Virus record (IMG/VR): IMGVR_UViG_3300027800_000005 | Reading direction: 5' to 3' (one strand) | Length of the DNA: 50,637 nucleotides | Source of the DNA: a virus | The notes under the pieces: model-generated | Told to the model about the DNA's origin: nothing | Seen by the model: the letters and a program-made list of their open reading frames with translations, nothing else | Database searches by the model: none | Made by a program: the position numbers and the translations under genes | Part shown: positions 1 through 50,637 of the stretch, one piece after another | Position numbering within the stretch: position 1 is the stretch's first letter | How the letters are laid out: each line of letters starts with the position of its first letter

Positions 1-127
1 GGGGGGTAGACATGGCAGAGTTAGATGGACGTTGGGTAACGATGAACGGAGCCAGAGTATTTATCAATTCAAAGGGCGATGTTATTATGGGCCTCGGTAA
101 AAGCTACCATACTAAAAAACTTAATGA
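1..127. repeat. Terminal overlap copy 1, identical to 50511-50637. Indicates a circular or complete assembly with a unit length of 50510 bp.
   Basis: Read base by base: ggggggtagacatggcagag...actaaaaaacttaatga occurs at both ends of the window. A 127-nt overlap is typical of a k=127 assembler overlap. Confidence 0.95.
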
Positions 128-740
128 CGATGAAATGGTAAATTTGATAGCCTCAGCAAATGAGGACGAATTAGATTCTACAGGCAAAGATGGTACTAAG
201 CGTGGCGATACGTATGCTGCTTTTATTGGTGACAATTTGGGTGCTAGCCAACTCCCTGAATTGATAACTGAAGATGGACTCGCTGCTGAGGTTGCAAATG
301 GTGGTGTTGAACTATGGCGAGGCTTTGGAGCAGACGGGGAGGCCTATATAGAAGAGTATAAAACTGGCAAATGTTACTATGGCTTTGGTGTAAGTGGTAG
401 TGGCACATATACATCTACTGATAAAGAGATGGCGTTTATGTTTGCCGAATTTGACAAAAAAAATATGGCACATATGGTACTCAGGGCAGATGCTAAGGTA
501 ATAGAATACGACACTATGTTGCTAGGTAATTATCCAAAAGAAACTAGAACCAGATTGAAAAACATTGCTGGGAAGTTAGGTTCTGAAAATAGAGATAGGC
601 TGTCAGCAACTATATCGAATTTTACAAATGATTTTGGCATTGTAGGTTTAATAAACGGTTACGACGCTATAAGGGTAAGAAATACTAACAATGACATTTA
701 CGTTGTCCTCAACAGAGGGGCTGTAAAGGTGGTGGGATAA
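12..740 (+). CDS. Leader-family paralog A. N-terminal MAELDGRWVTMNGARVFINSKGDVIMGLG module, plus a C-terminal domain homologous to that of 48581-49336 (function unknown, possibly a divergent ART-like fold).
   Basis: 242-aa ORF with a G-rich RBS (gagggaggggggg, read across the circle junction). The N-terminus is shared with four other ORFs. The C-terminal blocks QLPELITED, ELWRGFG, G.GTYT, MAHMVL, GYDAIRV and Y.V.LNRGA.KVV are shared with 48581-49336. The stop abuts the MuF gene start (taaATG). Confidence 0.8.
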   Translation: MAELDGRWVTMNGARVFINSKGDVIMGLGKSYHTKKLNDDEMVNLIASANEDELDSTGKDGTKRGDTYAAFIGDNLGASQLPELITEDGLAAEVANGGVELWRGFGADGEAYIEEYKTGKCYYGFGVSGSGTYTSTDKEMAFMFAEFDKKNMAHMVLRADAKVIEYDTMLLGNYPKETRTRLKNIAGKLGSENRDRLSATISNFTNDFGIVGLINGYDAIRVRNTNNDIYVVLNRGAVKVVG

Positions 741-1919
741 ATGCTTGGTCCTGATAAGATAAAAGAAGCTCCATTGGCTATTCAGAAACTTATGCTCCAT
801 TTGCAGGATTATGGCATCAGAGACATCGCAAGACGCATTGCCAAAAATGGGAAAATAACTAGTAGTGCAGAGTATCAACTCACTACAATGATGGAGCAAG
901 ACATTTTCAATCGAAATTTTAAGGAAGATGTACGTAAAATATTAGGCATGACTGAAAAGCAGATTGACCAGATTTTTCGTCGAGCAGCAGAGGCAAATTA
1001 TATTTACGACAAACGTGCATTTTCTGAAAGAGGCATACCTTTTATACCTTTTGAAGATAATAATTTTATGCAGTCTATTACCAGGAATATTATTAACGTC
1101 ACTAAAGGTACGTTACAAAATATTACAAATAGCCTTGGTTTTGCAAAGAGAATAAATGGCCAATTATTATTTCAACCTATTGCAAGATTCTATCAATCAG
1201 AACTTGACTTGGCAACTACAAGTGTTGCAGCCGGGGTAAAGACATTTGATGGAGCATTAAAAGATGCTGTTCATAACATGGCAGACAGCGGTATAAGAAC
1301 TGTTGATTATGCAACCGGACATCAAGATAGAATTGATGTTGCTGCTCGTCGAGCGATGATGGGAGGCATGAGGAGTCTCACAAATAGTCAGAGTGATTAC
1401 AATTCTAACGTTATGGGTACTACAGTATATGAGATAAGCTGGCACGGTGGACATAGACCATCACATGCGTGGGGTGGCAGAAGATTCGATACAAAAGGGA
1501 TTTACTACCCGACAGAAGAACAACTATATGCAAAATATACCGCTCCTGATGGTACGATAGGTACCCTTGAAGATTACAATTGTTATCATGAGAAATACGC
1601 TATATTTCATGATGCTCCTCCTAAATATACAGACGAACAACTCAAAAAGATGTATGAGGAGCAACAGAGAAAAATAGAATACGAAGGAAAGGAGTACACT
1701 GAATATGAGGCAAGGCAACAGCAAAGATTTATGGAAAGGGTTATGAGGAGACAGAGGGGAGTGGTTGCTGGTTACGAGGGTGCAGTTGAGGGTGCTCAAG
1801 AAAATCAGATTCTTGTTGATGGCCTTCGTAATGAGAAAATAAAAATGCGAATACTCAGAAAACAATACAGGGACTTTAGCAGTGCTATGGGCATAGACCC
1901 AGAGTTTGAAAGATTGTAA
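741..1919 (+). CDS. Minor head / head-morphogenesis protein (MuF / SPP1 gp7-like, 'minor capsid protein 2' type).
   Basis: 392 aa, located downstream of the portal region and before the scaffold gene. Pattern-level resemblance to MuF-like minor capsid proteins (AARRAMMGG, EISWHGGHRPSHAWGGRRF). Basic coiled C-terminus. Confidence 0.65.
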   Translation: MLGPDKIKEAPLAIQKLMLHLQDYGIRDIARRIAKNGKITSSAEYQLTTMMEQDIFNRNFKEDVRKILGMTEKQIDQIFRRAAEANYIYDKRAFSERGIPFIPFEDNNFMQSITRNIINVTKGTLQNITNSLGFAKRINGQLLFQPIARFYQSELDLATTSVAAGVKTFDGALKDAVHNMADSGIRTVDYATGHQDRIDVAARRAMMGGMRSLTNSQSDYNSNVMGTTVYEISWHGGHRPSHAWGGRRFDTKGIYYPTEEQLYAKYTAPDGTIGTLEDYNCYHEKYAIFHDAPPKYTDEQLKKMYEEQQRKIEYEGKEYTEYEARQQQRFMERVMRRQRGVVAGYEGAVEGAQENQILVDGLRNEKIKMRILRKQYRDFSSAMGIDPEFERL

Positions 1920-1928
1920 AGAAAAGAG

Positions 1929-1957
1929 TTGACATAACCATTTAAGTATGATATAAT
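1929..1957 (+). promoter_or_regulatory. Consensus sigma-70/SigA promoter P1, in front of the structural operon.
   Basis: TTGACA 1929-1934, 17-bp spacer, TG at 1949-50, TATAAT 1952-1957. Confidence 0.8.
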
Positions 1958-2124
1958 AACAGTAGAGGGGTATAGTACTACCATACTTATAGTACCCCTA
2001 CAATGTACTTTAAGCGGCTATAATGGATTTTTCCATATAGTATAAATTGACCGCAACGTCGTTAAACTACGGAGGCAAGTGGAGGCAACCCACGTAAGAA
2101 AAGCGTAGCCGAGAGAGGAGTTAC

Positions 2125-2742
2125 ATGAACCGCGATTTTTTGAAAGGCCTCGGAATTGAGGGACTTACCAAAGAAGTTATCGACCAGATTATGGATGAAC
2201 ATGGTAAGACGGTAAACGCCAACAAGGCAGTAAGTGATGAGACCATCAAGCAATTAAACGAAAGTCTTAGCAAAAGGGCAGAGATTACTCCTGAGGATTA
2301 CACCAAGTTGAAAGGTGACTTTTCTGAAGCTACTAAAAAGCTTAAGGGATTTGACGGTATTGACGTGGTAAAGATTCAGGAAGATTTGGCCACAGCAAAA
2401 GGTAAGATTTCCGAGTTGGAAACGACTCACAGTGCTAAGATTTCAGAACTTGAAACCGATGCACTTCTGCGGGAGCACATGGCAAAGGTAGATTTCTCGT
2501 CAGACTATGCTAAAAAGGGTGTATACGAAGACCTTAAGTCAAAGGTCAAGTATGAGGCCGGCAAAGATGGTTCCATTGGAGCTTTGACCGGATTTGAAGA
2601 GGCACTGGAAGAAATTCGCAGTACTCAACCTTCGGCTTTCGTTTTGGAAGATTCTACTAAACAGAAGGCCAAAGACGAGGGAGCTAGACACAAAGGAAAT
2701 GACAATCAAAAACCAGCGAAAGAGATACCGTTACTTATTTGA
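2125..2742 (+). CDS. Scaffolding protein (Phage_GP20-like).
   Basis: N-terminus MNRDFLKGLGIEGLTKEVIDQIMDEHGK matches the GP20 scaffold signature. Charged coiled-coil composition, and the gene sits directly upstream of the capsid gene. RBS gagaggag. Confidence 0.8.
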   Translation: MNRDFLKGLGIEGLTKEVIDQIMDEHGKTVNANKAVSDETIKQLNESLSKRAEITPEDYTKLKGDFSEATKKLKGFDGIDVVKIQEDLATAKGKISELETTHSAKISELETDALLREHMAKVDFSSDYAKKGVYEDLKSKVKYEAGKDGSIGALTGFEEALEEIRSTQPSAFVLEDSTKQKAKDEGARHKGNDNQKPAKEIPLLI

Positions 2743-2765
2743 TTTTAGAAAGGAAATGACAAACA

Positions 2766-3884
2766 ATGGCAAGAATTGCATCATTATCCATTCTGCTTGA
2801 ACAAACAGGTCAAGATTACCTGTCCGAGCTTTATGGAAAAGTTATCGAGAACGTTGAAAAGGGTACTATTAGTGGTTTGCTGAAAAACACAGACCTTAGT
2901 GGTAACCCTATTGCAGGCACAGTTGAGGCAAAGCGTATCGCTTTTGCTGAAGCGCAGGCATATGGTACGGCACGCGCTGCCGGTGCAGGTGACAAAATCG
3001 TTGTCAGACCAGTCACTGTTCCTATTGACCAGGATAAGGAACTCGTTACCGAGATTGAGGAAAAAGACACCTCGCTTTACGGTGTTGAGGGTTTGCTCGA
3101 AAGACGTTCTGCAGAACACACCGCGTCTATGATTCGTGCGCTGGAAAAAGCTTTCTTCGCACAGGCCGCTACCGATGCTACCGCCATCACAAGTGCTACT
3201 ACCGATGCACAAGCGAGATTCGAGGAAGAGGTTTTGGCTATCGAAACCACTGCTAACGATTTTGTGAATGGCGTTCCGCGTTCGATGATTCACATCGTCA
3301 AAACTCCGCAAGAATATTCCAAACTTCGTCGCTGGATTAACACTGATTCTAACAATGCAAGTGTACTCTCAAACGTTGAGGAATTCGGACTTCTGAACGG
3401 CGTGCACGTATACTCCAGTATTGACCTCCCGACAGGGGTTGGTACTATTGGTATGTGCCAAGGCGCAATCGCAGAACCGGTCCTCCCCAAGGGTTACGAT
3501 GCAGAGAAGATTCAGTTGTCGAATGCGTACGCCCTCGAGCTGTTCTACAGCTACGGTATCAAGAGCGTTATGCCTGACCTGATTATCAAGAGAGCGTCTG
3601 ATACCGTCGTTGCAGTTACCGGTATTGCCCTTGACGAGAACACATTGACAATCGTCGATGAAGCCACCGACCTGCTGACAGCTACATTCACTCCTTCCAC
3701 CGCCACTGAACAGGGTGTTCTCTGGACCACAACTAACGCTGCTATTGCAACGGTTGCCGCTACGGTTGACCCGCTCATCGCCACTGTTACTGCGGTTGGT
3801 GTTGGTACTTGCAAAATCAAGGTTACTACCGATGACGGTGGTTACGTTGACGATTGCACCATCATTGTTACTTCTGGTACCTAA
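2766..3884 (+). CDS. Major capsid protein with a C-terminal Ig-like (Big_2-type) decoration domain.
   Basis: 372 aa, follows the scaffold gene. The C-terminal ~85 aa (VTGIALDENTLTI...TATFTP...VLWTTTN..IATV...G.VTAVGVGTCKIKVTTDDGGY) has the Big_2 pattern. Confidence 0.8.
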   Translation: MARIASLSILLEQTGQDYLSELYGKVIENVEKGTISGLLKNTDLSGNPIAGTVEAKRIAFAEAQAYGTARAAGAGDKIVVRPVTVPIDQDKELVTEIEEKDTSLYGVEGLLERRSAEHTASMIRALEKAFFAQAATDATAITSATTDAQARFEEEVLAIETTANDFVNGVPRSMIHIVKTPQEYSKLRRWINTDSNNASVLSNVEEFGLLNGVHVYSSIDLPTGVGTIGMCQGAIAEPVLPKGYDAEKIQLSNAYALELFYSYGIKSVMPDLIIKRASDTVVAVTGIALDENTLTIVDEATDLLTATFTPSTATEQGVLWTTTNAAIATVAATVDPLIATVTAVGVGTCKIKVTTDDGGYVDDCTIIVTSGT

Positions 3885-3915
3885 TAAATGATTCGATAAA
3901 TAAGGAGGAGCACCT

Positions 3916-4071
3916 ATGAAAGTTAAAGACAGAGAGACTGGACTCATCCTCGAAAGTAAAAATGAGTTCGTTACCCAGCAATGGCTGAAACATCCCGAGA
4001 AATATATCCAACCGAAGAGCGCTGCGGTTGCAGCAGCTCCTGTGCCGGTGCCGGTGAAGAAAAAGAAATAA
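3916..4071 (+). CDS. Small hypothetical protein (51 aa, not in the supplied ORF track).
   Basis: ATG at 3916 preceded by taaggaggag. Open to TAA at 4069-4071 (MKVKDRETGLILESKNEFVTQQWLKHPEKYIQPKSAAVAAAPVPVPVKKKK). Fills the gap between the capsid and connector genes. Confidence 0.55.
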   Translation: MKVKDRETGLILESKNEFVTQQWLKHPEKYIQPKSAAVAAAPVPVPVKKKK

Positions 4072-4086
4072 TAGGAGGTGTACAAA

Positions 4087-4476
4087 ATGGCTTATGCTAC
4101 AGTAGAGTTTTATCAAGACAGTTATCTGCTCGGCAGACGGCCTAAGTTACCTCTCACCGAATTTTCATATTGGGAACAGACTGCCAGGAGATTCATTGAC
4201 GACTATACTTTCAACAAGATAACAGAAGAGATTCTTGAAGGTGAGTATGGTGAGAAGATTAAACAATGTGTTTGCGAACTTTCTGAATACCTATACGTAA
4301 ATGAGGGAAACGAGAACAAACAGTCCGAAGGGATTCCAGGAAGAAGTGCTTCGTACCGACAGGGTACCGAATATTTCATTTGTCGTAGACATTTGGGATT
4401 GACAGGACTAATGCATAGGGGGTGTGAGTATGTTGTTTCCGAGGGATACAGCCTCGACGACGGTGACAGTATATAG
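4087..4476 (+). CDS. Head-tail connector / adaptor (gp6-like).
   Basis: AGGAGG at 4073-4078, then ATG at 4087 (the track start at 4078 is a GTG). The motif YATVEFYQDSYLLGR...LT..EF.YWEQTA..FID.YT is typical of head-tail connector proteins. Position is after the capsid gene. Confidence 0.65.
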   Translation: MAYATVEFYQDSYLLGRRPKLPLTEFSYWEQTARRFIDDYTFNKITEEILEGEYGEKIKQCVCELSEYLYVNEGNENKQSEGIPGRSASYRQGTEYFICRRHLGLTGLMHRGCEYVVSEGYSLDDGDSI

Positions 4477-4957
4477 CTACCTCCTCGTTAAAAACCAGGA
4501 CGGGGAAGATGCGGGTAAAACGTACAAGCGTACCGTACTCCCCGACTGCGTTTGGACACAAGATTCAGAGGCAAACTACAAAGCAACCGGTATTTTGAAT
4601 GCAGAGAATGTAAAGTTGCTTATCCCGTTTGATTCTGATTACTTTTCAGTTCAAGATGGTTCGGTGTTTGTGGGAGATGGGTGGACTGTTCAGATTGGCC
4701 CTGAACTGGTTGGCTCGTATATAGTTAAAGGTGAGTGCCTGTACGACTTTCCACCCTATCTCATTGAACAGGACGAACCAGCCGAAGTCCTCTATGATAT
4801 CCCTGAAGAGGAAGATGCTGGTGTGCTACAGGACATCGATTTCATCAGGACATACGTAGAACCATTTGAGGCACAGAACAAGTATAAGCGTCCCAAAGAA
4901 ATAATTGAGCATTTTGTCGGAAGCCGAAACCTTTGGTATATAGAGGTCAGGTGCTAA
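4430..4957 (+). CDS. Head-tail joining protein (hypothetical).
   Basis: ORF in the connector block. ATG at 4430 follows gggggtg. No diagnostic motif recognised. Confidence 0.55.
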   Translation: MLFPRDTASTTVTVYSYLLVKNQDGEDAGKTYKRTVLPDCVWTQDSEANYKATGILNAENVKLLIPFDSDYFSVQDGSVFVGDGWTVQIGPELVGSYIVKGECLYDFPPYLIEQDEPAEVLYDIPEEEDAGVLQDIDFIRTYVEPFEAQNKYKRPKEIIEHFVGSRNLWYIEVRC

Positions 4958-4958
4958 T

Positions 4959-5339
4959 ATGGTAGTTGTTGTGAAGATAGACGCGACGCTCAATCTTGGC
5001 CTCATGGAGGCTAAGTACAAGAAGGCATTTGCGATTGGTGGTCCGATACAACAATTCATAGATAGTACTGTACTCAATGGTGTTGAACCATATATACCGA
5101 TGAGAATAGGTACGACTACAAAAAGCGGAATACTCCATAGTGAAATAGGTAGTGGAAAACTCACTTGGAAGACACCGTACGTTCGATATATTTGGTATGG
5201 GAAAAGCAAGACTGGAAGAGATTTGGTGTATGGCCAACGTAGACATCCACTCGCAGGTAAAATGTGGGCGGAGAGATACAAGGCCGACCATTTCGAGGAA
5301 CTCAAAGGTATGGTCATAAGGAAGGTGGCGAATATATGA
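4959..5339 (+). CDS. Tail/head completion protein (HK97 gp10-like 'minor capsid' family).
   Basis: 126 aa. The pattern V..YIP...G.....S........G.L.W..PY.RY.WYGK is typical of this family, and the gene sits in the connector block. Confidence 0.55.
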   Translation: MVVVVKIDATLNLGLMEAKYKKAFAIGGPIQQFIDSTVLNGVEPYIPMRIGTTTKSGILHSEIGSGKLTWKTPYVRYIWYGKSKTGRDLVYGQRRHPLAGKMWAERYKADHFEELKGMVIRKVANI

Positions 5340-5824
5340 TACCAATTTATGAGCCGAGAGACATAATCAAGCCCATTTTTGATTTCATAAAGTCGTGTCC
5401 ATTTCTTGACACATACCACATCGACATGACTCCATCCGGAGTTCAGAGATTGGTCACCGATAAACCTGACGGTAGTGCACTTGACTATGTAGGTAGTACT
5501 AAGTTGTCGAACAACAAAGACTTGCTACAGAATATGTACACTGCACGGCAGGCGAACTTTCAACTCTGGCTACTTCGGAAGAGCAACTACTCGGTATATA
5601 GGCAAGAAATTGCTGACTTCCTGTGGAATTTTGAACAATGGGTAGAATACTGCCAAGCCTACGGTTTGTGTCCTAAGATTAGTTTAGACAATAATGATAA
5701 ATTAGTCGAATACATGAGCGCAGACAACGGAGTGTTCTTTGCCGAATGGGAAGGCCAGGAGAGTAGCCTATATGTTGTGCAGTTGCACATAATTTACTAC
5801 AATAAGTATAAGGAGGAAAACTAA
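5336..5824 (+). CDS. Tail completion protein (hypothetical).
   Basis: ATG at 5336 overlaps the upstream stop (ATATGA) and follows aaggaaggtgg. The gene lies immediately before the major tail gene. Confidence 0.6.
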   Translation: MIPIYEPRDIIKPIFDFIKSCPFLDTYHIDMTPSGVQRLVTDKPDGSALDYVGSTKLSNNKDLLQNMYTARQANFQLWLLRKSNYSVYRQEIADFLWNFEQWVEYCQAYGLCPKISLDNNDKLVEYMSADNGVFFAEWEGQESSLYVVQLHIIYYNKYKEEN

Positions 5825-5825
5825 C

Positions 5826-6641
5826 ATGGCAACACCTACCATCACCGGTTCGGGAGATGTTCAGCGTAAGATGCTTGCTTGCGCCATTGACGTAAGCGAA
5901 ACCGAAACGCCTAGTTATTTGGTTGTTGGTTACAAGATTACTGGTTCAACCTTGGAGTTTAGTCCGGACGTTGAAAAAGGTACAGACATCAATGGACGTA
6001 ACTTTAGCAGCTTGAATAAATTTGAGCCGACGCAATCTTTTGAACCGCATAGACTCACTTCTGGTGAGCTTGGTAAACTCGGTGAGATTCTGATTCAGTA
6101 TTTCAGATACAACGACATGGCCAAGTTTAGCCAATTCAAGTGCATGCTAATCTATGGTTTTCTTGGAACCGCAGGTGCATATCCTGCAGATACGTATGAC
6201 GCTTGTACCATTACTCCCCAGAGCCTTGGTGGAGAAATGTGGACAGAAATGCCTTTTGAAGTCACCTTTGGTGGCGAAGTTGTGCACGGCACGGCTGACA
6301 AATTGATTGACACTGTTACATTCACTGAGGAAAATGTTACAGACGTTACTGCAATCGCTATTACTGGGATTGATGCTCCGGTGCTTGGTGAAACACCTGA
6401 CACCGCTGCAGTTACCGCAACCACTGGGGTTACACTTGGCACAGTTACTTGGTCACCTGCTGACGCGACATTTGAAGCCTCGACGGTTTACACCGCGAGC
6501 ATTGTCTGTACTGCAGGTACTGGTTATGGATTTACATCTGGCACTGCAGTTACAGTTAACGGCAGCGCAGCCACTGAAACTCTGAACCAGAATGGCACAC
6601 TCACCGTGACCTTCTCCTTCCCTGCAACTGCTGGAACCTAA
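5826..6641 (+). CDS. Major tail protein with a Thr/Ala-rich Ig-like C-terminal domain.
   Basis: 271 aa in the canonical position upstream of the chaperones and tape measure. The N-terminal region resembles TP901-1/phi13-type major tail proteins. The C-terminal ~95 aa is a T-rich beta-sandwich-like sequence. Confidence 0.75.
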   Translation: MATPTITGSGDVQRKMLACAIDVSETETPSYLVVGYKITGSTLEFSPDVEKGTDINGRNFSSLNKFEPTQSFEPHRLTSGELGKLGEILIQYFRYNDMAKFSQFKCMLIYGFLGTAGAYPADTYDACTITPQSLGGEMWTEMPFEVTFGGEVVHGTADKLIDTVTFTEENVTDVTAIAITGIDAPVLGETPDTAAVTATTGVTLGTVTWSPADATFEASTVYTASIVCTAGTGYGFTSGTAVTVNGSAATETLNQNGTLTVTFSFPATAGT

Positions 6642-6682
6642 TTCACTAATTTAATTACAAAACAAATAAGGGAGGCTTACCC

Positions 6683-7174
6683 ATGGCAAGCGATATTCAA
6701 AACAACAATTTAAGTTTAAACTACGACGATGGGTTTAAACAAGTCACTATCAATAATGACCCCGAACGGGTTATTCGCTGGAACCCAAACGATGCCAACT
6801 TCGTTGACAAGTTTTTAGAATTTCAAGATTGGATTGAAGGCGATTTCAAAACCAGACTCCAGGGACTCGGTATTTCAAAAGAGAAAAAGTTTGAAGAATA
6901 CGACAAAGGTTCAATCACCGAACTTGGTAAAGAAATGTGCAGAAAGATTGATGATACATTCGGCAGAAACATTTCTGGTCCTGCATTCTCTGGTATTAAC
7001 CCGATTAGTCCGATGTCGAACGGCAGTTTGTTGTTCGTGAATTTTATCGAAGCCCTTATGCCCATGATTGAAAACAGTATTAAGGACTTTGACAAGTCTC
7101 GCAAGAAATATACTGACGCTGCAAAAAAGATAACCAAAGCCGTCGTGGTTAAGGACAAAATTAGTTTAAAATGA
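6683..7174 (+). CDS. Tail assembly chaperone.
   Basis: 163 aa, acidic, between the major tail and tape measure genes. RBS aagggagg. Confidence 0.65.
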   Translation: MASDIQNNNLSLNYDDGFKQVTINNDPERVIRWNPNDANFVDKFLEFQDWIEGDFKTRLQGLGISKEKKFEEYDKGSITELGKEMCRKIDDTFGRNISGPAFSGINPISPMSNGSLLFVNFIEALMPMIENSIKDFDKSRKKYTDAAKKITKAVVVKDKISLK

Positions 7175-7749
7175 TTGGGTTACTTCCGAAGTCCCTTGAG
7201 GTAGATGGGGTTGAATATCCTATAAACAGTGATTTTAGAGCAGCTTTGTTGATATTTGAGGCCTATGGAGATAATAAACTTAGTCCATTCAATAAACAGT
7301 TAACGATGCTCGAGATACTATTCACCCCCATTGCAACAAGTGATAACCCAACCCCACAACCTAACGTTCCTCCGAGTACCGATGAGGCATTGCGTCAGGC
7401 TTTATGGTTTTTGGATGTTGGCAACGAGAATAGAGATAAGAGTGCCAACAACGTTAAGACCATGGACTATGCTCAAGATGAACAACTCATTTTTAGTGCA
7501 GTCAATGCAGTTTTCTCAAAAGATGTCAGAGAAGAACCATATATGCATTGGTGGACTTTCTACGGTTTGTGTCAAGCTATTGACAGCGAGAGTATGATAG
7601 CTAATATAGCCAACATACGGTACAAAAAGGCAAAAGGCAAAAAGCTCGAGAAATACGAGCAAACTTTTTATCAAGAAAACAGGCATTTGATAGACTTTAC
7701 TACATCAGATTCAGATTATGAGGAAATGTTACGTCAGTTGAGGGGGTGA
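7171..7749 (+). CDS. Gp15-family tail assembly protein.
   Basis: N-terminus LP..LEVDGVEYPINSDFRA.L.I.E matches the 'bacteriophage Gp15' family signature. ATGA overlap with the upstream chaperone gene. Confidence 0.65.
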   Translation: MIGLLPKSLEVDGVEYPINSDFRAALLIFEAYGDNKLSPFNKQLTMLEILFTPIATSDNPTPQPNVPPSTDEALRQALWFLDVGNENRDKSANNVKTMDYAQDEQLIFSAVNAVFSKDVREEPYMHWWTFYGLCQAIDSESMIANIANIRYKKAKGKKLEKYEQTFYQENRHLIDFTTSDSDYEEMLRQLRG

Positions 7750-7753
7750 ACGC

Positions 7754-10700
7754 ATGGCAGCAGATGCTTCTATTGTATTTGATACGAGGCTTGACCCGTC
7801 TGGGTTTAAAAGCGGAATAGATAATATAGACAACAGCTTTATTAAGATGAGAGATACTTTGGCTGATGTAGCGTCTGCATCCGAGGATGCATTTGATAAT
7901 AAGGCCCAAGATGGCCTTGATAAACTTTCCCAAAAATTGGCCAGACAATTGGAAGAACTTGAAAAAGCCCGTGCTGCAGTATCATTACTTGGAGAAGAAT
8001 ATGCCAAGTTGGTGAGCGGAGAGCAGCAACCCAAGTCGGTTACTAACCTGATTAAAGACCTTGGTTTGGTAAATGCAGAGATTGAAAAAGAGATTGCCAA
8101 CAACAATAGATTAGTTCAATCTTTTGCAGAGGCCGGAGACGCAGTAAAGACACTCACGGAAGGCAAGCTCGGTGGGGCATTTATCGGAAATAATGTTGTT
8201 TCAAGCGTAGACGTTGCATCACAGGTTCAGCAATCATTAGGAGTTGAACTTGATGAGTCGAGTCGAAAGCTTGACGAGATGAATGCTAGAGCGAAAACAT
8301 TGTCTACTAGTCTTAGCCAGGTAAAACTTGACCCATCTATTAGTCAAGAGGCAAGAGAAACAGGTACTGAACTGGAACTCGCTGCTAGCAAAGCAAATAG
8401 ACTTTCAAACGAAGCCCAGAGTACCGAAGCAAAGATTAAACAGGCACTTGACGCCAAGGTACCTGACAAATGGGCTGCTTCTGTTGAGAGAGGCACTAAT
8501 GCTTCGCATAGGATGGCATCTGGAATAAACGAAGTAGGTAGACACGCAAAGACATCTACCGGTATTATCGAGAAAATGGCAAAAAAGCTTGTAAGCATGG
8601 CCAAAACTATGATTGTTTTTTATCTATTCAGAAATGCAATTAGTTCAATGAGGAGCTACCTTGGTGACCTTCTTAAAACAAACGAACAATTTACAAAGAG
8701 TCTGAATACAATCAAGGTTAACCTTAAGACTGCATTTCAGCCAATATACCAAGCCATACTACCATCTTTGAATTTGCTGATGCAGGCACTTGTTAAAGCC
8801 TCGCAATACCTAGCATTATTTATTAGTATGTTGTTTGGCAAGACCTATGAAGAGTCAAAGGCCGCTGCCGAAGCCGCCAACGAAGAGGCAGAGGCACTCA
8901 AAAATGTAGGTAAAGCTGCAGACAAATCTGCAGGCTCATTACAAGCTTTTGATGAAGTGAACAAAATACAGACAGATACGAGTAGTTCAGCTACATCTTC
9001 GTCGGATGCATTTGAAGAAGCTCCTATGCCAGAGTTCAATCCGAAGTGGGTTGCGATTTTGCAGAAGGTGTCCGACGGTATCAGGGAAACTATCACTTGG
9101 ATTAAGGATAATTTTGATAAGATTTTGACGGTAGTGGAGGCCATTGGCATATCAATATTGGCATGGAAAGTTGCACAAGGTTTAATTACTGCATTAAAAT
9201 TTATAGCAGGCCTTGGTACTCTTTCATTAGGTTTTGTACTTCCCGCTATTGGTTCGCTAGGATTCCTTAGTGACTTGATAGAGTTTATGAAGTATTTCAA
9301 TGACTTCAAGGAAAATGGCGCAACCTTCGGCAATGTGACAGGGATGATTAGTGAATTCGCTGGTATGGTTGGCGATATTCTGATTATTCTTGGAAAATCA
9401 AAAATAGGTGCAGCATTAAAACTTATTCAAGGTGTCGGAGAGATTGTAATTGCTATTGAAGATATGACTAAGAATGGGATAAATTGGGAGAACGCAATGA
9501 CTTTCGTCCGAGGACTCTCTAACTTAGCCATAGGGATAGGCGTATATATAGGGATAGCCACTGGTAATTTTAGGGTTGCCGGTATTGGTGTTGCATTACA
9601 AGGGTTTTCGACTATTATAACTCAGATTAGTGAGAACTGGGAGGCAATCAAAAAGGGAGACTGGAGTGGAGTAGACAAAGCTGCAATGGTTGTTGCAGTA
9701 CTTGAAGTACTTGGTGGTATTGCTTTGGCACTTGGTGCATTCTCTAAAGTGAAGGATGTTGCTGATGCAGGCAAAGCGGCTGCGGCTCTTAAACCTGTTG
9801 GTGATACTGTGGGTCAGCTATCTACGGCAACAGGGGGTTTATCTACTAAACTTACATCACTTGCAAAAAATCTTGGTATGGGAATTGTTATTATTGCAGA
9901 GGTTGCAGTTGCAGCTATTCTTATTGTTGCTGCAATTTGGGTATTGGGTAAAGGTTTAGAACAGGTTGGAATTGCTTGGGAACCCGTGATTGCAAATGCC
10001 GGAACAATCGCTATTGCAATGGGAATTGGTATTGCATTCCTCGCAGCCATTGGTGTTGTGACTGCATTACTTGGTTCTGTTGGTGCATCTCTGATTCTGA
10101 ATATTGCATTAGGCACTGCGATGCTTTTACTCATAGGGGTGGCGGCAGTGTTATTCCTGGCAGAGATATGGTTGATTGGTAAAGGCCTTGACGAGATTGG
10201 CAAAGCATGGCAACCGGTGATTGACAATGGAGAGAATATTGCATTAGCTATAGGCCTTGGCACGGCATTGTTAATCGCAATCGGTGTGGTGACTGCTTTG
10301 CTCGGTGTAGCTACTGTTGCCTCTGCCGGTTTATTACCTCTTGCAATCGCACTTGGCACCGCTATTCTCCTCGAACTTGGGGTTGCTGCAGTACTATTTA
10401 TTGCGGAGATTGTGATAATAGGATTGGCACTCCAAGCAATTGGGGTAGCTTGGCAACCTGTGTTGGATAATGGAGAAACAATAGCTAAAGGGATTGAACT
10501 AGGAACTGCTCTTCTCATCGGGATAGGTGTTGCTACTGCACTACTCGGTGTTGCTAGTGTAGCTTCTGTTGGGTTGTTACCTTTGGCGATTGCACTCGGT
10601 ACAGCAATTCTTGTTGAATTGTCTGAGTCGTTTATCATCTTTACAGAAAATTTGGTAAAAGTTGCGGACGAACTGACGTACAAACTTTCACCGTCCCTGA

Positions 10701-11563
10701 GGAACCTCAACGATAGTATGCCAACTCTTTCGTCGGACTTAAAATCATTCATAGGGTTTATGGAACAGTTTGCAGGTTACATGGTAGATTATACAAAAGC
10801 CAGTGCCTCATCTAAACTGACAGCAACCATTGATACGGTAATAGGATGGTTTACAAAAGACCCTATTAAGAAACTTGCAGACGATGTAGAAAAGAACTAT
10901 AACCAATTTGTTGTATTGAATGGAAAACTAAACCTCGTAATACCTGAAATGGGAAAAGCGAGAGATATGCTAAAATCGTATACGACACTGATGGATGAGA
11001 TACAGACTACTACATCTGGCAAAGGTAAGATTACCCTTAGCAATGACATTTTTATAAACATGAAAGACTATGGTAAAAACTTGACATCTGGATTAGCAGA
11101 AGGAATTAAACAGAACAGTGGCCTGGTTGTTAGTTCATTTAATTCTATGTTGAACGGTATGAGCAATAGCTTGAACTCTTGGGTTACAAATTTGGTTAGT
11201 GTATTTAATCAGATTATGGCTGTGATTGCAAAGATATCAGGGAGTATGCCAAATGCAGGTAAATCTCCTGTACCGCAGGTTAACATTTCCAATACTAACA
11301 TACCAAGGCTTGCACAAGGTGGCTTAATTCCTCCGAACAATCCGAGAACGGTAATGGTTGGTGATTCAAGAGAAGACGAAATCGTTTCCCCACGGTCTGC
11401 TATCCGAGAAGAGGTTATGAATGCACTTGCACAATTTGGAGGCGGTGGCGAAGAGACGACAACAATAGTTGTAAATCTTGATGGTGAGCAAATTTACAAG
11501 AATGTTATTCGTAGAACTGAACGAGATAGACGTCGTACCGGAATGTCTCCGGTAACGGTTTAA
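7754..11563 (+). CDS. Tape measure protein.
   Basis: 1269 aa. Coiled-coil N-terminal third, a central hydrophobic repeat region, and a canonical position in the tail module. Confidence 0.9.
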   Translation: MAADASIVFDTRLDPSGFKSGIDNIDNSFIKMRDTLADVASASEDAFDNKAQDGLDKLSQKLARQLEELEKARAAVSLLGEEYAKLVSGEQQPKSVTNLIKDLGLVNAEIEKEIANNNRLVQSFAEAGDAVKTLTEGKLGGAFIGNNVVSSVDVASQVQQSLGVELDESSRKLDEMNARAKTLSTSLSQVKLDPSISQEARETGTELELAASKANRLSNEAQSTEAKIKQALDAKVPDKWAASVERGTNASHRMASGINEVGRHAKTSTGIIEKMAKKLVSMAKTMIVFYLFRNAISSMRSYLGDLLKTNEQFTKSLNTIKVNLKTAFQPIYQAILPSLNLLMQALVKASQYLALFISMLFGKTYEESKAAAEAANEEAEALKNVGKAADKSAGSLQAFDEVNKIQTDTSSSATSSSDAFEEAPMPEFNPKWVAILQKVSDGIRETITWIKDNFDKILTVVEAIGISILAWKVAQGLITALKFIAGLGTLSLGFVLPAIGSLGFLSDLIEFMKYFNDFKENGATFGNVTGMISEFAGMVGDILIILGKSKIGAALKLIQGVGEIVIAIEDMTKNGINWENAMTFVRGLSNLAIGIGVYIGIATGNFRVAGIGVALQGFSTIITQISENWEAIKKGDWSGVDKAAMVVAVLEVLGGIALALGAFSKVKDVADAGKAAAALKPVGDTVGQLSTATGGLSTKLTSLAKNLGMGIVIIAEVAVAAILIVAAIWVLGKGLEQVGIAWEPVIANAGTIAIAMGIGIAFLAAIGVVTALLGSVGASLILNIALGTAMLLLIGVAAVLFLAEIWLIGKGLDEIGKAWQPVIDNGENIALAIGLGTALLIAIGVVTALLGVATVASAGLLPLAIALGTAILLELGVAAVLFIAEIVIIGLALQAIGVAWQPVLDNGETIAKGIELGTALLIGIGVATALLGVASVASVGLLPLAIALGTAILVELSESFIIFTENLVKVADELTYKLSPSLRNLNDSMPTLSSDLKSFIGFMEQFAGYMVDYTKASASSKLTATIDTVIGWFTKDPIKKLADDVEKNYNQFVVLNGKLNLVIPEMGKARDMLKSYTTLMDEIQTTTSGKGKITLSNDIFINMKDYGKNLTSGLAEGIKQNSGLVVSSFNSMLNGMSNSLNSWVTNLVSVFNQIMAVIAKISGSMPNAGKSPVPQVNISNTNIPRLAQGGLIPPNNPRTVMVGDSREDEIVSPRSAIREEVMNALAQFGGGGEETTTIVVNLDGEQIYKNVIRRTERDRRRTGMSPVTV
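9944..10650 (+). repeat. Three tandem ~78-81-aa (~234-243 nt) hydrophobic repeats inside the tape measure gene.
   Basis: The unit LGKGL.E.G.AW.PV..N...IA...G.G.A.L..IGV.TALLG......L...IALGTA.L...GVAAVLF.AEI. is read three times in the translation. Confidence 0.85.
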
Positions 11564-11575
11564 GGAGGCTATATT

Positions 11576-11935
11576 ATGGCGTTTCAATTAAACGGAAATA
11601 CACCTATAAGAATGCCGGAGTCGATTGAACCGGAACTCAATGACATCCATTCTGAAAAGACTGCGAGAAATGCATTGGGCGATATGCTTATTGATGTAAT
11701 AAATGAAAAAGACAAATATGGCCTCACTTGGAAAGTTATTGACTTTGACACAGCTCATTCGATTTTGGCAATGATGCCAAAAGAAGGTTTTACCATGACG
11801 TACTACGACCCAGATAGTGGGACCGAAGTTACCAGAGATTTCTACAGAGGAAATAGAGTTTTGTCGATAGCGTATATGGATGCTTCTGGCAAACCTTTTT
11901 ACAGAAGTCTACGCGTTTCAGTAATAGCTAGATAG
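11576..11935 (+). CDS. Small tail protein in the distal-tail-protein position.
   Basis: 119 aa, RBS taaggagg, between the tape measure and tail-tip genes. No motif recognised. Confidence 0.5.
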   Translation: MAFQLNGNTPIRMPESIEPELNDIHSEKTARNALGDMLIDVINEKDKYGLTWKVIDFDTAHSILAMMPKEGFTMTYYDPDSGTEVTRDFYRGNRVLSIAYMDASGKPFYRSLRVSVIAR

Positions 11936-11947
11936 GGGGTTGGTATA

Positions 11948-14900
11948 ATGTATAGCGTATCTTCAGCATTCAATCTTGCGATTCACCAGCCTATTAGGGT
12001 ACTAAAGTCAAAAGTGGTTGTTTCTGGTGGCAGCACTTTTGATGATAATGTTATTCAGTCGATTACAATTAAGCGTTCTGTAATTCCAGAGAATGGATTT
12101 GTATTGGGTGGAGTAAACTCTACTCAGGTGACTATTTGTTTGCTTGACCCGGATGATTCAATATCACCAGAAGATTTTACAGGAGTAGAACTCACACCAC
12201 ATATTGGTGTAAAACTTGCAGACGAGACTTATGAGTATATTCCTATGGGTATTTTTATTGCAGACCAACCTACAAGAAAAGAAGGCATACTGGAGATTAT
12301 AGCGTTTGACAGAATGGTTTTGTTGGAAAAACCGTTTGAGAGTGCTATATCATACCCATCTACTCCTTGGGATATTTTACAAGAGATTGTGGCTGCATCT
12401 GGATTAGTTTTAGACAATACGTCAATTCTGAATGGTGATTCATATATAATGTCTGCAGTTGTTGACGTGACTATGAGACAAATGGTTGGGTATATTGCAG
12501 AGGTTGCTGGTGGATATGCAAAGATTACAAGAGACGGTAAACTAAAAATTGTCAAGTTTGAAACAGGTACTGCATTAGAAGAAATAAAACCATCCAACTA
12601 CTTTGCCCCTATGGCGGTTGCTGATACTGCATTGACGATAACTGGAATTACAGTTAGGCCTACACCGTCCATTGTCGGAAAGACTTACGGAGCAACAGAC
12701 AATCCTTACGTAAGCATAGGCAATCCAATTTTGAAAAGATACCCGACAGATACTATAAATAGTTTATTGAGTTCGCTGTCTACGGTCAACTATTGGCCGT
12801 TTAGTGTTGAATGGCAAGGCAACCCGGCATTAGACGAAGGTGACTACATAACTGTTCAGGATGTAAAAACCAACACAGTGAGAAATACAATATTCGGAGA
12901 CGAAACATTGTCATACTCTGGTGGTCTGCGTTCTGCAATATCACTTTCTGCTCGGTCTGCACAAAAGAATGCAACAGATACACAAACGAGCATTAGCAAT
13001 CAATTTAATAGTATGTCTGGTGGTATGGATGGTCGTCCGATGTTCGGCATAAATAATCACTTGATGGCAGATTTTTATGGTATAAACCCAGATTTTATCA
13101 AGAGAACTAACAATAAGGTTATTAACTCTGGTTTTGAATTACACGACGCTACTACTATGAAACCTGTTGGGTGGTCTGGTGACGGTGTTGCATCTGCCGA
13201 AGAAGCCTGGGAAGGTAGCAAGTCATTAAAACTATTGTCTGGCAATATTATGATTCAAGAGAACGGTGTTATTTTAGAAGGTAGAGATAGGATATCGTTT
13301 AGGCATAAAGGCGGAGCGGTAAATGTAAGGGTTACATCAGGCGCCACAACAGAAGAATATGTTTGGTCATCTACAACTACTGCACACTTTCCTTCGGGAA
13401 CTGTGAATGCATCAGATAGCCCCACTGCAGTGAAGTTATCAGATGGCAGAGTTTTGTATATGTATGCTGCAAATTCAGGAATATATCAGGCATATATAGA
13501 TTCTGTTGAGAACTTTGTATCACAAGATAATACCGTTGTAAACCCAACTCTGGTTGAGGGTAGTCTGCTATTTCCTCGTGTATTGGTATTCAATTCACCA
13601 GATGGTGATTTGTTCCATATTAGGTGTTATTGTAATAATGCAGATACTAAGGCCAGGGTTAGAATATATAAATGTTCTGTAGGCGATGGTTCAGATTGGC
13701 AGTATTATTCTGATGTATATGAGGTTGCAGGATATACCGGAAATACAGCTTATGTTGGTAGCCATCCACTTGGTATTCATTTTGAAGGTTCAAGGTGGAT
13801 ATTGGTGGCTCCTGGACTTTTTTATGATTCTGGTTGGCTAATGGAGTCGATAGGCATTAGTACTTCCGATAACGGAGGTTTAGCTTGGACACGCAGATAC
13901 AATAACGACGGCCTTCTTGCAATGGCTTATTTGGAAATGTGCTCCAGAAATATTTCTATCAACATGGATGGTGATTTGTGTTGGACATGGTCATCGAGTG
14001 CAGGACTTGGTAGCAATGTTTACTTGACTTCTACAGATGGTACTAGTTGGACTCAGATTGTTTCATCACCTTATGCAAATACGTTATACCAATCTTTTCC
14101 TTTAATAAGTGATGGTGGTAAACAATATATTTTGAGAACCAATGATTCTCATTTATTTAGTTCGACTACTCAGCCTACTGTTTTACCTCTTACTGGAGAT
14201 ACTTTTGACGACTGGACTTATGTAGATACTCTTCCGGCTCTGGGGTTTGCGGCAGGCATAAATATGATATTTCAAGTATTAGGTAATACTCTTGTTGCTA
14301 TGAAAGGTGGATGGGCAGGGGTTGCCACTGTACTCGGCATTACAATCCAGTTGAATAGATTACATTTGTATGACAATAGCACAGATGAGGGAACTGACGA
14401 ACCTGTTGCTTGGCAAGACGGTGACTCACTTACTTACGGTCCTCAAGATTATTGGGAATATGCAACTCCACCTGCATTAGATTCTATCAGAGAACCCGAG
14501 GCATATATTACTCAAGGTTTTCACACATTCTTTTTTGAGTCGACTGCAGTTCCAATATATATTGAGTTTGAGTGTGTTGATGAAACAGACCCTTGCTATA
14601 TAGATGCTGTTCAACTTGAACCCGATTTTAATGGAAAATGGCCGAGTATTTACATGCCTGGTTTAATGAGTGTTCCTGCAGAAACACATGCAGATACTCA
14701 TAAAACAACAGGCAGTGACCCGATTTCACCTGATGATATAGGTGCAGAAACTCCCACTGGTGCACAAGGCAAAGTAGATTTGGCAGTCTTACCTTTTGCC
14801 GGAGGTACTGTTGGTCAGGTATTGAAAAAGGCATCAGATGATGACTTTGATTTTTCTTGGTCAAATGAGTCTGGTGGTACTGGTTCTTTCAATTTCATAG

Positions 14901-17548
14901 TGGAAGAACTTACCTCGGCATCTATACAGGCGGCATTAGATAGTGCTGAATTAGTTGGTGGAGGGGTGGTATTGGTACCTGCAGGTACTTATATTATAAC
15001 TGAGAAAATCAAAGTACCATCCAATATAATGCTTGTTGGTGTTGGCAATGTTATTTTTATTAGGTCGGCAGCTATAGACAATATCCTTATAAACGATGCA
15101 GACGGAGTAACTGGAGGCTATCTTGCTAATAAAAATATAAAGATTGATAACATTAAATTTGATGCCAACAATACAAATTTTAGTTCTGATTCTACTTCAT
15201 TGACTTTCGGCCATGCTAATAATATTATCATAAACAATTGTGAATTCTATGGGACCAATACAAGTTGGCATGATTTGGAATTGAATGGCGTTGATAATGC
15301 ATTGGTAAAGGGTTGCTACTTTCATGGTTATACCGGTTCTGCAGAAATTATGCAACTCGATTTGATGAATAGTTCGTCTTGTTTCCCATGGTTTGGTCCA
15401 TATGATAATACTGCATGCAAAAATATTTTGATTAGTCAATGTATTTTTGAGGGCAACAATGTAGCTAATGTAAAAGGGATAGGTAACCATACATTCACTG
15501 CTAATTACTACCCTTCATACATTAAAATTGAGAAATGTCAGTTTACTAACCTTATATATGCGATAAACCTACAAGACGTTTCACATTTCATTGTCGAAGA
15601 AAATTCATTTGTTGGGTGTAGATTTGCTGTATACTTTGAAAACAAATCGAATGTTGATACTGACTGGATTTTGCAGAATAATATCCATATTCAGACGTAT
15701 GCAGGAGACAACGTTGACGATAGGTTCTTCTGCGCTCCTGTTACGGTGACATCTGCTACTAATCTTATAGGCATAAAGTTTATTGGTAATAAGATAAGCG
15801 GGTGCCACACTCACGGCATCGGTGTGACTGCAACTAATGTTATTGCAGAAGCGAATATCATAACCGGATGTGGCAAGAATGGTATTTATTTATATGGAGT
15901 AATAAATGCCATTGTGTCTGGGAACATTCTGACTGACAATGCGATATACAATGATGGAGTTGATAGGGCAGACTTGTGTGTAGGCAATAATGCTGCTACT
16001 GCATCAGCAAATGTTCTTCTGTTGAATAATAGGGTTGGTAAATTATTGATTGGTACTAACATTAATGATGTTATTGTCACAGACAATATTATTTCCGTAT
16101 CGTTTGTTGACAATAGTGGTGGTACTGAGTGTACAGAAACTGATAATTTGATTGCTGGAGATTGGAGTGGAGGCGAATCTTCATACACATTACCGCAAGC
16201 AAATGAGAGTATATTGGGTGGTATTAAGGCCGCTTCAAAGGCAGATGGTGATACTCAGGTTGTTAAGATAGACCCTGCTACAGGATTGTTATATGTTCCT
16301 CCCGCAGCGGCGGCCGAGAATGGATTACCAGCTGGAGGTACTACAGGGCAGGTTCTTGGCAAAACATCCGATACTGATTACGATGTTGAATGGTTAGATG
16401 CGGCATCTGGGGGCGTTGGGGTTGCTACAGGAAATTATGGGTGGAAAAATAGCTGGGCAGGCATTCCAACTACTACAACATCTGTATATATTTCAAAAGG
16501 AGCACTTGTGATGCCATTGGCAGATATTAAAATAATGGGGATGAACCTTCCTATTGATGAGGCTGCAGGCAATACATTTAAGTTTGGCATTTATGAGGTT
16601 AACTCTAGCTATGTGCAAACTGCAATAATATTTGAAAGTGATGTTATGACATCTATTGGAAAAGCCGTATATGTGCAGAAATTTACCGAGGTAATTACTT
16701 TCCTAAGTGGTCACTATTATATTGTTGCAGCATTTACTACTACCTCTGGAGATACTTACATTGGTGCATGTTCAAGTTCGATTATATATGAGCCGTACGA
16801 AGGTGGATTTAAGGGTTTTGCTCGCTTAAATGCTTTACCATCGAACGGAGCCACGTGGGGTGTTTCGGTTATAGGCGACCCTTATGCAACTGGTTTATTG
16901 GTTGAACTTATCGAACAGACTGCGGCAATTGCATATCAGAACCCAATTGATGAGCCTCCTGCTACTCCGAATGCGATGGATGATGAGTTTTCTGGCACAA
17001 CTTTGGATGCAAAATGGTCATGGATTGACCAGGGGACTGCAACAATTGAAATTGGTGGTGGCTATGCGAAAATAGGAATGTTCTCATCTGGAGACAATGA
17101 GAGAATTATAGTTCAGGCGGTACCGACTGCACCGTATACTGTTATTGGAAAGATTCGATTATATTTTCCAAATGCAAACTATTCCACCTTTGGATTAGCA
17201 ATATATAATTCTGGTAATGGTAGACGTGCAGTGTTGGGAATTGGTACAACAGCAGGCAACACAAGGGCTCACTGTATTGGGTTTAATGCTGCAACAACAT
17301 ATGCTACAGATATACTATCAATAGCAGGATATGGTGACCCATCGGCAGTTCATTATGTCAAGATAAATGTGACAACCACAGGATTTTCTTTATACATATC
17401 CTGTGATGGAGACGAGTGGACATACATAGGGGCTGCGGCTTTTTCAACATGGATTGGGGCAATAACTCATGTTGGGATTGGTTACTTTAGGAATAATTCT
17501 GACGGTGTTGTCCATTCAGGTCGTTGTGATTGGTTTAGGGTAATATGA
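11948..17548 (+). CDS. Giant tail-tip / tail-associated protein (1866 aa). It combines an N-terminal Tal-like module, a BNR/sialidase-like propeller, a pectate-lyase-type beta-helix and a C-terminal ConA/LamG-like lectin domain.
   Basis: Asp-box-like motifs STSDNGGLAWT (~13859) and TSTDGTSWT (~14029). Beta-helix entry motif IQAALDSA...GGGVVLVPAGTYII and many NN.I.NN-type coils (~14890-16170). DEFSGTTLDAKWSW lectin-like start (~16975). Duplicated GGT.GQVL.K.SD.DYD..W motif (~14800 and ~16330). Confidence 0.85.
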   Translation: MYSVSSAFNLAIHQPIRVLKSKVVVSGGSTFDDNVIQSITIKRSVIPENGFVLGGVNSTQVTICLLDPDDSISPEDFTGVELTPHIGVKLADETYEYIPMGIFIADQPTRKEGILEIIAFDRMVLLEKPFESAISYPSTPWDILQEIVAASGLVLDNTSILNGDSYIMSAVVDVTMRQMVGYIAEVAGGYAKITRDGKLKIVKFETGTALEEIKPSNYFAPMAVADTALTITGITVRPTPSIVGKTYGATDNPYVSIGNPILKRYPTDTINSLLSSLSTVNYWPFSVEWQGNPALDEGDYITVQDVKTNTVRNTIFGDETLSYSGGLRSAISLSARSAQKNATDTQTSISNQFNSMSGGMDGRPMFGINNHLMADFYGINPDFIKRTNNKVINSGFELHDATTMKPVGWSGDGVASAEEAWEGSKSLKLLSGNIMIQENGVILEGRDRISFRHKGGAVNVRVTSGATTEEYVWSSTTTAHFPSGTVNASDSPTAVKLSDGRVLYMYAANSGIYQAYIDSVENFVSQDNTVVNPTLVEGSLLFPRVLVFNSPDGDLFHIRCYCNNADTKARVRIYKCSVGDGSDWQYYSDVYEVAGYTGNTAYVGSHPLGIHFEGSRWILVAPGLFYDSGWLMESIGISTSDNGGLAWTRRYNNDGLLAMAYLEMCSRNISINMDGDLCWTWSSSAGLGSNVYLTSTDGTSWTQIVSSPYANTLYQSFPLISDGGKQYILRTNDSHLFSSTTQPTVLPLTGDTFDDWTYVDTLPALGFAAGINMIFQVLGNTLVAMKGGWAGVATVLGITIQLNRLHLYDNSTDEGTDEPVAWQDGDSLTYGPQDYWEYATPPALDSIREPEAYITQGFHTFFFESTAVPIYIEFECVDETDPCYIDAVQLEPDFNGKWPSIYMPGLMSVPAETHADTHKTTGSDPISPDDIGAETPTGAQGKVDLAVLPFAGGTVGQVLKKASDDDFDFSWSNESGGTGSFNFIVEELTSASIQAALDSAELVGGGVVLVPAGTYIITEKIKVPSNIMLVGVGNVIFIRSAAIDNILINDADGVTGGYLANKNIKIDNIKFDANNTNFSSDSTSLTFGHANNIIINNCEFYGTNTSWHDLELNGVDNALVKGCYFHGYTGSAEIMQLDLMNSSSCFPWFGPYDNTACKNILISQCIFEGNNVANVKGIGNHTFTANYYPSYIKIEKCQFTNLIYAINLQDVSHFIVEENSFVGCRFAVYFENKSNVDTDWILQNNIHIQTYAGDNVDDRFFCAPVTVTSATNLIGIKFIGNKISGCHTHGIGVTATNVIAEANIITGCGKNGIYLYGVINAIVSGNILTDNAIYNDGVDRADLCVGNNAATASANVLLLNNRVGKLLIGTNINDVIVTDNIISVSFVDNSGGTECTETDNLIAGDWSGGESSYTLPQANESILGGIKAASKADGDTQVVKIDPATGLLYVPPAAAAENGLPAGGTTGQVLGKTSDTDYDVEWLDAASGGVGVATGNYGWKNSWAGIPTTTTSVYISKGALVMPLADIKIMGMNLPIDEAAGNTFKFGIYEVNSSYVQTAIIFESDVMTSIGKAVYVQKFTEVITFLSGHYYIVAAFTTTSGDTYIGACSSSIIYEPYEGGFKGFARLNALPSNGATWGVSVIGDPYATGLLVELIEQTAAIAYQNPIDEPPATPNAMDDEFSGTTLDAKWSWIDQGTATIEIGGGYAKIGMFSSGDNERIIVQAVPTAPYTVIGKIRLYFPNANYSTFGLAIYNSGNGRRAVLGIGTTAGNTRAHCIGFNAATTYATDILSIAGYGDPSAVHYVKINVTTTGFSLYISCDGDEWTYIGAAAFSTWIGAITHVGIGYFRNNSDGVVHSGRCDWFRVI

Positions 17549-17564
17549 TGGAGGAGGTAAAAAA

Positions 17565-18116
17565 ATGATAACAGTACAATTTAAAGCCGGAGAAAAGGTC
17601 ATAAAAACCAAACAAGGGTTTACCCATGATACTGGACAACAAATTACTATTCTTGGTTTGCTAAATCTGCCAGCGAATCCATTGGTTAGTTTTTATGTTG
17701 ATGACCTTGAGGAGTCGAGAATTGGCACATATATTGAAGGTGTGCTTGTTTGTGACATACCAAACATTATGGTAACGCATGATGTATTCGGTGCTGCAGT
17801 TAAAGTTGTTTCAGATACGTCAACTATTACTAAATATGCAGTTGTTATTACCCAAACAAGAATAGGAAAACCTTCTGGTGCAGTGTCTGTTGATGAACAA
17901 ACGTCTTTTGACCAGTTAGTGGCAATACTAAGTGGGTTGATTGCAGATGTTGAAGAATTGGAGGCTGGTATTGGAGATATTCCTTTTGCTTCTGAAACAG
18001 TTCTTGGTGGCATTATGGTTGGTGACAATCTTATAATGACTGATGGTGTATTATCTATTGATACAGAGGCATTGACCGACTATGTAGACACGGTTATACT
18101 AGGAGGTGCGTCATAA
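17565..18116 (+). CDS. Tail fiber / baseplate accessory protein.
   Basis: 183 aa, RBS ggaggagg. The C-terminal SETVLGGIMVGDNL.M.DGVLSID motif resembles ILGGIKAA...IDPATGLLYV in the preceding giant protein. Confidence 0.6.
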   Translation: MITVQFKAGEKVIKTKQGFTHDTGQQITILGLLNLPANPLVSFYVDDLEESRIGTYIEGVLVCDIPNIMVTHDVFGAAVKVVSDTSTITKYAVVITQTRIGKPSGAVSVDEQTSFDQLVAILSGLIADVEELEAGIGDIPFASETVLGGIMVGDNLIMTDGVLSIDTEALTDYVDTVILGGAS

Positions 18117-18304
18117 TGTACGAAACTGTACTTTCTTTATTCGTCGGAATTTGTGATGCCATAAGAACAAAAGATGGTACTACAGAGACTATTCAACACC
18201 AAGACATTCCCGATAGGATAACGGCAATAAAACCGCCGAGTAACTATGGGTTGGTCACATTCACTGCGGTTGTACCAACTGCTGCAGAAATTAAAATATC
18301 ATAA
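18116..18304 (+). CDS. Small tail-fiber-associated protein.
   Basis: 62 aa, TAATG overlap with the upstream gene, RBS aggagg. The motif ICDAIRTKDGTTETI..QDI is common next to Firmicutes phage fiber genes. Confidence 0.5.
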   Translation: MYETVLSLFVGICDAIRTKDGTTETIQHQDIPDRITAIKPPSNYGLVTFTAVVPTAAEIKIS

Positions 18305-18316
18305 GGAGGTAGAATT

Positions 18317-18979
18317 ATGGCAAAGAACGTACAGATTAACGGTGTAGATTATGCAAATGTAGCGAGTGTTAAACTTCCTTTAACAGCAAATCTTGAAACT
18401 TTTGCATTGTTCTACGACACAGACAGCGGAGACGCTGCGGCCGGGGATATTAGGACAGGCAAAAAGGCATGGGTTGATGGAGCCGAGGTTACCGGTAATG
18501 TACCAGAAAAGAGCGCTACCGATTTGTCGGCAGCAGGAAAGACTGTTACAGTTCCCGCAGGTATTTATAGTTCTGAAGCTCAAAAATCAGTTGCAGATGG
18601 TTCGGTTACACCAAACTTGACAGCATCCGGTACAGAAATAGGTGATACTGCTTCGAGTTATCCAATCACCCTCACACCAAAGGCAACCGTTGGAACTGCA
18701 GGCTATATTAGCACAATTTCAGATGGTTCAGCTGTTACTAAATATATTCAGACTGAGTCAAAGAATGCAACTCCGAGTGGTTCTGAACAGACTATTTCAC
18801 CTACGGCTGGAAAACTTTTGCATAGTGTGGTTGTTGCTGCTGTATCTTTGACTGGTGATGCTGCAGTTGGCAATGTTATTTCTGGCAAGACATTTTACGG
18901 TGCAGACCTGACTAAGAGAACAGGAACATTGACTATACCTACATTGTCACTTGCTCTTGGTGTGCTGACAATATCATAA
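18317..18979 (+). CDS. Receptor-binding / fiber paralog 1.
   Basis: 220 aa, RBS taaggagg. The N-terminal ~60 aa are shared with the next ORF (I.G..Y..V.S...P....F.DT...DA.A.DI..GK.A.V.G..VTG). Confidence 0.65.
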   Translation: MAKNVQINGVDYANVASVKLPLTANLETFALFYDTDSGDAAAGDIRTGKKAWVDGAEVTGNVPEKSATDLSAAGKTVTVPAGIYSSEAQKSVADGSVTPNLTASGTEIGDTASSYPITLTPKATVGTAGYISTISDGSAVTKYIQTESKNATPSGSEQTISPTAGKLLHSVVVAAVSLTGDAAVGNVISGKTFYGADLTKRTGTLTIPTLSLALGVLTIS

Positions 18980-18989
18980 GGAGGAAATT

Positions 18990-19700
18990 ATGGCACAAGA
19001 TTTAGTTATCAATAGTGTTGGTTACAATTCGGTAACATCACTTTCAATTCCAAAATCTGGTGGTGGTAGTGCTGTGTTTCCTGATACATCAGATGCAGAT
19101 GCGGTTGCTGCTGATATTGCAACAGGCAAAACTGCTTATGTCAATGGAGAGAAGATAACAGGAAGCGCTGCCGGTGGTGTTGATTCTGGTGTATCATGGG
19201 ACGCAGTGAGCGGCGGAATGGTGACAGAAGTCACGATATACGGAACGAAGATTGAACTCTATGCGTTTTATCAATACACATCATTGGCAACTGTGCACAT
19301 GGATACCGTCACTGAAATTAAAAAAGGTGCGTTCACCAACAACACATCATTGGCGTTGACGGCATTGCATAATGGGCTTCAGATTATAGGGGAAAATGCT
19401 TTTTATTCATGCACAGCATTGAATATTACAAAGATTCCAACAACCGTGACGACGATTGGGCCAACTGCATTTAGGGGGTGTGCGACGTTTCGCAAAATCT
19501 GGATTCCTAGTTCGGTCACAACTATCACGGCGGCAACCTATAACGTCGCGCCTTTTTACGCTTGCGACGCGGCGCTGGTGCTCTATTGCGAAGCGGCAAG
19601 CAAGCCCGCGGGATGGAGCGTAAACTGGGCTTACAGGGCAACGGGGTCCCAATTCACGGTCAACTGGGGTACAACAGAAGCCGCGTTTGACGCACTATAA
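18990..19700 (+). CDS. Receptor-binding / fiber paralog 2 with a BspA-type leucine-rich-repeat C-terminal domain.
   Basis: 236 aa, RBS taaggagg. It shares the N-terminus of 18317-18979. LRR_5-like units I..GAF.N.TSL, IGENAFYSCTAL, IGPTAFRGC, IPSSVTTI. The 3' end is GC-rich. Confidence 0.75.
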   Translation: MAQDLVINSVGYNSVTSLSIPKSGGGSAVFPDTSDADAVAADIATGKTAYVNGEKITGSAAGGVDSGVSWDAVSGGMVTEVTIYGTKIELYAFYQYTSLATVHMDTVTEIKKGAFTNNTSLALTALHNGLQIIGENAFYSCTALNITKIPTTVTTIGPTAFRGCATFRKIWIPSSVTTITAATYNVAPFYACDAALVLYCEAASKPAGWSVNWAYRATGSQFTVNWGTTEAAFDAL

Positions 19701-19722
19701 ACAAAAGAAGGCAGATGGAGAT

Positions 19723-20457
19723 ATGACAAACATTGATTTCAAAGAATTTTGCAAGAAGGCACTCAAAAAGCCTGTGATGTATATGTGGGGTACCTTTGGC
19801 AATCCTATCACAGAAAAACTGATTGCATACAAATCTACACAGTCACCAACGTACGCAAAACATTATTCTGCAGCATATCAAAAAGACCTTCGCGATGAAA
19901 TTGATAAAGGAATTGGATGTGATTGTACTGGACTCATAAAATGGTTTTTGTGGACTGGTGGAGACATCGAAAAATTGCCAAAGTATGACAAGAATACAGA
20001 CAATGCTGCATCTGGTTGGTATAACGTGGCAATAGTTCGTGGATTGATTGCCACAATGCCTGAACAAACTGGTTTAATACTTTCATATTCTGGCCATTGC
20101 GGGGTGTATGTTGGTAATGGTAATGTGATTGAATGTACTCGCGGCGAATTTGGTAATGGAGTTGTGCAGACAAAGATTACAGACAGAAAATGGGAGAAAT
20201 GGTGCCAGTGCCCATATATTACTTATGTCGTAGACTATTGTATAGATGATATAAAAGTTAAGACATGTGCTGTTAGGGTAACACAAGATTGCCCGACTTA
20301 TGCTACAATTAACTTAAGCCAAAAATACGGTACTGTTTATTACGAAGACGAAGTTCAACTAATTGGTGTGATTGGCAGAGTTGCTGCCATCATATATCCG
20401 ACTGCTGCAACCTTAAAGATTGCATTTGTCGAAAAAGATTTTATAAGGAGAGTGTAA
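19723..20457 (+). CDS. Endolysin: NlpC/P60-type cysteine peptidase with a C-terminal SH3-like wall-binding region.
   Basis: Catalytic Cys motif GIGCDCTGLIKWF and His motif GHCGVYVGNGNVIECT. ATG at 19723 follows ggag (the track start at 19687 lies inside the upstream gene). A holin gene follows. Confidence 0.8.
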   Translation: MTNIDFKEFCKKALKKPVMYMWGTFGNPITEKLIAYKSTQSPTYAKHYSAAYQKDLRDEIDKGIGCDCTGLIKWFLWTGGDIEKLPKYDKNTDNAASGWYNVAIVRGLIATMPEQTGLILSYSGHCGVYVGNGNVIECTRGEFGNGVVQTKITDRKWEKWCQCPYITYVVDYCIDDIKVKTCAVRVTQDCPTYATINLSQKYGTVYYEDEVQLIGVIGRVAAIIYPTAATLKIAFVEKDFIRRV

Positions 20458-20463
20458 AGCATT

Positions 20464-20655
20464 ATGTGGAAAAACATCTGGCAGAGGATTCAATCTCCGG
20501 TAGTCATCGGACAAATTGTGACCATCGTAGTCGGTGGGCTTGTTTTGCTGGCACCGCAGGTTGAACCTACAGCAAAAATCATTACAGGAGTAATTATGGC
20601 ATTACTCAACTTATTTGCAGGGCTCAATAATCCGACAGATAAAAAAGACTTCTAG
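20464..20655 (+). CDS. Holin.
   Basis: 63 aa, two hydrophobic segments, charged C-terminus NNPTDKKDF. Adjacent to the endolysin gene. Confidence 0.7.
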   Translation: MWKNIWQRIQSPVVIGQIVTIVVGGLVLLAPQVEPTAKIITGVIMALLNLFAGLNNPTDKKDF

Positions 20656-20736
20656 GAGGTGGTCCAAGTTCTGCAAGCAAAATGAGGGAGAACCCATGGC
20701 ATATTTATAAAAAAAGACAGAAAGGTAAATATCATT

Positions 20737-21045
20737 ATGGATATGGAACTTGTTGCGGTAATAATTAGCAGTGGCGCGATGTCTGCCATTATAGGAGGGG
20801 TTTTCGGTTGTATTCAGAACAGTCGAGGCTGGAAGAAAAAGGTTTTCGGAGTACTACAGATTATTCTATACGACCGAATAAAATATCTTTGTCGAAAGTA
20901 TATAGGGGCGGGCGAGATTTCAGGCGAAGACCTTGAGGACCTAATTATTATGCACAAGAAGTACCATGATGATTTGGATGGCAATGGGTATTTCGATGAA
21001 TTGATGTTGGAGGTGAAAGCCTTAAACAGAACAAAAAAAGATTAG
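20737..21045 (+). CDS. Membrane-anchored hypothetical protein (end of the lysis cassette).
   Basis: 102 aa with one N-terminal hydrophobic helix (LVAVIISSGAMSAIIGGVFGCI). Weak RBS. Confidence 0.5.
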   Translation: MDMELVAVIISSGAMSAIIGGVFGCIQNSRGWKKKVFGVLQIILYDRIKYLCRKYIGAGEISGEDLEDLIIMHKKYHDDLDGNGYFDELMLEVKALNRTKKD

Positions 21046-21054
21046 AAAAAATAG

Positions 21055-21083
21055 TTGACAAGGCATTATATCTGTGATATAAT
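21055..21083 (+). promoter_or_regulatory. Consensus promoter P2.
   Basis: TTGACA 21055-60, 17-bp spacer, TG 21075-76, TATAAT 21078-83. A 7-bp hairpin at 21092-21110 begins 9 nt after the -10 element. Confidence 0.8.
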
Positions 21084-21130
21084 AGCTATAAGAGATGAGC
21101 AAATCGTCTCAAAATTAGGAGGTAGAAACC

Positions 21131-21424
21131 ATGACAATCAAAAATTTGACCATCAACAAACTCACCAATGCAGAGCTTGATGACTTGGGTTGCTTCGGGA
21201 TTGGTATTATGCTTTATGCGGGACAATTGAAAACAATGGTTAAGGGATTCAAAACTTGTAGCCTTGACGGTAACGGAAATATCTCGTTTGAGAACGAGAT
21301 GGAAGACTACAGACATGAGTTTATCAAGACGCTTGATGGATACGCATATCGTATTTACGACCAGATTAGGGGTGAATATTTCAAGCAAGTTCAACCCACC
21401 GAAGGATTGATATTTATTAGGTAA
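21131..21424 (+). CDS. Early hypothetical protein (97 aa), first cistron of ribozyme unit 1.
   Basis: RBS aggaggtagaaaccATG. The stop TAA at 21422-24 lies directly before hammerhead candidate 1. Confidence 0.7.
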   Translation: MTIKNLTINKLTNAELDDLGCFGIGIMLYAGQLKTMVKGFKTCSLDGNGNISFENEMEDYRHEFIKTLDGYAYRIYDQIRGEYFKQVQPTEGLIFIR

Positions 21425-21425
21425 A

Positions 21426-21481
21426 GCCGAAACCGGGGAAACCCGGTCTGCTGAGGAATAACTTCCCAGTACTGATGAGGC
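21426..21481 (+). ncRNA. Hammerhead ribozyme candidate HH1 (stem-II-open, type II topology). Predicted cleavage after C21448.
   Basis: GCC, GAAA (21429-32), stem III CCGGG[GAAA]CCCGG, UC, stem I (21449-71), CUGAUGA (21472-78), GGC. The full conserved core is present in the correct order. Covaries with HH2. Confidence 0.7.
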
Positions 21482-21508
21482 AGGTTAACAAATTAGGAGG
21501 TTGAAACT

Positions 21509-21640
21509 ATGGTATTCGCGATTTTGGTTATTGGCGGGTTGTGTTTTTGTCTTGGTATTTTATATCCATTGATAGCAATTATTGGGTATAAAATATTTGG
21601 TGGCAAGAAGTCTATTGCACAATATATCAAGACTTTGTAA
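21509..21640 (+). CDS. Small hydrophobic peptide (43 aa, not in the track).
   Basis: RBS aggaggttgaaactATG. Sequence MVFAILVIGGLCFCLGILYPLIAIIGYKIFGGKKSIAQYIKTL, with TAA at 21638-40. Confidence 0.55.
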   Translation: MVFAILVIGGLCFCLGILYPLIAIIGYKIFGGKKSIAQYIKTL

Positions 21641-21659
21641 AAAGCAGGAGGTAGAAACT

Positions 21660-21857
21660 ATGGTTCATTATAAATGTCAATTTTGTGGGCAAATGCAACA
21701 CTCCTCAAGCGAAGAAATGGAACAAGAAGGTTGTTTATACTGTGGCAGAATGGCAATAAAAATTGTCAAGGAACAAGACTACAAGAAGAGAATAAAACAG
21801 GAGGCAGAAACCAATGAAAATCTACGAAATAGTGGTTTGCTTAAGGTCGGGAACTAG
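21660..21857 (+). CDS. Zinc-ribbon protein (65 aa).
   Basis: RBS aggaggtagaaactATG at 21660 (the track start at 21582 is upstream of the RBS). CQFCG...CLYCG gives a CxxC-x17-CxxC pattern. Confidence 0.6.
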   Translation: MVHYKCQFCGQMQHSSSEEMEQEGCLYCGRMAIKIVKEQDYKKRIKQEAETNENLRNSGLLKVGN

Positions 21858-23145
21858 TAGTAAGGTTGCACTTGAAATTGTTGAGCAAAATACAAAATGT
21901 CACGAAACACTTCGTTTTCTTTGTAACCCATACATAAAGACAGGGTTGTGCCACGTAAAGGCACTTCATGAAGATTCTTTATTGTGCAGCGATTCGCAAG
22001 ACACCGACTATTTGGTAGAACTTCTTTTGGAGTATTTTTCAAGTTGTGGACCAGATGGTAACAGAGCTGAAAAAGAGGACTATGCAAAGACAATCTACGA
22101 ATACGGCCCGGATGATGAAGACTGGAAGTGGTTCGTTGAATTGGTTGCAACACACGGTAATAGTTCTGCATTTGGTGTAGGTCCACAAACATTAAGAAAG
22201 GCCGGCATTAATGTTCCTAGTTTTGGATGCCAATTGGGTGTTAAACTGCAAGATGTTGGTTCTGATTCTTGGCTTTGTACCAACGGCTACAGACAACATC
22301 ATTGGAGAATTACGGAGAAGATAGACGGAACTCGCAGATTGTTTATCAAGAATAAAGGCAAGGTTGAGGCATATAGTAGGAGTGGTAAAAAAGACGATAA
22401 ACTCAAACACATTACGGATTGGTTTGAGTCGAAAACAATTCCAGACAATAGGATTTACGATTGCGAATTAGTTGATGGTGATATGTATGACAACTGGAAA
22501 GAGGGTTACCAATCTTTTGAATTAAGAGCCAAGTCGATTGGTAAGGCCGCCAGAAAATCGAGCGACAACACATCGTTGATTGCAATATGTTTTGATTATT
22601 ATGACTTTGAAAAACCACATGACAACACAGTCATTCGTACTATTGAACTCAAGAGGATATTCAGAGAAAACCAACAGGATGGTCCAGTTCGACTTGTTAA
22701 GATATTTGGCAAGATGGATGGGTACGAGCGAGACAAACTGGATAGCACGCTCAAAACTGTGCTAGACCGCGGCGGAGAAGGCTTAATGCTTCAAGAACTT
22801 GGCAGTTCGTACGTTTTTGAGAGAACTCCAAACCTTATAAAAGTTAAACGACTGGAAGACTACACGGGAAAAATAGTTAAAGTCGTACCGGGAAGAATAG
22901 GAACGAGATTGGAAAATCTTATGTCTGCAATCCTTTGCGAAGTAGACGGTTGCGATAGTATGGTTTATGTCGGCACAGGACTTAGCGATTATGATAGAGA
23001 ATTATTTGCTAAGTATGCTGACGAACTTATCGGAGCTAAGGTTGAAATAGAGGCATTTTCCAAAACAATAAACAAAGACGGAAAAACATCATTGTGCTTT
23101 CCAGTGTTTAAGAGATGCCACCATAAAATATTTAAGGAGAGCTGA
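21814..23145 (+). CDS. ATP-dependent DNA ligase (nucleotidyltransferase superfamily) with an N-terminal extension.
   Basis: Motif I TEKIDGTR, motif IV GEGLMLQ, motif V LIKVKR. RBS aggaggcagaaaccaATG. Confidence 0.7.
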   Translation: MKIYEIVVCLRSGTSSKVALEIVEQNTKCHETLRFLCNPYIKTGLCHVKALHEDSLLCSDSQDTDYLVELLLEYFSSCGPDGNRAEKEDYAKTIYEYGPDDEDWKWFVELVATHGNSSAFGVGPQTLRKAGINVPSFGCQLGVKLQDVGSDSWLCTNGYRQHHWRITEKIDGTRRLFIKNKGKVEAYSRSGKKDDKLKHITDWFESKTIPDNRIYDCELVDGDMYDNWKEGYQSFELRAKSIGKAARKSSDNTSLIAICFDYYDFEKPHDNTVIRTIELKRIFRENQQDGPVRLVKIFGKMDGYERDKLDSTLKTVLDRGGEGLMLQELGSSYVFERTPNLIKVKRLEDYTGKIVKVVPGRIGTRLENLMSAILCEVDGCDSMVYVGTGLSDYDRELFAKYADELIGAKVEIEAFSKTINKDGKTSLCFPVFKRCHHKIFKES

Positions 23146-23146
23146 A

Positions 23147-23389
23147 ATGGAGAACAAAACATATTCTATCGGAGACACGCTGGCAGTTATGCGTGGTAAG
23201 AAGGCAGTATCATGCCAAGTTATTGAAAAAGGGATTGGCGAAACGAAGAATGGAACTACCATTACGTTTCAAGATGAACAGGTTATTTGGAGATTGGGGG
23301 CTAACAAGAAGTGGCCAAACTTTGTACACCAAGCATTCAGGGGAGAACTAGCCGAAAGGAATGATAACAATGCCGGAACAAAAACCTAA
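23147..23389 (+). CDS. Hypothetical protein (80 aa).
   Basis: RBS taaggagag. Tightly packed behind the ligase gene. Confidence 0.55.
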   Translation: MENKTYSIGDTLAVMRGKKAVSCQVIEKGIGETKNGTTITFQDEQVIWRLGANKKWPNFVHQAFRGELAERNDNNAGTKT

Positions 23390-23900
23390 AAAATTAGTTG
23401 GGTTCAGTGCAGAAAAAATATCAGAACGAGTTGCCAAAGAAGCTATTTTGATGGCATACGAATGTGAGAAGATTTCTGGACAAGAATTACTTAAGGCCGA
23501 TGAATACAAAAACAAAGCATATAAGTACCTCACAAACAAAAACCTGAAACACCTCGATGTAGAGGCTGCAGATAAAACTATAAGATTTCAGTCTGCAGAG
23601 AGAACTAACGTAACATATTTCCTTGATAAACTAAAGCAATCTTTGAGTATGCCTGTTCTACGTGAAGTTGTCATGAAGAAATACGAAGTCAAGGATATCG
23701 AGTTGCTCAAGGCTACAATGCAAAAATACAATGTTCCAGCAGATATTCTGAAAGATTGCTTGTCGATAACAGAAACTGTTGACAGAACAAGAATGGATGA
23801 ATTATTTAAAGCCGGACATATTACTATTGAACAACTGGAAGGTTGTTACAAACTGTCTACGAGCACATCATTAACATTAAAGGAGCTAGATAATAAATAG
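23370..23900 (+). CDS. Hypothetical protein (176 aa; alternative start at 23361).
   Basis: gaaagga lies 9 nt upstream of the ATG at 23370. No motif recognised. Confidence 0.55.
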   Translation: MPEQKPKKLVGFSAEKISERVAKEAILMAYECEKISGQELLKADEYKNKAYKYLTNKNLKHLDVEAADKTIRFQSAERTNVTYFLDKLKQSLSMPVLREVVMKKYEVKDIELLKATMQKYNVPADILKDCLSITETVDRTRMDELFKAGHITIEQLEGCYKLSTSTSLTLKELDNK

Positions 23901-23912
23901 GAGGCAGTAGCC

Positions 23913-24857
23913 ATGACTGATTATAATTCACCAGTGTTTATGGCAAAGGTTCTTGATGCATATAATATAGACTTTACGCAAAACAAGGTTGTTTGTCCTT
24001 TTCATGGTGACGTAAACCCCAGTATGAGTATTGACTTGGCAAAAAGCAGAGTATATTGTTTTGGGTGTCAAAAATCATATAGTGCTACACAATTCATAGA
24101 GGCTGCCGAACCAAAGATGAATAGACTACAAGTTTACAAGCGTATGGCAGAGATAGAAAACGGCATCAAGATTGACCTTAAACCACAACATATCAGAAAC
24201 AATAGTGATTGTGATTTCGTACAGTTGAGAATACAAGCAGAAGATTACTACTATAATCTACCAAAAACTGATTGGGCACATGGTGAGTGGACAGAAGAGC
24301 TTGACTATATGACCAAACGTGGTTTTACTACAGAGATTCTGAATAAATGTGGAGCTAAACTAAACTACAATGGCTGGTACCCGATTATTTTTCCTATAAT
24401 GGATAATGGAAAATTTAAAGGTTGGGTTTGTAGAACTACCAGAAAAGATATAGAGGCAAAAAGAAAGTACCTATACAATACTGGGTTCAGACGTTCTACG
24501 TGCGTGTGCGGGCGATACAACAGGGACAACCAGCTAATCGTAGTCGAGGGGTATATGGATATGCTTAAACTAAGGCAAGCAGGACTGACAAATGTTGTTG
24601 CATTGCTTGGTTGGAAGGCTAGTCAAGAGCAGGTTCAGATGATTAAAACTGTAGGCATTAAACACATTATTTCTGCATTGGACAATGACGAGAGTGGAAT
24701 TAAGGGCGATGCACATTTACGGACTTTAGGATTCGATTCAGTAGTGCGATGGCAGTTTGGTGCAGGCCATAAAGACCCTGGTGACCAGACAGCTAGCGAA
24801 ATAAAAAATATTTATAAAAAACTAAAAATAAGTGTTGACAAAGCAAATCGGATGTGA
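23913..24857 (+). CDS. dnaG: DNA primase (CHC2 zinc finger + TOPRIM).
   Basis: CPFHGDVNPSMSI....VYCFGCQ zinc finger. TOPRIM motifs VVEGYMD and DNDESG. Confidence 0.85.
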   Translation: MTDYNSPVFMAKVLDAYNIDFTQNKVVCPFHGDVNPSMSIDLAKSRVYCFGCQKSYSATQFIEAAEPKMNRLQVYKRMAEIENGIKIDLKPQHIRNNSDCDFVQLRIQAEDYYYNLPKTDWAHGEWTEELDYMTKRGFTTEILNKCGAKLNYNGWYPIIFPIMDNGKFKGWVCRTTRKDIEAKRKYLYNTGFRRSTCVCGRYNRDNQLIVVEGYMDMLKLRQAGLTNVVALLGWKASQEQVQMIKTVGIKHIISALDNDESGIKGDAHLRTLGFDSVVRWQFGAGHKDPGDQTASEIKNIYKKLKISVDKANRM

Positions 24858-24863
24858 TATAAT
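24835..24863 (+). promoter_or_regulatory. Consensus promoter P3, overlapping the primase 3' end.
   Basis: TTGACA 24835-40, 17-bp spacer, TG 24855-56, TATAAT 24858-63. An 8-bp hairpin at 24872-24894 begins 9 nt after the -10 element. Confidence 0.8.
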
Positions 24864-24915
24864 TGATATAGAGATTGAGGATTGCACTCAATCTACTACG
24901 TAGGAGGTAGAAACC

Positions 24916-25203
24916 ATGAAAATTTACAAACAAGCTGTCATCGAGCTGGACTTTCCAGAACGTCCAGAACTTCATTCCATTGTTACCTTTACCTTGACGG
25001 ACTCAAAAGCGTTTCAGTACGGAAACCAGACTATCTTGCTGGTTGACCAGGTTTGCGAAATGCCGGATTTTAATGAACAGAAAGCAATCGACACGCGGTA
25101 TTCGGACATTAGCAATTTTGATAAACTGTGCTTGGATTGGTTGAAACACGAAAAGCTCAAGCACACGGCCAAAGTTCTGATTAGCTCCAAAAAGCTCTGG
25201 TAA
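24916..25203 (+). CDS. Early hypothetical protein (95 aa), first cistron of ribozyme unit 2.
   Basis: RBS aggaggtagaaaccATG, identical to that of 21131. Confidence 0.7.
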   Translation: MKIYKQAVIELDFPERPELHSIVTFTLTDSKAFQYGNQTILLVDQVCEMPDFNEQKAIDTRYSDISNFDKLCLDWLKHEKLKHTAKVLISSKKLW

Positions 25204-25218
25204 AATCGAATAAGCAAA

Positions 25219-25272
25219 GCCGAAACTGGGGGTAACCCCAGTCTACTGGATATATACCAGTACTGATGAGGC
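25219..25272 (+). ncRNA. Hammerhead ribozyme candidate HH2 (stem-II-open). Predicted cleavage after C25243.
   Basis: GCC, GAAA (25222-25), stem III CUGGGG[GUAA]CCCCAG, UC, stem I UACUGG[AUAUAUA]CCAGUA, CUGAUGA (25263-69), GGC. Confidence 0.75.
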
Positions 25273-25293
25273 AGAAAACAGGAGGTTGAAACT

Positions 25294-25470
25294 ATGACAC
25301 ATGCAGTAGGAACTAGGACAAGCGTTCGTGGTAACATGAGGGTTTATCTGGCAATAAAAAAACAAATTGACACATTGAGATACCTTGGTATTAAGCTGGG
25401 GAAAACCTGGTTTATACATATTTATTTTAAGGGAGGCTACCTACTATGGCAGTTAAAGTCGGGTTGCTGA
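25294..25470 (+). CDS. Small hypothetical protein (58 aa, not in the track).
   Basis: RBS aggaggttgaaactATG, identical to those of 21509 and 40732. Open to TGA at 25468-70, overlapping the next gene start. Confidence 0.45.
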   Translation: MTHAVGTRTSVRGNMRVYLAIKKQIDTLRYLGIKLGKTWFIHIYFKGGYLLWQLKSGC

Positions 25471-26234
25471 GTGCAATCAAAAAAGACGTCGAGAAAACTG
25501 GTTCTAGCAGAGGCAAATTCTTCTATGTCAAGAGCGGAGCTAAAGCGAGAATTCGTTTCTTGGAGGACATGGACAACGGCAGGGTTGTGCATATGCATGA
25601 CAGATGGGACCCTCAACTGAAGGTACCGTGTGAGAAGAACCGAGACGAAGACGCAGAATGCCGTTATTGCGGCGTTGAAGGAGTTAGAAACAGAGATACC
25701 TATGCATGGTCGGTATGGGACTATGATGCGAACGAAGTCAAGATATTCATGTACCCGGCTAATCAGTGTACACCGGTACCTGGATTGGTTGCATTGTACG
25801 AGACGTACGGCACTATCATTGACAGAGACTTCAGTGTTTCGCGGTCTGGGAATGGTACGGCTACATCGTATAGCCTGATACCGCTTGACAAGACAAAATT
25901 CAGAAACGAAAACGCCAAACCGTTTACTGACAAACTGTTTTGGAAGGCAATCAACGACGGCTATCCCGCACCTGATGGCGAAAAGGCCGAGGTTGAGGAT
26001 GATGAAGATGAAAAACCTGCAAAGGTAAAACCGGCTCCTGATAAAACCGAAAAGGTTCTCGCAGATGCCGAGGAAACCAGCTACGAAGATATGACTCCGA
26101 AGGAATTATATTCGTTGTGCAAGGTTCGTGACATCTTAGTAAAGACTCAGATGGAGGCAGAGTACTACATCAAAAAGCTTGAGAAATATGACCTTGAACA
26201 CGGTGACGATGAGTTCTGGGGAGACGACGAATAG
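25446..26234 (+). CDS. T4 gp32-like zinc-containing single-stranded DNA-binding protein.
   Basis: The spacing H-x13-C-x9-C-x2-C (HMHDRWDPQLKVPCEKNRDEDAECRYCG) reproduces the gp32 His64/Cys77/Cys87/Cys90 zinc-ligand spacing. Acidic C-terminus EFWGDDE. Confidence 0.6.
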   Translation: MAVKVGLLSAIKKDVEKTGSSRGKFFYVKSGAKARIRFLEDMDNGRVVHMHDRWDPQLKVPCEKNRDEDAECRYCGVEGVRNRDTYAWSVWDYDANEVKIFMYPANQCTPVPGLVALYETYGTIIDRDFSVSRSGNGTATSYSLIPLDKTKFRNENAKPFTDKLFWKAINDGYPAPDGEKAEVEDDEDEKPAKVKPAPDKTEKVLADAEETSYEDMTPKELYSLCKVRDILVKTQMEAEYYIKKLEKYDLEHGDDEFWGDDE

Positions 26235-26272
26235 CAATATTCGATTTGAAAAACAAGAAAGGCAGATGACCT

Positions 26273-26704
26273 ATGGCAACAGAATTGAAAATCATTATGG
26301 AAAAGAAACCGGAGAATGCAAAGGAGCTAGGTGAACTGATTACTAAGATTACCAATCAGTTTATCAAAGAGTACGGAGACGAAAAATCGCACAATGACAA
26401 CTTGTTCGTTTTGTGCGGTTGTCAGAATGGAGATACTATTGAAGATGGCAATAATGTGGCCACACCTATGGATATAGCGCAGATTATGTTTTGTAAACAT
26501 GGTGTGGCAATTGATGTTTTGCTTCAGTGTATCGGTGCATGGAGAAAAACATCACCTATGTTGTATCTGGACTTTTTGGCTAAGCTCTTTTCTTTTCTTG
26601 ATAAAGAAACCTCGACAGAAGAAAAAATGTTTTCTGCGATTTTGAGAGGTGACGACAAGAGAGGAATATCGGAGCTTATTGATAATTTGCTGGAAGGAAA
26701 GTAA
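26273..26704 (+). CDS. Hypothetical protein (143 aa).
   Basis: ORF in the operon context. No motif recognised. Confidence 0.5.
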   Translation: MATELKIIMEKKPENAKELGELITKITNQFIKEYGDEKSHNDNLFVLCGCQNGDTIEDGNNVATPMDIAQIMFCKHGVAIDVLLQCIGAWRKTSPMLYLDFLAKLFSFLDKETSTEEKMFSAILRGDDKRGISELIDNLLEGK

Positions 26705-26708
26705 CCCA

Positions 26709-27026
26709 ATGAAAGGTTTATTTGCGAGACAGAAAGTATTTCAGAGCAAGGTTTCGCATAAACCATTGCCGATTGACAGCTCACCGGATTTTTCATATCA
26801 TATGTGTTTAATGATAGAAGAACTCGGTGAGCTGGCCAAAACCGACAAACGGTGGAGAGCATCGGATGGTTTAGAGACTAAACCGAGTGGCAACAAACTT
26901 GATGAAATTGCTGATGTTTTCATTGTGGCTATGAATTTGGCAATGTATAGTGGTTACGAATATGAAGACGTTGTGCAGGCTATCACTAATAAGATTTCAA
27001 AAAACGAAGGGAGACTACCTAAGTGA
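26709..27026 (+). CDS. MazG-like all-alpha nucleoside triphosphate pyrophosphohydrolase.
   Basis: MIEELGELAKT and DEIADVFIVAMNLA match the EExxE...D metal-binding helices. The ATG at 26709 lies just after the upstream stop. Confidence 0.65.
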   Translation: MKGLFARQKVFQSKVSHKPLPIDSSPDFSYHMCLMIEELGELAKTDKRWRASDGLETKPSGNKLDEIADVFIVAMNLAMYSGYEYEDVVQAITNKISKNEGRLPK

Positions 27027-27472
27027 TTGATATGGAGGAAGAAATTAAGTACGATTTCTACTTTGCTAGCCCGTTTTTTAATGAGGAACAGGTTGAACGG
27101 GAAGAAGCGTTGAAGAAGATACTCAGAGATAAAGGCTACGTTGTCTTCAGTCCGAAAGAGGCAGTTTTCTTGAAGCCAGATGCATCACAGGAGGAACAAG
27201 CAGAGTGTTTCGCCAATAATCTTGACGGAATTATGATGTCGAAAGCTGTATTTGCAATTACCAATGGTAAAGACATGGGTACTATATGGGAGGCAGGCTT
27301 TGCTTATGGTATAGGCAAGCAGATTGTTTACTTTTGTGAAGGCCTTCCAACTGGTGCCCAATTCAATTTAATGCTCGCTCGTTCGGCATCCAGTGTATTT
27401 ACTTCAAGGGACGACGTTATTGCTGCAAAGGATGTTCTTGAAAAAACTTGGTATAAGGGGCTAATTGAATGA
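27023..27472 (+). CDS. Nucleoside 2-deoxyribosyltransferase family protein.
   Basis: FYFASPFFNEEQ and GTIWEAGFAYGIGK motifs. Start uncertain (GTG at 27023 or ATG at 27032). Confidence 0.7.
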   Translation: MIDMEEEIKYDFYFASPFFNEEQVEREEALKKILRDKGYVVFSPKEAVFLKPDASQEEQAECFANNLDGIMMSKAVFAITNGKDMGTIWEAGFAYGIGKQIVYFCEGLPTGAQFNLMLARSASSVFTSRDDVIAAKDVLEKTWYKGLIE

Positions 27473-28059
27473 ATACAGTAAAATCAGATTACCAACTTTC
27501 GGACATAGGCAGAAAAATATATGAGGTGTTTGGTGAACCGATAGTTGGACTATCAGGAATAACACGGTTTAGTAGAAGACTCAAGGTTAGAGATGAGAAC
27601 GTAGCAGAGCACATGTGGTATGTTTCATTCATAACATTGCAATTGTGCAAGATTTTGTGTGTCAATGATAATGTTACTAATCTTGCATTAAAATATGCAA
27701 TATGTCATGACGTTCCAGAACTAGTTCTTGACGATGTGAACCATGACGTAAAGGAGAGATTTCCAGGGATTAGGCAGTCGCTTGAAGGCGAAGAAGAGGT
27801 TTTGTTTGGTATGTTGGGTGAAGATATTAAGGCAACCCACATTCCTACAGACAGCAGAAACCACAAGATTGCAAAACTAATCGTTGACCTTGCTGACGTA
27901 CATTCGGTTGCTATGTATATGTTTTCTGAAATAAACTTAGGAAATATGTATTTTAGCAACGAATACGGAGAACCAATAGCGAGGATAAAAGAGTTGGAGA
28001 ATGAACTATGGAGGGTTTTGGATTATGGCAGTGAAGCTGACAAAGACATCCTATGGTGA
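27469..28059 (+). CDS. HD-domain phosphohydrolase (5'-deoxynucleotidase YfbR-like).
   Basis: NVAEHMWYV (His) and ICHDVPELVLDD (HD) motifs. Confidence 0.65.
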   Translation: MNTVKSDYQLSDIGRKIYEVFGEPIVGLSGITRFSRRLKVRDENVAEHMWYVSFITLQLCKILCVNDNVTNLALKYAICHDVPELVLDDVNHDVKERFPGIRQSLEGEEEVLFGMLGEDIKATHIPTDSRNHKIAKLIVDLADVHSVAMYMFSEINLGNMYFSNEYGEPIARIKELENELWRVLDYGSEADKDILW

Positions 28060-28987
28060 AAAACCAGAAACAAGATTTGTTAACAACCTTTATGCGATTA
28101 AAGTTAGGTTAACAGATAGCCAAGCTTTTGCAAGACTACTTTCATATTTGCCAGATTTTGTTAGGGCAACTTATAGCGAGAGTCCCAATGCACAGTTTTC
28201 TGATATTGAACGTCTTGCTATTGTTAGAGACGTTTTCATGGGTAGGAGTTTACCCACTTCGCAAGAGACGATAGGTCTGACTTTTGTGATTGACGGCATA
28301 GACCTAACGACTGTGACACATCTTATTAGGCATAGGCAAGGTAGTTATTCTGCCGACTGCAGTGCCGAAAAGTGGTGGCATAAAAAAGATGCTTTGGTAC
28401 CAAGCTCAATCGGTAATTCACCCGAGCTGTATGAAAGGTACCAGAAAATTATAAGAGAGTCGAAACAGTTGTATTGTGACATGATTGATACCGGTGACAT
28501 ATCCATTATGGATGCAAGGTTTATTCTGCCTCGTTGTTTGTCGACATATTACTTTGCACATTTTCCTTTGAATGCAGCGATAGCATTTATTAAACAAAGG
28601 GTCGACCGGCAGATTCAACCTGAGTCTGATAACATTATTGCATACCAGATGTATATTGAGTTGCTTAAGGCATATCCTTTAGCAAATGGTTTAATAAACA
28701 TCGATGCCCAAGATAAACTGTACCTGTTATTAAAAGAGAAACAAGGGCCGATGTTTAAACCTGAACCGAAGAACGATGTATGGGAGCACAATGACGAAGA
28801 CTTTTTGTACCCCAAACTACGTTCAGAAATGAAAGGTACTGGACCGAGAAAAAGTGAGTTTGATACACTCTACAAGTTTTATTCAGATGAGATAAAAGAG
28901 ATAGAGTGGTACAACTCAGAGTGGCTCAAAAAGAACTATGGAATTACTTTTGAGGAACTCGATAAATTGGAGGTGCCGCTCAGATGA
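28025..28987 (+). CDS. thyX: Divergent flavin-dependent thymidylate synthase (ThyX)-like protein.
   Basis: THLIRHRQGSYSADCS fits the RHR-x8-S ThyX signature, but the rest is divergent. RBS ggaggg lies before the ATG at 28025. Confidence 0.55.
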   Translation: MAVKLTKTSYGEKPETRFVNNLYAIKVRLTDSQAFARLLSYLPDFVRATYSESPNAQFSDIERLAIVRDVFMGRSLPTSQETIGLTFVIDGIDLTTVTHLIRHRQGSYSADCSAEKWWHKKDALVPSSIGNSPELYERYQKIIRESKQLYCDMIDTGDISIMDARFILPRCLSTYYFAHFPLNAAIAFIKQRVDRQIQPESDNIIAYQMYIELLKAYPLANGLINIDAQDKLYLLLKEKQGPMFKPEPKNDVWEHNDEDFLYPKLRSEMKGTGPRKSEFDTLYKFYSDEIKEIEWYNSEWLKKNYGITFEELDKLEVPLR

Positions 28988-29436
28988 TGATAGTTTTTGA
29001 AGGTTTTGACAAGAGTGGCAAAACATCCATTATCAAGGAGTTTAATAAAGCTACAAATTACGAACACGTAGTTTTTGACAGAGGACCTTGGAGTTGCATG
29101 TTTTTTGACAAAGTTATTCGTGGTGACAATTATATGTATTGTGTTCATCAGCAAAATGCTAAAATATTATCGCTCAGCATAGAGTTGATAGTATTTTGTA
29201 TGTGTCAAAAAGAACTTGCAATTGAGAGATTGTCAAATGCAGACGAAGACATTCCTACATACTTTGATGATTACGAGAAAAATTTATCAACCTATATGGA
29301 GTTGCTTGAAAAAAACCATTATGGAACCGATGTTTTGTTTTTGCCAACCGATTGCACCACAATTAAAGGCAGCGTAGAACACATATTGAACTACATCAAT
29401 GCTAAGAAGGCGGCGAATAAGGATGGGGTACTTTGA
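28984..29436 (+). CDS. dNMP / thymidylate kinase-like P-loop kinase.
   Basis: IVFEGFDKSGKTS P-loop in the Tmk-type context. ATGA overlap with the ThyX-like gene. Confidence 0.6.
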   Translation: MMIVFEGFDKSGKTSIIKEFNKATNYEHVVFDRGPWSCMFFDKVIRGDNYMYCVHQQNAKILSLSIELIVFCMCQKELAIERLSNADEDIPTYFDDYEKNLSTYMELLEKNHYGTDVLFLPTDCTTIKGSVEHILNYINAKKAANKDGVL

Positions 29437-32173
29437 CCTACACAGGCATACTGAGTTTTCATCTTTTGATGGTTTTGGAAAATCATCCGAACTCGCAATA
29501 ATCGCCAAAAACCTTGGGCAGACTGCACTTGGTATTTCAGACCATGGCAATACCCACGGATTGGTTAAGCATTGGCAGGAGTGTTTGAAGAATGACATTA
29601 AGCCAATTCTTGGTGTTGAAAGCTATTTTATGCCAAAGTATCAGGAGAAACACAGGGGCTGGCATTTGTGTATGTTTGCTAAAAACATTGCCGGTTATGA
29701 GAACTTGAATAGAGTTCAAACATTAGGAGATGCTAGAAAGTACTACAATCCAATTATTTTGTTTGATGACATAGCTGAAAATCATGATGGGTTGATAATA
29801 TCTACGGCTTGCGTTGGTTCATTCTGGGGAGATGCAGTAAAACATAAACGTACTGATGCTGCGGTAAGGTTGCTTTCAATGTTCAAAGAATTGCTAGGCG
29901 ATGATTTCTATGTTGAGATACAACCTTATACTATTTCTGTGAATGGTTTGCAAGAATATGTAAATACTACTATGGAACGTATAGCAAAAGAACTTGGTAT
30001 TCGTTGTATACTGACATCAGATAGTCACAGAGGCCTAAGGGATGATTTCCCTTCGTACCTTAAACTGCATGAAATAGCCGGACATGATTTGGAAGATATA
30101 ACTAAAACATACAAACATCGTTATATGCCATCCGAATCAGAAATAATCCAAAGGTACGTTAAGATGCACGGTAACAAAGTGTTGGCCGAGGAATACGTTG
30201 AGAATATAGGAATACTTGAGGCTTCGGTTGATAAAGATATTCTTGGACAACTTTCGCTTGGCATGCCAGAGTTTGATAAAGAAAAGAGTAGCAAAGAACT
30301 ACTTCGTAGTATGGCAGTTAAAGGTTTAAAAGAAAAAGGCAAATGGAACGAGGAATACAAAGCTCGATTAAAATGCGAGATGGAAATTATTGAGTACCAT
30401 GGCTTTAGTGATTATTTCCTTATGGTCAGAGATTATACCACTTATGCAAAGACACATGGAATAGCAGTTGGCCCGGGCAGAGGTTCTGCTTGTAATTGCT
30501 TAGTCTCTTGGGCAGTGGGAGTTACAGATGTAGACCCAATAAAATTTGGACTGGATTACCACAGATTCATCAGAAAAGACAAAAAGAAAATGCCAGATAT
30601 TGACCTTGACTTTCAAACGAGCAGGCGAGAAGAGGTTATCGAATATCTTGTCGGTAAATATAAAGATAATAGTGCACAGATTGTGAGCTATGGGTTGTAT
30701 AAACCAGACAATTTAATCAATGACCTTGCAAAGGTATGCGGACTCAATTCAACCGGTGATATTCCAGACGAAATTAAGCAAGACAGAAAGCAGAAGATTG
30801 ATGAAATTAAACAGTACCTTCACCAATTTACAAACGACCAGGCCGGTACTATTGATACTGAAACTTTGTTTAAGAACAAGAAGACTGCAGACTACAATAG
30901 CAATTATGATGATATTATAACCCACTATACAAAGTTGTTCAGAAAAGTTAGGTATGTTGGAACTCACGCTGCGGGTGTGGCAGTTGTATCATCGAATATT
31001 TTGCAATACAGTGCATTAAAAACAAAGGACGATAAAGGCAGAAATAAACGGTATATTGCCTATGACCTTGTTGATGCAGAGTCCATAAACATTATGAAAT
31101 TTGACATACTCGGGCTAAACACAATGGAGTCGTTATCTCAATTAAGGGAACTATCAGGCAATCCACCCGATGTAGACGTAATGCTTTCAGATGATGAGAT
31201 ATGGAACAGATTCAGGATTGGAGACACTGACGGAATATTTCAACTTGAAAGTCCTACGGCAAAGGCAATTTTACAATCTATTAAACCAGACAATTTCGAT
31301 GATTTATCTGCATGCAGTTCTATTAACAGACCTGGTCCATTATCGTTGAAAACTCACGAGAAATATGCAGAGAACAAAGAGAAGGCAAAACAAGGTTTAA
31401 TCACTTTTGATGGACCGTATACTCGGTTTTTGAAAGACACTTATGGTACCATGATTTATCAAGAGCAGGTTCAACTGATAGCAACTGAGGTTGGAGGGAT
31501 GAAATGGGAAGATGCAGACAAGATTATTAAACTTGGTTCTGGAGGTGCTAAAACTACAGCGGCTATCCAATACCAGAAACAACTTAAGGCTTACGAAGAA
31601 GAGTTTTGCAAGAACGCCAAGAAGTTCGGTATTGGTCGAGAAGAGGGTGGGCATTTGTTTAACGAGTTTTTTAACTATTCATTCAACAAAGGCCACAGTA
31701 CTGGGTACAGTTTAATAAGCTTGGAAGAAATGTGGCATAAGGTTCATCATCCACTTGAGTTCTGGACAGTAAAAATAAAGAATGCTGGCAGAGAGGACCA
31801 AGTCAGAACTTTCCTCGAAAGGGCAGTTGTTGATGGTTGTGTAATACTTTTGCCAAATGTAAACTATAGCAAATTCTATTCTATCAGATATATAGAAGGC
31901 GAACCCGGATTGCAGCAGGGTTACAGAGGGATAAAGAACGTTGGTGATAAAGCCTCGGAATACATAAGCGAAGAGAGGCAGAAAAATGGACCGTTTCATT
32001 CAATAGAAGAATTTACTGAGAGGTGTAAAAGCCGATGCGTTACATCAAGAGTTATCAGTGCATTGCTTGAGAACGGAGCATTGGACTTTGACAAAAAGAA
32101 CTATATACAGAGGGTAAAGCAATACAACAGAACTTTGTATATGAAGGCATTAAACAGTCGTGGTAATAATTAA
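29423..32173 (+). CDS. dnaE: DNA polymerase III alpha (DnaE-type, PHP domain), short form (~916 aa).
   Basis: PHP motifs DLHRHTEFS and ISDHGN.HG. Polymerase core GPGRGSA and PDIDLDF, plus finger motifs NKGHS. Confidence 0.85.
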   Translation: MGYFDLHRHTEFSSFDGFGKSSELAIIAKNLGQTALGISDHGNTHGLVKHWQECLKNDIKPILGVESYFMPKYQEKHRGWHLCMFAKNIAGYENLNRVQTLGDARKYYNPIILFDDIAENHDGLIISTACVGSFWGDAVKHKRTDAAVRLLSMFKELLGDDFYVEIQPYTISVNGLQEYVNTTMERIAKELGIRCILTSDSHRGLRDDFPSYLKLHEIAGHDLEDITKTYKHRYMPSESEIIQRYVKMHGNKVLAEEYVENIGILEASVDKDILGQLSLGMPEFDKEKSSKELLRSMAVKGLKEKGKWNEEYKARLKCEMEIIEYHGFSDYFLMVRDYTTYAKTHGIAVGPGRGSACNCLVSWAVGVTDVDPIKFGLDYHRFIRKDKKKMPDIDLDFQTSRREEVIEYLVGKYKDNSAQIVSYGLYKPDNLINDLAKVCGLNSTGDIPDEIKQDRKQKIDEIKQYLHQFTNDQAGTIDTETLFKNKKTADYNSNYDDIITHYTKLFRKVRYVGTHAAGVAVVSSNILQYSALKTKDDKGRNKRYIAYDLVDAESINIMKFDILGLNTMESLSQLRELSGNPPDVDVMLSDDEIWNRFRIGDTDGIFQLESPTAKAILQSIKPDNFDDLSACSSINRPGPLSLKTHEKYAENKEKAKQGLITFDGPYTRFLKDTYGTMIYQEQVQLIATEVGGMKWEDADKIIKLGSGGAKTTAAIQYQKQLKAYEEEFCKNAKKFGIGREEGGHLFNEFFNYSFNKGHSTGYSLISLEEMWHKVHHPLEFWTVKIKNAGREDQVRTFLERAVVDGCVILLPNVNYSKFYSIRYIEGEPGLQQGYRGIKNVGDKASEYISEERQKNGPFHSIEEFTERCKSRCVTSRVISALLENGALDFDKKNYIQRVKQYNRTLYMKALNSRGNN

Positions 32174-32186
32174 GGAGGGAAGACTC

Positions 32187-33110
32187 ATGGCAAATAAACC
32201 GCAGGATGACCCAGAGGAAATAAAACGCAGACTGATGAAAGTGTCATCAGAAATAAACAAGAACCAGGGTGATGGCACAGTTTACTCACTTGGTAAAACA
32301 GACCAGCTCAAGATAAGAAGGTGGAGTACTGGAATAGCTGACCTTGACAATATTACAGGAGGTGGTATGCCTTGCGGAAGGGTTGTTGAGATTTTTGGTG
32401 GAGAAGGTGCTGGTAAAACTACACTATGCTACCACCTAATGGCAAGAAATATCTACGCAGTTGATATTCCAATAGAGGGAACATTTGACCCGGTTCGTGC
32501 GAGGGTTTTTGGAAACACAACATCCAATCTTCTCATTTGTCGAGCAAAGTATGGTGAAGAGGCTATGTCTGCGATGTCTCAATATATCAAAACTGGTGTG
32601 CCGTTGATTTGCCTCGATAGTCTACCATCGTGCATACCAAAAGAGGATATAGAGAAGATGGCCAAGGCAATAAAATCTGGCGAGCCTTTTGACCCACGTA
32701 TGGGTGGAATACCGAGACTCATGGGAAAATACTTGCATGACCTGACTGTTCAGGCTGAACAATATGATACCACACTTATTTTCGTCAACCAGATAAGAGA
32801 TAAAATGAATGCTATGATGTTTGGTGAGAAAACAGATACACCAGGTGGCCATCTACTTAGGCATATGTACTCATTGAGAATACAGGTTGCAAGAAAATGT
32901 TGGATTGAGGTACCAAACAAAAATCCAAGTGTTACATCAGAAACAGAAAAGGTTGGCATGGTTATGAAATGCAAAGTCATTAAAAGTAAGGTATGCAATC
33001 CGATGGGCGAATGCGAAATTCCATTATTTTTCGACAGAGGTTTCGTATCATGGAATGATGTTGAGGATATAAGAAAAGAATTGATGCTAGCGAACAAAGA
33101 AAAATATTGA
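32187..33110 (+). CDS. recA: RecA-family recombinase.
   Basis: Walker A GGEGAGKTT. IFVNQIRDKM....FGEKTDTPGG is the RecA L1/L2 region pattern. RBS taaggaggg. Confidence 0.8.
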   Translation: MANKPQDDPEEIKRRLMKVSSEINKNQGDGTVYSLGKTDQLKIRRWSTGIADLDNITGGGMPCGRVVEIFGGEGAGKTTLCYHLMARNIYAVDIPIEGTFDPVRARVFGNTTSNLLICRAKYGEEAMSAMSQYIKTGVPLICLDSLPSCIPKEDIEKMAKAIKSGEPFDPRMGGIPRLMGKYLHDLTVQAEQYDTTLIFVNQIRDKMNAMMFGEKTDTPGGHLLRHMYSLRIQVARKCWIEVPNKNPSVTSETEKVGMVMKCKVIKSKVCNPMGECEIPLFFDRGFVSWNDVEDIRKELMLANKEKY

Positions 33111-33129
33111 TAAACAGGAGGCGTTGACC

Positions 33130-33948
33130 ATGAGCAGCATATCACAGGCCATACGAGAGGAGGCATCAACCAAGCACATTCCGATTCAGGACAACCGTTC
33201 AAAGAAGGTTTATGAGTTATTCGATGGCTTGTACCGGTTGTCCCCAGTCAACGAATTAGAATTAGAGTTTGAGCGGCAATTGTTTACGAGGGGTACTGGG
33301 TCATCCAGAGTGGGACTGCATACCTCGGCAATAATTGATTCAGAAAAGCATTATTGTTGTCGGGAGCAGGTACTATCTTTATTGTATGAACCAAGGAACA
33401 TGCAAAAAGATTTACCTACACCGACTTTACGCATCTTTGAAGAAGGTAACTATATTCATAGGAAATGGCAAAGATTATTTCTGCGAGGTAAACTTGCAAA
33501 TGTAAAAGACCTTGACGTTACCTGCTTTAACAAACAATATATGCTCGGCTTTAGCCCCGATGCAATCATAGAAATAAAAGGTAGAAAATTCATCGTCGAA
33601 GTTAAGAGTATGAATGAATTTGCATATAAGAGAGTAGATAGGCATTTGTCTGGTGAGAAACAATGTCGCATGTATATGTTTTTATCTGGTATAGAACACG
33701 GCATAGTTTTGATGGAAAACAAAAACAACCAGGACTTTAAGATTACCATGCTCGAGCATGACGAAAGTCTTATTGGTGATTACATAAGCAGACTTGAGGA
33801 GGTGGTTGGTTATTATGAGACTAAATGCGTGCCAGAAAGGCACGAAGGTTGCAAAACTAGCTTATCGAAAAGGTGCCTTGACTGTCCGATGTCGGCAGCA
33901 TGCTGGGGCACGAAGGAAGAAAGGCAGTTGCTAAGATTGCCTATTTAA
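33130..33948 (+). CDS. PD-(D/E)XK nuclease, Cas4-like (Cys cluster).
   Basis: FSPDAII...FIVEVKS gives the D...ExK motif. An N-terminal Cys (HYCCRE) plus C-terminal C.....C..C....C suggests a Fe-S cluster. AGGAGG lies 9 nt before the ATG at 33130. Confidence 0.65.
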   Translation: MSSISQAIREEASTKHIPIQDNRSKKVYELFDGLYRLSPVNELELEFERQLFTRGTGSSRVGLHTSAIIDSEKHYCCREQVLSLLYEPRNMQKDLPTPTLRIFEEGNYIHRKWQRLFLRGKLANVKDLDVTCFNKQYMLGFSPDAIIEIKGRKFIVEVKSMNEFAYKRVDRHLSGEKQCRMYMFLSGIEHGIVLMENKNNQDFKITMLEHDESLIGDYISRLEEVVGYYETKCVPERHEGCKTSLSKRCLDCPMSAACWGTKEERQLLRLPI

Positions 33949-33957
33949 GGAGTTGAT

Positions 33958-34167
33958 ATGATGAGAAAAGTGTACGACTTAATTGTTACAGGGAAAAACA
34001 AAACTTGGGGCTTGACAACAGAAATGGATGAGGAGTCTGCTGCAGATTGGCAAGCCGACGGAGTTGATTTATGTGAGGCTACGTGTGCAATTCCCGAATG
34101 GGTGAACGATTTGTACCTCACAAGAATTTGGTCATGGTTGCAGCATCACGGCTTTCTGCCGATATGA
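33958..34167 (+). CDS. Hypothetical protein (69 aa).
   Basis: RBS taaggag. No motif recognised. Confidence 0.5.
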   Translation: MMRKVYDLIVTGKNKTWGLTTEMDEESAADWQADGVDLCEATCAIPEWVNDLYLTRIWSWLQHHGFLPI

Positions 34168-34215
34168 AAGGAGGAATAGTCCGTAATTTTGATGTTGAAA
34201 AGGGAGTGGTAAATA

Positions 34216-34902
34216 ATGCCTGCAACTAAAAACATAGAGGGGATATGTGGTAAACTCATAAACGACCAATATCAATATCGAACTTTATGTTTAGGTATAG
34301 ACCAGGCCTACGGAGATACTGGGATTGCATTGGCCGGTATTGACCGCAAAGGTAACATTGACATAATAACTTGTGGAAGTGTAGCACCTTTGCCAAACCA
34401 ACTTAAAGTAGAATATAGGGCATCTGTATGCCAAGCAATACAAAGGATAGTCAAAAAGTATAGATGTTACGGTGACGAGTTTTTTGCAGTATGCGAGTCC
34501 GTTAGGGTGCATACGGAAGGTGCAGTAAGCATTAGGAACCACTTGAACTGGGGAGCATTGCAAGGTAGCATGCACGACTGTTTATATAATTTACATGGAA
34601 TAACATTACGTACAGTAGATACTCGAGCCTGGAAGTCAGCAGTGGTTGGTACATCAAAGCCTGCATTAAAAGCACCAAGAGGGGTAGACCCGAAAAAGTG
34701 GCCAACAATACAATGCATTATGTATAAGTATGATATTTCAAAACAAAAGCTAACAAAGGTAATGACTCCTCGCAGCAAGAGCTATACGTGGGTAGATGAG
34801 AATGGCAACAAATGTACGTACAACAGCGACATTTCTGACGCTTGCGGTATAGCAATATACGGACTAGTACGCCCGCTAAACAAACTGCAGATGGCACCGT
34901 AA
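34216..34902 (+). CDS. RuvC-like Holliday junction resolvase.
   Basis: N-terminal LGIDQAYGDTGIAL (first catalytic Asp) and C-terminal SDISDACGIAIYG (last catalytic Asp). Confidence 0.55.
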   Translation: MPATKNIEGICGKLINDQYQYRTLCLGIDQAYGDTGIALAGIDRKGNIDIITCGSVAPLPNQLKVEYRASVCQAIQRIVKKYRCYGDEFFAVCESVRVHTEGAVSIRNHLNWGALQGSMHDCLYNLHGITLRTVDTRAWKSAVVGTSKPALKAPRGVDPKKWPTIQCIMYKYDISKQKLTKVMTPRSKSYTWVDENGNKCTYNSDISDACGIAIYGLVRPLNKLQMAP

Positions 34903-34931
34903 AATAATTATAAAAACTTTTGTAAAATCTA

Positions 34932-34960
34932 TTTACTTTTAGCAGAGGATGTGATACAAT
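34932..34960 (+). promoter_or_regulatory. Promoter P4 (extended -10, weaker -35).
   Basis: TTTACT 34932-37, 17-bp spacer, TG 34952-53, TACAAT 34955-60. Followed by ATAGAGA and AGCTATA repeats. Confidence 0.5.
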
Positions 34961-35012
34961 AGTAATAGAGACCAGCTATAGCTATATATACTAGCTATAA
35001 GGAGGAGATTTT

Positions 35013-35843
35013 ATGGCAACACTAAAACATTTCGACGAAAAGACTAAAACACTAACCCTTGAGTTCAGCAACATTAATTCTCTCGTCGAATACACAGAAC
35101 AACCTATTAACGAGTGCTTTGCAGGCAGAGAATTATCAAGCGAACGCGAAGGCGACTGGTCAGGTACCAAAACGTACGAAGAGGCTATCAAGTTCCTTAA
35201 GTTTGGTTGGGAAGCAGAGAGCGAAAAACTTTCTGGAAAACTCAAAATCGCAAAGATGAACCAACCTATTACTTCTCGTAGAAAGGTGTACCAAAGCGTT
35301 ACAGGTTATACGCCTATAGTTCCTAACTACCTGATGGGAATACCTACAAACATGCTCGACAGCAGACTGACCACAATCAAAAAGAAGGTTGTTACTTTAA
35401 ACAAAGACATCAGCTACAGCGCTTGGTATTCAGAAAATGCGATTGAAGACAACAGCGTTAAGGCATTTCAGATTGTGCAGGCTCTTGAGGCCAACGGTAC
35501 TAGGTGCAACCTGAACATCGTATGGGGAGACGATTTGTATTCAGCAGTTAACGTTAAGCGGATACTGCTTAAGGTGCGGGTGAAGAACTCAAGCGAGCGT
35601 ATGAACATTAGCAAAACATCATTCCCAATGGTTAACCCGGGTATGCTGAGACGGATTCTTTTTCGGGTACTCGAAACGATACCTGAGCTTAAAAGAGAGG
35701 ACTCTGGAATATGCTGCGGCTACGGCAGACCGACTGAAAGCAAAGACCTTAAGTCTCTCGTCGAAAAGCAGAGCCAATATTATCTGAATAGAGATATAGC
35801 TAACCCGATAGACGCTGCAAAAGATTTTTCAAGAAAGTTGTAA
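35013..35843 (+). CDS. Hypothetical protein (276 aa) with its own promoter.
   Basis: RBS taaggagg. No motif recognised. Confidence 0.65.
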   Translation: MATLKHFDEKTKTLTLEFSNINSLVEYTEQPINECFAGRELSSEREGDWSGTKTYEEAIKFLKFGWEAESEKLSGKLKIAKMNQPITSRRKVYQSVTGYTPIVPNYLMGIPTNMLDSRLTTIKKKVVTLNKDISYSAWYSENAIEDNSVKAFQIVQALEANGTRCNLNIVWGDDLYSAVNVKRILLKVRVKNSSERMNISKTSFPMVNPGMLRRILFRVLETIPELKREDSGICCGYGRPTESKDLKSLVEKQSQYYLNRDIANPIDAAKDFSRKL

Positions 35844-35850
35844 AATATAG

Positions 35851-35879
35851 TTGACAAAGTACTCCAGATATGATACAAT
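35851..35879 (+). promoter_or_regulatory. Consensus promoter P5.
   Basis: TTGACA 35851-56, 17-bp spacer, TG 35871-72, TACAAT 35874-79. Confidence 0.75.
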
Positions 35880-35930
35880 AGCTACATAGAGACCAACCAT
35901 GCGTTCTCAAAAATTTAGGAGGTTGACACC

Positions 35931-37325
35931 ATGACTATCACACATTCCAAACTCACATCGGACAAATCAAACGTTACCTTACCTGAACTCCAAGGCAGCG
36001 CAAAACAAATTCATTGGGCAGAGTCAATTCGCAGATACTTTCTGATGAACCTGACCAACTTTGAGGACAGCGGATTCAACACAAGAGATACGAAGAATTT
36101 TGTCGATGCAATCCAGACGATGCTTGCTAACAATCCTCTTGCTAAGACTTGGATTGAAAAATACCAGGGTTGCATACCGGAAAAGGCAATTACTACAGTT
36201 CTTGAATATTATCGCGAAACCAAAACTGAGGCTGAAGTGATTATCGAAACTACATGCAAAAAGGGAATTGTTTCTGAGTTATTGATGGCCAAGAAAAATG
36301 GCGAGGGAATTTGCGAGGTTACATACAAGAACAACAACAACGGGAAAGTTACAACTAGTATCAGAAAACAAAATAAGGTTAGTTCTTTTCCAGGGGAAAT
36401 ACTCGTAAACGTAAACACTGACGTTTTTGCATTCATATACAATGGCAACCTCGCTGACAATATCCATTGGGTAGGAAATTACAAACAAAATATCTGGTCG
36501 GAAAATATTACCGAAGAACAGAAAGCGGTTCTTGGCGACCAAGAGAAATTACCGGCACTTGAAGAAACCCAGGGTGAGATATACCACGAGACATTTTCAA
36601 AAATTCTTGCATGCGTACAATCTGACATTCCAGTGTACCTGGTTGGACCTGCAGGTTCTGGTAAAAACCATACACTTGAACAGATTGCTAAGAAGCTCAA
36701 CCTGAAGTTCTTTTTCACCAATAGCATTCAGCAAGAACATAAGCTGACTGGATTCATTGACGCTGGTGGTACCTATCACGAAACAGAGTTCTACAAAGCG
36801 TTTACAAACGGTGGATTATTCTTCTTGGACGAGATGGACGCTAGCATTCCTGAAGTTCTGGTTCTACTCAATGCTGCTATTGCAAATGGTTACTTTGAAT
36901 TTCCTAACGGACGCGCAGAAGCTCACATCGATTTTAGAGTGGTGGCTGCCGGAAATACCATGGGTAGTGGAGCAGACGAACAATACACCGGAAGATTGGT
37001 ACTTGACCAAGCAACACTTGACAGATTCTGCGTAATCGAGTTTGACTACGACATCAGAATTGAGATGAAGCTCGCAAACAATAACATCGAACTGGTTACT
37101 TTCGTACGGGACTTGAGGGTTCAATCGAACAGACTCGGCATCAGAACCACCTATTCATATAGATGCATAATGTCGGCTACGAAGCTCGATGGACTTTTGA
37201 GTATTGACGAAATCATGAAGATTGCAATAGTAAAGGGAATTGATAAAGACACACTTAAAACATACAAAGCTGACGAAACAAACAGATACGGAAAAGCTCT
37301 GGCTAAACTCCAGAGAGTTTCGTAG
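35931..37325 (+). CDS. AAA+ ATPase (AAA_5 / MoxR-CobS-like) with a ~220-aa N-terminal extension.
   Basis: Walker A GPAGSGKN, Walker B LFFLDEMD, and sensor region VVAAGNT...LDQATLDRF. Confidence 0.7.
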   Translation: MTITHSKLTSDKSNVTLPELQGSAKQIHWAESIRRYFLMNLTNFEDSGFNTRDTKNFVDAIQTMLANNPLAKTWIEKYQGCIPEKAITTVLEYYRETKTEAEVIIETTCKKGIVSELLMAKKNGEGICEVTYKNNNNGKVTTSIRKQNKVSSFPGEILVNVNTDVFAFIYNGNLADNIHWVGNYKQNIWSENITEEQKAVLGDQEKLPALEETQGEIYHETFSKILACVQSDIPVYLVGPAGSGKNHTLEQIAKKLNLKFFFTNSIQQEHKLTGFIDAGGTYHETEFYKAFTNGGLFFLDEMDASIPEVLVLLNAAIANGYFEFPNGRAEAHIDFRVVAAGNTMGSGADEQYTGRLVLDQATLDRFCVIEFDYDIRIEMKLANNNIELVTFVRDLRVQSNRLGIRTTYSYRCIMSATKLDGLLSIDEIMKIAIVKGIDKDTLKTYKADETNRYGKALAKLQRVS

Positions 37326-37339
37326 GGAGGAGAATTAAA

Positions 37340-37852
37340 ATGAGTGAAAACAATAATTGCAATCACAAATTTATGACATTTGGAATTGATGGTGGCGAAA
37401 TGACAGACAAAAGCAAGCTGTGGCAAACCAATGAGTATACACACCATGCCGAACACTCTCAATGGGACGGTAGGAAATACTTTACGCTATGCGACCATAA
37501 AGGTGTTGTGATATTGCCACACATATACGATTCAAAACGTGAAACCATTGACATGATTGTAGATGCTCACAATAAATGCTTTGCCGAGCCCTCCAACCCT
37601 CCCCTGACCGAAGAACAAATCAGGGCGATGGTGGGGATGCCGGTGTGGGTTGAGTTTGATGAACCAAAAGAGCGTGGGTATAAGGTGATTTATGCCATAA
37701 AGGACTATACTGATTCAGACGAAAAAGACCACGATGTACACTATATCACCGTGAAATTCACAGACTGTTGCGTCGCTGATATTTGCGACATAAACCATCC
37801 GTATTTTACAGACAGAATCTACGCCCACGAACCGGAGGCAACCAATGAGTAA
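37340..37852 (+). CDS. Hypothetical protein (170 aa).
   Basis: RBS tagggaggag. No motif recognised. Confidence 0.55.
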   Translation: MSENNNCNHKFMTFGIDGGEMTDKSKLWQTNEYTHHAEHSQWDGRKYFTLCDHKGVVILPHIYDSKRETIDMIVDAHNKCFAEPSNPPLTEEQIRAMVGMPVWVEFDEPKERGYKVIYAIKDYTDSDEKDHDVHYITVKFTDCCVADICDINHPYFTDRIYAHEPEATNE

Positions 37853-39029
37853 GATTGCATTATTGCTTGGTTTAGGGTTGTGTAATGGCGGTGCTCAAAC
37901 ATTAGCAAATGAGTGGAGTATAACACTTTCAGAGATTGGTATTGAACATAAGGTTTTCTATTATTCAGGGAAGGCATATGGAAATGAATGCAACAGTGGG
38001 AGAATTGCAGAACATTTTGTTGAGTTTGATAATTTTGTCGAATTAAAAAAAGAGATAGAACAATACGATGTGTGCTTTGTTTTTAGTACACCACTTATTA
38101 ACGACAAAAACCATCAAGATTTTGTTGATATGTTTATCGGACTCAATACCTATAAAATTGTATGCATAATTGATAGGAATAGAAACCCATTAAAATTAAA
38201 ACGGTGGAGCGAAGACGTTGTTAAGTCTGCAGACATTGTTTTTCATATAAGTGGAGAAGAACATAGTGGTTATAAATATATAGCCGAATGCAACAAAAAT
38301 ACTTTTCATGCAGACTTGAACTTGTATAATTGGTTGCCTTTTGAAAATATAGCTTTTGCAGACAAAAGGGGCTACATGAAAATTTCATTTATTGGTCGCT
38401 ATGTGGCACTTAAAGGGTATAAACAACTCATTAAAAATTATGATATGCTCCCAAAGAAATTTGCATATACCATTGAAGGTGGTTACTTTAAGTATCAAGA
38501 GCCAAACAGCATTTCATCTACTATAGGTATTTTAGCAGACATATGCAAAGATATTAAAACAAAAGAGCTAAAAGACGGCATTGTTATTCATTCAGACTAC
38601 AGTAAGTATTATGAAGATATTCTACAAAGAGGACTAATACATTTATATCCAAAGTATAAAAGAGAAGAAATGTTTGGTAGGGTAGCAACATCGCTTTTTA
38701 CGATTTATCCATATTGCAAAAAGCCAGGAATGTTTAGGGGTGCGATTGAATATACCGTTTTGGAGTCCATTCAGTTCGGTACTCCATGTATCTTGTCGAA
38801 TGATTATGGTATTGATTGTTATGTAAATGGCGTTCCTCTAATCGAACAAGATTGCGGCTTAATATTTTATGATAGCTTTACAGAATTGGATGATAAGATT
38901 CGTGAGTACTGCAGGAACTACGACAAGAACGTTGCTAAGATGCAGAAATGGTTTAGCGAGAATTATACTGCAAAAGAGAAATTGAAGAAAGTATTGCAAA
39001 TAATCAGAAAAGAAAAGGTTGACAAATAA
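37845..39029 (+). CDS. GT-B fold glycosyltransferase (GT4-like).
   Basis: The C-terminal region RGAIEYTVLESIQFGTPCILSNDYG resembles the GT4 E-x7-E / nucleotide-sugar binding region. Rossmann-like N-terminal half. Confidence 0.55.
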   Translation: MSKIALLLGLGLCNGGAQTLANEWSITLSEIGIEHKVFYYSGKAYGNECNSGRIAEHFVEFDNFVELKKEIEQYDVCFVFSTPLINDKNHQDFVDMFIGLNTYKIVCIIDRNRNPLKLKRWSEDVVKSADIVFHISGEEHSGYKYIAECNKNTFHADLNLYNWLPFENIAFADKRGYMKISFIGRYVALKGYKQLIKNYDMLPKKFAYTIEGGYFKYQEPNSISSTIGILADICKDIKTKELKDGIVIHSDYSKYYEDILQRGLIHLYPKYKREEMFGRVATSLFTIYPYCKKPGMFRGAIEYTVLESIQFGTPCILSNDYGIDCYVNGVPLIEQDCGLIFYDSFTELDDKIREYCRNYDKNVAKMQKWFSENYTAKEKLKKVLQIIRKEKVDK

Positions 39030-39047
39030 CTTAGTTTTTGATATAAT
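39019..39047 (+). promoter_or_regulatory. Consensus promoter P6, overlapping the glycosyltransferase 3' end.
   Basis: TTGACA 39019-24, 17-bp spacer, TG 39039-40, TATAAT 39042-47. Confidence 0.75.
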
Positions 39048-39084
39048 GGTACTATGAGAAGGCGATTGGGGTTGGTAGTTGCTT

Positions 39085-39597
39085 ATGAAAAGGTCTGGTA
39101 GGTTTTATCGAAAGAATGAAAGTGAGGTTATGAAACAACTTGGTTTTCAACCAACACCAAACAGCGGCTCAGGGTGGATATTCAAAGAGGATGGACAAAC
39201 CGAACATACTATTGCTCAGCTAAAATCGTCTGATGCCGAAAGTATTCGGGTAGGTTTATCAGATATTCACAAACTCGAAGAAAATGCGATTATATCGCAC
39301 AAGAACCCTGTATTTGTAATTCAGTTTTTGAAAACAAATGATGTGTTTATTCTTGTTAGACCGACAGAAGAAATTCTTGGGGTCATTCACAAGCCCATTT
39401 CGTATTCACCTGTTGAACTATACGGAAACGAGAATATAAACCCATTAACTTTGCAATCAGATGCAACCGGGAGACAACAGTTCAATCAAGGCAGAGAACT
39501 GAATTATAAACAGAAAGCAGAAGACTACAAAAGCAAACAAAAAGAATTGAACCTAAAGTTAGGTAAAAAGAAGGAGGGTAATAACCCATGGAAATGA
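39085..39597 (+). CDS. Hypothetical protein, possibly PD-(D/E)XK-like.
   Basis: 170 aa. The NSGSGW.FKEDG.....AQLKS pattern is loosely resolvase/nuclease-like. Weak RBS, start uncertain. Confidence 0.45.
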   Translation: MKRSGRFYRKNESEVMKQLGFQPTPNSGSGWIFKEDGQTEHTIAQLKSSDAESIRVGLSDIHKLEENAIISHKNPVFVIQFLKTNDVFILVRPTEEILGVIHKPISYSPVELYGNENINPLTLQSDATGRQQFNQGRELNYKQKAEDYKSKQKELNLKLGKKKEGNNPWK

Positions 39598-39968
39598 AAA
39601 CTAAACTCATCGGAAAATACGTAGGACATAGCGTTAAAAACAATCAAATAGTTGATTGGAACCTGGCTTGCCAGTATGCACAGTTACCAGAGGTTGTGAG
39701 ATTTACATTAGGTTTAAACGTTGATTGTGAACTCGCAGTTTTGTTTGAAGATTCAGAAAAACCACAGAAACTCGGAACATTCCGAATAAGTGGGATATCT
39801 ATTGACAGAGAAGGCGACAGTAAAATTAAGTTTAATAGCATGACAGAATACATCAACCTTGATATTTTGAATGCTATGTCGAGCCATGGTGATGAAGATA
39901 TTACTATATATGCTAAATATGTTATTGAGAGTGGAGAGGACGGTGGCGGTGATGCCGAAGTCGACTAA
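39588..39968 (+). CDS. Hypothetical protein (126 aa).
   Basis: RBS aaggaggg. Confidence 0.55.
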   Translation: MEMKTKLIGKYVGHSVKNNQIVDWNLACQYAQLPEVVRFTLGLNVDCELAVLFEDSEKPQKLGTFRISGISIDREGDSKIKFNSMTEYINLDILNAMSSHGDEDITIYAKYVIESGEDGGGDAEVD

Positions 39969-40179
39969 CAAACATACATATCAACCTTTGTTTGAGGTTG
40001 CAGATGGCGAGAGCAATGAGATTCATTTTGCATTGAGGGATGACGGAGTCTATATTGTTAGCCGTTGCCAGATACTAAAGGGCGGAGAAAAGATTTATAT
40101 GAGGAGCAGTGTGACGTTAAAGAGAGACGTTGCTATTGCCTTGGCAAACAAGATTTTAGATACTTTCAAAATAAACTAG
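39952..40179 (+). CDS. Hypothetical protein (75 aa).
   Basis: The ATG at 39952 overlaps the upstream gene end. The longer track ORF from 39871 lies inside the upstream gene. Confidence 0.45.
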   Translation: MPKSTNKHTYQPLFEVADGESNEIHFALRDDGVYIVSRCQILKGGEKIYMRSSVTLKRDVAIALANKILDTFKIN

Positions 40180-40191
40180 GAGGCAGAAGCA

Positions 40192-40638
40192 ATGTCAAGG
40201 GGTTTTCTACACAAGGTTGATTATGGCAATCCCGAGAACAGAACGATAAAAGTAAAGATTGATGGTTTAATAGCTGGATATACTTACGAACAAATTTCAC
40301 GGTGGGTTGATAAGTGGACAGACCCGATTCAGTCGATTAGAAATAGCTGGAAGTATCAAGAATGTTATAGAGAGAATTATATGCACATGATGGAGTACAT
40401 TCCAAAAAGGTGTATTTCAAGACTCAGAGTCGAAGCCATTAAAAAAGAGGATATGGTACAGACCGAGAGGGCAAAATATCTTATGCAGGGGTTATCTGAT
40501 TGCATAGATATGTTTAGTAAGATACAGAACAATATGTCACCAGATGATGAGTACTACCAAACTTTTGTGTGGGAAACCAAAGTATTGTTTTTCTCGTTCT
40601 ACGACTTCTGCGAACCAAGGCAGGCAGAAATAAAATAA
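40192..40638 (+). CDS. Hypothetical protein (148 aa).
   Basis: RBS aggaggcagaagcaATG. Confidence 0.6.
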   Translation: MSRGFLHKVDYGNPENRTIKVKIDGLIAGYTYEQISRWVDKWTDPIQSIRNSWKYQECYRENYMHMMEYIPKRCISRLRVEAIKKEDMVQTERAKYLMQGLSDCIDMFSKIQNNMSPDDEYYQTFVWETKVLFFSFYDFCEPRQAEIK

Positions 40639-40657
40639 TATTTTGCAAAAATAAAGG

Positions 40658-40686
40658 TTGACAAAGTGTTTGGTATGTGATACAAT
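40658..40686 (+). promoter_or_regulatory. Consensus promoter P7.
   Basis: TTGACA 40658-63, 17-bp spacer, TG 40678-79, TACAAT 40681-86. The hairpin AGACAG/CUGUCU at 40695-40712 begins 9 nt after the -10 element. Confidence 0.8.
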
Positions 40687-40731
40687 AACTATAGAGACAG
40701 GAGATACTGTCTACTACAGGAGGTTGAAACT

Positions 40732-40893
40732 ATGAAACTACGTAAGATGAAGATTGGCCAACTTAGAGAGATGGCTGCATCACTAGGAGCCGACAAAAAC
40801 AAATTGTACGGCACCTCAAAAGATTCAATCATTTTAACGATTACGCACCTTATGCTTACCGTTAAGTGCAAGGAGGTTGAGAGCAATGGATGA
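40732..40893 (+). CDS. Small protein (53 aa, not in the track) with a helix-extension-helix / SAP-like N-terminus.
   Basis: RBS aggaggttgaaactATG. Sequence MKLRKMKIGQLREMAASLGADKNKLYG.... Confidence 0.55.
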   Translation: MKLRKMKIGQLREMAASLGADKNKLYGTSKDSIILTITHLMLTVKCKEVESNG

Positions 40894-41065
40894 CATGAAA
40901 GAAATTAAGTGTTGCATTTGTGGCACGAAGTTTATTGGTTGGGGTAATAACCCGGAACCAGTCAAGAAAAAAGGCAGATGCTGCAATAATTGCAATCGAG
41001 ATTTTGTTATCCCGGCCAGGATTGCACAGTTGATACAACAAGGAAAAAGACAGGGTAATCCTTAA
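40886..41065 (+). CDS. Zinc-ribbon protein (59 aa).
   Basis: AGGAGG lies 9 nt before the ATG at 40886. CCICG...CCNNC gives a CxxC...CxxC pattern. Confidence 0.55.
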   Translation: MDDMKEIKCCICGTKFIGWGNNPEPVKKKGRCCNNCNRDFVIPARIAQLIQQGKRQGNP

Positions 41066-41068
41066 AAA

Positions 41069-41143
41069 CCCCCTGATGAGCTGATGAGATTTCAGCGAAA
41101 CCTAACCAATTCGTTCCTTCCCATCGAACTGGTTAGGTAGGGG
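41069..41143 (+). ncRNA. Hammerhead ribozyme candidate HH3 (stem-I-open, type I topology). Predicted cleavage after A41139.
   Basis: CCCC, CUGAUGA (41073-79), stem II GCUGA[UGAGAUU]UCAGC, GAAA (41097-100), 12-bp stem III (41101-41137), UA, GGGG (41140-43). Confidence 0.6.
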
Positions 41144-41178
41144 CATGACCCCATTAAAAACTTAAGGAGGAAACCTAA

Positions 41179-41859
41179 ATGGCAAAGAACTATCAGGCAA
41201 GAGAGGCATATAAAATCGTTACCGAATATGCTTCCGGTGAGAACAGAACAAAAGAGAGCCTCAGCTTTCTGAGTCGTTACCCGGCTTTTGCTTCGGCAAT
41301 TCAGAATAAAGACATCGAAAAGATTTTGAATGCCATCCCTTATGCCTCTGCCAGACAGATGGAAAAGGGACTCAGAGGTGGAATTGAGATTTCAGATGTT
41401 GAAGACGATGCTGAATGCGAGACTGAGGCCGAAGTCGCCGTTGAACCTGAGCCTGAACCTGAACCTGTGAAGGCGAAACGTACCAGAAAAACATCGGAAC
41501 CCAAAACCGAACCATTGCCCGAACCGGAACCTGCAGCTGAAGCTGACGCCGAGGAAGATGACGATGCCGAAGACAACGGGAAATACTCTGGTATGAAACC
41601 GAGAGCGTTGTATGACATGTGCATTAAGGCTGGGCTCAAAGCTAAACCGCAGCAAGAAGCGTCTTACTACATCGAGAAACTCGAATACGTCGACAAGAAA
41701 GCTGCTGAAGATGCCGCTGCAAAAGCTTCCAAGAAAAAGGTCGTTACCAAGGAAGATTCAAAAGACGACTGGGATGAAGATGAAGACGACAAACCGGCCA
41801 AGGTCGGAAAGCCCAAGGACAAGGGTGCAAAGGCCAAAGACGACGACTGGGATTTCTAA
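41179..41859 (+). CDS. Highly acidic low-complexity protein with a PEPEPEP linker, a HeH-like module and an SSB-tip-like C-terminus (DDDWDF).
   Basis: 226 aa, RBS taaggagg. The module MKPRALYDMCIKAGLKAKPQQEASYYIEKLEYVD is shared with the C-terminus of the gp32-like ORF. Confidence 0.7.
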   Translation: MAKNYQAREAYKIVTEYASGENRTKESLSFLSRYPAFASAIQNKDIEKILNAIPYASARQMEKGLRGGIEISDVEDDAECETEAEVAVEPEPEPEPVKAKRTRKTSEPKTEPLPEPEPAAEADAEEDDDAEDNGKYSGMKPRALYDMCIKAGLKAKPQQEASYYIEKLEYVDKKAAEDAAAKASKKKVVTKEDSKDDWDEDEDDKPAKVGKPKDKGAKAKDDDWDF

Positions 41860-41897
41860 CATCTGATTATTCAGAATATGGTAGCGTAAAGGCTGTG

Positions 41898-41922
41898 GCC
41901 CCGAGGCCGAGGTTATCGGGGC
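41898..41922 (+). other. GC-rich hairpin between the early region and the packaging module (possible terminator-like or processing structure; no U-tract).
   Basis: GCCCCGA (41898-904) pairs with UCGGGGC (41916-22), with an 11-nt loop. Confidence 0.3.
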
Positions 41923-41963
41923 ATTATCAATATAATAAAACTTAATAGGGAGGGCATAGACCC

Positions 41964-42338
41964 ATGACAATAGCAGAAGTTATAAATTTGAGTTGCGAGA
42001 AACAATCCAGTGCACAACTTTTGCAGAGAGAACTACGTAAGATTCCTTACATCAAAAATAATTCAGATGATGAGGGCAACGTAGACTTCTTTGTTTTAGA
42101 AACAGTTCTTGACAGACTAAGAAACAAAAACCTTTCTGTTAGTTTTATAATGTCGGACCAAGGATATTATGAAATGCTATTGGTGGGTACAGGACAATGG
42201 CGAATTAAAGATAAGAATGGCCATTGCGAACTATACCGAGCTATTGGTACTAAAGCTTACTGCAGAACTATTTATGAATGCATAGCGAAAGCTGTGCTTT
42301 GCCTTTACTTATTTGTAAAGGAGAACAAAAAGGAATAA
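41964..42338 (+). CDS. Hypothetical protein (124 aa).
   Basis: RBS agggaggg. Confidence 0.55.
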   Translation: MTIAEVINLSCEKQSSAQLLQRELRKIPYIKNNSDDEGNVDFFVLETVLDRLRNKNLSVSFIMSDQGYYEMLLVGTGQWRIKDKNGHCELYRAIGTKAYCRTIYECIAKAVLCLYLFVKENKKE

Positions 42339-42357
42339 AGAATGGAGGTTGGTCCTA

Positions 42358-43086
42358 ATGACGAAACAATCAAACAAGAGAACCCATGAACAGACAAATG
42401 AAGATATGGGAGATGCTAAGTCGAAAGTATTCGTTCCGTATACAGAGGACCAACTTTGGGAAATGTCAAGGGATGAGATAAGCGAGACTTTAAACGAGAA
42501 GCAGAGAAGATGGTGCGAGGTTTACGTAAAGTCTTTTAATTCAGAACTTGCAGCAATTAAGGCTGGATATTCAAAAGCATCTGCGTATACTGTTTCTCGC
42601 AGACTACGTAAGCAGTCAAACGTTCTATCATATCTTGCATGGTTAAAGCTTAGAGCAGTAGAGACACTTGATGTTAGACCGATTGATATTCTTGAGCAAT
42701 ATGCTAAAATAGGTTTTGCCGATATCACCGACTATGTTACGTTGAATAAAGGCAGACTCACTCTGGTTGACAGCGATTTAATCGACGGTCAGGTTGTAAA
42801 ATCATATCGTGTAGGACCGCAAGGTACCACCATAGAACTACATGATAAAATGGCTGCATTACACCATCTTGAACAGTTTTTTAGTGAGATGCCAAAAAGT
42901 TGGCAACAAAGACTTGAAGAGAGAAAAATGGAAATACTTGAAGCCAAACTCGTTATGGAGAGAGAGGCTCTTGGAAATACTACAGACAATCAAACAGAAA
43001 CAGGCAGTGCTTTAATCGCAGCATTACGTGGAGTTGCGGTTGATATTTGGAAAGATGAGGGCGATGACCCAGACGGAGATAACTAA
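42358..43086 (+). CDS. terS: Terminase small subunit (Terminase_2-like).
   Basis: QRRWCEVYVKSFNSELAAIKAGYSKASAYTVSRRLRK matches the terS HTH signature. Position is upstream of terL. Confidence 0.8.
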   Translation: MTKQSNKRTHEQTNEDMGDAKSKVFVPYTEDQLWEMSRDEISETLNEKQRRWCEVYVKSFNSELAAIKAGYSKASAYTVSRRLRKQSNVLSYLAWLKLRAVETLDVRPIDILEQYAKIGFADITDYVTLNKGRLTLVDSDLIDGQVVKSYRVGPQGTTIELHDKMAALHHLEQFFSEMPKSWQQRLEERKMEILEAKLVMEREALGNTTDNQTETGSALIAALRGVAVDIWKDEGDDPDGDN

Positions 43087-43620
43087 ATGTTTACAAGATT
43101 TATCAGAAACAACAAGATGTTGGTTTTTATTTCTTTACTTTTATTGACTTATTTATTTTTGCAGGCTACCCGCGTACCTGATGGTTTTTGGTCCAGGCGA
43201 TATAATACAACTAATACGGTGGAACTGGTTAAACTGGTAGACATCTATGAATATCACCATAATACAACTGGGCAAGTTCTCCCTATAATGATTAAACCAG
43301 AACAAAAACTTGTTGGAGTGTTTGAGGTTACTGCATACTGTCCTTGTGCCGAGTGTTGCGAAAAGTGGAGTTTTGAAAATCACGGTGATGGTTATATTCA
43401 GAAAACAGCATTTGGCACTACACTCACTGCAAACCATACGGTAGCTGCAGACTGGACTGTGTTTAAACCAGGCAAAACAATTATAATCAACGATATTGAG
43501 TACGTTGTAGAAGATAAGGGCGGTGGCATAAAAGGCAATCGCATTGACATATTTTTTAATACCCACCAAGAGGCTAATGATTTTGGTCGGCAACAGTTAG
43601 AGGTATATGTTTTAGATTAA
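43087..43620 (+). CDS. Membrane-anchored 3D-domain (MltA/RlpA-like double-psi beta-barrel) protein.
   Basis: N-terminal TM segment. VTAYCPCAECC, TAFGTTL, VAAD, VVEDKGGGIKGNRIDIFF give the three conserved Asp pattern. Confidence 0.7.
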   Translation: MFTRFIRNNKMLVFISLLLLTYLFLQATRVPDGFWSRRYNTTNTVELVKLVDIYEYHHNTTGQVLPIMIKPEQKLVGVFEVTAYCPCAECCEKWSFENHGDGYIQKTAFGTTLTANHTVAADWTVFKPGKTIIINDIEYVVEDKGGGIKGNRIDIFFNTHQEANDFGRQQLEVYVLD

Positions 43621-43640
43621 AAGAAAGCGAGGGATGTTCT

Positions 43641-45053
43641 ATGGCTACACGTTCTATGGCTAAAGCGAGAATAAACCTCGTACCATTATCGCATAAACAG
43701 AAAATGCTAACTACATGGTGGGTTAAAGGAATATCACCGTTTGCAGATAAAGACGTTATTATAGTTGACGGTGCTGTTCGTAGTGGCAAAACAATGATTG
43801 GCAGTATGTCCTACGTTATGTGGTTCATGTATAACTTCGACCATTCCAACTTTGGTTTAGCTGGAAAATCTATTGATTCATTAAGGCGTAACCTATGGGT
43901 GCCTATACAGCAGTGGTTTGCTGACGTTGGTATTAAAGTGGTGCGGTTGCGTGAAACAGGGAACGGGTACGTATTACGTTATTCTTATGTCGATAATGGT
44001 ATTAAGGTAGATAAAGAGAACTATATATACCTATTTGGCGGCAAGGACGAGGGTAGTGCTGCTTTTCTCCAGGGCCTGACTGCCGCTGGATTTTTTTTCG
44101 ATGAGTGTGCATTAATGCCTGAAAGCTTTGTAAACCAAGGTATTGCAAGATGCTCCGATGAGGGTGCTAAGATATGGTTTAATTGTAACCCAGAAGGTCC
44201 CTACCATTGGTTTAAGACTAAATGGGTAGATAGGTTAAACGATAGGAATGCATTAAGGCTACATTTTAATATGGATGACAACCCGAGCTTAAGCGAAAAG
44301 ACATTAACCAGATACAAGAACTCGTGGGAGGGAGTGTTCTATCAAAGGTTCGTGTTGGGTGAGTGGGTTATTGCTGAGGGTAGCATTTACCTTCAATTTG
44401 CTAATAACTCAAGTGAGTACATAGTGGATGACGTACAAGGGTGGCTTAGGAAAACAGGCAAGAGATTCTGTGCTATATATATTGGTGTTGACTGGGGACA
44501 TAATAAGTCTGCTAACACTGCAGTGGCTATTGGCATAACTGATAGGTATGAAGATGTAGTGATTATAGATGAATGGTACACAAAGGAACCACTCGACCCT
44601 GAGCAACTATACGTTAAACATATGGCGTTTATATCGAACATTGTGGATGAGTATGGTTATGCAATGGTATTTGCTGATTGTGCAGAAATGATGATGGTTA
44701 GGGGATTGAAGAATAGCGTAGGCACTGCTAAAATAAAAGCATCAGTTAAACCATGCATAAAGTATGAGATTATAGACCGAATAATCCTTGAAAATACACT
44801 ATTCGCACAGCATAGAATAAAGATTGCTTCTCGTTGTAAACATGTTATAGACGGCTTTAAGTCAGCATTATGGGATGAAAAATTAAAGAAGGACGTAAGG
44901 TTGGACGATGGCACGAGCAACATTGATAGCCTTGATGCAACAGAGTACTCATTGTGTAGTACTATGAAACAGATTGATACAGCGGGCTATTTTACCAGAA
45001 TGGGTGACGATGGTACAAACAAATGGGGTGTAGACGTAGATTCAGAGAATTAA
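43641..45053 (+). CDS. terL: Terminase large subunit (PBSX / Terminase_3-like).
   Basis: Walker A DGAVRSGKT, Walker B FFFDEC. The C-terminal nuclease half contains DWG and DSLDA. Confidence 0.9.
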   Translation: MATRSMAKARINLVPLSHKQKMLTTWWVKGISPFADKDVIIVDGAVRSGKTMIGSMSYVMWFMYNFDHSNFGLAGKSIDSLRRNLWVPIQQWFADVGIKVVRLRETGNGYVLRYSYVDNGIKVDKENYIYLFGGKDEGSAAFLQGLTAAGFFFDECALMPESFVNQGIARCSDEGAKIWFNCNPEGPYHWFKTKWVDRLNDRNALRLHFNMDDNPSLSEKTLTRYKNSWEGVFYQRFVLGEWVIAEGSIYLQFANNSSEYIVDDVQGWLRKTGKRFCAIYIGVDWGHNKSANTAVAIGITDRYEDVVIIDEWYTKEPLDPEQLYVKHMAFISNIVDEYGYAMVFADCAEMMMVRGLKNSVGTAKIKASVKPCIKYEIIDRIILENTLFAQHRIKIASRCKHVIDGFKSALWDEKLKKDVRLDDGTSNIDSLDATEYSLCSTMKQIDTAGYFTRMGDDGTNKWGVDVDSEN

Positions 45054-45066
45054 AGGAGCGAGGCAG

Positions 45067-45537
45067 ATGAAAGAAAAACGGGTAGACAAGACCAACTATT
45101 ATCTTGACATCGCAGAGACTGTTTCAGAAAGGAGCACGTGCATAAGGCGAAAGTATGGTGCGATAATTGTCAAAGATGATTCTATTGTGTCGACTGGTTA
45201 CAATGGGAGTCCGAGAGGGAGTACCAACTGTACAGACATTGGCTCATGCGTTAGGCAAGAGCTAAACATCCCATCTGGTGAGAGATACGAATTGTGTAGG
45301 AGTGTTCATGCGGAGGCAAACGCTATCATAAACGCAAGTAGAGAACGCATGATTGGGAGCACACTATATTTGGTGTGTAGGCAAGGTGATATGTTAGGCA
45401 AGGCCGAATGTTGCATGATGTGTAAAAGAATGATTGTCAACAGCGGCATTACAAAAATAGTGATTCGGGTTACCGCCAACCAGTTTGAGATTCTTAATGT
45501 AGAGGATATCGTTAGGGGAGGCATACGTTATGAGTGA
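45067..45537 (+). CDS. dCMP deaminase.
   Basis: YNGSPRG, HAEANAI and CMMC give the zinc-binding H-A-E ... C-x2-C cytidine/deoxycytidylate deaminase motifs. Confidence 0.85.
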   Translation: MKEKRVDKTNYYLDIAETVSERSTCIRRKYGAIIVKDDSIVSTGYNGSPRGSTNCTDIGSCVRQELNIPSGERYELCRSVHAEANAIINASRERMIGSTLYLVCRQGDMLGKAECCMMCKRMIVNSGITKIVIRVTANQFEILNVEDIVRGGIRYE

Positions 45538-45736
45538 TAAGATTCAAGAGATTTGTGAGCGTGCAGAGTCATTCAGGGACAAACCTACGTGTGGGGTGAA
45601 AGCCTCAAGATACGTTTCAGATATAGACTATTTAGTCGATGAGATTTTAAGATTGGACAATGAGCTGAGAAAAGCTCATATAGCAGAAAAGGTGAGTGAT
45701 TTTAATGCCGAGAGGGAGAGCAGCAAACCCGCATAA
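45530..45736 (+). CDS. Hypothetical protein (68 aa).
   Basis: Overlaps the deaminase stop. No motif recognised. Confidence 0.45.
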   Translation: MSDKIQEICERAESFRDKPTCGVKASRYVSDIDYLVDEILRLDNELRKAHIAEKVSDFNAERESSKPA

Positions 45737-46013
45737 TTATACCCTTGAGCAGATGTATGAGTGGGCAGACTATCTTGTAGAGAATGACACGACATTATCC
45801 GGGCTCGAGGAAAAGTTTGGTATATGTCGTAAAAGTATATGGCACTTCTGGAAGAGGTACCTTGAATGGAATGACCCAGAGAGATACGAAGCCGTGCGTA
45901 AAGTACTCGAAAAGAATAGAAGACGTACCGGCTACAAGAGCCCTAACCCAACAATTAAGAATGGACCGAGATTTCCTAATAAGGCAGCAAAGAAAAATGC
46001 CAACGGCATTTGA
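45705..46013 (+). CDS. HTH DNA-binding protein (possible late regulator).
   Basis: LSGLEEKFGICRKSIWHFWKRY is helix-turn-helix-like, followed by a basic C-terminus. The 3' end overlaps promoter P8. Confidence 0.5.
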   Translation: MPRGRAANPHNYTLEQMYEWADYLVENDTTLSGLEEKFGICRKSIWHFWKRYLEWNDPERYEAVRKVLEKNRRRTGYKSPNPTIKNGPRFPNKAAKKNANGI

Positions 46014-46038
46014 CATGTGTAGTTCATTATGATACAAT
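46010..46038 (+). promoter_or_regulatory. Consensus promoter P8, in front of the portal gene.
   Basis: TTGACA 46010-15, 17-bp spacer, TG 46030-31, TACAAT 46033-38. Confidence 0.75.
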
Positions 46039-46080
46039 GATAGTAGAGCGATATAGATTGCTCATGAGGAGGTGCGATAA

Positions 46081-47481
46081 ATGGATAAAGGTTTAGCAAA
46101 ATTTCTTGCTGACAAGGGTTATACAGTGAACGATTCTATGTCGCAATATATTGCCTTATGGAAGGCATGGTACAAAGGTAAGGTTGGTGGTTTTCATAAC
46201 TACACCGTATTCAATGGTATTACCGATGTTCCAGTGACAAGAACTTCAATGCAGCTTGGCAAAGGTATATGCGAAGATTTAGCGAACCTTTTGTTCAATG
46301 AAAAGTGTATGGTAGCGGTTGACGATAAGGCTACAGATGATTATGTCAAAAACATTTTTGATGATAATAATGTATACGTTAAGCTCAATGAGAGCCAGGA
46401 GCATAAGGCAGCGTTTGGTACGGTAGCATATATTCCTTACTGGACGGATAAAGGTATTAAGATGAACTACATCACTGCTGAAAACATGATTCCGTTATCG
46501 TGGGATAATGGTGTTGTTACAGAGCTGTGTGTGTTTTCACCCACCATTGAGGATGGTAAAGAATATGTATTTGTGCAATTGTTTGAATTGGCAGAGAATG
46601 GTAACTACCTGATAGAGAACTTCTTGCTCAAGAGTGATAAGAATGGTAAAACTTATGGTGAGGTTGACTTTTCTAACATGCCAAACTATGAGAATGTCGA
46701 GAAAAAGGTAGACACAAAATCTACAGTAAAACCTTTTGTTGTCGATAGATTAAACATAGCCAATAACGTTGATATTGATAGCCCTATGGGTGTGGCTGTG
46801 TTTGCTAATGCATTAGACACCATGAAATTCATTGATACGGTATACGACAGTTATCGCAATGAGTTCGTGATGGGCAAGAAGAGAATTATGGTTGCTCCAG
46901 AGGCAATGAACATGAGGACTGGACAACCTGTTTTTGACCCTAACGATTTGATTTATTATCAATTACCAGAGAACATATCGAAAGATGGTCAGCCGTTTAT
47001 CAAAGAGATGGAAATGTCAATTAGGGCCAATGAACATCGCAGTGCATTACAAGATGGCCTTAATACGTTTAGCACGCAGTGTGGTTTGGGCAAGAATTAT
47101 TATAAATATACAGATGGTGGTCCTGCAACTGCCACTCAGGTTGTTAGTGAAAACAGTACGATGTTCAGAACATTGAAAAAGCACGAGATAATCCTTGAGT
47201 CGGTTATTGTGGACCTTATTACATTGTTGATTGATATAGGTATAAGGCATGGAGAAACGTCTCTTGTCAAAGAACCAGAGATAACTGTTACGTTTGATGA
47301 TTCTATCATCGAGGACAAGGAAAAGGAAATATCCAGGAAGATGGCAGAGGTGTCTGCTGGGTTATTGAGACCAGAGATTTACCTTGCGTGGCGGTATGGC
47401 ATAACAGAAAAGGAGGCACTGAAAATGATGCCAAAGGCTCCTACTGAAGAAAAAAATAAAAAGGAAGAGGGTATTGAGTGA
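46081..47481 (+). CDS. Portal protein (SPP1 gp6-like).
   Basis: 466 aa. Position is after terL. N-terminal ...YIALWKAWYKG....FH.Y is typical of Gp6-type portals. Confidence 0.85.
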   Translation: MDKGLAKFLADKGYTVNDSMSQYIALWKAWYKGKVGGFHNYTVFNGITDVPVTRTSMQLGKGICEDLANLLFNEKCMVAVDDKATDDYVKNIFDDNNVYVKLNESQEHKAAFGTVAYIPYWTDKGIKMNYITAENMIPLSWDNGVVTELCVFSPTIEDGKEYVFVQLFELAENGNYLIENFLLKSDKNGKTYGEVDFSNMPNYENVEKKVDTKSTVKPFVVDRLNIANNVDIDSPMGVAVFANALDTMKFIDTVYDSYRNEFVMGKKRIMVAPEAMNMRTGQPVFDPNDLIYYQLPENISKDGQPFIKEMEMSIRANEHRSALQDGLNTFSTQCGLGKNYYKYTDGGPATATQVVSENSTMFRTLKKHEIILESVIVDLITLLIDIGIRHGETSLVKEPEITVTFDDSIIEDKEKEISRKMAEVSAGLLRPEIYLAWRYGITEKEALKMMPKAPTEEKNKKEEGIE

Positions 47482-47969
47482 TGGCAGAACTAGAAGGTCG
47501 TTGGGTTACTATGAACGGTGCAAAGGTATTCATTAGTGCTCGGGGCGACGTTATCATGGGCTTAGGTGAGAACAACGTTATTGCACAAAATGCAGCATTT
47601 TCTTATAGTGACGATATGCAGTCGATTCATTCAAATGCAAAAGACGAGTTAACAAATAATGGTATAAATTTTAAGGAAAACTTCTATAAAAATGAAACAG
47701 CATTTATAATGTCGGACGGACATATTACTATTACAGATATGAAAGGTTTTTATTTGCTTAAAGGCGAGAAGACAACCGTTGTAAGAAGCGTGAGCCTTGC
47801 AGACCCAAAAGCTAAAGGTGGTGTAACTAATGCTCATAGAGATGTTAATAAAAAAATAAAGCTTTCTAAGGAATGTGGTACTGTTGCAGAAGTTAACAAA
47901 AGCATCTCTTCTTTTGTTACAAAAATTGTAGAAGAGAATAAAAATGAATGTAAATTTTGGAGGCGTTGA
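47481..47969 (+). CDS. Leader-family paralog C (unknown C-terminal domain).
   Basis: MAELEGRWVTMNGAKVFISARGDVIMGLG. The ATG shares one base with the portal stop (TGATG). Confidence 0.75.
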   Translation: MAELEGRWVTMNGAKVFISARGDVIMGLGENNVIAQNAAFSYSDDMQSIHSNAKDELTNNGINFKENFYKNETAFIMSDGHITITDMKGFYLLKGEKTTVVRSVSLADPKAKGGVTNAHRDVNKKIKLSKECGTVAEVNKSISSFVTKIVEENKNECKFWRR

Positions 47970-48000
47970 CTAGAGTTGTAGAACTGGATTATAATATTAG

Positions 48001-48029
48001 TTGACAAAGCAAACTAAGTGTGATATAAT
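48001..48029 (+). promoter_or_regulatory. Consensus promoter P9.
   Basis: TTGACA 48001-06, 17-bp spacer, TG 48021-22, TATAAT 48024-29. Confidence 0.8.
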
Positions 48030-48053
48030 ATTGATATGAAAGAAGGGTGCTTT

Positions 48054-48518
48054 ATGGCAGAACTTGAAGGTAAATGGGTAACTATTAATGGGGCACATGT
48101 ATTCGTGAGTAGTAGAGGCGATGTTGTGATGGGATTGGGCGCTCCTTTGTCCCAGGGTGCAAGGCATTATATGGACTCTCTTGTAGAGAAAAATGCAAAG
48201 ATTACAGAAGAAAAAACAGGAGATAAAAAAGCTGCATTGGCTAAAAAGAGATACATGAGAGAAATGCTAGACTCTCTTGAAGAAAAATATAATGAACTAA
48301 TGGCAAAAGCTGATAAAAATGGGCAAAGCGAATATGAGGGTTTTACAGATAATATAGAAAATAATTTGATTAAAGAAAACAGACAATTGCTTTTTAATAC
48401 CCAAAAGTTTAAAGATACTATGGGTAACGAATGGGATTCAGAGTATCATGATACATATGTCGACTATGAGCGGGCATTAAGGGAGAAAATGGCAAAGAAA
48501 TATGGTAGAAAGTTATAA
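48054..48518 (+). CDS. Leader-family paralog D (helical, charged C-terminal domain).
   Basis: MAELEGKWVTINGAHVFVSSRGDVVMGLG from the ATG at 48054 (the track start at 48036 is upstream of the RBS). Confidence 0.75.
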   Translation: MAELEGKWVTINGAHVFVSSRGDVVMGLGAPLSQGARHYMDSLVEKNAKITEEKTGDKKAALAKKRYMREMLDSLEEKYNELMAKADKNGQSEYEGFTDNIENNLIKENRQLLFNTQKFKDTMGNEWDSEYHDTYVDYERALREKMAKKYGRKL

Positions 48519-48527
48519 AAACATTAG

Positions 48528-48556
48528 TTGACAAAGTAGACTAAGTGTGATATAAT
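48528..48556 (+). promoter_or_regulatory. Consensus promoter P10, a near-duplicate of P9.
   Basis: TTGACA 48528-33, 17-bp spacer, TG 48548-49, TATAAT 48551-56. Confidence 0.8.
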
Positions 48557-48580
48557 AGTGATATGAGAGGAGGGTGCTTT

Positions 48581-49336
48581 GTGGCTGAACTTGACGGCAG
48601 GTGGGTAACAATGAACGGAGCAAAGGTTTTTATCTCGTCGAAAGGTGACGTAATAAAGGGTTTAGGTAGGAGCTACCACCTCAAAACTCTCAATGATGAG
48701 CAGATTGTAGATTTGCTAGAGAAACACTTGGATGACTACAAAAATGAGTTCGACCCAAGGTTTGTAAAACGAGGTGCTGGTTGCATCGCTATAATAGGTG
48801 ATGAATTAGGTGCCGGCCAATTACCAGAACTCATTACAGAGGATGAACTCGCAGAAGAGGTTGCTAACGGCGGAAAAGAATTATGGAGAGGGTTTGGCCA
48901 AGGCGGAGAAAAGAACGCAGAACAGTTTAAGACAGGAGAACTTTATGTTGGTAAAGGTTTGTACGGATGTGGAACATATACTACTCCTGATAAAGGCGTT
49001 GCAGAAATGTATTCAGGTAACAAACCCGACCCAAAGAGTATGGCACACATGGTGCTTAAGTCAGATGCAAGAATTGTAGAGTATGACGATATGCTTGGAG
49101 ATTACGAAAAAGGTATCACAAGAAATAACTTAATTGCAATTAAAAATGCAAGATATCCGGGTGTAGAAAGGTTTGTCACAGACGATTTGAAACATTTTAT
49201 ACACACTTTTACATTTGACGTTGGAGGAATTGGTTTACTTCAAGGCTATGATGCCATTAGGGTGAAAGATAATAAAACTTCGGCTGGAGACTATTACGTA
49301 ATTCTAAACAGAGGCGCATTAAAGGTGGTGAGATAA
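48581..49336 (+). CDS. Leader-family paralog B (same C-terminal domain as 12-740).
   Basis: The GTG start at 48581 follows gagaggaggg. (M)AELDGRWVTMNGAKVFISSKGDVIKGLG. C-terminal blocks are shared with paralog A. Confidence 0.75.
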   Translation: MAELDGRWVTMNGAKVFISSKGDVIKGLGRSYHLKTLNDEQIVDLLEKHLDDYKNEFDPRFVKRGAGCIAIIGDELGAGQLPELITEDELAEEVANGGKELWRGFGQGGEKNAEQFKTGELYVGKGLYGCGTYTTPDKGVAEMYSGNKPDPKSMAHMVLKSDARIVEYDDMLGDYEKGITRNNLIAIKNARYPGVERFVTDDLKHFIHTFTFDVGGIGLLQGYDAIRVKDNKTSAGDYYVILNRGALKVVR

Positions 49337-49560
49337 TGACTAAAGCTATGACACCGGAGTACAGCAGATTCGCTGGAAAACTCTTATATGCTACAAGATT
49401 GTTGATTTCGCGAGGAGTGAGTGAGAAACAGCATGACGAACTGACTAAACTCATTTTTAAGAATACGACAATATCAGGTTTGCATCAGGGAGTAAAAGAT
49501 TTGTTTTCTGTCGTACCGCCACAGATTGAGCAGTTGTTCAAGGACAAGGTCAATGGCTAA
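49336..49560 (+). CDS. Small hypothetical protein (74 aa) between leader-family genes.
   Basis: The ATG overlaps the upstream TAA (ATAATG). Confidence 0.5.
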   Translation: MTKAMTPEYSRFAGKLLYATRLLISRGVSEKQHDELTKLIFKNTTISGLHQGVKDLFSVVPPQIEQLFKDKVNG

Positions 49561-49816
49561 ACAGTGTCCGATAACTGATGGTTTTGCACTATACCTTGAT
49601 TGCCTTGAATGTGATGAGAGAAAACATTGTGCAGAACTTAGTTTAAGAAAGGAGCAGATAATGATGTTGAAGAATAAAAAGTCCCGTTTAGTAGAAGATG
49701 GTAAAGGTTTACAGATTGATAATAGTAAAGCGACAGGCAAATCTGTAAAGGAACTCATCGACGAGATGGAGTTATCAAGACTCAAAGAAAAAGGTAAGAA
49801 AACCAAACTACTGTAA
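49553..49816 (+). CDS. Small Cys-containing hypothetical protein (87 aa).
   Basis: ATG at 49553 (MAKQCPITDGFALYLDCLECDERKHC...). Lys-rich C-terminus. Confidence 0.45.
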   Translation: MAKQCPITDGFALYLDCLECDERKHCAELSLRKEQIMMLKNKKSRLVEDGKGLQIDNSKATGKSVKELIDEMELSRLKEKGKKTKLL

Positions 49817-49828
49817 GGGGTGTTTATT

Positions 49829-50506
49829 ATGGCTGATTCAGGAGCTCAAGATGGGAAATGGGTAACCATAAAGGGACACAAAGTTTTCCTTGAAGAAGGC
49901 AAAGAGGCAGATTCGTTAGATGATTGGTTTGCCGCTAAGGCCATACTAACACAGCTAAGAAAAGACAATGGCTATATGGAAGAACTTGAACAAGCAGAAC
50001 TTGATGCTAAAGACCATTTTTCTTCAGCAGTGGATTTATTGGACGCCGAATATAAGGTAGGGTTGCACTACGTACATAGTGGCGAATCGTTTGGACTAAA
50101 CAGTGCGTTGAGAAATGATACGTATTTGCAGAGCGGCACTATGAGTAAACAAGTGAAAGCACTTGATAGAGTTATGAGACCACTACCATACGATGTTGAA
50201 CTTTTTCGGGCAGTAGATGCAGACTTAGGTTGGTTTTCTCAAGTACGTGTAGGTTCAGAAATTACAGATAAAGCATTTATGAGTACTAGCGTTTTTGAAG
50301 ATGCTAATGTTTTTAAGAAACAAAGAGACGTATACATGCATATTAAAGTACCGAAAGGGCATAAAGCGTATGTTACAAACAATTACGCCGAGGGAGAGGT
50401 GGTTTTGTCGAGGGGTACTAAATACAAAGTAAATAGTATTACAGGAGACAATGCTACTTACGATAAATACAAAATAATACTTGATTGCGAAGTAATAGAT
50501 GATTAG
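49829..50506 (+). CDS. Leader-family paralog E: R-S-EXE ADP-ribosyltransferase (C3/VIP2/Alt-like).
   Basis: Diverged leader DGKWVTIKGHKVFL. NAD-fold motifs YVHSGESFGLNSALR, ELFRAV (Arg codon 50207-09), FMSTS (50282-90), AEGEVVLSRGTKYKV (E-G-E 50390-98). Confidence 0.8.
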   Translation: MADSGAQDGKWVTIKGHKVFLEEGKEADSLDDWFAAKAILTQLRKDNGYMEELEQAELDAKDHFSSAVDLLDAEYKVGLHYVHSGESFGLNSALRNDTYLQSGTMSKQVKALDRVMRPLPYDVELFRAVDADLGWFSQVRVGSEITDKAFMSTSVFEDANVFKKQRDVYMHIKVPKGHKAYVTNNYAEGEVVLSRGTKYKVNSITGDNATYDKYKIILDCEVIDD

Positions 50507-50510
50507 GGAG

Positions 50511-50637
50511 GGGGGGTAGACATGGCAGAGTTAGATGGACGTTGGGTAACGATGAACGGAGCCAGAGTATTTATCAATTCAAAGGGCGATGTTATTATGG
50601 GCCTCGGTAAAAGCTACCATACTAAAAAACTTAATGA
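50511..50637. repeat. Terminal overlap copy 2. It re-reads the RBS and first 116 nt of the ORF starting at 12.
   Basis: Exact identity to 1-127. The ATG at 50522 corresponds to the ATG at 12. Confidence 0.95.

Follow-up and report, generated by a model that had tools for sequence, protein, structure and literature searches.

The window, a stretch of 50,637 nucleotides, comes from an uncultured ~50-kb gut-type phage with a Clostridia-type host, and it contains three sense-strand hammerhead ribozymes, two of type II (HH1 and HH2) and one of type I (HH3). The sequence TTGACA-N17-TAnAAT occurs nine times in the window, always on the plus strand, where 0.22 copies would be expected by chance; these are predicted sigma-A-type promoters of perfect consensus, with assumed transcription start sites. 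Each hammerhead lies 365–453 nt 3′ of one of the nine (21055–21083, 24835–24863 and 40658–40686, each with an extended −10 TG). No terminator signal in the window rose above shuffled expectation. The original prediction of three ribozymes behind a promoter and small open reading frames (ORFs) was borne out, as HH1 and HH2 score above the Rfam gathering threshold and HH3 has a complete core and a covarying family. The common architecture that it proposed holds for the recurrent placement of the elements; in topology, HH3 (type I) differs from HH1 and HH2 (type II). All window features described below are on the plus strand.

The promoter of unit 1 (21055–21083, TTGACA-N17-TATAAT with a TGTG extended −10, 12/12 consensus match) is followed by a leader hairpin (GAGAUGA-GCAAA-UCGUCUC, 21092–21110, −9.1 kcal/mol, z −6.3) and an extended ribosome-binding site (RBS) module, AGGAGGTAGAAACCATG (21117–21133), one of only seven copies of AGGAGGTNGANACNATG in the window. 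The 97-aa ORF behind it (21131–21424) belongs to a conserved family of ~100-aa proteins, which in relatives are the first gene after a strong promoter. HH1 (21425–21489) scores 41.3 bits against the gathering threshold of 37 for Rfam Hammerhead_II. Its stem II (21426–28/21479–81) encloses the stem III hairpin (21433–21447) and the stem I hairpin (21449–21471), with cleavage predicted after C21448, and UAAC in loop I (21459–62) forms a predicted pseudoknot with GUUA in the 3′ tail (21484–87). The minimum free energy (MFE) fold of both HH1 and HH2 is the hammerhead three-way junction. The first cistron of the RNA beyond HH1 is a 43-aa hydrophobic ORF (ATG 21509) with its own extended RBS module, AGGAGGTTGAAACTATG (21495–21640 for the pair), then come a ligase of the ATP-dependent DNA-ligase type (21814–23145) and a primase (23913–24857).

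Unit 2 begins with a promoter (24835–24863) that lies partly within the last stretch of the primase gene, a placement kept in five relatives. Its leader hairpin, AGAUUGAG-GAUUGCA-CUCAAUCU (24872–24894, z −5.1), is also found at position 6411 of relative L153, with a compensatory change. The 95-aa ORF (24916–25203), for which no homologue was found, sits in a variable cargo slot that is missing in L124 and L125 and holds unrelated ORFs in L126, L127, L128 and L131. HH2 (25218–25280, stem I hairpin 25244–25262) scores 40.1 bits with Hammerhead_II, again above the gathering threshold of 37, and would cleave after C25243. HH2 lacks the loop I/3′-tail pseudoknot of HH1 and may therefore be slow: when Perreault et al. 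(PMC3088659) disrupted this pseudoknot, their construct became less active by 20- to 100-fold or more. An extended RBS module and a 58-aa ORF (25280–25470, ATG 25294) come first behind HH2, followed by an SSB-like gene (25446–26234).

In unit 3, the promoter (40658–40686, a match to TTGACA-N17-TAnAAT) and leader hairpin (AGACAG-GAGAUA-CUGUCU, 40695–40712, z −3.6) precede two ORFs (40732–41065), one of 53 aa (40732–40893) and a Cys-rich, zinc-ribbon-like one of 59 aa (40886–41065) with 59% identity to an ORF at 7276–7461 of L153. HH3 (41069–41143) has a full canonical type I core, with C3–A9 as CUGAUGA (41073–79) and G12–A14 at 41097–41099 (within GAAA, 41097–41100). Its stem I pairs CCCC (41069–72) with GGGG (41140–43), stem II is GCUGA/UCAGC (41080–96) and stem III has 13 bp (41100–41138), with cleavage predicted between GUA and GGGG, after A41139. 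At ~19 bits HH3 falls below the Rfam threshold. Its weak points are that stem I has only 4 bp, that A17 is rare and that another fold competes with the hammerhead and is the MFE structure in wider context. It is the sole window match to a type I descriptor that yields ~1 match per 1000 random windows (~0.001 false positives per window). The 3′ strand of stem I can also pair within an alternative hairpin, GGGG-CAUGA-CCCC (41140–41152), with which the downstream product would begin; a hairpin of this kind is kept in 44 of 51 family members (mean z −2.5).

The gene behind HH3 is a 226-aa acidic ORF with the RBS AAGGAGG at 41164–70 (41162–41859 for both); UUAAGGA at this RBS can pair with UCCUUAA at 41059–65, which contains the upstream stop codon. 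The ORF heads a packaging block toward terS (42358) and terL (43641), so that the proposal of early units upstream of replication genes does not extend to unit 3. Syntenic HH3 homologues occur in L153 and L001/L204 at the junction between the zinc-ribbon ORF and a MAxNYQA gene, where the flanking proteins have diverged to 37–59% identity with the ribozyme still in place; the L153 copy (U15.1–A16.1) may be inactive to judge by its sequence. A role of the unit ORFs in host takeover or anti-defence, also proposed, found no support: they have no Pfam, PHROG or NCBIfam matches, and a confident AF2 model of the 97-aa protein retrieved no structural relative.

The 17-nt RBS module links the promoter leaders to the ribozymes: six of its seven copies stand directly behind a promoter leader (four) or a hammerhead (two), reappearing right after HH1 and HH2. 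Each unit ORF (97, 95, 53 and 59 aa) has an AGGAGG RBS, and each ribozyme has an RBS between itself and the next ATG (21509, 25294 and, for HH3, 41179). Stop codons lie 1–2 nt (HH1), 14–16 nt (HH2) and 3–4 nt (HH3) before the ribozymes. It was originally suggested on this ground that a terminating ribosome might gate ribozyme folding. Such tight spacing is general among phage type II hammerheads: in 167 of them the preceding reading frame stops at a median distance of 2 nt from the ribozyme, and the median distance to the next Shine–Dalgarno (SD) start on the other side is 24 nt. This may reflect only compact genomes.

Both kinds of ribozyme belong to families with compensatory variation. The subfamily of HH1 and HH2 has 42 distinct members, and the loop I/tail pseudoknot, the pattern of which HH1 matches, covaries in 36 of them compared with 12.5 in permuted controls. 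The HH3 family has at least 50 distinct phage members and likewise covaries, with stem II paired in 50/50 through 12 different arm combinations, 45 different stem III sequences and a covarying stem I.

Comparison with relatives places the hammerheads in a slot between a promoter with its small ORF and the RBS of a conserved gene. In relatives, the same slot holds either an intrinsic terminator, after the first promoter-proximal ORF (L126, 2224–2245 and 6623–6642; L127, 11156–11173; L131, 5068–5087; also L222), or a plain GC-rich hairpin (L124, L153, L128, L131 and L221). This equivalence holds even behind orthologous ORFs: behind the ORF of the 97-aa family, the window has HH1, L131 and L221 have a hairpin, and L222 has a terminator; behind that of an 88-aa family, L154 has a type II hammerhead, and L124 and L153 have a hairpin. 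Promoter, ORF, hammerhead and conserved gene keep their order in L153 and L001; six relatives lack hammerheads at the HH1 and HH2 positions, so these ribozymes are dispensable.

From these comparisons we infer, as somewhat more likely than not, that the ribozyme makes a 3′ end without halting transcription, so that cassette and downstream operon are uncoupled in stability and translation with no transcriptional attenuation. Self-cleavage would release a promoter-proximal mini-mRNA with a defined 3′ end, where a stem III hairpin and a 2′,3′-cyclic phosphate would impede 3′ exonucleases, while RNA polymerase would proceed past the ribozyme into essential genes. The downstream RNA would carry a 5′-OH buried in a hairpin, with a strong RBS 11–23 nt on. 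Fold prediction agrees with the product ends originally envisaged: the 5′ fragment closes with the stem III hairpin, and the 3′ fragment begins flush with the stem I hairpin for HH1 and HH2 and with the refolded GGGG/CCCC hairpin for HH3. With a 5′ hairpin at +2/+3 and then AGGAGG, the downstream RNA would imitate the layout of a primary transcript. The proposed uncoupling of stability or dosage is made plausible by the terminators or stable hairpins in the slot of relatives.

Firmicute mRNAs are stabilised against RNase J1 by 5′-terminal stem-loops and strong SD sites, familiar stabilisers being the aprE and ermC leaders, the cryIIIA STAB-SD and those of phage SP82. The phage RNAs share a hairpin near the predicted 5′ end and a very strong SD, here at both primary and ribozyme-made ends; however, work on those stabilisers concerned 5′ ends other than 5′-OH, and the starts here are predicted. 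In B. subtilis, RNase J1 degrades the 5′-OH product of glmS, a precedent that by analogy would predict a destabilised rather than protected downstream RNA. Cleavage would then expose the 5′-OH to RNase J1-type 5′–3′ decay, with a possible torpedo effect on RNA polymerase, and downstream expression would fall; the hammerhead would do by RNA decay what terminators do by stopping transcription, and terminators, which as a class lower downstream expression, stand in this slot in L126, L127, L131 and L222. We nevertheless consider such attenuation unlikely. The downstream products open with a flush or refolded hairpin, a poor substrate for a 5′ exonuclease, and a strong RBS directly follows. Moreover, the ligase, primase, SSB-like, DnaE-like polymerase and terminase genes have no closer consensus promoter, so strong destabilisation would be costly.

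The hammerheads could instead travel with moron-like accessory cassettes, or mark a boundary of gene shuffling, with little regulatory effect. The non-homologous ORFs in the unit 2 slot of relatives, the absence of that unit from L124 and L125 and the patchy distribution of hammerheads among close relatives point in this direction, as do arrays elsewhere of 3 to 8 hammerheads, each with one small gene beside it and then the same RBS block. Yet the ribozymes retain an intact core and intact stems, in which substitutions are compensated, HH3 has been kept at one junction despite the divergence of the proteins around it, and the slot always contains some structured 3′ element, which suggests selection on the function and not on the element. 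We therefore hold mere passenger status to be improbable.

It is also conceivable, though rather doubtful, that promoter, leader hairpin and ribozyme are independent neighbours in small-gene spacers rich in hammerheads and promoters. The leader hairpin starts at the 9th nucleotide after the −10 in all three ribozyme units, as originally described, but it belongs to leaders in general rather than to these units: four promoters without a ribozyme have it too, those at 1929 and 46010 and, less strongly, those at 35851 and 39019. The association of hammerheads with promoters in this genome rests on three cases and gives P ~0.015 by gene junctions and 7 × 10⁻⁴ by distance. Most hammerheads of other phages stand in multi-ribozyme arrays and lack a nearby consensus promoter: a consensus-like promoter lies within 700 nt upstream of ~12% of type II hammerheads versus 4.7% in controls (2.8-fold, p = 4 × 10⁻⁴), an enrichment confounded by the promoter density of early regions. 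Against independence, a hammerhead is present behind all three promoters whose first genes are small accessory ORFs, compared with 0/6 of those driving a large gene directly, the gene order recurs in L153 and L001, and further examples occur in the unrelated contigs L143, L148, L093 and L120. Splicing or circularisation of the 3.8-kb HH1–HH2 segment by an RtcB-type ligase, for which the 5′-OH and 2′,3′-cyclic phosphate chemistry is the sole support, is very improbable: none of the scanned proteins resembled RtcB, the ligase behind HH1 is of the DNA-ligase type, HH3 has no partner ribozyme, and Perreault et al., who raised circularisation, reported no such products found (PMC3088659).

Punctuation of the transcript without a stop, our preferred reading, has partial counterparts in known systems. 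According to Hendrix and colleagues, phage morons are reportedly promoter–gene–terminator units inserted between conserved genes. The units here likewise combine a strong promoter with a variable small accessory ORF between conserved genes, and the full promoter–ORF–terminator form exists in L126, L127, L131 and L222. The window, in contrast, has a ribozyme in place of the terminator, and its unit is not transcriptionally autonomous because the same promoter must serve essential downstream genes. RiboJ-type synthetic insulators (Lou et al. 2012), reportedly engineered from the type III hammerhead of a satellite RNA, are placed in the 5′ untranslated region (UTR). Such a hammerhead upstream of an RBS removes the variable sequence 5′ of its cleavage site, so that the mRNA starts with a hairpin and a standard RBS, reminiscent of the identical 17-nt module here, whereas the phage hammerheads are natural and lie between cistrons, not in a 5′ UTR.

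The ‘HHphage’ ribozyme of haloviruses HF1/HF2 similarly lies a few nucleotides upstream of the first ORF in a polycistronic early transcript, preceding an early helicase operon with a mapped 5′ end near the cleavage site, but it is an archaeal virus element with a variant core and no upstream small-gene cassette described (PMC3088659). Closest are prophage clusters in which sense-strand type I and type II hammerheads flank small phage genes of inconstant identity (Fig. 3 of PMC3088659); their type II members have the loop I/3′-tail pseudoknot, as does HH1 but not HH2. Here there is one ribozyme per cassette, with a promoter and not a second ribozyme on the 5′ side, and the slot is exchangeable with a terminator or hairpin in relatives; activity was assayed there, whereas here it is predicted from sequence. 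Perreault et al. (2011) proposed that long phage transcripts are cut into single-gene or operon-length mRNAs (PMC3088659), a role proposed also in PMC6765202, so cutting of phage messages by hammerheads is an earlier idea. What is new is the comparative equivalence of the ribozyme slot with a terminator or hairpin in relatives. We infer that the ribozymes punctuate long terminator-free transcripts at the 3′ edge of one or more small, mostly variable genes, just before a conserved gene.

The window carries two type II hammerheads, HH1 (21425-21489) and HH2 (25218-25280), both of which exceeded the gathering threshold of Rfam RF02276 (41.3 and 40.1 bits, respectively, against 37 bits). We defined a type II core by CUGAUGA, GAAA, an A15.1-U16.1 pair and an NUH cleavage triplet, in a fold where stem II is open and the other two stems are capped. 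The cores of HH1 and HH2 are complete (GAAAC...GUC↓U...CUGAUGA, with stem II GCC/GGC), and the minimum free energy structure of each, folded alone, was the three-way junction. Their subfamily comprised 42 distinct members from viral and bacterial contigs, and loop I was complementary to the three bases after GGCAG in 36 of the 42, compared with 12.5 in permuted controls; this pairing between loop I and the 3' tail used ten different triplets. At the covarying position, HH1 carries a pseudoknot (UAAC:GUUA). The six members lacking it include HH2, in which the best complementarity between loop I and the 3' tail is 1 nt. Because pseudoknot loss lowered the rate 20- to >100-fold in Perreault's construct (PMC3088659), HH2 may be slow or may rely on another tertiary contact.

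The third ribozyme, HH3 (41069-41143), is of type I. Its stems comprise 4, 5 and 13 bp (the descriptor counts 9 contiguous pairs), stem I is open, stems II and III are strong, and all core positions have canonical bases. It was the sole match in the window to a type I descriptor that gives about 0.001 matches per random window. Scores for HH3 fell below Rfam gathering for Hammerhead_3 (19.1 bits, a partial match) and for RAGATH-1-hammerhead, which we rejected as its class (18.9 bits, gathering 56.3). An IMG/VR search with a pattern derived from HH3 yielded 50 stretches. Among 50 distinct members of this family, which has loop II UGARAWU, stem II was paired in every one, with 12 arm combinations; stem III had 45 different sequences, and stem I covaried. 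The Rfam models under-call the family, since none of its members in eight scanned loci reached threshold (for example, six in L198, three in L188 and two in L156, all contigs of hammerhead-bearing phages). L156 (IMG/VR 3300029095_000009) also carries a Pistol ribozyme (984-1054, 47.7 bits) less than 1 kb from its two HH3-family hammerheads, so several ribozyme classes occur in one phage gene array. Around HH3 itself, UCCUUAA at 41059-41065, which holds the stop codon of the preceding 59-aa ORF, can pair with UUAAGGA at 41162-41168, which overlaps the Shine–Dalgarno (SD) sequence of the 226-aa ORF that follows; such a helix would close round the ribozyme and could couple termination and cleavage with initiation downstream.

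The consensus promoter TTGACA-N17-TAnAAT occurs nine times in the window, against 0.22 expected; all copies are on the + strand (1929, 21055, 24835, 35851, 39019, 40658, 46010, 48001 and 48528) and have TG before the -10. The original prediction had described three units, each consisting of a promoter (21055, 24835 or 40658), a leader hairpin 9 nt after the -10, one or two small ORFs, a hammerhead and the next ribosome-binding site (RBS). The ORFs and RBSs agreed with that description, and the leader hairpins were found where it had placed them, starting with the ninth base downstream of the -10; they were far more stable than shuffled sequences (z of -6.3, -5.1 and -3.6 for units 1, 2 and 3, respectively). 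As a mark of ribozyme units the hairpin failed, since the promoters at 1929 and 46010 also have one at the same distance, as do, in weaker form, those at 35851 and 39019; all four lack a ribozyme. The sequence of the hairpin arms varies between promoters while their pairing is kept, and the leader at 6411 in L153, a relative of the window phage, is that of the promoter at 24835 (P3) with a compensatory change from G-C to A-U. Together, these observations point to a selected, general leader feature of the phage rather than a mark of the units. Assuming that transcription starts 7 nt after the -10, the leader hairpins would sit at about +2/+3; in 5'-terminal stabiliser stem-loops, by definition, no more than about 4 nt separates the hairpin from the real 5' end. 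A reading of the leader hairpins as put-like antitermination RNAs was rejected on the grounds of their insufficient size and the lack of terminators in the window.

Other features accompany some of these promoters. Between the promoter at 1929, which has a long leader hairpin, and a scaffold-like ORF (2125-2742) lies a match to GP20-b RNA (RF03003, 2048-2107) that, at 33.8 bits, is just under the threshold of 36.2. The window copy is probably real, because GP20-b copies located upstream of PF06810 scaffold genes in the relatives L153 (16898-16956) and L154 (9141-9200) exceed the threshold. At 47478-49336 there are three paralogous ORFs with a common N-terminus, (M)AELEGRWVTMNGAKVFIS, two of which have their own consensus promoters (48001 and 48528) with short leaders that lack a hairpin.

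Cleavage is predicted after C21448, C25243 and A41139 in HH1, HH2 and HH3, respectively. The predicted 5' fragment retains the stop codon and has the stem III hairpin as its 3' end. In HH1 and HH2 the stem I hairpin forms the very start of the predicted 3' fragment; in HH3 this fragment begins with GGGG, which can detach from stem I to pair with CCCC nine bases further along. Across the HH3 family, 44 of 51 members had a hairpin within the first three bases of the 3' product, with varying loops and arms (mean z -2.5). A 17-nt module, AGGAGGTNGANACNATG, is present in only seven copies in the window: four follow promoter leaders, HH1 and HH2 each have one immediately after them, and the last is at 21646. 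The shared 5' hairpin and the shared RBS module suggest that ribozyme-made 5' ends copy primary 5' ends, with a hairpin and then the same strong RBS. Among 167 phage type II hammerheads, the median gap was 2 nt from the end of the upstream frame to the ribozyme and 24 nt from the ribozyme to the next SD-start. From this spacing, it is possible that a terminating ribosome gates ribozyme folding; the tight gap between stop and ribozyme may also simply reflect compact genomes.

The predicted cleavage sites of HH1, HH2 and HH3 lie 365, 380 and 453 nt after a -10, respectively; counting gene junctions from the promoter, HH1 and HH2 are at the first and HH3 is at the second. Tested by junctions, the association between promoters and hammerheads in the window had a P of about 0.015; tested by distance, P was 7e-4. 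More tellingly, a ribozyme follows the small ORFs behind all three promoters that lead into small ORFs, and none (0 of 6) is found at promoters that drive a large gene directly. Elsewhere, a consensus-like promoter was present within 700 nt of 12% of 151 type II hammerheads versus 4.7% of control ORF ends (p = 4e-4), a difference confounded by early-region character. Under a strict promoter definition the order promoter-ORF-hammerhead was seen in 4 of 152 cases across phages, and as a general rule it is weakly supported; clear cases are those in the phage contigs L143, L148, L093 and L120. Most hammerheads form arrays of two to eight ribozymes flanking single small genes, the pattern described by Perreault (PMC3088659). 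Dense arrays in which each hammerhead comes after one small ORF were observed in L198 (six sites), L013 (eight sites), L188 and L025, and in L198 the same RBS block of roughly 30 nt follows each hammerhead. Agathobaculum phage AB434P3 (L122, OP172634.1) has a hammerhead-like type II motif at 34846-34905 that is absent from the record's annotation; its 10.1-11.1 pair is mismatched, and it is preceded by a TTTACA-N17-TATAAT promoter and two small ORFs.

All plausible genes in the window, about 50.6 kb in length, are on the + strand. The packaging, head, tail and lysis genes run from terS (42358), terL (43641) and portal (46081) on through 1-21000. The replication module starts at 21055 and includes an ATP-dependent ligase-type protein (21814-23145), a DnaG-type primase (23913-24857), an SSB-like protein (25446-26234) and a DnaE-like polymerase (29399-32173). 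The units had been predicted to be early, with replication genes downstream, which is wrong for unit 3 because this unit heads the packaging genes. Neither tRNAs nor terminator signal above shuffled expectation were found in the window, and an Rfam E-value scan of its whole length revealed no ribozyme beyond those described. A JGI metagenome contains the same contig. Megablast of 20000-26000 against GenBank phages gave no match, and single-protein scans of IMG/VR gave no loci for the ligase and one for the 226-aa ORF. The closest cultured relatives are Agathobaculum and Clostridium phages, with less than 50% identity in the DnaE-like polymerase and no Rfam hammerhead. Given these relatives and the presence of the HH1/HH2 subtype in Ruminococcus, Subdoligranulum, Lachnospiraceae, Roseburia and other Bacillota assemblies, a Clostridia-type host is likely.

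The anti-defence role proposed for the cassette genes is a guess: sequence searches of the cassette ORFs against PHROGs, Pfam, NCBIfam and PDB gave nothing useful. The 97-aa ORF (21131-21424) belongs to a family of ~100-aa proteins with homologues in the related contigs L131 (1028-1318), L221 (1501-1800) and L222 (634-933), all with the N-terminus MxIxNETIxKLTxxELNDLG and always encoded by the first gene behind a strong promoter. A word-indexed homologue search with this ORF returned only itself, and its confident AF2 model (pLDDT 91.8) had no structural match in PDB or BFVD. The AF2 model of the 95-aa ORF (pLDDT 55) was too poor for use. The neighbouring small ORFs at 20950-21045 and 21131-21424 contain EF-hand- or dockerin-like loops (DxDGNG / DGNGN), with weak PDB matches to calcineurin B (E about 0.02). 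The EF-hand and LRR-like matches of the 97-aa ORF, being weak and at the level of motifs only, were set aside.

Relatives of the window phage were found via the primase (50-72% identity) and TerL (65-72%). Gene order is preserved in these relatives, as is the promoter overlapping the end of the primase gene. The first ORF behind this promoter is absent from L124 and L125 and is unrelated among L126, L127, L128, L131 and the window. Wherever a small ORF is present, a structured element separates it from the RBS of the conserved gene: in the window this is HH2, with a textbook intrinsic terminator in L126 (6623-6642), L127 (11156-11173) and L131 (5068-5087), and a strong hairpin in L128. After the 97-aa-family ORF comes HH1 in the window and a terminator in L222; L131 and L221 have a plain hairpin there. 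For an 88-aa-family ORF, the element that follows is a type II hammerhead in L154; in L124 and L153 it is a GC-rich hairpin lacking a T run. The L154 hammerhead (95-160), upstream of the terS region, has a GUA cleavage site and a 5-bp pseudoknot (UGACC:GGUCA) and scores below Rfam gathering.

Synteny of the whole arrangement in related phages, which the original prediction had named as a check, was found for HH3 but not for HH1 or HH2. Syntenic homologues of HH3 are present in L153, between a zinc-ribbon ORF 59% identical to that of the window and a homologue of the 226-aa gene, and in L001/L204, where a canonical copy lies 310 nt behind a promoter. The L153 copy (7462-7517) has U15.1-A16.1 instead of the near-universal A15.1-U16.1 and may be impaired; it could be an inactivated copy or an unusual variant that is tolerated. 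Six loci syntenic for HH1/HH2 had no hammerhead by Rfam and regular-expression search, and conservation of these two ribozymes in relatives was rejected. The units are like phage morons in having a promoter before an accessory ORF between conserved genes, and unit 2 is absent from L124 and L125. In morons an intrinsic terminator follows the ORF, whereas the three window cassettes have a hammerhead there; relatives have terminators. Hammerheads, plain hairpins and intrinsic terminators could be evolutionarily interchangeable 3'-end modules for promoter-proximal cassettes in this clade, with both cleavage products imitating natural transcript ends, a possibility that we raise tentatively and lean towards doubting. 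On this reading, the stem III hairpin would close the upstream product, and the downstream product would bear a conserved 'cap hairpin' at its 5' end (in type I members, formed when the stem I strand refolds), with an RBS of the promoter-leader type behind it.

Our preferred reading is that the hammerheads form mRNA 3' ends without terminating transcription. The cassette mRNA would acquire a hairpin-protected end, as it would with the terminators and hairpins of relatives, and the downstream RNA would be left protected and well translated. In the main rival, degradation of the 5'-OH product would turn the ribozyme into an attenuator; this agrees with the terminator analogy but is at odds with the protective hairpins and RBS on the downstream product. 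That the ribozymes are baggage of the cassettes would fit their patchy distribution. Termination-free end formation is in essence both the original prediction and the field's standing hypothesis (PMC3088659, PMC6765202). Bacteria and phages carry hundreds of hammerheads, and a 2019 review notes that polycistronic transcript processing has been suggested as a role for them and calls for more work (PMC6765202). The features are real and their arrangement recurs, and the ribozymes belong to known classes in a known kind of context. What the analysis adds is the equivalence of terminator, hairpin and ribozyme, together with the pattern of end mimicry.

The clade offers a natural comparison, in which one slot, sometimes behind the same orthologous gene, holds a ribozyme, a plain hairpin or a terminator depending on the phage. 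This comparison turns a vague idea of processing into swap experiments with clear predictions. The family-wide figures, for their part, give simple rules open to checking in any dataset: a stop 2 nt before the ribozyme and a start 24 nt after it (medians), and a 5' hairpin on the 3' product. Rfam thresholds miss a populous family of phage type I hammerheads, so annotation pipelines under-report such ribozymes. If interchangeability and end imitation are true, phage and bacterial hammerheads would gain a concrete general function, the formation of mRNA ends without termination.

Follow-up and report, generated by a model that had tools for sequence, protein, structure and literature searches.

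What purpose could a self-cleaving ribozyme serve when it is placed between the first short gene of a phage early transcript and the replication genes downstream? This question is raised by a hammerhead ribozyme candidate, referred to as HH1, in the virus record IMGVR_UViG_3300027800_000005, whose 50,637 nucleotides were analyzed in full and are called the window below. The best explanation overall, with an estimated probability of roughly 0.78, is that HH1 represents a genuine hammerhead of type II, which belongs to an early transcript of the phage and would cut it after the first cistron. What such a cut may achieve is best approached via the surrounding transcription units and the corresponding loci of related phages.

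Identification of HH1 as a type II hammerhead

A cmscan comparison of the whole window with 4227 Rfam families, i. e. the covariance-model check suggested along with the original prediction, returned HH1 as a full match (model positions 1–66) to Hammerhead_II (RF02276) with 41.3 bits and E = 4.2e-5, the curated Rfam gathering threshold being 37 bits. A permissive scan (E up to 1) of the window recovered HH1, a second Hammerhead_II copy designated HH2, one unrelated sub-threshold match and nothing else, hence no other ribozyme family up to this limit. A subtype-specific model assigned 80.3 bits to HH1, which is itself among the training sequences of that model.

On re-reading of the letters, the coordinates of the original prediction proved right base for base (Table 1), as did the placement of the element between the stop codon TAA (21422–24) and an AGGAGG motif (21495–21500) that precedes an ATG at 21509. 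The elements are arranged in the type II (stem-II-open) topology, which comprises the stem II 5′ strand, GAAA, the stem III hairpin, H17, the stem I hairpin, CUGANGA and the stem II 3′ strand. Judged by the core and core-adjacent pairs that define hammerheads (Perreault et al. 2011, PMC3088659), the core is complete with zero deviations (C3 U4 G5 A6 N7 G8 A9, G12 A13 A14, H17 = C21448) and is flanked by the Watson–Crick pairs A21432-U21447 (15.1–16.1), G21479-C21428 (10.1–11.1) and U21449-A21471 (1.1–2.1). The assignment to type II is thus supported by the Rfam score, the full core, the register of a pseudoknot and compensatory changes in sister phages (see below).

A stem II of merely 3 bp had been put forward as a weakness of HH1. 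This concern can be dropped, because stems II as short as 2 bp are common in natural hammerheads and one tested type II member had 1 bp, with the tertiary contact being provided by the pseudoknot (PMC3088659). Energy minimization predicts stems I and III of both HH1 and HH2. The folding energies of the stem III hairpins range from −10.9 to −13.3 kcal/mol. When HH1 is folded within 121 nt, its 5′ GCC is paired in the thermodynamic MFE structure to the SD region instead of GGC, such that stem II is not predicted, and the whole-region folding z-scores are unremarkable (−1.1 and −1.4). HH1 is very likely a genuine hammerhead motif and probably also cleaves in vivo. All elements listed originally stand; the pseudoknot, the promoter at 21055–21083 and, at least in that finding, the second copy had been missed.

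Table 1. Features of the two ribozymes and their transcription units in the window.
Feature	Position	Strand	Remarks
Promoter P1	21055..21083	+	TTGACA-17 nt-TATAAT, TG (extended −10); 12/12 consensus
P1 5′-proximal leader hairpin	21092..21110	+	7 bp, loop GCAAA, −11 kcal/mol, z = −3.4
97-aa ORF, P1 first cistron	21131..21424	+	function unassigned; RBS context AGGAGGTAGAAACCATG
HH1, type II hammerhead ribozyme	21425..21489	+	Rfam RF02276, sequence reading
HH1 stem II	GCC 21426–28 with GGC 21479–81	+	3 bp
HH1 G12–A14	GAA 21429–31 (GAAA 21429–32)	+	core
HH1 stem III	21432–47	+	C21433–G21437 with C21442–G21446, loop GAAA
HH1 U21447, C21448	21447, 21448	+	positions 16.1 and 17 (C17 = 21448)
HH1 predicted cleavage site	between 21448 and 21449	+	
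HH1 stem I	21449–71	+	UGCUG, bulged A21454, GGAA, loop UAAC, UUCC, CAGUA
HH1 pseudoknot, loop I strand	21459..21463	+	UAACU; family alignment columns 61–65
HH1 C3–A9	21472–78	+	CUGAUGA; core
HH1 3′ tail	21482–89	+	
HH1 pseudoknot, 3′ tail strand	21483..21487	+	GGUUA; family alignment columns 102–106
RBS and start codon after HH1	21495..21511	+	AGGAGGTTGAAACTATG
43-aa hydrophobic ORF	21509..21640	+	first cistron of predicted 3′ cleavage product
Zn-ribbon ORF	21660–21857	+	after 43-aa ORF
ATP-dependent DNA ligase gene	21814–23145	+	after Zn-ribbon ORF
Promoter P2	24835..24863	+	perfect, extended −10; inside 3′ end of primase gene
95-aa ORF, P2 first cistron	24916..25203	+	unrelated to 97-aa ORF
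HH2, type II hammerhead	25218..25280	+	Rfam Hammerhead_II 40.1 bits, E = 8.5e-5
HH2 stem II	25219–21 with 25270–72	+	
HH2 core	25222–24, 25263–69	+	GAA, CUGAUGA
HH2 stem III	25225–42	+	
HH2 C17	25243	+	predicted cleavage site 25243/25244
HH2 stem I	25244–62	+	
RBS after HH2	25280–85	+	AGGAGG
58-aa ORF downstream of HH2	25294–25470	+	uncalled in JGI annotation of same phage
SSB-like gene	25446–26234	+	after 58-aa ORF

Pseudoknot and second copy

In HH1, loop I can pair with the 3′ tail via four Watson–Crick pairs and one G-U pair (U59-A87, A60-U86, A61-U85, C62-G84 and U63-G83, numbered by the last two digits of the position), and the two strands fall in exactly those columns that covary in the family (61–65 with 102–106). 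In an alignment of 130 distinct phage type II hammerheads, this helix is 86.8% paired with both-side changes at 5/5 pairs, and it covaries despite its absence from the alignment model, which was fitted to stems I–III and not to the pseudoknot. In the same 130 members, 95.0% of the cells are paired versus 69.5% in shuffles, and the covariation score amounts to 0.647 versus 0.170 in shuffles and at most 0.11 in slid registers. Both-side changes occur at 20 of the 22 family pairs, and the observed values were reached by none of 500 shuffles. A simple count of loop/tail pairs was discarded as evidence for the pseudoknot: 117 of 120 members can form at least 4 bp, yet the average for shuffled tails is already 3.9 bp. 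Since this count is weak alone, it is the register-specific covariation that carries the support.

According to PMC3088659, fast cleavage depends critically on this loop I/3′ tail contact, which affects the rate more than 100-fold in a tested example. Pseudoknots of 4 bp or more are formed by most, albeit not all, type II members. In HH2, no loop I/tail pseudoknot was found, the best loop/tail pairing being 2 bp, and HH2 is hence probably slower than HH1. HH2 belongs to the small minority of type II members without this contact. Its core and stem II (GCC/GGC) are identical to those of HH1, stems I and III of the two ribozymes are related by compensatory changes, and the core-adjacent pairs A25225-U25242, G25270-C25221 and U25244-A25262 are present.

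Architecture of the transcription units

The window contains six perfect sigma-70 promoter matches, all of which are located on the + strand, while merely 0.12 would be expected by chance. Transcription from P1 is predicted to start near 21090. In both the P1 and the P2 unit, the distance from promoter to hammerhead is approximately 360–375 nt, the intervening sequence comprising a 5′ hairpin and a single short, variable ORF, and a consensus RBS follows each of HH1 and HH2. The hairpin in the P2 leader is equivalent to that of P1 and differs from it in sequence. A terminator scan detected no + strand terminator between promoter and ribozyme in either unit. The 17-mer AGGAGGTTGAAACTATG that harbors the RBS downstream of HH1 recurs in identical form after HH2 (25280–96) and in a promoter-proximal leader at 40718–34, and near-identical versions follow P1 and P2. 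The primary leaders are built from a 5′ hairpin and then the same RBS context as the predicted ribozyme 3′ products.

For the 97-aa ORF, neither Pfam nor PHROG gave a match, and a search for homologues in a collection of 5.8 billion proteins returned only the protein itself. In the related phage L121, the gene that comes first behind the corresponding promoter is an ortholog with 41% identity. It is uncertain whether the 58-aa ORF is a real gene. A duplicated module was considered for the HH1 and HH2 units and rejected, as the 97-aa and 95-aa ORFs are unrelated and the hammerhead-flanking ORFs in the relatives L120 and L123 are unrelated to those of this phage. Hence, the likeness is limited to promoter, leader design, ribozyme and RBS.

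Hammerheads and terminators in related phages

Synteny with related phages was confirmed. P2 is retained at the corresponding location in L114, L115, L118, L119, L120, L121 and L123, and a promoter equivalent to P1 is kept in L114, L115, L119 and L121. Two of these relatives encode hammerheads of their own. In L120, whose ligase is 68% identical, the ribozyme is located just upstream of the ligase gene (37.2 bits for Hammerhead_II; H17 = A, N7 = C, stem III C-G replaced by U-A), and its pseudoknot is extended to 6 bp (UUAACC with GGUUAA). L123 (primase 64% identical) harbors a hammerhead with 38.6 bits in the slot that is equivalent to the HH2 position (slot 2), with AAC/GUU as stem II versus GCC/GGC in this phage and GAGCU/AGCUC as pseudoknot. 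In all three stems, the substitutions among HH1, HH2 and these two ribozymes compensate each other, while the core varies only at the allowed positions N7 and H17.

In L114, L115, L119 and L121, slot 2 is occupied by an intrinsic-terminator hairpin with a T-run, and L119 also carries a terminator in slot 1, the HH1 position. No other ribozyme or RNA family was found in the slots of L114, L118, L119 and L121 at E up to 5, or in L115, which was scanned at the gathering threshold. Overall, five of the eight closest relatives lack a hammerhead altogether, and phages of this type can thus do without the element. HH1 itself does not have the makeup of an intrinsic terminator (GC hairpin and U-tract), as its stem III runs into UCUGCUG, and the terminator scan detected none on the + strand at 21400–21500 or 25200–25300. 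The equivalence between terminator and ribozyme is one of position only.

The phage represents an uncultured lineage. Megablast revealed no close phage relative in GenBank, and neither an exact 18-mer nor the ligase as a single query gave a match in IMG/VR.

Proposed mechanism and alternative explanations

Host RNA polymerase would start at P1 and transcribe the 5′ hairpin, the 97-aa cistron and HH1. The pseudoknot would then hold stems I and II parallel, and, going by the chemistry of the ribozyme class, the 2′-OH of C21448 would attack its own 3′ phosphate and thereby cut the RNA between 21448 and 21449. The cut would leave all of stem III in the 5′ product and all of stem I in the 3′ product, and, with only the 3-bp stem II joining them, the two halves are expected to separate. 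The resulting upstream RNA would be monocistronic with a length of about 360 nt, and its 3′ end would consist of the GC-rich hairpin of stem III, followed by UC and a 2′,3′-cyclic phosphate. The downstream RNA, which would encode the 43-aa ORF, the Zn-ribbon ORF, the ligase and further genes up to the primase, would start with a 5′-OH directly at the stem I hairpin, with zero unpaired nucleotides and 46 nt ahead of the consensus RBS.

Through such a cut, the accessory gene next to the promoter could be physically uncoupled from the replication genes, and the mRNAs of the two may then differ in stability or translation, while the first mRNA would gain a terminator-like 3′ hairpin as in the sister phages, yet without the polymerase being stopped. 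HH2 may do the same job in the next unit, i. e. P2, 95-aa ORF, HH2, 58-aa ORF and SSB-like gene. This functional reading, uncoupling together with terminator-like 3′ end formation, is tentative and falls a little short of even odds. It is possible, albeit rather doubtful, that hammerheads and intrinsic terminators are interchangeable in this lineage as modules that provide the promoter-proximal early mRNA with its 3′ end. In that case, the ribozyme would be a "terminator that does not terminate", affording a short hairpin-ended mRNA and a full dose of a separately stabilized replication mRNA with a hairpin at its 5′ end.

Unmasking of the RBS by cleavage was rejected as a further function, as the SD P(unpaired) before and after cleavage shifts inconsistently among four hammerheads (0.43 to 0.40 for HH1, 0.23 to 0.75 for HH2, 0.58 to 0.59 for L120 and 0.38 to 0.32 for L123).

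The alternative that survives best, although it is unlikely, assigns the opposite purpose to the same ribozyme: the 5′-OH would expose the replication mRNA to 5′-end-dependent decay, and HH1 would serve as a post-transcriptional attenuator comparable to a leaky terminator. In Bacillota, a 5′-OH end can promote decay rather than protection, as illustrated by the glmS ribozyme of Bacillus, whose cleavage is followed by 5′-end-dependent decay involving RNase J1; the effect on the downstream mRNA could hence go in either direction. This decay is alluded to in PMC6765202. The phage at hand does resemble Bacillota phages (TerL similarity, strong AGGAGG RBSs, extended −10 promoters), and in its sister phages the SSB-like gene follows the terminators so directly that a new promoter would not fit in between, which leaves only read-through for downstream expression there. 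However, the predicted 3′ product begins at a stem without single-stranded 5′ nucleotides and proceeds to an optimal RBS, a design that equals the phage's own primary leaders and looks stabilizing rather than destabilizing. Moreover, the genes that would be attenuated are essential for replication (ligase, primase, SSB-like, DNA polymerase).

Far less probable is a chance match or a decayed, inert hammerhead relic that is kept as an intergenic hairpin region. Some inactive hammerhead-like phage sequences were indeed reported by Perreault et al. (PMC3088659), and the missing pseudoknot of HH2 as well as the lack of hammerheads in most relatives would fit this scenario. It is difficult to reconcile with two above-threshold matches in 50 kb (E = 4e-5 and 8.5e-5), an HH1 without any core deviation and with an intact pseudoknot, and with compensatory stem changes and core changes confined to N7/H17, which constitute a signature of purifying selection on an active fold.

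Even more remote is a concerted action of the two ribozymes, by which the 3.8-kb RNA between 21449 and 25243 would be circularized, or its flanks spliced, through RtcB-type ligation or a reverse hammerhead reaction. This possibility was raised in PMC3088659; the required 5′-OH and 2′,3′-cyclic phosphate ends follow from the ribozyme class, and the identical cores and stems II (GCC/GGC) of HH1 and HH2 could allow a chimeric ribozyme to form. Yet, spliced or circular products of clustered phage hammerheads were sought and none were found (Perreault et al., PMC3088659), the strong P2 inside the interval implies that most HH2 RNAs lack HH1, and L120 and L123 give no sign that pairing is needed. 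Finally, a non-ribozyme element, such as an intrinsic terminator, a hairpin processed by RNase III or in another way, or an intergenic DNA repeat, would suit the strong GC hairpin of stem III and the terminators or plain hairpins at this position in relatives, but is the least probable option of all, given that neither hairpin is followed by a T-run, the terminator scan is silent, and a repeat or plain hairpin would not keep 7 + 4 unpaired core nucleotides while its stems covary.

Comparison with known systems

In phage lambda, intrinsic terminators or attenuators are found after the first early gene, as in pL-N-tL1 and pR-cro-tR1. Like these and like the terminators of L114, L115, L119 and L121, HH1 occupies the slot between a promoter-proximal short gene and the replication genes, and would provide the first mRNA with a GC hairpin at its 3′ end. 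Unlike terminators, the ribozyme lacks a U-tract and would let transcription run on, with the RNAs being separated afterwards. RiboJ, in turn, is an engineered insulator composed of a satellite RNA hammerhead and an added hairpin. As in RiboJ and related synthetic insulators, the hammerhead is inserted between upstream sequence and RBS and would leave a defined hairpin 5′ end that is independent of upstream sequence; here, however, the arrangement occurs in nature, and stem I itself serves as the hairpin.

With the glmS ribozyme, HH1 would share self-cleavage in an mRNA leader to give a 5′-OH downstream product, the fate of which is set by cellular RNases (PMC6765202). In contrast to HH1, for which nothing suggests ligand dependence, glmS is ligand-dependent, structurally unrelated and destabilizes its mRNA.

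The closest match is provided by the type II hammerheads themselves (RF02276, PMC3088659), with which HH1 shares the core, the stem-II-open permutation, the short stem II and the loop I/tail pseudoknot, as well as the intergenic setting on the coding strand of phage or prophage operons; nothing essential differs. Clustered prophage hammerheads in Clostridium scindens, Azorhizobium caulinodans and Agrobacterium tumefaciens (ardA) bracket single genes or short blocks, and were proposed to convert long phage transcripts into gene- or operon-length mRNAs (PMC3088659). The phage studied here likewise has several ribozymes in one transcription direction that bracket small non-conserved genes. It differs in that each ribozyme belongs to a defined unit of promoter, 5′ hairpin, first cistron and ribozyme, and in that relatives show terminator replacements. 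In the haloviruses HF1/HF2, a hammerhead is located 13 nt upstream of a helicase start codon, and the mapped 5′ end coincides with the cleavage site (PMC3088659). This early-region ribozyme of a lytic virus, which is likewise located just ahead of the leading gene in a polycistronic replication transcript, differs from HH1 in being a variant hammerhead of an archaeal virus rather than a type II with pseudoknot, and the terminator comparison is available only for the present phage.

The HH1 ribozyme itself is one more well-formed example in a family of thousands, of a kind already common in phages, and more can be learned from its genomic context than from the element itself. What hammerheads in phage operons are for is still considered undetermined in PMC6765202. 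Among a small number of syntenic phages that share their promoters and flanking core genes, an identical slot that holds a hammerhead in this phage and L123 (and nearby in L120) versus a terminator in L114, L115, L119 and L121 amounts to a natural swap experiment, which turns the notion that phage hammerheads process transcripts into predictions on RNA ends, mRNA levels and stability. If true, terminator interchange would assign a concrete and testable function to the many hammerheads of phages that have awaited one since 2011. In addition, promoter, 5′ hairpin, gene, ribozyme and RBS together form a compact natural part for synthetic biology.

Genomic context of the wider family

Two broader extrapolations were rejected. 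For IMG/VR phages, the idea that hammerheads generally follow a consensus promoter at a distance of a few hundred nt was not convincing (6/110 versus 2.6% of random positions), the hosts being too diverse. A host call was attempted with a 17-mer from the 3′ half of HH1, which had 33 matches in 185,579 genomes (596 Gb). As most of these are at about the chance level for a 17-mer in 596 Gb, no host was called; complete hammerheads by model were present in three of the 33 (Deferribacterales, Oscillospiraceae and a weak one in Nitrospira).

Across the phage type II family, an SD and a start codon are found within 80 nt downstream of the ribozyme in 116 of 123 members (median 24 nt), and an ORF stop within 30 nt upstream in 81 of 123, mostly at 0–2 nt. 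This context agrees with the transcript-processing proposal of PMC3088659. Hammerheads also occur in clusters in the retrieved IMG/VR contigs, the densest being found in L064 with about 12 in 6 kb.

Covariance model support for HH1 and its family setting

A covariance model search, which the original prediction had suggested as a check, favours a hammerhead at HH1, the candidate with open stem II and capped stems I and III. Re-reading of 21420-21511 bore out its base-by-base assignment exactly. When both strands of the whole window were compared by cmscan with all 4227 Rfam families, using gathering thresholds, exactly two matches were obtained, both to Hammerhead_II (RF02276), on the + strand and covering the full model: HH1 with 41.3 bits versus a gathering score of 37 (E = 4.2e-5), and a second copy, HH2, with 40.1 bits (E = 8.5e-5). 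A permissive Rfam scan of the window (E up to 1) returned nothing further except an unrelated GP20-b match. Together with the covariation and context described below, the Rfam match supports the type II interpretation of HH1. Beyond the first reading, a pseudoknot, the second copy, promoter-defined units and intrinsic terminators in the same slots of syntenic sister phages have been added.

Features of HH1, its surroundings and related loci (window positions unless a contig is named)
Feature	Position	Strand	Remarks
HH1	21425-21489	+	Rfam match
HH2	25218-25280	+	Rfam match
TAA stop codon of upstream ORF	21422-24	+	sequence read
HH1 GCC	21426-28	+	
HH1 GAAA	21429-32	+	
HH1 stem III			5 bp, GAAA loop; 6 bp if A15.1-U16.1 is included
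HH1 U and C	21447, 21448	+	between stems III and I
HH1 stem I	21449-71	+	UGCUG, bulged A, GGAA, UAAC loop, UUCC, CAGUA
HH1 CUGAUGA	21472-78	+	
HH1 GGC	21479-81	+	
AGGAGG	21495-21500	+	downstream of HH1
ATG	21509	+	downstream of HH1
Perfect promoters	1929 (to 1957), 21055 (P1, 21055-83), 24835 (P2, 24835-63), 39019, 48001, 48528	+	
One-mismatch promoters	26773, 35851, 40658, 46010, 47966	+	five
17-nt initiation context	21117, 21495, 21646, 24902, 25280, 35917, 40718	+	
5' hairpin after P1	21092-21110		7 bp
58-aa ORF	25294-25470	+	after HH2
Zinc-ribbon ORF	21660-21857	+	CxxC...CxxC, ~65 aa
Long hairpin	1966-1999		directly after promoter 1929-1957
GP20-b RNA match	2048-2107	+	RF03003
Phage_scaffold ORF	2125-2742		PF06810
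Slot 2 terminator hairpins	L121 5068-5087, L114 13122-13139, L119 6623-6642, L115 13279-13296	+	contig positions

The position of HH1 was compared with that of 123 phage hammerheads of the same subtype. A Shine-Dalgarno (SD) sequence and start codon follow within 80 nt in 116 of these, with a median distance from GGCAG to the start of 24 nt (25 nt in HH1, 19 nt in HH2), while in 81/123 an ORF of 50 codons or more ends within 30 nt before the hammerhead, most often at 0-2 nt (1 nt for HH1 by the count of this survey). Hence, a location two nucleotides after a stop codon and just before an RBS is the family norm and no peculiarity of HH1. Hammerheads are also clustered on many contigs, for example about 12 within 5.3-6 kb of the phage contig L064 (7819-13127). 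Dense arrays of 4-6 type II hammerheads were seen in L025, L027/L067, L045, L050 and L244/L246. In such arrays, as in that of L064, almost all genes of a block are separated by ribozymes.

Pseudoknot and covariation

In most type II hammerheads, loop I pairs with the nucleotides that immediately follow stem II on its 3' side, in a pseudoknot of at least 4 bp; disrupting this pseudoknot slows cleavage 20-fold to more than 100-fold at 0.5 mM Mg2+ (Perreault et al., PMC3088659). Because the type II pseudoknot uses this tail, the Rfam match at HH1 runs 8 nt beyond stem II. In HH1, loop I UAAC(U) (21459-63) is complementary to (G)GUUA (21483-87). Hammerheads of the same subtype were gathered from IMG/VR by core pattern (113 contig stretches), and a covariance model built without the pseudoknot aligned 150 matches, 130 of them distinct. 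In this alignment, 95.0% of cells were paired versus 69.5% in column shuffles, both-sided changes occurred in 20 of 22 pairs, and the covariation score reached 0.647 versus 0.170 after shuffling and at most 0.11 with partners shifted by 1-3 columns. The helix formed by the pseudoknot (columns 61-65 with 102-106) was 86.8% paired, with double changes in all 5 pairs.

HH1 has a standard pair at all five pseudoknot columns, which marks it, judging from its sequence, as a fully canonical member. It is a new representative of the well-known hammerhead family in its usual habitat. The concern raised by the original prediction, a stem II of only three base pairs, is unfounded, since the pseudoknot is present in HH1 and stem II frequently comprises just 2 bp, and 1 bp in the example tested by Perreault et al. 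(PMC3088659). HH2 shows 0 standard pairs at the five columns; its loop AUAUAUA and tail GAAAAC allow 2 bp at best. On sequence grounds, HH2 belongs to a small minority of the family without pseudoknot, and its cleavage may be slow.

Transcription units and translation signals

The window contains six perfect TTGACA-17-TATAAT promoters, all on the + strand (0.12 expected by chance) and five with an extended -10 TG; together with the one-mismatch promoters they amount to a map of the phage's transcription. In several cases the promoter leader opens with AGAGA, and a 5' hairpin comes next. The first unit consists of P1, the 5' hairpin, AGGAGGTAGAAACCATG, a 97-aa ORF and HH1. The second starts at P2 within the 3' end of the primase gene and continues with a 5' hairpin of 8 bp, the RBS context also seen after P1, a 95-aa ORF and HH2. 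No + strand terminator was found between promoter and ribozyme in either unit by a terminator scan, and no relationship was found between the 97-aa and 95-aa ORFs.

Downstream of both HH1 and HH2 lies an identical AGGAGGTTGAAACTATG, an optimised RBS context that is found elsewhere chiefly at promoter-proximal first genes. The 17-nt initiation context AGGAGGT[AT]GA[AC]AC[CT]ATG occurs seven times in the window, with none expected by chance, mostly where the first gene downstream of a promoter or hammerhead begins. As the RBS context after both ribozymes is of the promoter-proximal type, the predicted 3' products, which would open directly with a hairpin, followed by a short spacer and consensus RBS, would resemble primary transcripts of the phage.

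The 58-aa ORF after HH2 has a perfect RBS and overlaps the start of the SSB-like gene by 25 nt; the JGI annotation of this phage does not call it, and the sister phage L123 has no homologue. The ORF may be spurious, in which case HH2 would lie inside a 150-nt leader of the SSB-like gene.

Hammerheads and terminators in related phages

Relatives were found via full-length ligase homologues of 52-68% identity (L114-L121), and L123 and more distant phages via a primase profile. Gene order is conserved (Zn-ribbon ORF, ligase, two small genes, primase, SSB-like gene), as are both promoters. Among the relatives scanned, only the closest, L120 and L123, carry hammerheads. That of L120 (37.2 bits) lies directly upstream of the ligase gene. 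In its core, H17 is A and N7 is C; stem III shows a compensatory replacement of C-G by U-A, stem I shares the bulged A of HH1, and the pseudoknot UUAACC/GGUUAA spans 6 bp. The L123 hammerhead (38.6 bits with Rfam, 59 bits with the custom model) has stem II AAC/GUU and pseudoknot GAGCU/AGCUC, and the layout is that of HH2: promoter, hairpin, 95-aa ORF, ribozyme and RBS. Across the four ribozymes, stem substitutions are compensatory and core changes are confined to the free positions N7 and H17, which argues for selection on the active hammerhead fold. No hammerhead or other Rfam ribozyme was detected in L114, L118, L119 and L121 at E up to 5 or in L115 at the gathering threshold, and the custom model found no hammerhead in L114-L121 without L120 (E up to 10) or in 30 more distant relatives.

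The corresponding sites are two slots: slot 1 follows the first ORF(s) after P1, and slot 2, which also holds the L123 hammerhead, is flanked by the short ORF after P2 and by the SSB-like gene. Slot 2 of L114, L115, L119 and L121 contains a GC-rich hairpin with T-run called as a + strand intrinsic terminator (-17 kcal/mol, z = -3.5 in L121), and that of L118 an AT-rich hairpin only. In slot 1, L119 has a terminator-like hairpin (2224-2245, -14.7 kcal/mol), L114 a strong 10-bp hairpin without T-run, and L121 a hairpin of about -13 kcal/mol after a first ORF orthologous to the 97-aa ORF. In the sister phages, the terminator directly precedes the RBS of the SSB-like gene (for L119 2224-2245, that of the following early gene) and leaves no room for a new promoter; hence, the replication genes of these phages must need read-through or antitermination. 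The small slot ORFs showed no conservation between the phages compared. Thus, two variable slots for accessory genes exist in this phage group; each directly follows an early promoter and is closed on its 3' side by an RNA element, either a terminator/hairpin or a hammerhead.

Proposed role of HH1

From the established motif and covariation of HH1, its place inside a promoter-defined transcription unit and its topology, self-cleavage and its functional consequences can be predicted. Given this topology and the chemistry known for hammerheads, HH1 would cut 3' of C21448, leaving stem III wholly in the 5' product and stem I wholly in the 3' product. The 3-bp stem II alone would then join the halves; the pseudoknot would be contained in the 3' product. 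As 5' product, cleavage would yield a ~360-nt RNA coding for the 97-aa protein and ending in a hairpin (-10.9 kcal/mol) plus UC>p, while the 3' product would begin with a 5'-OH at U21449, the first nucleotide of stem I. The two RNAs could thus take independent fates: the upstream RNA may resemble a terminated transcript, as sister phages make with real terminators, and the downstream RNA a primary transcript with 5' stabiliser hairpin and strong RBS.

The main functional rival predicts the opposite effect, namely that the 5'-OH destabilises the downstream RNA. A precedent exists in the glmS ribozyme, where RNase J1 mediates such destabilisation through the 5'-OH. Cleavage-dependent unmasking of the RBS was dropped, as test results were inconsistent.

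Separation of one transcript into two RNAs by HH1 would agree with the general proposal that phage hammerheads cut long transcripts into gene- or operon-sized mRNAs (Perreault et al., PMC3088659). It would also fit a 2019 review stating that hammerhead processing could yield transcripts of differing stability, with the purpose still undefined (PMC6765202). The terminators in the same slots of syntenic sister phages make this purpose experimentally approachable.

Phage genome

All large ORFs of the window lie on the + strand, the G+C content is 40%, and no tRNAs were found. Structural and packaging genes encode a large terminase, SPP1-type portal, minor capsid protein 2, GP20-type scaffold and tail proteins, and replication genes an ATP-dependent DNA ligase, DnaG-type primase, SSB-like protein and DNA polymerase III alpha-like polymerase. 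No close relative was found in GenBank; the large terminase is <40% identical to those of Bacillota phages (e.g. Latilactobacillus, Clostridium, phage D6E). The host is probably a low-G+C Gram-positive bacterium. An identical ligase occurs on at least 7 contigs of ~50.5 kb that represent the same phage with different start points, among them L122 (JGI 3300004241, Ga0066604_10000134, 50,550 bp); one of these contigs begins near window position 21590. The assembly is therefore circular, circularly permuted or terminally redundant, and the window is probably a complete genome.

The GP20-b match (33.8 bits versus a gathering score of 36.2, full model covered) falls in a 5' UTR, downstream of a perfect promoter and upstream of a Phage_scaffold ORF (GP20 family), the setting that named this motif, and is thus probably a genuine member just below threshold. 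The zinc-ribbon ORF lies just upstream of the ligase gene and overlaps it; it is conserved in L114 (9866-10041) and L121 (1617-1811), where the source annotations leave it uncalled as an "intergenic gap". The ligase itself carries an N-terminal extension of ~130 aa that most of its ~295-aa homologues lack.

Follow-up and report, generated by a model that had tools for sequence, protein, structure and literature searches.

A type II hammerhead motif without the usual loop I pseudoknot between small genes of a tailed phage

What can a hammerhead ribozyme do in a phage message when it lacks the tertiary contact that most of its relatives keep? The question is raised by a motif, hereafter HH2, on the + strand of IMG/VR virus record IMGVR_UViG_3300027800_000005, whose whole stretch of 50,637 nucleotides is referred to below as the window. 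Type II hammerheads and their pseudoknot were described in 2011, together with prophage genes that are flanked by multiple hammerheads, which cleave polycistronic transcripts both in vitro and inside E. coli (Perreault et al., 2011; PMC3088659). In D. vulgaris, in vivo cleavage has been demonstrated for three type II hammerheads associated with prophages, and the chemistry of the class leaves a 2',3'-cyclic phosphate on the upstream RNA and a 5'-OH on the downstream RNA (Olzog et al., 2021; PMC8782182). According to a 2019 review, the suggested function is the processing of polycistronic transcripts, and the purpose of phage hammerheads is formally unproven (PMC6765202). HH2 joins the thousands of phage hammerheads on record, a known kind of element in its known setting, and it is unusual only in being without the pseudoknot to which such ribozymes normally owe their speed.

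HH2 is a genuine type II hammerhead motif (RF02276), in which stem II is open and stems I and III are capped. A cmscan of the whole window against Rfam 15 places Hammerhead_II (RF02276) at 25218-25280 (+), where the score of 40.1 bits exceeds the gathering score of 37 (E 8.5e-5), and returns exactly two matches over the curated threshold, both Hammerhead_II, the other being a sister copy, HH1. A permissive Rfam scan found no other ribozyme class in the window, and no tRNA was detected in it. Two matches to the core pattern CGAAAC..GTC..CTGATGAG are present in the window and none in 100 dinucleotide shuffles. When 25214-25285 is folded, the minimum free energy (MFE) structure and the centroid are both the hammerhead three-way junction (-22.7 kcal/mol, z -2.98); when the folded stretch is widened to 121 nt, the MFE structure swaps stem II, which has only 3 bp, for other pairings. 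A covariance model of our own (R1), built from a gapless alignment of 25 unrelated phage hammerheads, gives HH2 48.5 bits and HH1 61.5 bits. The first-pass annotation had read the element as a hammerhead from the letters alone, and this identity is borne out by the Rfam score, the intact core and the three-way junction of the MFE; its coordinates, reread over 24700-25800, all match the sequence base for base.

The complete motif spans 25218..25280 (+), as judged from the Rfam and R1 scores. Its outermost helix, stem II, is formed by GCC (25219..25221) and GGC (25270..25272), an open helix of 3 bp which cannot be extended, A25218 standing opposite A25273. The core element GAAA (25222..25225; G12, A13, A14 and A15.1 in the sequence and the Rfam alignment) leads into the stem III hairpin (25225..25242), in which sequence and fold agree on 7 bp, ACUGGGG/CCCCAGU, closed by the GNRA loop GUAA at 25232-25235; the seventh of these pairs, A25225-U25242, is the 15.1-16.1 pair. 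The stem I hairpin follows at 25244..25262, with 19 nt in all, 6 bp (UACUGG/CCAGUA) and the 7-nt loop AUAUAUA at 25250-25256, likewise seen in sequence and fold. Then come the core element CUGAUGA (C3-A9; 25263..25269), found alike in the sequence, by Rfam and in the pattern scan, the 3' strand of stem II, and the 3' tail AGAAAACA (25273..25280), the usual site of the loop I pseudoknot partner, which is not complementary to the loop here. With GCC/GGC outermost, stem III capped by GUAA and stem I by AUAUAUA, the arrangement is the type II permutation. All catalytic-core positions are intact, including A15.1-U16.1, H17 (C25243) and G10.1-C11.1 (G25270-C25221). From the hammerhead consensus and the GUC triplet, the scissile bond is predicted to lie between C17 (25243) and U1.1 (25244), and a 5' end is predicted at 25244, because standard hammerhead cleavage falls 3' of C17.

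The window comprises essentially the entire genome of a tailed phage, almost all of whose genes are on the + strand, and HH2 lies on the gene strand. On the gene map, the head and tail genes occupy 0.7-19.7 kb, the lysis genes lie around 20 kb, and the terminase and portal genes are at 43.6-47.5 kb. From 21 kb on extends a replication module with ligase, primase, SSB-like and nucleotide-metabolism genes and a Pol III alpha-type polymerase. HH2 sits between two small open reading frames of this module, with a stop codon 15 nt upstream and an ATG, led by a ribosome binding site (RBS), 21 nt downstream. The upstream frame, ORF95 (24916..25203, +; 95 aa), has itself as its sole match among 5.8 billion proteins, its remote matches being weak, and none of the four small ORFs that flank HH1 and HH2 belongs to a Pfam or PHROG family. 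Downstream, the region 25281..25470 (+) holds the RBS AGGAGG (25281-86), the ATG at 25294 and an ORF of 58 codons, which overlaps with the beginning of the SSB-like gene (25446..26234, +); the codon-usage score of this ORF is in the coding range and far over that of out-of-frame windows. JGI did not call it as a gene. The SSB-like gene is the first conserved gene downstream of HH2. A blastn search with 20500-27500 against 50,697 annotated phage records gave only a 114-nt match in the primase and no annotated relative.

Transcription of this junction may be traced to a perfect sigma-70 promoter, P24835 (24835..24863, +; TTGACA-17-TGnTATAAT, 12/12 match), which is kept at its position in relatives. 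It lies 355 nt upstream of HH2, with no terminator-like site in between, and is the only strong promoter ahead of the SSB-like gene. On the + strand, 10 near-consensus sigma-70 promoters with an extended -10 were counted where 0.6 are expected. The transcript from P24835 carries a 5'-UTR hairpin at 24872..24894 (+; -13.3 kcal/mol, z -3.0), and a similar hairpin stands near the presumed 5' end in at least five of the nine primary 5' UTRs of the phage. One candidate for a further structure, a long-range pairing of the ORF95 3' end with the RBS across HH2 in the 121-nt fold, was dropped, being weak (z -1.7) and having no counterpart at HH1.

The same layout is found a second time in the window. 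Two perfect promoters, at 21055-83 and 24835-63, are each followed by a 5'-UTR hairpin, an ORF of about 96 aa, a hammerhead, the 17-mer AGGAGGTTGAAACTATG and a small ORF, which the 17-mer opens identically after HH1 and HH2. HH1 itself, a type II hammerhead at 21425..21489 (+; RF02276, 41.3 bits), is surrounded on the + strand, according to the ORF and promoter scan, by the promoter at 21055-83, a 97-aa ORF (21131-21424), an RBS and a 43-aa ORF (21509-21640). Its distances to the stop and the start codon are 1 and 27 nt, those of HH2 are 15 and 21 nt, and both fit the placement usual in the family. The two copies are alike in family, module layout, core and closing pairs, whereas the upstream ORFs of about 96 aa are unrelated in sequence. 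They differ in that stem I of HH1 is 23 nt long and contains a bulged A, and in that HH1 forms, in the model alignment, a canonical 6-bp pseudoknot between UAACUU (21459-64) and AGGUUA (21482-87); HH2 has neither. It had been claimed that the topology of HH2 is the same as that of HH1, which is right for the three helices and the core and fails for the canonical 6-bp loop I:tail pseudoknot, present in HH1 only. The stem differences had been described correctly, namely a C-G pair of stem III in HH1 replaced by U-A in HH2, an extra G-C pair in HH2, and a stem I of other length and loop. The core and flanks are indeed identical as sequence, but this identity is not specific to the pair, as AAAGCC../..GGCAG is the consensus of the whole family. 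A specially close relationship of the two was rejected, since HH2 scores 39 against HH1 and 37 and 33.5 against unrelated hammerheads among the matches listed.

How far does HH2 conform to its family? In IMG/VR, a pattern in which nothing but the core and the GCC/GGC stem II was specified matched at least 120 loci, and a second scan covered metagenomes; together they yielded at least 282 distinct sequences, with pairing not demanded by the pattern. Among the matches listed, both stems are paired over at least 4 bp from the junction in 228 of the 282. For 198 phage or metagenome type II hammerheads with enough flanking sequence, again among the matches listed, an ORF stop lies within 20 nt upstream in 93% (median 1 nt) as against 15% at random positions, and a Shine-Dalgarno sequence with a start codon lies within 40 nt downstream in 77% (median 25 nt) as against 14%. 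The gapless alignment of 25 unrelated members, chosen only by length and core, has 93% of its cells paired versus 75% in shuffles, with 13 pairs changed on both sides, and this covariation spans stem I, stem III and the loop I:tail pseudoknot. The R1 model derived from it retrieves 164 hammerheads in 100 sources; for 145 distinct sequences, 99.4% of cells are paired versus 67% in shuffles, with 611 double-change cells, figures which lean toward structure because this alignment is fitted to the model. In many phages the hammerheads form arrays of 5 to 10 that separate each small gene, and in L013, L091 and L025 each small gene of the array is bracketed by near-identical hammerheads. A pattern specific to the present lineage, CAGTACTGATGAGGCAG..AGGAGGT, had 0 matches in viral contigs. 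A broader metagenome pattern recovered many type II hammerheads, none of them near HH2 except that of its own contig, and tblastn found no hammerhead-bearing locus related to this phage, both among the matches listed.

Relatives found via the SSB-like protein form a phage group whose members are about 50 kb in size. The host probably belongs to the Clostridia, because some of the relatives' contigs are binned into Clostridia MAGs (Ruminococcus, Lachnospiraceae, Oscillospiraceae). The closest relative found, L247, is a 3-kb metagenome contig (Ga0131853_10152933) with 73% identity in the SSB-like protein, and it carries a hammerhead at the HH2 position (934-1004), which scores 38.6 bits with Rfam, passing the threshold, and 43.5 bits with R1. 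Its gene order runs from a promoter at the primase 3' end through a 95-aa ORF, the hammerhead, an RBS, a 115-aa ORF and a strong hairpin to the SSB-like gene. Neither of the ORFs that flank the hammerhead is similar between L247 and the window. At the DNA level the two resemble each other only in the primase gene, in the promoter, in the 3' half of the hammerhead with the RBS (78% identity over 41 nt) and in the SSB-like gene. Compared with HH2, the L247 copy has AAC/GUU for GCC/GGC in stem II, C-G for U-A once in stem III and once in stem I, and the allowed cleavage triplet GUA for GUC; its stem I, of 23 nt, is HH1-like and carries a 5-bp pseudoknot, GAGCU:AGCUC. On the whole it is more like HH1 than like HH2.

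The first-pass annotation had proposed that stem covariation be sought in homologous phage contigs. Set side by side, HH2, the L247 copy and HH1 give five pairs changed on both sides, stems I to III are 100% paired, and the lone unpaired cell is the pseudoknot helix of HH2. The pattern of a conserved core with covarying stems thus holds for HH1 versus HH2, for HH2 versus L247 and across the family. Because the L247 copy differs by compensatory changes while both flanking ORFs are unrelated, this comparison of sequences indicates that the fold is kept at the HH2 site through substantial divergence.

Beyond L247 the element disappears. Ten syntenic loci (L123-L126, L248-L251, L348 and L349) have 56-65% SSB identity, and they keep the promoter at the primase 3' end wherever that region is on the contig. 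After the promoter comes at most a single small ORF, which varies; in the interval up to the SSB-like gene, every relative examined has a different small ORF. Within the DNA fetched, no hammerhead was found in 11 closer-relative loci and 96 distant ones (about 105), the distant set being covered within 2.5 kb of the SSB-like gene. Given this absence, the hammerhead at the HH2 site is recent in a small subclade and dispensable for the wider phage group.

The feature that sets HH2 apart is the missing pseudoknot. In the family, loop I pairs with 4-6 nt after GGC-A, and a loop I:tail run of at least 4 is present in 148 of the 183 members with an A-initial tail among the matches listed. The longest Watson-Crick run between loop I and tail of HH2 is 2, which places it among the two lowest of these 183. 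A pseudoknot of at least 4 bp, typical of the family though not a strict feature of it, is present in HH1 and L247 and absent from HH2. Stem I elements of 22 nt are found in 119 of the 160 AG-tail hammerheads among the matches listed, versus 19 nt in HH2. Among those with a 19-nt stem I and an AG tail, HH2 is the sole member without a complementary run of at least 3 bp, five others keeping 3-4, again among the matches listed. The R1 alignment of HH2 has three loop I positions deleted and the tail AGAAAAC; the pseudoknot is lost because loop I is shorter and the tail is not complementary. Judged by the sequences compared, this absence is a derived state, because pseudoknots of 5-6 bp in the canonical register are present both in HH1 and in the positionally equivalent copy of L247. 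Inspection by eye of the 5' flank, the distal tail and the region of the start codon for other partners of the loop AUAUAUA gave at best a 4-bp A-U/G-U pairing with UAUG at 25292-95, which was rejected as too weak and of non-canonical geometry.

Published mutagenesis suggests what this loss may cost. The pseudoknot was needed for fast cleavage at physiological Mg2+, and when it was shortened or removed, k_obs fell about 20-fold to more than 100-fold at 0.5 mM Mg2+, the construct of Perreault et al. that lost more than 100-fold having a 1-bp stem II (PMC3088659). HH2, being without the pseudoknot, is therefore expected to cleave more slowly than HH1, and probably does so. On the other hand, nature keeps a large phage type II class with a uniform 17-nt stem I and non-AG tails, in which 39 of 45 members of the unbiased viral set have no pseudoknot and which is kept in arrays of up to 8 copies (both among the matches listed), so the pseudoknot is not obligatory in nature.

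Taken together, we think it reasonably probable that HH2 is a hammerhead in an early mRNA of the phage that uncouples an accessory gene from the replication genes by intercistronic processing; on our analysis, intercistronic mRNA processing is the most likely role. A transcript from P24835, or one reading through from upstream, would run through ORF95, HH2, the 58-codon ORF and the SSB-like and other replication genes. Once the 3' strand of stem II had been transcribed, the three-way junction would fold and the RNA would cut itself between C25243 and U25244. The upstream product would be an ORF95 message of about 370 nt, complete with stop codon, whose 3' end would be the stem III hairpin (7 bp, GNRA-capped) bearing a 2',3'-cyclic phosphate. 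The downstream product would begin with a 5'-OH and be paired from nucleotide 1 in the stem I hairpin, followed by an 18-nt spacer and the consensus RBS; in the predicted fold its 5' end is indeed a hairpin from nucleotide 1. This layout would mimic the hairpin, spacer and RBS of several primary 5' UTRs of the phage, and the processed RNA would resemble a primary transcript, because at least five of the nine have a similar 5' hairpin. As a net effect, the accessory gene and the replication genes would no longer be tied to each other in stability and translation, and the slower cleavage of HH2 may make the processing partial rather than complete.

In the glmS case of Firmicutes, a ribozyme-made 5'-OH can attract RNase J1 (PMC3328962), and the same end at HH2 could destabilise the downstream RNA unless the terminal hairpin blocks the enzyme. 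Since P24835 is the sole strong promoter before the SSB-like gene and is kept in relatives, the 3' product would have to stay usable, which favours protection over decay of the glmS kind. glmS resembles HH2 as proposed here in that an RNA cleaves itself within an mRNA and the product with the 5'-OH determines what becomes of the downstream message (PMC3328962). It differs in its unrelated fold, its dependence on a cofactor, its place in a 5' UTR rather than between cistrons, and its outcome, destabilisation. Because the downstream genes depend on this transcript, protection of the downstream RNA by the terminal hairpin is the more likely outcome at HH2. Also against intercistronic processing stand the missing pseudoknot, a stem II of 3 bp which is replaced in the 121-nt MFE structure, and the absence of the element from other loci.

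The same loss of the pseudoknot allows another reading, doubtful in our judgement though it deserves weight, in which HH2 is intact in sequence but crippled in rate: after a deletion of 3-4 nt in loop I and replacement of the tail it would be too slow in the cell to matter, and would survive as a relic or as a structured spacer. It is favoured by the lack of any loop I:tail complementarity, a loss derived with respect to HH1 and L247, by the published rate loss of more than 100-fold without the pseudoknot at 0.5 mM Mg2+ (PMC3088659), and by a score 13 bits under that of HH1 with the R1 model. Yet the core, the three G-C pairs of stem II and the perfect stems of 7 bp and 6 bp are all intact, and the substitutions that separate it from HH1 and L247 compensate one another instead of disrupting the stems. 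Minimal hammerheads, moreover, still cleave, only more slowly. The class with a 17-nt stem I is kept without the pseudoknot, in arrays of up to 8 copies among the matches listed.

An unlikely variant makes the loss itself useful: HH2 would be the pseudoknot-less descendant of a hammerhead with a pseudoknot, retained at a fixed junction of the early operon as the neighbouring genes on either side were exchanged. The ribozyme and RBS would form a reusable cassette junction, at once processing site and recombination linker, in which losing the contact was not decay but adaptive for partial or conditional processing, responding for example to Mg2+ or translation. Improbable as well, and by a shade more so, is the proposal that the hammerhead and RBS block is mainly a conserved recombination junction for the exchange of accessory-gene cassettes, with which ribozyme activity would be compatible. 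Here the core and the consensus RBS would serve as short homology, and it agrees with this that the window and L247 share the promoter, the 3' half of the hammerhead with the RBS, the primase and the SSB-like gene, but not the ORFs; that the interval from promoter to SSB holds a different small ORF in each examined relative; and that array genes are bracketed by near-identical hammerheads (L013, L091, L025). However, the block is carried by two genomes only, and relatives without a hammerhead swap the ORF equally freely, so that the promoter and the pre-SSB hairpin would suffice as boundaries; the compensatory stem changes, furthermore, point to selection on RNA structure rather than on DNA identity.

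It is very improbable that HH2 takes the place of an intrinsic terminator or attenuator which relatives have downstream of the accessory ORF and ahead of the SSB-like gene. The idea draws on a hairpin with a U tract just before the SSB RBS in 8 of the 10 relatives that were read there (L124, L125, L126, L248, L249/L250, L251 and L348; none in L123 and L349), which folds at -10.6 to -12.3 kcal/mol in L124, L125 and L126, while the corresponding hairpin of the window is weak (-4.6 kcal/mol, z -0.6). HH2, however, is located between two ORFs, some 150 nt before the position of that hairpin, and in L247 a strong hairpin (-17.4 kcal/mol, z -4.1) coexists with a hammerhead, so the two are not alternatives and a replacement of the terminator hairpin by the hammerhead was rejected. 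A chance match to the hammerhead consensus, for which only the shortness of the motif speaks, is effectively excluded by the E value of 8.5e-5 against all of Rfam, the 0/100 shuffles with the core pattern, the position of both copies on the coding strand, each exactly between genes, and the L247 copy at the equal position with compensatory changes.

Several known elements are comparable with HH2. The bacterial, prophage and phage hammerheads of RF02276 share with it the core CUGAUGA, GAAA and GUC, an open stem II of 2-3 bp, capped stems I and III, the flanks A-GCC and GGC-AG, an intergenic place in a phage polycistronic unit and more than one copy per genome; unlike HH2, most have the pseudoknot between loop I and the 3' tail. 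The prophage hammerheads of D. vulgaris belong to the same Rfam family and have a similar phage-gene neighbourhood (PMC8782182), whereas their host is of another phylum and their activity has been shown, HH2 being known from its sequence. Minimal laboratory hammerheads resemble HH2 in having the core and three helices and no recognisable tertiary contact, but they are engineered truncations, and HH2 is a natural copy whose relatives keep the contact. With the pseudoknot present in HH1 and the L247 copy and absent from HH2, the three offer a natural experiment, of modest value, that could gauge the tertiary contact in a real mRNA. They could also probe whether, as an unproven idea has it, phage hammerheads serve to divide polycistronic messages into parts that differ in stability. 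Loss of the pseudoknot at a junction that is kept despite gene replacement is a worthwhile detail for ribozyme biology, and one that opens no new question. As a minor observation on the phage group, both genomes with a hammerhead, and no others, have a pair of accessory ORFs that separates the promoter from the SSB-like gene, a pattern from n=2.

Among the matches listed from viral contigs, namely loci L002–L121, phage type II hammerhead ribozymes whose stem II is GCC/GGC show two sharply distinct architectures. The first has a stem I element (the stem I hairpin including its loop) of 21–24 nt, mostly 22 nt, followed by an AG or AA tail, and 52 of its 62 listed members carry a pseudoknot, in which loop I pairs with the tail 3′ of stem II. 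The second is characterized by a uniform 17-nt stem I, made up of 6 bp and a 5-nt loop that often reads UNANG, together with C or U tails; the pseudoknot is absent from 39 of its 45 matches listed from viral contigs.

A further feature was found in the tail, where CAUCAG, which is complementary to CUGAUG of the hammerhead core, lies within 25 nt 3′ of stem II in seven of the 107 viral hammerheads listed (for example at L014, L050, L088, L111 and L121). All seven belong to the short stem I class, and most carry the motif directly after stem II. After cleavage, a CAUCAG:CUGAUG hairpin could form and exclude the active hammerhead fold.

Several contigs hold arrays of five to about ten hammerheads within a few kilobases (L013, L004, L022, L091, L025, L090 and L082), with one ribozyme at each junction between neighbouring small genes. 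Among the listed matches of the hammerhead family, the ribozyme 5′ end lies a median of 1 nt after the preceding stop codon.

The window itself contains 10 near-consensus extended −10 promoters (TTGACAAAG..TGATATAAT), against 0.6 expected by chance, and all of them lie on the plus strand (1929, 21055, 24835, 26773, 35851, 39019, 40658, 46010, 48001 and 48528). At least five of the 10 are followed by a stable 5′-UTR hairpin a few nucleotides past the presumed start and then by AGGAGGT[TA]GAAAC[CT]ATG. Between the consensus promoter at 1929–1957 and the head scaffolding gene at 2125–2742, a sub-threshold match to the Rfam GP20-b RNA (RF03003) was found at 2048–2107 on the plus strand (33.8 bits against a gathering score of 36.2; E = 0.0012).

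The stretch from the 3′ end of the primase gene to the SSB-like gene (the latter at 25446–26234 of the window, plus strand) was compared in the window and in the relatives' loci L123–L126, L247–L251, L348 and L349. Short and promoter-proximal, it carries either no small ORF or a different one in each relative examined, and is apparently a hotspot of accessory genes without known relatives. A more distant relative, IMGVR_UViG_2799112331_000003, has a tRNA gene within its replication region (L001:3837–3908, plus strand; 66 bits), unlike the window, in which no tRNA was found.

Directly 5′ of the ribosome-binding site of the SSB-like gene, most relatives possess a hairpin with a U tract (L124:5943–5962, L125:5980–5997, L126:5954–5971, L249:5948–5973, L248:~345–378, L251:~417–445, L348:~812–838 and, in the closest relative found, L247:1369–1395). 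Those of L124, L125, L126 and L247 were folded, giving −10.6 to −17.4 kcal/mol; the window (25396–25410) retains only a weak, G-U-rich counterpart of −4.6 kcal/mol.

Follow-up and report, generated by a model that had tools for sequence, protein, structure and literature searches.

The locus studied here raises the question of whether an RNA segment between two phage genes is a self-cleaving hammerhead ribozyme, and what such an element would do for the messages on either side of it. The window, i.e., the whole stretch of 50,637 nucleotides that was analysed (IMG/VR record IMGVR_UViG_3300027800_000005), carries all of its genes on the + strand. The element, HH3, occupies the 113 nt that separate a small ORF from the gene at 41179-41859, which encodes an acidic protein with a HeH-like C-terminal motif. 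Based on the features of the sequence and its relatives, the segment 41069-41143 is very probably a functional type I hammerhead that would split a polycistronic message at the boundary between the early and the packaging genes, with a hairpin disfavouring re-ligation. Processing of polycistronic mRNA is most likely its role.

The hammerhead coordinates given in an earlier note on this DNA all match the window sequence to the base (Table 1). Every invariant nucleotide, the three helices and a GUA triplet are present. Beyond the two conserved core strands, the pair A15.1-U16.1 is formed by A41100 with U41138, position H17 is A41139, and the closing pair of stem II (G10.1-C11.1) is G41080-C41096, below a 7-nt loop II that is typical of the family. 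Stem I comprises 4 bp, stem II 5 bp and stem III 12 of 13 possible pairs, the single mismatch being A41109/C41129. HH3 departs from the family norm in two respects, namely a stem I of 4 bp where 5 bp is usual and a very long stem III where relatives typically have 4-7 bp. A fifth stem I pair is absent because A41068 opposes C41144, and A41067 is the counterpart of the family position directly 5' of the 5-bp stem I. The folding z-score of the segment 41050-41180 was -4.5.

Table 1. Coordinates in the window of HH3, its flanking features and the other two hammerheads
Feature	Coordinates	Strand	Basis or details
HH1, type II hammerhead	21425..21489	+	RF02276, 41.3 bits
HH2, type II hammerhead	25218..25280	+	RF02276, 40.1 bits
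Upstream small ORF, 59 aa, CxxC...CxxC	40886..41065	+	JGI gene call on identical contig
Candidate anti-SD upstream arm (GGGU 41053-56 and UCCUUAA 41059-65)	41053..41065	+	Pairs with ACCU 41173-76 and UUAAGGA 41162-68
A-rich 5' flank (AAAAA)	41064..41068	+	R2 alignment, family 5'-flank count
Stem I 5' strand (CCCC)	41069..41072	+	Sequence, descriptor, R2 match
Catalytic core C3 U4 G5 A6 U7 G8 A9 (CUGAUGA)	41073..41079	+	Sequence, R2 match
Stem-loop II (GCUGA/UCAGC, loop UGAGAUU)	41080..41096	+	41080-84 pairs with 41092-96
Core G12 A13 A14 A15.1 (GAAA)	41097..41100	+	Sequence, R2 match
Stem III, 13 positions (12 paired), 11-nt loop	41101..41137	+	41101-13 pairs with 41125-37
U16.1 and A17	41138..41139	+	Sequence, hammerhead rule
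Stem I 3' strand (GGGG), first four nt of the predicted 3' product	41140..41143	+	Sequence, descriptor, R2
Alternative hairpin GGGG-CAUGA-CCCC (GGGGCAUGACCCC)	41140..41152	+	Folding, shuffle tests; re-uses the stem I 3' strand
Shine-Dalgarno AAGGAGG (41164-41170) and AUG (41179)	41164..41181	+	Sequence, gene calls

The elements follow each other in the order stem I, CUGANGA, stem-loop II, GAAA, stem-loop III, UH and the 3' strand of stem I, with stem I open. The hammerhead rule sets the scissile bond directly 3' of position 17. The bond of HH3 is thus predicted to lie between A41139 and G41140, after a GUA triplet, in agreement with the site proposed in the earlier note; GUC is the usual triplet among the 68 family members listed and GUA occurs in 6 of them. 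Loop II with the consensus UGARAKU and an A directly 5' of stem I are conserved in the family, and both are present in HH3. Inspection of the family alignments revealed no conserved pseudoknot formed by base pairing of loop II with the 5' or 3' flank, and the contact between the stem I and stem II regions that would support activity of HH3 at low Mg2+ is thus conjectural.

Chance does not account for HH3. A strict descriptor, which required CUGANGA, GAAA and UH in the type I order and 4 bp or more in each of stems I, II and III, matched HH3 and nothing else on either strand of the window. In 400 dinucleotide-preserving shuffles it matched no site, and a relaxed 3/3/3 descriptor found 0.04 sites per shuffled window. 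The covariance-model search suggested in the earlier note had a divided outcome: at the gathering threshold the Rfam models gave no match at HH3, while HH1 and HH2 were detected in the same window, whereas a type I model built from phage sequences (R2) did recognize it. Lowering the Rfam cutoff to E<=10 yielded no acceptable match on the HH3 locus either. The best match in clan CL00010 (RF00163, RF00008, RF02276 and relatives) was a partial one to RF00008 at 19.1 bits (threshold 48.5), and RF03152 (RAGATH-1) aligned over its full length at 18.9 bits (threshold 56.3). By Rfam's criteria HH3 therefore belongs to no curated hammerhead family. However, none of approximately 30 other phage type I hammerheads (10 loci) was detected at the gathering threshold, and since such clear relatives were missed as well, the failure of Rfam at HH3 reflects the coverage of the models and not the absence of a hammerhead. 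The partial RF00008 alignment would imply a type III arrangement; this reading was rejected, as position 41051 is a C where U16.1 is required and an extra C would separate stem I from C3.

The seed of the phage-built model consisted of five members of equal length and was re-aligned with Infernal, MAFFT having misplaced the gaps in stems II and III. The model was then rebuilt as R2 from 34 phage type I hammerheads, none of them from the window. R2 matched the window at 41064-41144 over model positions 1-59 of 59 with 51.7 bits (E 3.3e-13), and the second-best match within the window reached 8.1 bits. The complete core, this match and a syntenic homologue with compensatory changes in its stems all support the assignment to type I made in the earlier note. 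That HH3 is a hammerhead of a phage family, that it lies between cistrons and that its hairpin recurs in relatives is evident from its sequence and from the comparison with them, and its cleavage is what we infer.

The phage lineage itself is rare. No match to a phage was obtained with blastn against the GenBank phages, and when viral, genome and metagenome collections were searched with TerL, TerS and the acidic protein, only one truly syntenic contig was obtained, IMGVR_UViG_3300010049_000020, in which the gene order is that of the window (small ORF, acidic protein, 124-aa protein, TerS). The 124-aa neighbour protein matched only itself in a set of 5.8 billion proteins; it is present in eight contigs, of which the one checked was identical over 5.4 kb and the other seven were recorded as similar places. 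In the same spacer the syntenic contig carries a type I hammerhead (UCCCC CUGAUGA GUAUG..CAUAC GAAA CGCC..GGCG UC GGGGA), which has the CCCC/GGGG stem I of HH3 but differs from it in stems II and III. The sequence that comes next, GGGGACAAACCC, places a GGG/CCC hairpin 3' of the cut.

More distant relatives are numerous. In a first survey, viral contigs were scanned with a pattern and then with the strict descriptor, and 31 distinct hammerheads of type I were obtained. Contigs with several copies were common, L015 having 9 and L027 having 6. In the alignment belonging to R2 (A5), 95.2% of the cells were paired, 12 of the 15 pairs varied on both sides, and none of 500 shuffles reached the covariation score. 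In a second scan only GAUGAG, the loop UGARAKU and CGAAA were used as keys, and stem I was ignored in the selection. At least 119 viral contigs with this kind of hammerhead were found, in which R2 recognized at least 106 sites, at least 84 of them distinct. Among the matches listed, the second alignment (A7) had 96.8% of its cells paired and 13 of 15 pairs varying on both sides; all five stem I pairs covaried, and the covariation score was again reached by 0 of 500 shuffles. In one member, L084:1816, stem-loop II is the same as in HH3 and stems I and III are unrelated. By its full-length match to R2 and its placement, HH3 is a member of a phage group of intercistronic type I hammerheads.

Several further observations were made on these contigs. 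Dense arrays of type I hammerheads occur in L015 (5205-11952, 9 copies), L076 (1332-6895, at least 9 copies) and L027 (5953-9171, 6 copies), with a ribozyme in nearly every intergenic spacer over 6-7 kb; within one contig the copies have near-identical stem I and loop II and a variable stem III. Variants at core position U4 were also seen. The form CCGAUGA occurs in L046 (8943-9003), L047 (8952-9012), L048 (8950-9012), L049 (8952-9012) and L050 (8951-9012), as well as in L096 (662-715) and L114 (3095-3161), and CAGAUGA, with A at this position, in L038 (2982-3040). These variants score 50-58 bits with R2 and have covarying stems and a normal position between cistrons. As they were found in several lineages, U4 variation may be a tolerated natural form of the core and not decay. 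In L013, a 133-kb viral contig, a type I hammerhead of the HH3 group (10273-10329) is preceded on the same strand, at a distance of about 1 kb, by a twister-P5 ribozyme (9183-9237, 61.5 bits), so ribozyme classes can be mixed in one phage.

The placement of HH3 between its neighbouring genes follows the pattern of the group. Between the stop codon of the small ORF (UAA, 41063-41065) and the first stem I pair there are 3 nt, and the AUG at 41179 begins 39 nt past the predicted cut. The Shine-Dalgarno sequence is preceded by 24 nt of the predicted 3' product, not by the 27 nt previously stated. For comparison, 128 distinct sites among the matches listed were used, an upstream ORF being counted if it had at least 40 codons and ended no more than 30 nt from stem I. 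Such an ORF was recognisable at 80 of these 128 sites. Among the same matches, the distance from the end of the stop codon to the 5-bp stem I was 0 or -1 nt at 57 of the 80 sites, UAA was the stop codon at 64 of the 80, and a Shine-Dalgarno sequence and start codon followed the cut at a median of 41 nt (IQR 31-45; over the 128 sites). The nucleotide directly 5' of stem I was A at 120 of the 128 listed sites, as it is in HH3. This near-invariance exceeds what a stop codon alone requires and hints at a structural role.

A further feature of HH3 is the hairpin that could form at the 5' end of the downstream product from the 3' strand of stem I. The fold with the hammerhead was calculated at -28.7 kcal/mol and that with the hairpin at -30.1 kcal/mol, a difference of 1.4 kcal/mol in a nearest-neighbour model that ignores tertiary contacts and Mg2+; in the same model the stem I pairs had an ensemble probability of about 7%. 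On these calculated values the active fold of HH3 may be a minority species. The competing hairpin noticed in the earlier note proved not to be a one-off: across lineages the downstream arm varies along with the stem I strand. In HH3 the two folds are near-isoenergetic. Unrelated members repeatedly have a hairpin whose first base is nucleotide 1 or 2 of the 3' product. Its arms match stem I as GGGG/CCCC in the window, GGG/CCC in the syntenic contig (L031), GGUG/CACC in L046-L050 and GGGU/ACCC in L086, and further arms are CGGU/ACCG (L068), GCGG/CCGC (L028), GGGA/UCCC (eight copies in L015) and UGACA/UGUCA (L064 group).

Against composition-matched shuffles, the terminal hairpin was significant in 12 of 37 distinct products and in 14 of 68 among the matches listed, where 2-3 would be expected and where copies within one contig are not independent. 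It is not universal, being missing in over half of the family members, and in some members a hairpin stands directly after stem I and does not compete with it. Among the matches listed, the first 28 nt of the 3' products nevertheless had a mean z of -1.08 versus -0.26 for a control at +100 (Wilcoxon p 1.3e-4); the value for the HH3 product was -2.2. The downstream RNAs of HH1 and HH2, both type II, would likewise start with a hairpin, which in their case is stem I. A hairpin at the start of the downstream message is thus the common denominator. As proposed in the earlier note, the hairpin of HH3 may make cleavage irreversible or cap the mRNA.

All three hammerheads are situated at module junctions of the genome: HH1 between the end of the tail/lysis genes and the DNA ligase/primase module, HH2 between the primase with a small ORF and the SSB gene, and HH3 between the last early genes and the packaging block (acidic protein, TerS, TerL). 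The earlier note considered two permutations in one genome unusual. This view does not hold, as Perreault et al. (2011, PMC3088659) found each of the three types to be common in bacteria and relatives of the window phage exchange type I for type II. The late-to-early junction, where the window has a type II, is occupied by a type I hammerhead of the HH3 group in six phage contigs that encode a homologous primase, and other contigs with such a primase are often without any hammerhead. Because such relatives carry type I at this junction, or none, the permutations appear interchangeable there and the elements accessory, and the frequent lack of a hammerhead in these phages indicates that it is dispensable.

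Other features of the window were recorded in passing. A near-consensus sigma-70-like promoter (TTGACA, 17 nt, TG-TACAAT; 11 of 12 matches) is located at 40658-40686 (+), about 400 nt upstream of HH3 and just before the overlapping small ORFs at 40732-40893 and 40886-41065. Both type II hammerheads are followed by an identical 17-nt sequence, AGGAGGUUGAAACUAUG (21495-21511 and 25280-25296), comprising Shine-Dalgarno, spacer and start, that leads into short ORFs of 43 aa and 58 aa; HH1 and HH2 with this sequence have the look of one ribozyme-plus-leader cassette that was duplicated. The SSB-like protein encoded after HH2 (25446-26234) and the acidic protein after HH3 share the C-terminal motif ..M.P..LY.(M/L)C......A.YYI.KLE.., followed by an acidic tail with Trp (37% identity over 70 aa, E 4e-9), and the motif also ends the homologues at L008 2764-3258 and L046 10975-11817. 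Near-threshold matches to GP20-b RNA (RF03003, gathering threshold 36.2 bits) were found upstream of structural genes at 2048-2107 (+) in the window (33.8 bits) and at 9610-9667 (+) in the TerL-related contig L002 (31.7 bits).

The course of events at HH3 could be as follows. A long rightward transcript would fold into the three-way junction and cut itself between A41139 and G41140. As the arrangement is type I, the upstream RNA would retain stems II and III, so that its 2',3'-cyclic phosphate end would lie behind a compact structure that should hinder 3' exonucleases. The downstream RNA would begin with a 5'-OH on GGGG, and once the weak 4-bp stem I had opened, the GGGG-CAUGA-CCCC hairpin could form, disfavouring re-ligation and shielding the new 5' end. 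The outcome would be separately stable and separately translated mRNAs on the two sides of the early/packaging boundary. The end chemistry and the effects on stability in this scheme are inferred. A wider and more tentative proposal, which we regard as possible although doubtful, is that the members of the group are natural modular 'cut-and-cap' cassettes in which the stop codon doubles as the 5' flank and the ribozyme caps the 3' end of the upstream message, a subset having a one-way hairpin switch in addition. If so, the downstream copy of the stem I strand would give irreversibility and protection of the 5'-OH, as stem I itself does for type II, and the cut at HH3 might also free the Shine-Dalgarno sequence from an upstream anti-Shine-Dalgarno (anti-SD) arm.

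Two other explanations assign a regulatory function to the competing structures. HH3 could be a regulated attenuator, in which GGGG 41140-43 is partitioned between stem I (active) and the hairpin (inactive), so that a fraction of the transcripts is cut, ribosomes terminating at the UAA next to stem I unfold the ribozyme and thus couple cleavage to translation of the upstream ORF, and the ratio of processed to unprocessed message is set in this way. The near equality of the two folds, with the hairpin slightly ahead, would suit such a switch, as would the covariation of the hairpin arm with stem I in several lineages. So would the stop codon abutting stem I at 57 of the 80 sites among the matches listed, because a terminating ribosome, judged by the size of its footprint, would then cover the 5' strand of stem I and the core. 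However, many members have no overlapping hairpin or have a non-competing one after stem I, and the A found 5' of stem I at 120 of 128 listed sites suggests that the UAA region may be kept for structure and not for coupling to ribosomes. Attenuation is compatible with processing of the message and does not exclude it; as the principal function of HH3 it seems rather unlikely. Somewhat less probable still is that cleavage serves to separate two arms masking the ribosome-binding site of gene 41179, thereby switching on its translation. The candidate pairing brackets the whole ribozyme, covers the Shine-Dalgarno sequence of this gene and is present in the minimum-free-energy fold of 41050-41180, and the upstream (26 nt) and downstream (50 nt) segments form a duplex of -11.8 kcal/mol (z -3.55), a value as good being found in 0 of 300 shuffles. 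On the other hand, it is not conserved, with a family mean z of -0.17, p<=0.05 at only 3 of 41 sites and a z of +0.57 in the syntenic L031. Moreover, translation of the upstream ORF would in any case open the pairing, since the upstream arm is part of that ORF and its stop codon.

The remaining explanations deny HH3 a role as a ribozyme. It could be a decayed hammerhead-like relic, inherited or transferred with a cassette, whose short and sequestered stem I no longer allows efficient cleavage and which has no effect on the phage. Scores under all Rfam thresholds, the 4-bp stem I with its competing hairpin, the patchy occurrence of hammerheads in related phages, and the C or A at core position 4 in relatives at another junction, where some copies may be drifting, could all be read in this sense. 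Yet 13 of 13 core positions and both closing pairs are intact, and features of the family outside the core are retained as well, namely loop UGAGAUU, the A-rich flank 5' of stem I and the distances to the stop codon and the start codon. A short stem I also appears normal for the group, since members with 3 bp reach up to 9 conserved copies per contig. A relic is thus improbable. The possibility given the least credence, a very faint one, was that 41101-41137 is a plain structural element, either an intrinsic terminator or an RNase-protective hairpin, around which the hammerhead core is a coincidence. Stem III does form a stable 12-bp hairpin at a gene end. However, no T-run follows it and no terminator-like site was called at 41069-41160 (+), the stems being followed by AUUAAAAAC, and a full core around such a stem would arise by chance in fewer than 1 in 400 windows, while the match to R2 extends over the full length of the model. 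This explanation is effectively refuted.

A type I hammerhead processing the polycistronic message would place HH3 among elements of a known kind, as the types of phage hammerheads, their clustering and their cleavage have been reported since 2011 (Perreault et al. 2011, PMC3088659). In that study, clustered hammerheads flanked genes in prophages, the type of each ribozyme being marked in its Figure 3; they cleaved in vitro, those of the Agrobacterium set also in E. coli, and processing of long phage transcripts was proposed as their role. In a 2019 review the function of hammerheads in bacteria and phages was still called elusive (PMC6765202), and the case of HH3 does not solve this. What is modestly new is a large group of phage type I hammerheads that is missed by Rfam. 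Also modestly new are the stop-ribozyme-start architecture of this group and the comparative support for a 5' hairpin that re-uses a stem I strand in some members. Annotation pipelines based on Rfam will under-count such ribozymes in viromes. The window phage offers a clean test system, with three ribozymes at the late, DNA-metabolism and packaging junctions of one 50-kb genome, in which the idea that the downstream RNA may be selected for starting with a hairpin, whatever the permutation, is testable.

The prophage hammerheads of Perreault et al. (2011) resemble those of the window in having a consensus core, in occurring several per phage genome on the transcribed strand, in including types I-III and in flanking single genes or short gene blocks. 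They were, however, retrieved with the models and descriptors of that study, whereas the HH3 group escapes the current Rfam thresholds, and where that paper stresses pseudoknots and loop-loop contacts, the HH3 group has a conserved UGARAKU loop II and a 5' A instead. RAGATH-1 (RF03152), on which the main text of Weinberg (2017) contains nothing as to hammerheads, shares with HH3 the type I order, a long stem III and a triplet directly before the 3' strand of stem I. In its model a 5-bp stem I follows an A/U-rich linker, UAUAAAAU, where the linker of HH3 is UUAAAAA. For stem II the model has one G-C pair enclosing about 7 nt, unlike the 5 bp with a 7-nt loop of HH3, and the counterpart in HH3 of the model's upstream hairpin is weak, with 2-3 bp, and lies inside the upstream ORF.

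Compared with the type II copies (RF02276), HH1 and HH2, HH3 has the same core in the same genome and a like position, with a stop codon immediately ahead of it and a Shine-Dalgarno sequence 20-40 nt further on. In type II, stem I and CUGAUGA would go with the downstream RNA, whereas nearly all of HH3 would stay upstream, and the 5' hairpin of HH1 and HH2 is their own stem I, whereas that of HH3 is a separate element re-using a stem I strand. A functional parallel to the proposed action of HH3 is RiboJ, the sTRSV hammerhead joined to a 23-nt hairpin, which cuts off the RNA upstream of it, so that the message begins with a hairpin just ahead of the ribosome-binding site; in E. coli it raises mRNA about 2-fold and protein 2-10-fold (PMC6206723). 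RiboJ, however, is engineered and of type III, with a hairpin clear of the ribozyme helices, while HH3 is natural and intercistronic and its hairpin competes with stem I.

Follow-up and report, generated by a model that had tools for sequence, protein, structure and literature searches.

Short peptides that bring unrelated proteins into a particle are known from several systems. In bacteriophage T4, an N-terminal capsid targeting sequence of ∼10 aa, found on unrelated proteins (the internal proteins and Alt), binds the scaffold core, directs its carriers into the head and is then cut off by the gp21 protease; the carried proteins are injected. Encapsulin cargo-loading peptides and the N-terminal loading signals of eCIS/PVC particles are also short and portable, are joined to unrelated cargos and are encoded beside the genes of the shell or particle. 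To our knowledge, the route by which stand-alone effectors, including ADP-ribosyltransferases (ARTs), anti-CBASS enzymes and nucleases, enter the head is established only for T4, P1 and a small number of further models.

Other effectors are built as fusions. Polyvalent proteins, as described in the main text of Iyer, Burroughs, Anand, de Souza and Aravind 2017 (PMC5512222), join at least two biochemically disparate domains in one polypeptide, are encoded in the portal–terminase neighbourhood and are predicted to be virion-carried early effectors; their processing by zincin domains was also proposed there. Published work infers that ARTs encoded beside terminase and portal genes are packaged and injected (PMC9503650; PMC5512222, main text). 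In MuF polymorphic toxins, the MuF domain is covalently joined to a C-terminal toxin, and a small immunity ORF adjoins the toxin (Jamet et al. 2017, PMC5576092).

The DNA analysed here, a viral stretch of 50,637 nucleotides (IMG/VR record IMGVR_UViG_3300027800_000005, hereafter the window), is a circular assembly in which five genes, A to E, share an N-terminal leader of ∼26–30 aa (Table 1). A sequence-only reading had interpreted these five ORFs as a modular cassette of virion-delivered effectors carrying a shared docking, packaging or injection tag. All five are present where that reading placed them, and a leader HMM run against all six-frame ORFs of the window matches exactly these five (E = 4e-23 to 7e-15), with no sixth leader ORF found in that search (next match E > 3). 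Because the assembly is circular with a terminal overlap of 127 nt, E directly follows D, and its 5′ end is present again at 50522–50637. The slot between portal and a MuF-like gene was also correctly recognised, the flanks being an SPP1-type portal (PF05133) and ‘Phage minor capsid protein 2’ (PF06152, MuF superfamily). The gene order portal–A–B–C–orf74–orf87–D–E–MuF is embedded in the wider order TerS, TerL, portal, A–E, MuF, scaffold and major capsid protein, a phage head/packaging neighbourhood. The TGA stop of the portal gene overlaps the ATG of A by 1 nt, and A is predicted to be translationally coupled to the portal; at the other end, the TAA stop of E abuts the MuF ATG. The GTG start of C is the same in public gene calls.

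Table 1. Features of the leader-gene array and its flanks (positions in the window)
Feature	Coordinates	Strand	Remarks
Portal gene (SPP1 gp6-like)	46081..47481	+	PF05133 2e-21; phrog_533 6e-115
Leader gene A, 162 aa	47481..47969	+	leader 47481-47567, then 131-aa cargo
Perfect sigma-70 consensus promoter, 5′ of B	48001..48029	+	TTGACA-17-TATAAT with TG
Leader gene B, 154 aa	48054..48518	+	leader 48054-48140, then charged Lys/Glu-rich cargo
Second perfect consensus promoter, 5′ of C	48528..48556	+	
Leader gene C, 251 aa, GTG start	48581..49336	+	leader 48581-48667; ART-PolyVal-like cargo, paralogue of E
orf74, small, leaderless	49336..49560	+	start overlaps C stop by 1 nt
orf87, small Cys-rich protein, leaderless	49553..49816	+	
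Leader gene D, 225 aa	49829..50506	+	diverged leader 49829-49906; predicted R-S-E ADP-ribosyltransferase cargo
Leader gene E, 242 aa	12..740	+	leader 12-98; ART-PolyVal-like cargo
Short MuF-type minor head protein (Phage_min_cap2)	741..1919	+	PF06152 1e-71

The core of the leader is [acidic]-G-x-W-[VIR]-T-[IMV]-x-G-x-[HKR]-V-[FYL]-[IV]-x2-3-G; a third short strand or a helix comes next. Among A, B, C and E the leader DNA is 63–75% identical, and synonymous sites are saturated (pS 0.59–0.98) with the peptide conserved (pN 0.10–0.25), which argues that the leader peptide itself is under purifying selection. This agrees with the earlier description of mostly synonymous differences, including the Thr codons ACT, ACT, ACA, ACC and ACG. 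AlphaFold models of the isolated 31-aa motif, with 87 instances as the alignment, reach a pLDDT of 79.9 in all five models and place strands at residues 6–11, 14–19 and 24–26, and the leader is thus predicted to be an autonomous β-hairpin of ∼25–30 aa. The same three strands are predicted within protein E with lower confidence (pLDDT about 50–55), and a low-confidence segment lies between them and the cargo. The leader has no match in Pfam (LPD families included), the PDB or the searchable literature, and the motif is apparently unnamed so far. It has the G-W-x-x-x-x-G-x-aromatic/aliphatic hairpin pattern of CW_binding_1/choline-binding repeats; however, unlike those tandem arrays, its copies are solitary and hundreds of residues apart, and with no Pfam match at E ≤ 10 an assignment to this family was rejected.

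The expectation of at least four C-terminal domains holds for sequence, where four cargo classes are found, and less so for fold, since C and E are paralogues (55% identical) and the C/E and D cargos are probably both ART-fold. The D cargo matches PF03496 (1e-15; 58 bits against a gathering cut-off of 23.4), retains the catalytic motifs R127 (LFR127), STS152–154 and ExE188–190 (E188-G-E190), and has iota toxin Ia and CdtA as relatives in the PDB; on these grounds it is assigned to the R-S-E ADP-ribosyltransferases. The A cargo matches nothing in Pfam, PHROG, NCBIfam or the PDB, B has no family match in the databases searched (Pfam and PHROG among them), and C and E have no Pfam match to ART-PolyVal (PF18760). 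A model of the E cargo nevertheless matches, in BFVD, domains of phage head-fusion and PolyVal-ART proteins of 664–1499 aa (E = 1.5e-12 to 2e-4), and PolyVal-ART proteins are among its fold matches at E = 2e-4 and 8e-3; matches of the C/E-type cargo to PDB entries (AcrIF11-like and PARP structures) are weak, with E ≥ 0.065. In the C/E-type cargo, R103 and T-Y-T 132–134 are conserved, and the acidic catalytic position is not. The array therefore holds two cargos without a family match (A and B), two paralogous ART-PolyVal-like domains (C and E) and the D transferase, and at least three cargos are probably effector-type ART domains.

A survey for the leader on other cargos, as had been suggested, was carried out as a full HMMER scan covering 1.84 billion proteins. 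It gave 126 matches, including ∼10 repeat-protein false positives, mainly cell-wall/choline-binding repeat proteins (e.g. P0066), and about 115 convincing carriers. Many carriers are phage ‘polyvalent’ proteins of 800–2475 aa with 2–7 copies of the motif, 150–500 aa apart and within acidic or low-complexity linkers. Pfam maps place the motif directly after Phage_portal, Phage_Mu_F and DUF2213 and 15–60 aa ahead of ADPrib_exo_Tox, ART-PolyVal and PARP domains; carriers may further contain Peptidase_S78, Acb1, a zincin of the ATLF type, a domain of the 2H ligase type or ParBc_2. The cargos behind near-identical leaders are R-S-E ARTs, a domain of the C/E type, an HExxH zincin, a domain resembling DUF3990 and several unassigned domains; in close relatives at least 10 unrelated cargos bear the leader. 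In unrelated IMG/VR phages, genes with an N-terminal motif are found either in the TerL–portal interval or next to MuF or the major capsid protein, and the phage copies are closely linked to terminase/portal/MuF/capsid neighbourhoods. Many phages have one tagged gene only. A stand-alone leader peptide of 41 aa is present in the replication/early region of another phage. Beyond phages, the products of chromosomal lipase and peptidoglycan-hydrolase genes of Melainabacteria, outside prophages, end in the same hairpin as a C-terminal tag. The tagged proteins (lipase, GH108, M15 and DUF6973) have immunity-like neighbours and are effector-like in a non-phage setting, possibly an effector-immunity family.

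These observations support the leader as an independent, portable module: its cargos are unrelated, it recurs between the domains of giant head proteins and it is predicted to fold alone. The alternative that it is part of a known enzymatic fold, raised in the sequence-only reading, is contradicted by the unrelated cargos and by the isolated AlphaFold models. A pure encapsidation tag is harder to reconcile with the copies in already anchored proteins. There the anchor itself ensures encapsidation, so that repeated internal copies are unexplained by a simple loading tag, and their presence inside portal- or MuF-anchored proteins leaves room for processing, ejection or organisation roles. The anchors paired with the motif are themselves unrelated (SPP1-type and HK97-type portals, MuF, S78 and DUF2213 proteases), and thus no single conserved partner is evident.

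The analogy with T4 capsid targeting, also drawn earlier, stands at the level of function only. Like the T4 sequence, the leader is a short N-terminal peptide common to unrelated proteins; however, it is a predicted folded hairpin of ∼25 aa that also occurs internally and C-terminally, whereas the T4 peptide is ∼10 aa and cleaved. There is no sequence similarity between the two, and no prohead protease was found in the head-module gene lists of the window phage or its leader-bearing relatives. The resemblance to encapsulin and eCIS/PVC signals is one of concept; sequences, structures and particles differ and no homology is claimed.

Similar to polyvalent proteins, the array lies in the head/packaging neighbourhood and draws on the polyvalent domain repertoire (an ART in D, ART-PolyVal-like domains in C and E), to which other motif carriers add Acb1, zincin and nuclease domains; polyvalent proteins themselves often contain the motif. 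In contrast to them, each of A–E is a separate gene that joins the leader to a single cargo and lacks a covalent anchor, and the diversity of at least two disparate domains sits in the whole array instead of one polypeptide. Term searches of the main text of PMC5512222, and two of its sections, revealed no separating hairpin. As in MuF polymorphic toxins (PMC5576092), a MuF-family protein and toxin-type domains (ADPrib_exo_Tox) are accompanied by small ORFs, here orf74 and orf87, both upstream of D. However, the window toxins are separate upstream genes with a leader, and the window MuF is short (392 aa, PF06152 over residues 2–379) with no C-terminal toxin extension. Fusions appear only among MuF homologues at 35–38% identity, which are 430–680 aa MuF-toxin proteins (PF03496, PF18810, PF15542, PF15644, PF15640 and PF18451) without the leader motif. 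Close relatives have 1–5 leader-cargo genes in the portal–MuF slot, and those with a MuF 63–70% identical keep them there: two in L040–42, one in L043–45 and two in L048, the last two groups with one more after MuF. Relatives with a MuF 47–53% identical have no leader genes, and the module is therefore dispensable for assembly. This pattern points to an evolutionary swap between a MuF-toxin fusion and a short MuF with separate leader-tagged genes.

We consider it about an even chance (probability ∼0.5) that the array represents a polyvalent or MuF-toxin protein broken up into separate genes, one for each module, with the hairpin as a portable virion-loading/delivery adaptor. The five genes would then be the disaggregated form of effectors that in other tailed phages make up one polyvalent or MuF-toxin chain. 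In the fused proteins the hairpin stands between an anchor inside the head (portal, MuF or prohead protease) and every cargo domain, and in the window phage it is the only element common to otherwise unrelated cargos. It may couple each cargo to a delivery apparatus inside the head (portal/MuF/scaffold or the capsid interior), such that the ADP-ribosyltransferases and unassigned domains, made alongside the head proteins, would be loaded into the prohead, ejected with the DNA and act early in infection. Against this reading weigh the leader peptide in a replication/early region, the chromosomal Melainabacteria tags, the separate promoters of B and C and the relatives that lack leader genes. The earlier description of a modular effector cassette beside portal and MuF fits, given the portable leader, the head neighbourhoods and the probable ART cargos, and it agrees with what has been inferred in print for head-packaged ARTs (PMC9503650; PMC5512222). 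Such a tag would account for the interconversion of polyvalent proteins and split cassettes, would help to locate, in uncultured phages, the anti-defence and takeover proteins that virions deliver, would be a candidate for loading chosen proteins into capsids, and would connect phage effectors to the possible Melainabacteria family. A broader version, which we regard as rather doubtful, is that the hairpin is a general, portable delivery/loading signal that loads and organises effectors and has been co-opted as a C-terminal export/delivery tag for an effector-immunity family in Melainabacteria; its reader would be either a conserved feature of DNA-containing capsids or the hairpins themselves. 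The motif alone could then flag injected phage effectors across metagenomes and be usable for loading chosen proteins into phage heads.

Other roles for the hairpin have to be weighed against the same data. It could mark the domain boundaries at which a protease, either a prohead protease or a cargo zincin, cuts polyvalent proteins, and serve as a removable propeptide on stand-alone genes like the T4 sequences. The motif does lie exactly at domain boundaries in disordered linkers, it shares single proteins with an ATLF-type zincin and occurs with Peptidase_S78 and DUF2213 in carriers, one leader protein (P0131) carries an HExxH zincin, and zincin-mediated processing agrees with the proposal of Iyer et al. 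(main text, PMC5512222). However, such a role is unlikely: the portal–MuF–scaffold–capsid modules here list no prohead protease, the conserved residues are predicted to form a folded hairpin and not a typical extended cleavage site, and cleavage at the extreme C-terminus in Melainabacteria would free nothing. It is quite unlikely that the hairpins pair into a small β-sheet or solenoid like choline/glucan-binding repeats, bundling cargos intramolecularly in polyvalent proteins or intermolecularly among A–E. In sequence pattern and predicted hairpin the motif is similar to individual cell-wall/choline-binding repeats, proteins of the choline/glucan-binding type are both the main HMM false positives and the top Foldseek matches (dextransucrase glucan-binding domain, Spr1274 and LytB), and there are usually at least two copies per protein or locus; but the Foldseek matches are non-significant (E ≥ 0.58), Pfam CW_binding does not match even at E = 10, and many phages have a single tagged gene.

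A hairpin that has no role in loading and only later, once delivered, attaches to a common component of the host (envelope, nucleic acid or a protein hub) would suit the tagged Melainabacteria enzymes with their immunity-like neighbours and the leader peptide encoded outside a head module. Yet the cargos act on proteins, nucleotides, lipids and peptidoglycan and the hosts span Firmicutes-type, Acidobacteria and Melainabacteria, which makes one shared target unlikely, and together with the close linkage of phage copies to head and packaging genes this renders the idea improbable. The promoter and RBS blocks before B and before C are ∼93% identical, so some DNA-level copying took place; nonetheless, it is extremely improbable that the leader is an inert linker whose similarity stems from recent duplication, gene conversion or a cassette-shuffling hotspot, as the dN/dS pattern of synonymously saturated codons and conserved peptide already contradicts this and conservation of the motif extends across phyla and to N-terminal, internal and C-terminal copies alike.

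Six perfect consensus promoters are present in the window against 0.12 expected, and since B and C each have their own, their expression is perhaps not strictly tied to the head operon. Of the two small leaderless ORFs in the array interior, orf74 could be a candidate immunity or accessory protein. Homologues of orf87 accompany leader genes in related phages (L038, L043–45 and L048), and in L038 the homologue adjoins a leader-ART gene.

Genes A–E of the window share an N-terminal leader, as the sequence-only reading had it: a leader HMM run against the six-frame translation of the window matched these five ORFs only (E = 4e-23 to 7e-15), with N-termini of the form MAEL[DE]G[RK]WVT[MI]NGA.VF[IV].S[KR]GDV[IV].GLG in A, B, C and E and a diverged form, DGKWVTIKGHKVFLEEGKE, in D. 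Its claim of peptide-level conservation with synonymous divergence is also confirmed. Leader DNA is 63–75% identical between copies, with saturated synonymous differences (pS 0.59–0.98) and a low pN (0.10–0.25), so that the conserved entity is the peptide and not the DNA; recent duplication and gene conversion, as DNA-level explanations of the similarity, are excluded by this dN/dS pattern. AlphaFold models of the 31-aa motif, built with 87 instances as the alignment, consistently gave a hairpin with a short third strand (pLDDT 77–80 in all five models), which argues that the leader is, as modelled, an autonomous mini-fold separate from the folds of the cargos C-terminal to it.

The hairpin motif appears to be undescribed so far. 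Searching Pfam with eight leader variants at E = 10 or below returned nothing relevant (DUF5678 at E = 0.13 was disregarded), a profile search found no PDB chain with the motif, and Foldseek with the 31-aa model gave non-significant hairpins only. Neither motif strings, run against 8 million papers, nor concept queries led to a published account of the hairpin, and targeted term searches did not find it in the portions they reach of the texts of Iyer et al. 2017 on polyvalent proteins (PMC5512222), Jamet 2017 on MuF polymorphic toxins (PMC5576092) and a 2022 NAD-ADPr survey.

A word-indexed search with the leader found one protein only. Scanned exhaustively with HMMER, 1.84 billion representative proteins gave 126 matches (E = 1e-3 or better), of which about ten are repeat-protein false positives (P0031, P0038, P0042, P0049, P0055, P0058, P0066, P0078, P0082 and P0085). 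The remaining carriers are of two kinds: small ones, whose motif is at or close to the N-terminus, and large ones of 800–2475 aa with 2–7 copies spaced 150–500 aa apart. In the large carriers an acidic run precedes the motif, and after it comes either G.V..GP..L.GK or a helix-like tail, EGE.P..A..R.L, and then a low-complexity linker. Pfam maps place the motif among head and effector domains: Phage_portal, two motifs, ART-PolyVal, a motif and a C-terminal region that is an R-S-E ART by eye (P0011); Phage_portal, two motifs, Phage_Mu_F, a motif and an ATLF-type zincin (P0020); a DUF2213 protease and two motifs (P0030); two motifs, ADPrib_exo_Tox, Acb1 and a motif (P0022); four motifs and PARP (P0034); and Phage_Mu_F between two motifs (P0048). 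Such multi-domain carriers are the polyvalent proteins of Iyer et al. 2017. A PcrA/UvrD Tudor match in one carrier, traced to P0071 by a sequence-pattern search, is a separate cargo and not the motif. Tblastn of the 33-aa consensus against phage records gave nothing, the query being too short for that database. Tblastn of the polyvalent protein P0037 matched 260 cultured phages, where the two loci inspected carry a different domain on the portal C-terminus, 2H-phosphoesterase-like by its HxT motifs, and not the hairpin. A stand-alone 41-aa protein with little beyond the leader (MEVKGRWVTMNGAKVFITDKGDVVMGLGKGD...) lies in a replication/early region of another phage, where a PemK-like toxin gene precedes it and all head genes are distant.

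Coordinates of the features discussed (window positions unless a locus is named)
Feature	Position	Strand	Match or remark
Terminal repeat	1–127 = 50511–50637		exact, 127 nt
dCMP/cytidine deaminase gene	45067–45537		
Portal	46081–47481		PF05133
Leader gene A	start 47481		
Leader gene B	start 48054		
Leader gene C	start 48581		GTG start
orf74	start 49336		
orf87	49553–49816		small Cys-rich protein
Leader gene D	start 49829		
Leader gene E	start 12		
MuF-type minor capsid protein 2	741–1919		PF06152
Scaffold	downstream of MuF		PF06810
Major capsid protein	downstream of scaffold		with Big_2 domain
Perfect promoters	1929–1957, 21055–21083, 24835–24863, 39019–39047, 48001–48029, 48528–48556	+	TTGACA-17-TATAAT
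573-aa protein	L001/L002, 4675–6396		one hairpin, at residue 445
41-aa protein	L003–L005, 8001–8126		
orf87-type Cys-rich protein	L038, 1577–1729		beside leader-ART gene
orf87-type Cys-rich protein	L043, 4018–4257		
orf87-type Cys-rich protein	L048, 9066–9278		
Tagged lipase genes	L078, 2336–3388 and 4121–4930		

Among the cargos, that of D matches PF03496 (1e-15), with R127, STS152–154 and ExE188–190 present and Iota toxin Ia and CdtA as solved relatives; from its sequence we assign it as an R-S-E ADP-ribosyltransferase. C and E are paralogous (55% identical) and have few homologues. The AlphaFold model of E (pLDDT 73.6) resembles domains embedded in phage proteins of 664–1499 aa (BFVD, E = 1.5e-12 down to 2e-4), annotated as 'Capsid maturation protease and MuF-like fusion protein', 'PolyVal ADP-ribosyltransferase' and 'Phage head morphogenesis domain' proteins. 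Against solved structures the model has weak matches, to the anti-CRISPR protein 6kyf (E = 0.065), which we take to be the ART AcrIF11, and to PARPs (0.4–1). On this modelling we call the C/E cargo ART-PolyVal-like, with a putative catalytic site. Profile comparison of C/E with D-type ARTs gave 98.6%, driven by the leader, and cargo-only hhalign was weak (probability 4%), so that sequence homology of the two cargo types is not established. A and B had no match in Pfam, PHROGs, NCBIfam or PDB sequences.

The exact terminal overlap indicates that the window is a circular assembly, a phage genome of ∼50.5 kb, with gene E split across the circle junction. The genome is also present on seven public metagenome contigs; neither the region by megablast nor protein E by tblastn has a match among 50,697 phage records, and the phage is therefore not a known cultured one. 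TerS, a 3D-domain protein, TerL and dCMP deaminase precede the portal gene, after which the order across the junction is A, B, C, orf74, orf87, D, E, MuF, scaffold and major capsid protein. A is translationally coupled to the portal gene and E directly abuts MuF. The deaminase gene, an insertion in the interval from the large terminase gene to the portal gene, has two small ORFs after it. Six perfect promoters, most with an extended -10 TG, occur in the window (chance expectation 0.12); inside the head operon, two of them directly precede leader genes B and C, where a promoter and RBS block of ∼62 nt is ∼93% identical and the leader codons immediately downstream only 63%.

Relatives with MuF proteins 63–70% identical keep the order portal, leader-cargo genes, MuF, and differ in gene number and cargo. 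L040–42 encode a protein of 223 aa whose motif is internal and a leader-ART of 412 aa; L043–45 encode a leader protein of 221 aa, its cargo R-S-E-type ART-like by motifs read by eye, and beyond MuF a motif protein of 126 aa; L048 has two leader genes, one of each tail subtype, and one more after MuF. In two loci with MuF 47–53% identical (L049, L050) MuF directly follows the portal gene, and the cassette is therefore accessory. No leader was found in 30 IMG/VR loci whose portals are 24–45% identical to that of the window. Of four unrelated IMG/VR phages, two have N-terminal-motif genes in the TerL–portal gap (L106, L109), one close to Phage_Mu_F (L115) and one close to an SU10-type capsid gene (L121). 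The suggested survey of related phages for further cargos found near-identical leaders joined to at least ten different ones, including R-S-E-type ART-like, C/E-type, HExxH zincin and DUF3990-like cargos; PF03496 matched in 5 of 62 small and mid-size carriers.

The A–E system belongs with the phage polyvalent and MuF-toxin effectors, from which it differs as a split-gene variant defined by the hairpin. The large polyvalent carriers hold 2–7 copies of the hairpin in one protein; the window has one leader per gene in five genes. Distant MuF homologues (35–38% identity) are classical MuF-toxin fusions of 430–680 aa with no hairpin, the toxin domain (PF03496, PF18810, PF15542, PF15644, PF15640 or PF18451) being covalently attached to MuF; the window has separate leader-tagged genes and a short MuF. 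Within that lineage, covalent fusion to MuF and separate genes with a leader seem to be alternatives to each other. The fusions P0186, P0201, P0218, P0222, P0232, P0249 and P0251 have in common a junction motif, QQRERVTIDGLGNIGxGKW, where the MuF domain ends (around residues 375–395); the corresponding site would lie just beyond the last residues of the short MuF of the window (...GIDPEFERL). RVTIDG...GLG bears a vague resemblance to the leader that may be coincidental.

A degenerate DNA pattern of the motif core identified 55 loci in GTDB genomes (L051–L105), ∼38 of them from Melainabacteria/Gastranaerophilales metagenome-assembled genomes. The hairpin is there the extreme C-terminus (...S/K-rich linker-G[RKH]WVTINGNHVFIE[DK]-stop), behind Lipase_3, GH108, Peptidase_M15_3, DUF6973 or esterase domains. 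Stop-codon recoding behind these tags was rejected, since the genes end in each of the three stop codons and no frame runs on beyond them. Individual genomes carry several tagged genes, and with some of these, small membrane proteins that resemble immunity proteins stand in tandem. A complete chromosome (L078) has two tagged lipase genes that are not in a prophage and are flanked by nrdDG-like and decarboxylase-type genes (by reading ORFs); each lipase gene adjoins a small membrane protein gene in the opposite orientation. Together the genes resemble an effector-immunity family whose members bear a terminal tag, and they may be effectors of an undescribed family in which this tag serves delivery.

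The hairpin is under selection, autonomous and portable, is joined to effector-type cargos and in phages has a strictly head-module context. The view of it as a modular tag on effector cassettes is borne out by its autonomy in AlphaFold, the range of cargos and the ART-type cargos among them. We propose that the hairpin would couple cargos to the head-internal apparatus, and that the coupled cargos would be packaged in the head and then ejected. The proposal is in line with published work (PMC9503650), in which ARTs whose genes adjoin portal and terminase genes are inferred to be packaged in the head. Virion loading of the A–E proteins via the leader is a plausible hypothesis, and the interpretation as a whole, a modular effector cassette with virion loading, is partly supported.

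The main difficulty for the packaging role lies in the anchored polyproteins, whose internal copies mere encapsidation would not require. Instead of loading, or besides it, the hairpin may organise or tether long polyproteins, may mark processing sites or may self-associate. Processing by a prohead protease is unlikely in this lineage, where the head module of the window and of all leader-bearing relatives is SPP1-like, with a scaffold and no protease. The C-terminal tags of Melainabacteria support the hairpin as a delivery-related adaptor, and indicate that its role need not be capsid-specific.

In L001/L002, a 573-aa protein carries one hairpin ahead of a small C-terminal domain, and its N-terminal half, read by eye, is prohead protease-like. 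Other carriers have DUF2213 and S78, and taken with these the protein suggests that a prohead protease, too, can be the anchor. The small Cys-rich protein encoded by orf87 recurs beside leader genes in related phages and may act as an immunity protein, a chaperone or a zinc-ribbon partner. The motif-bearing gene behind MuF in L043 and L048 also has a PF14206 Cys_rich_CPCC gene after it.
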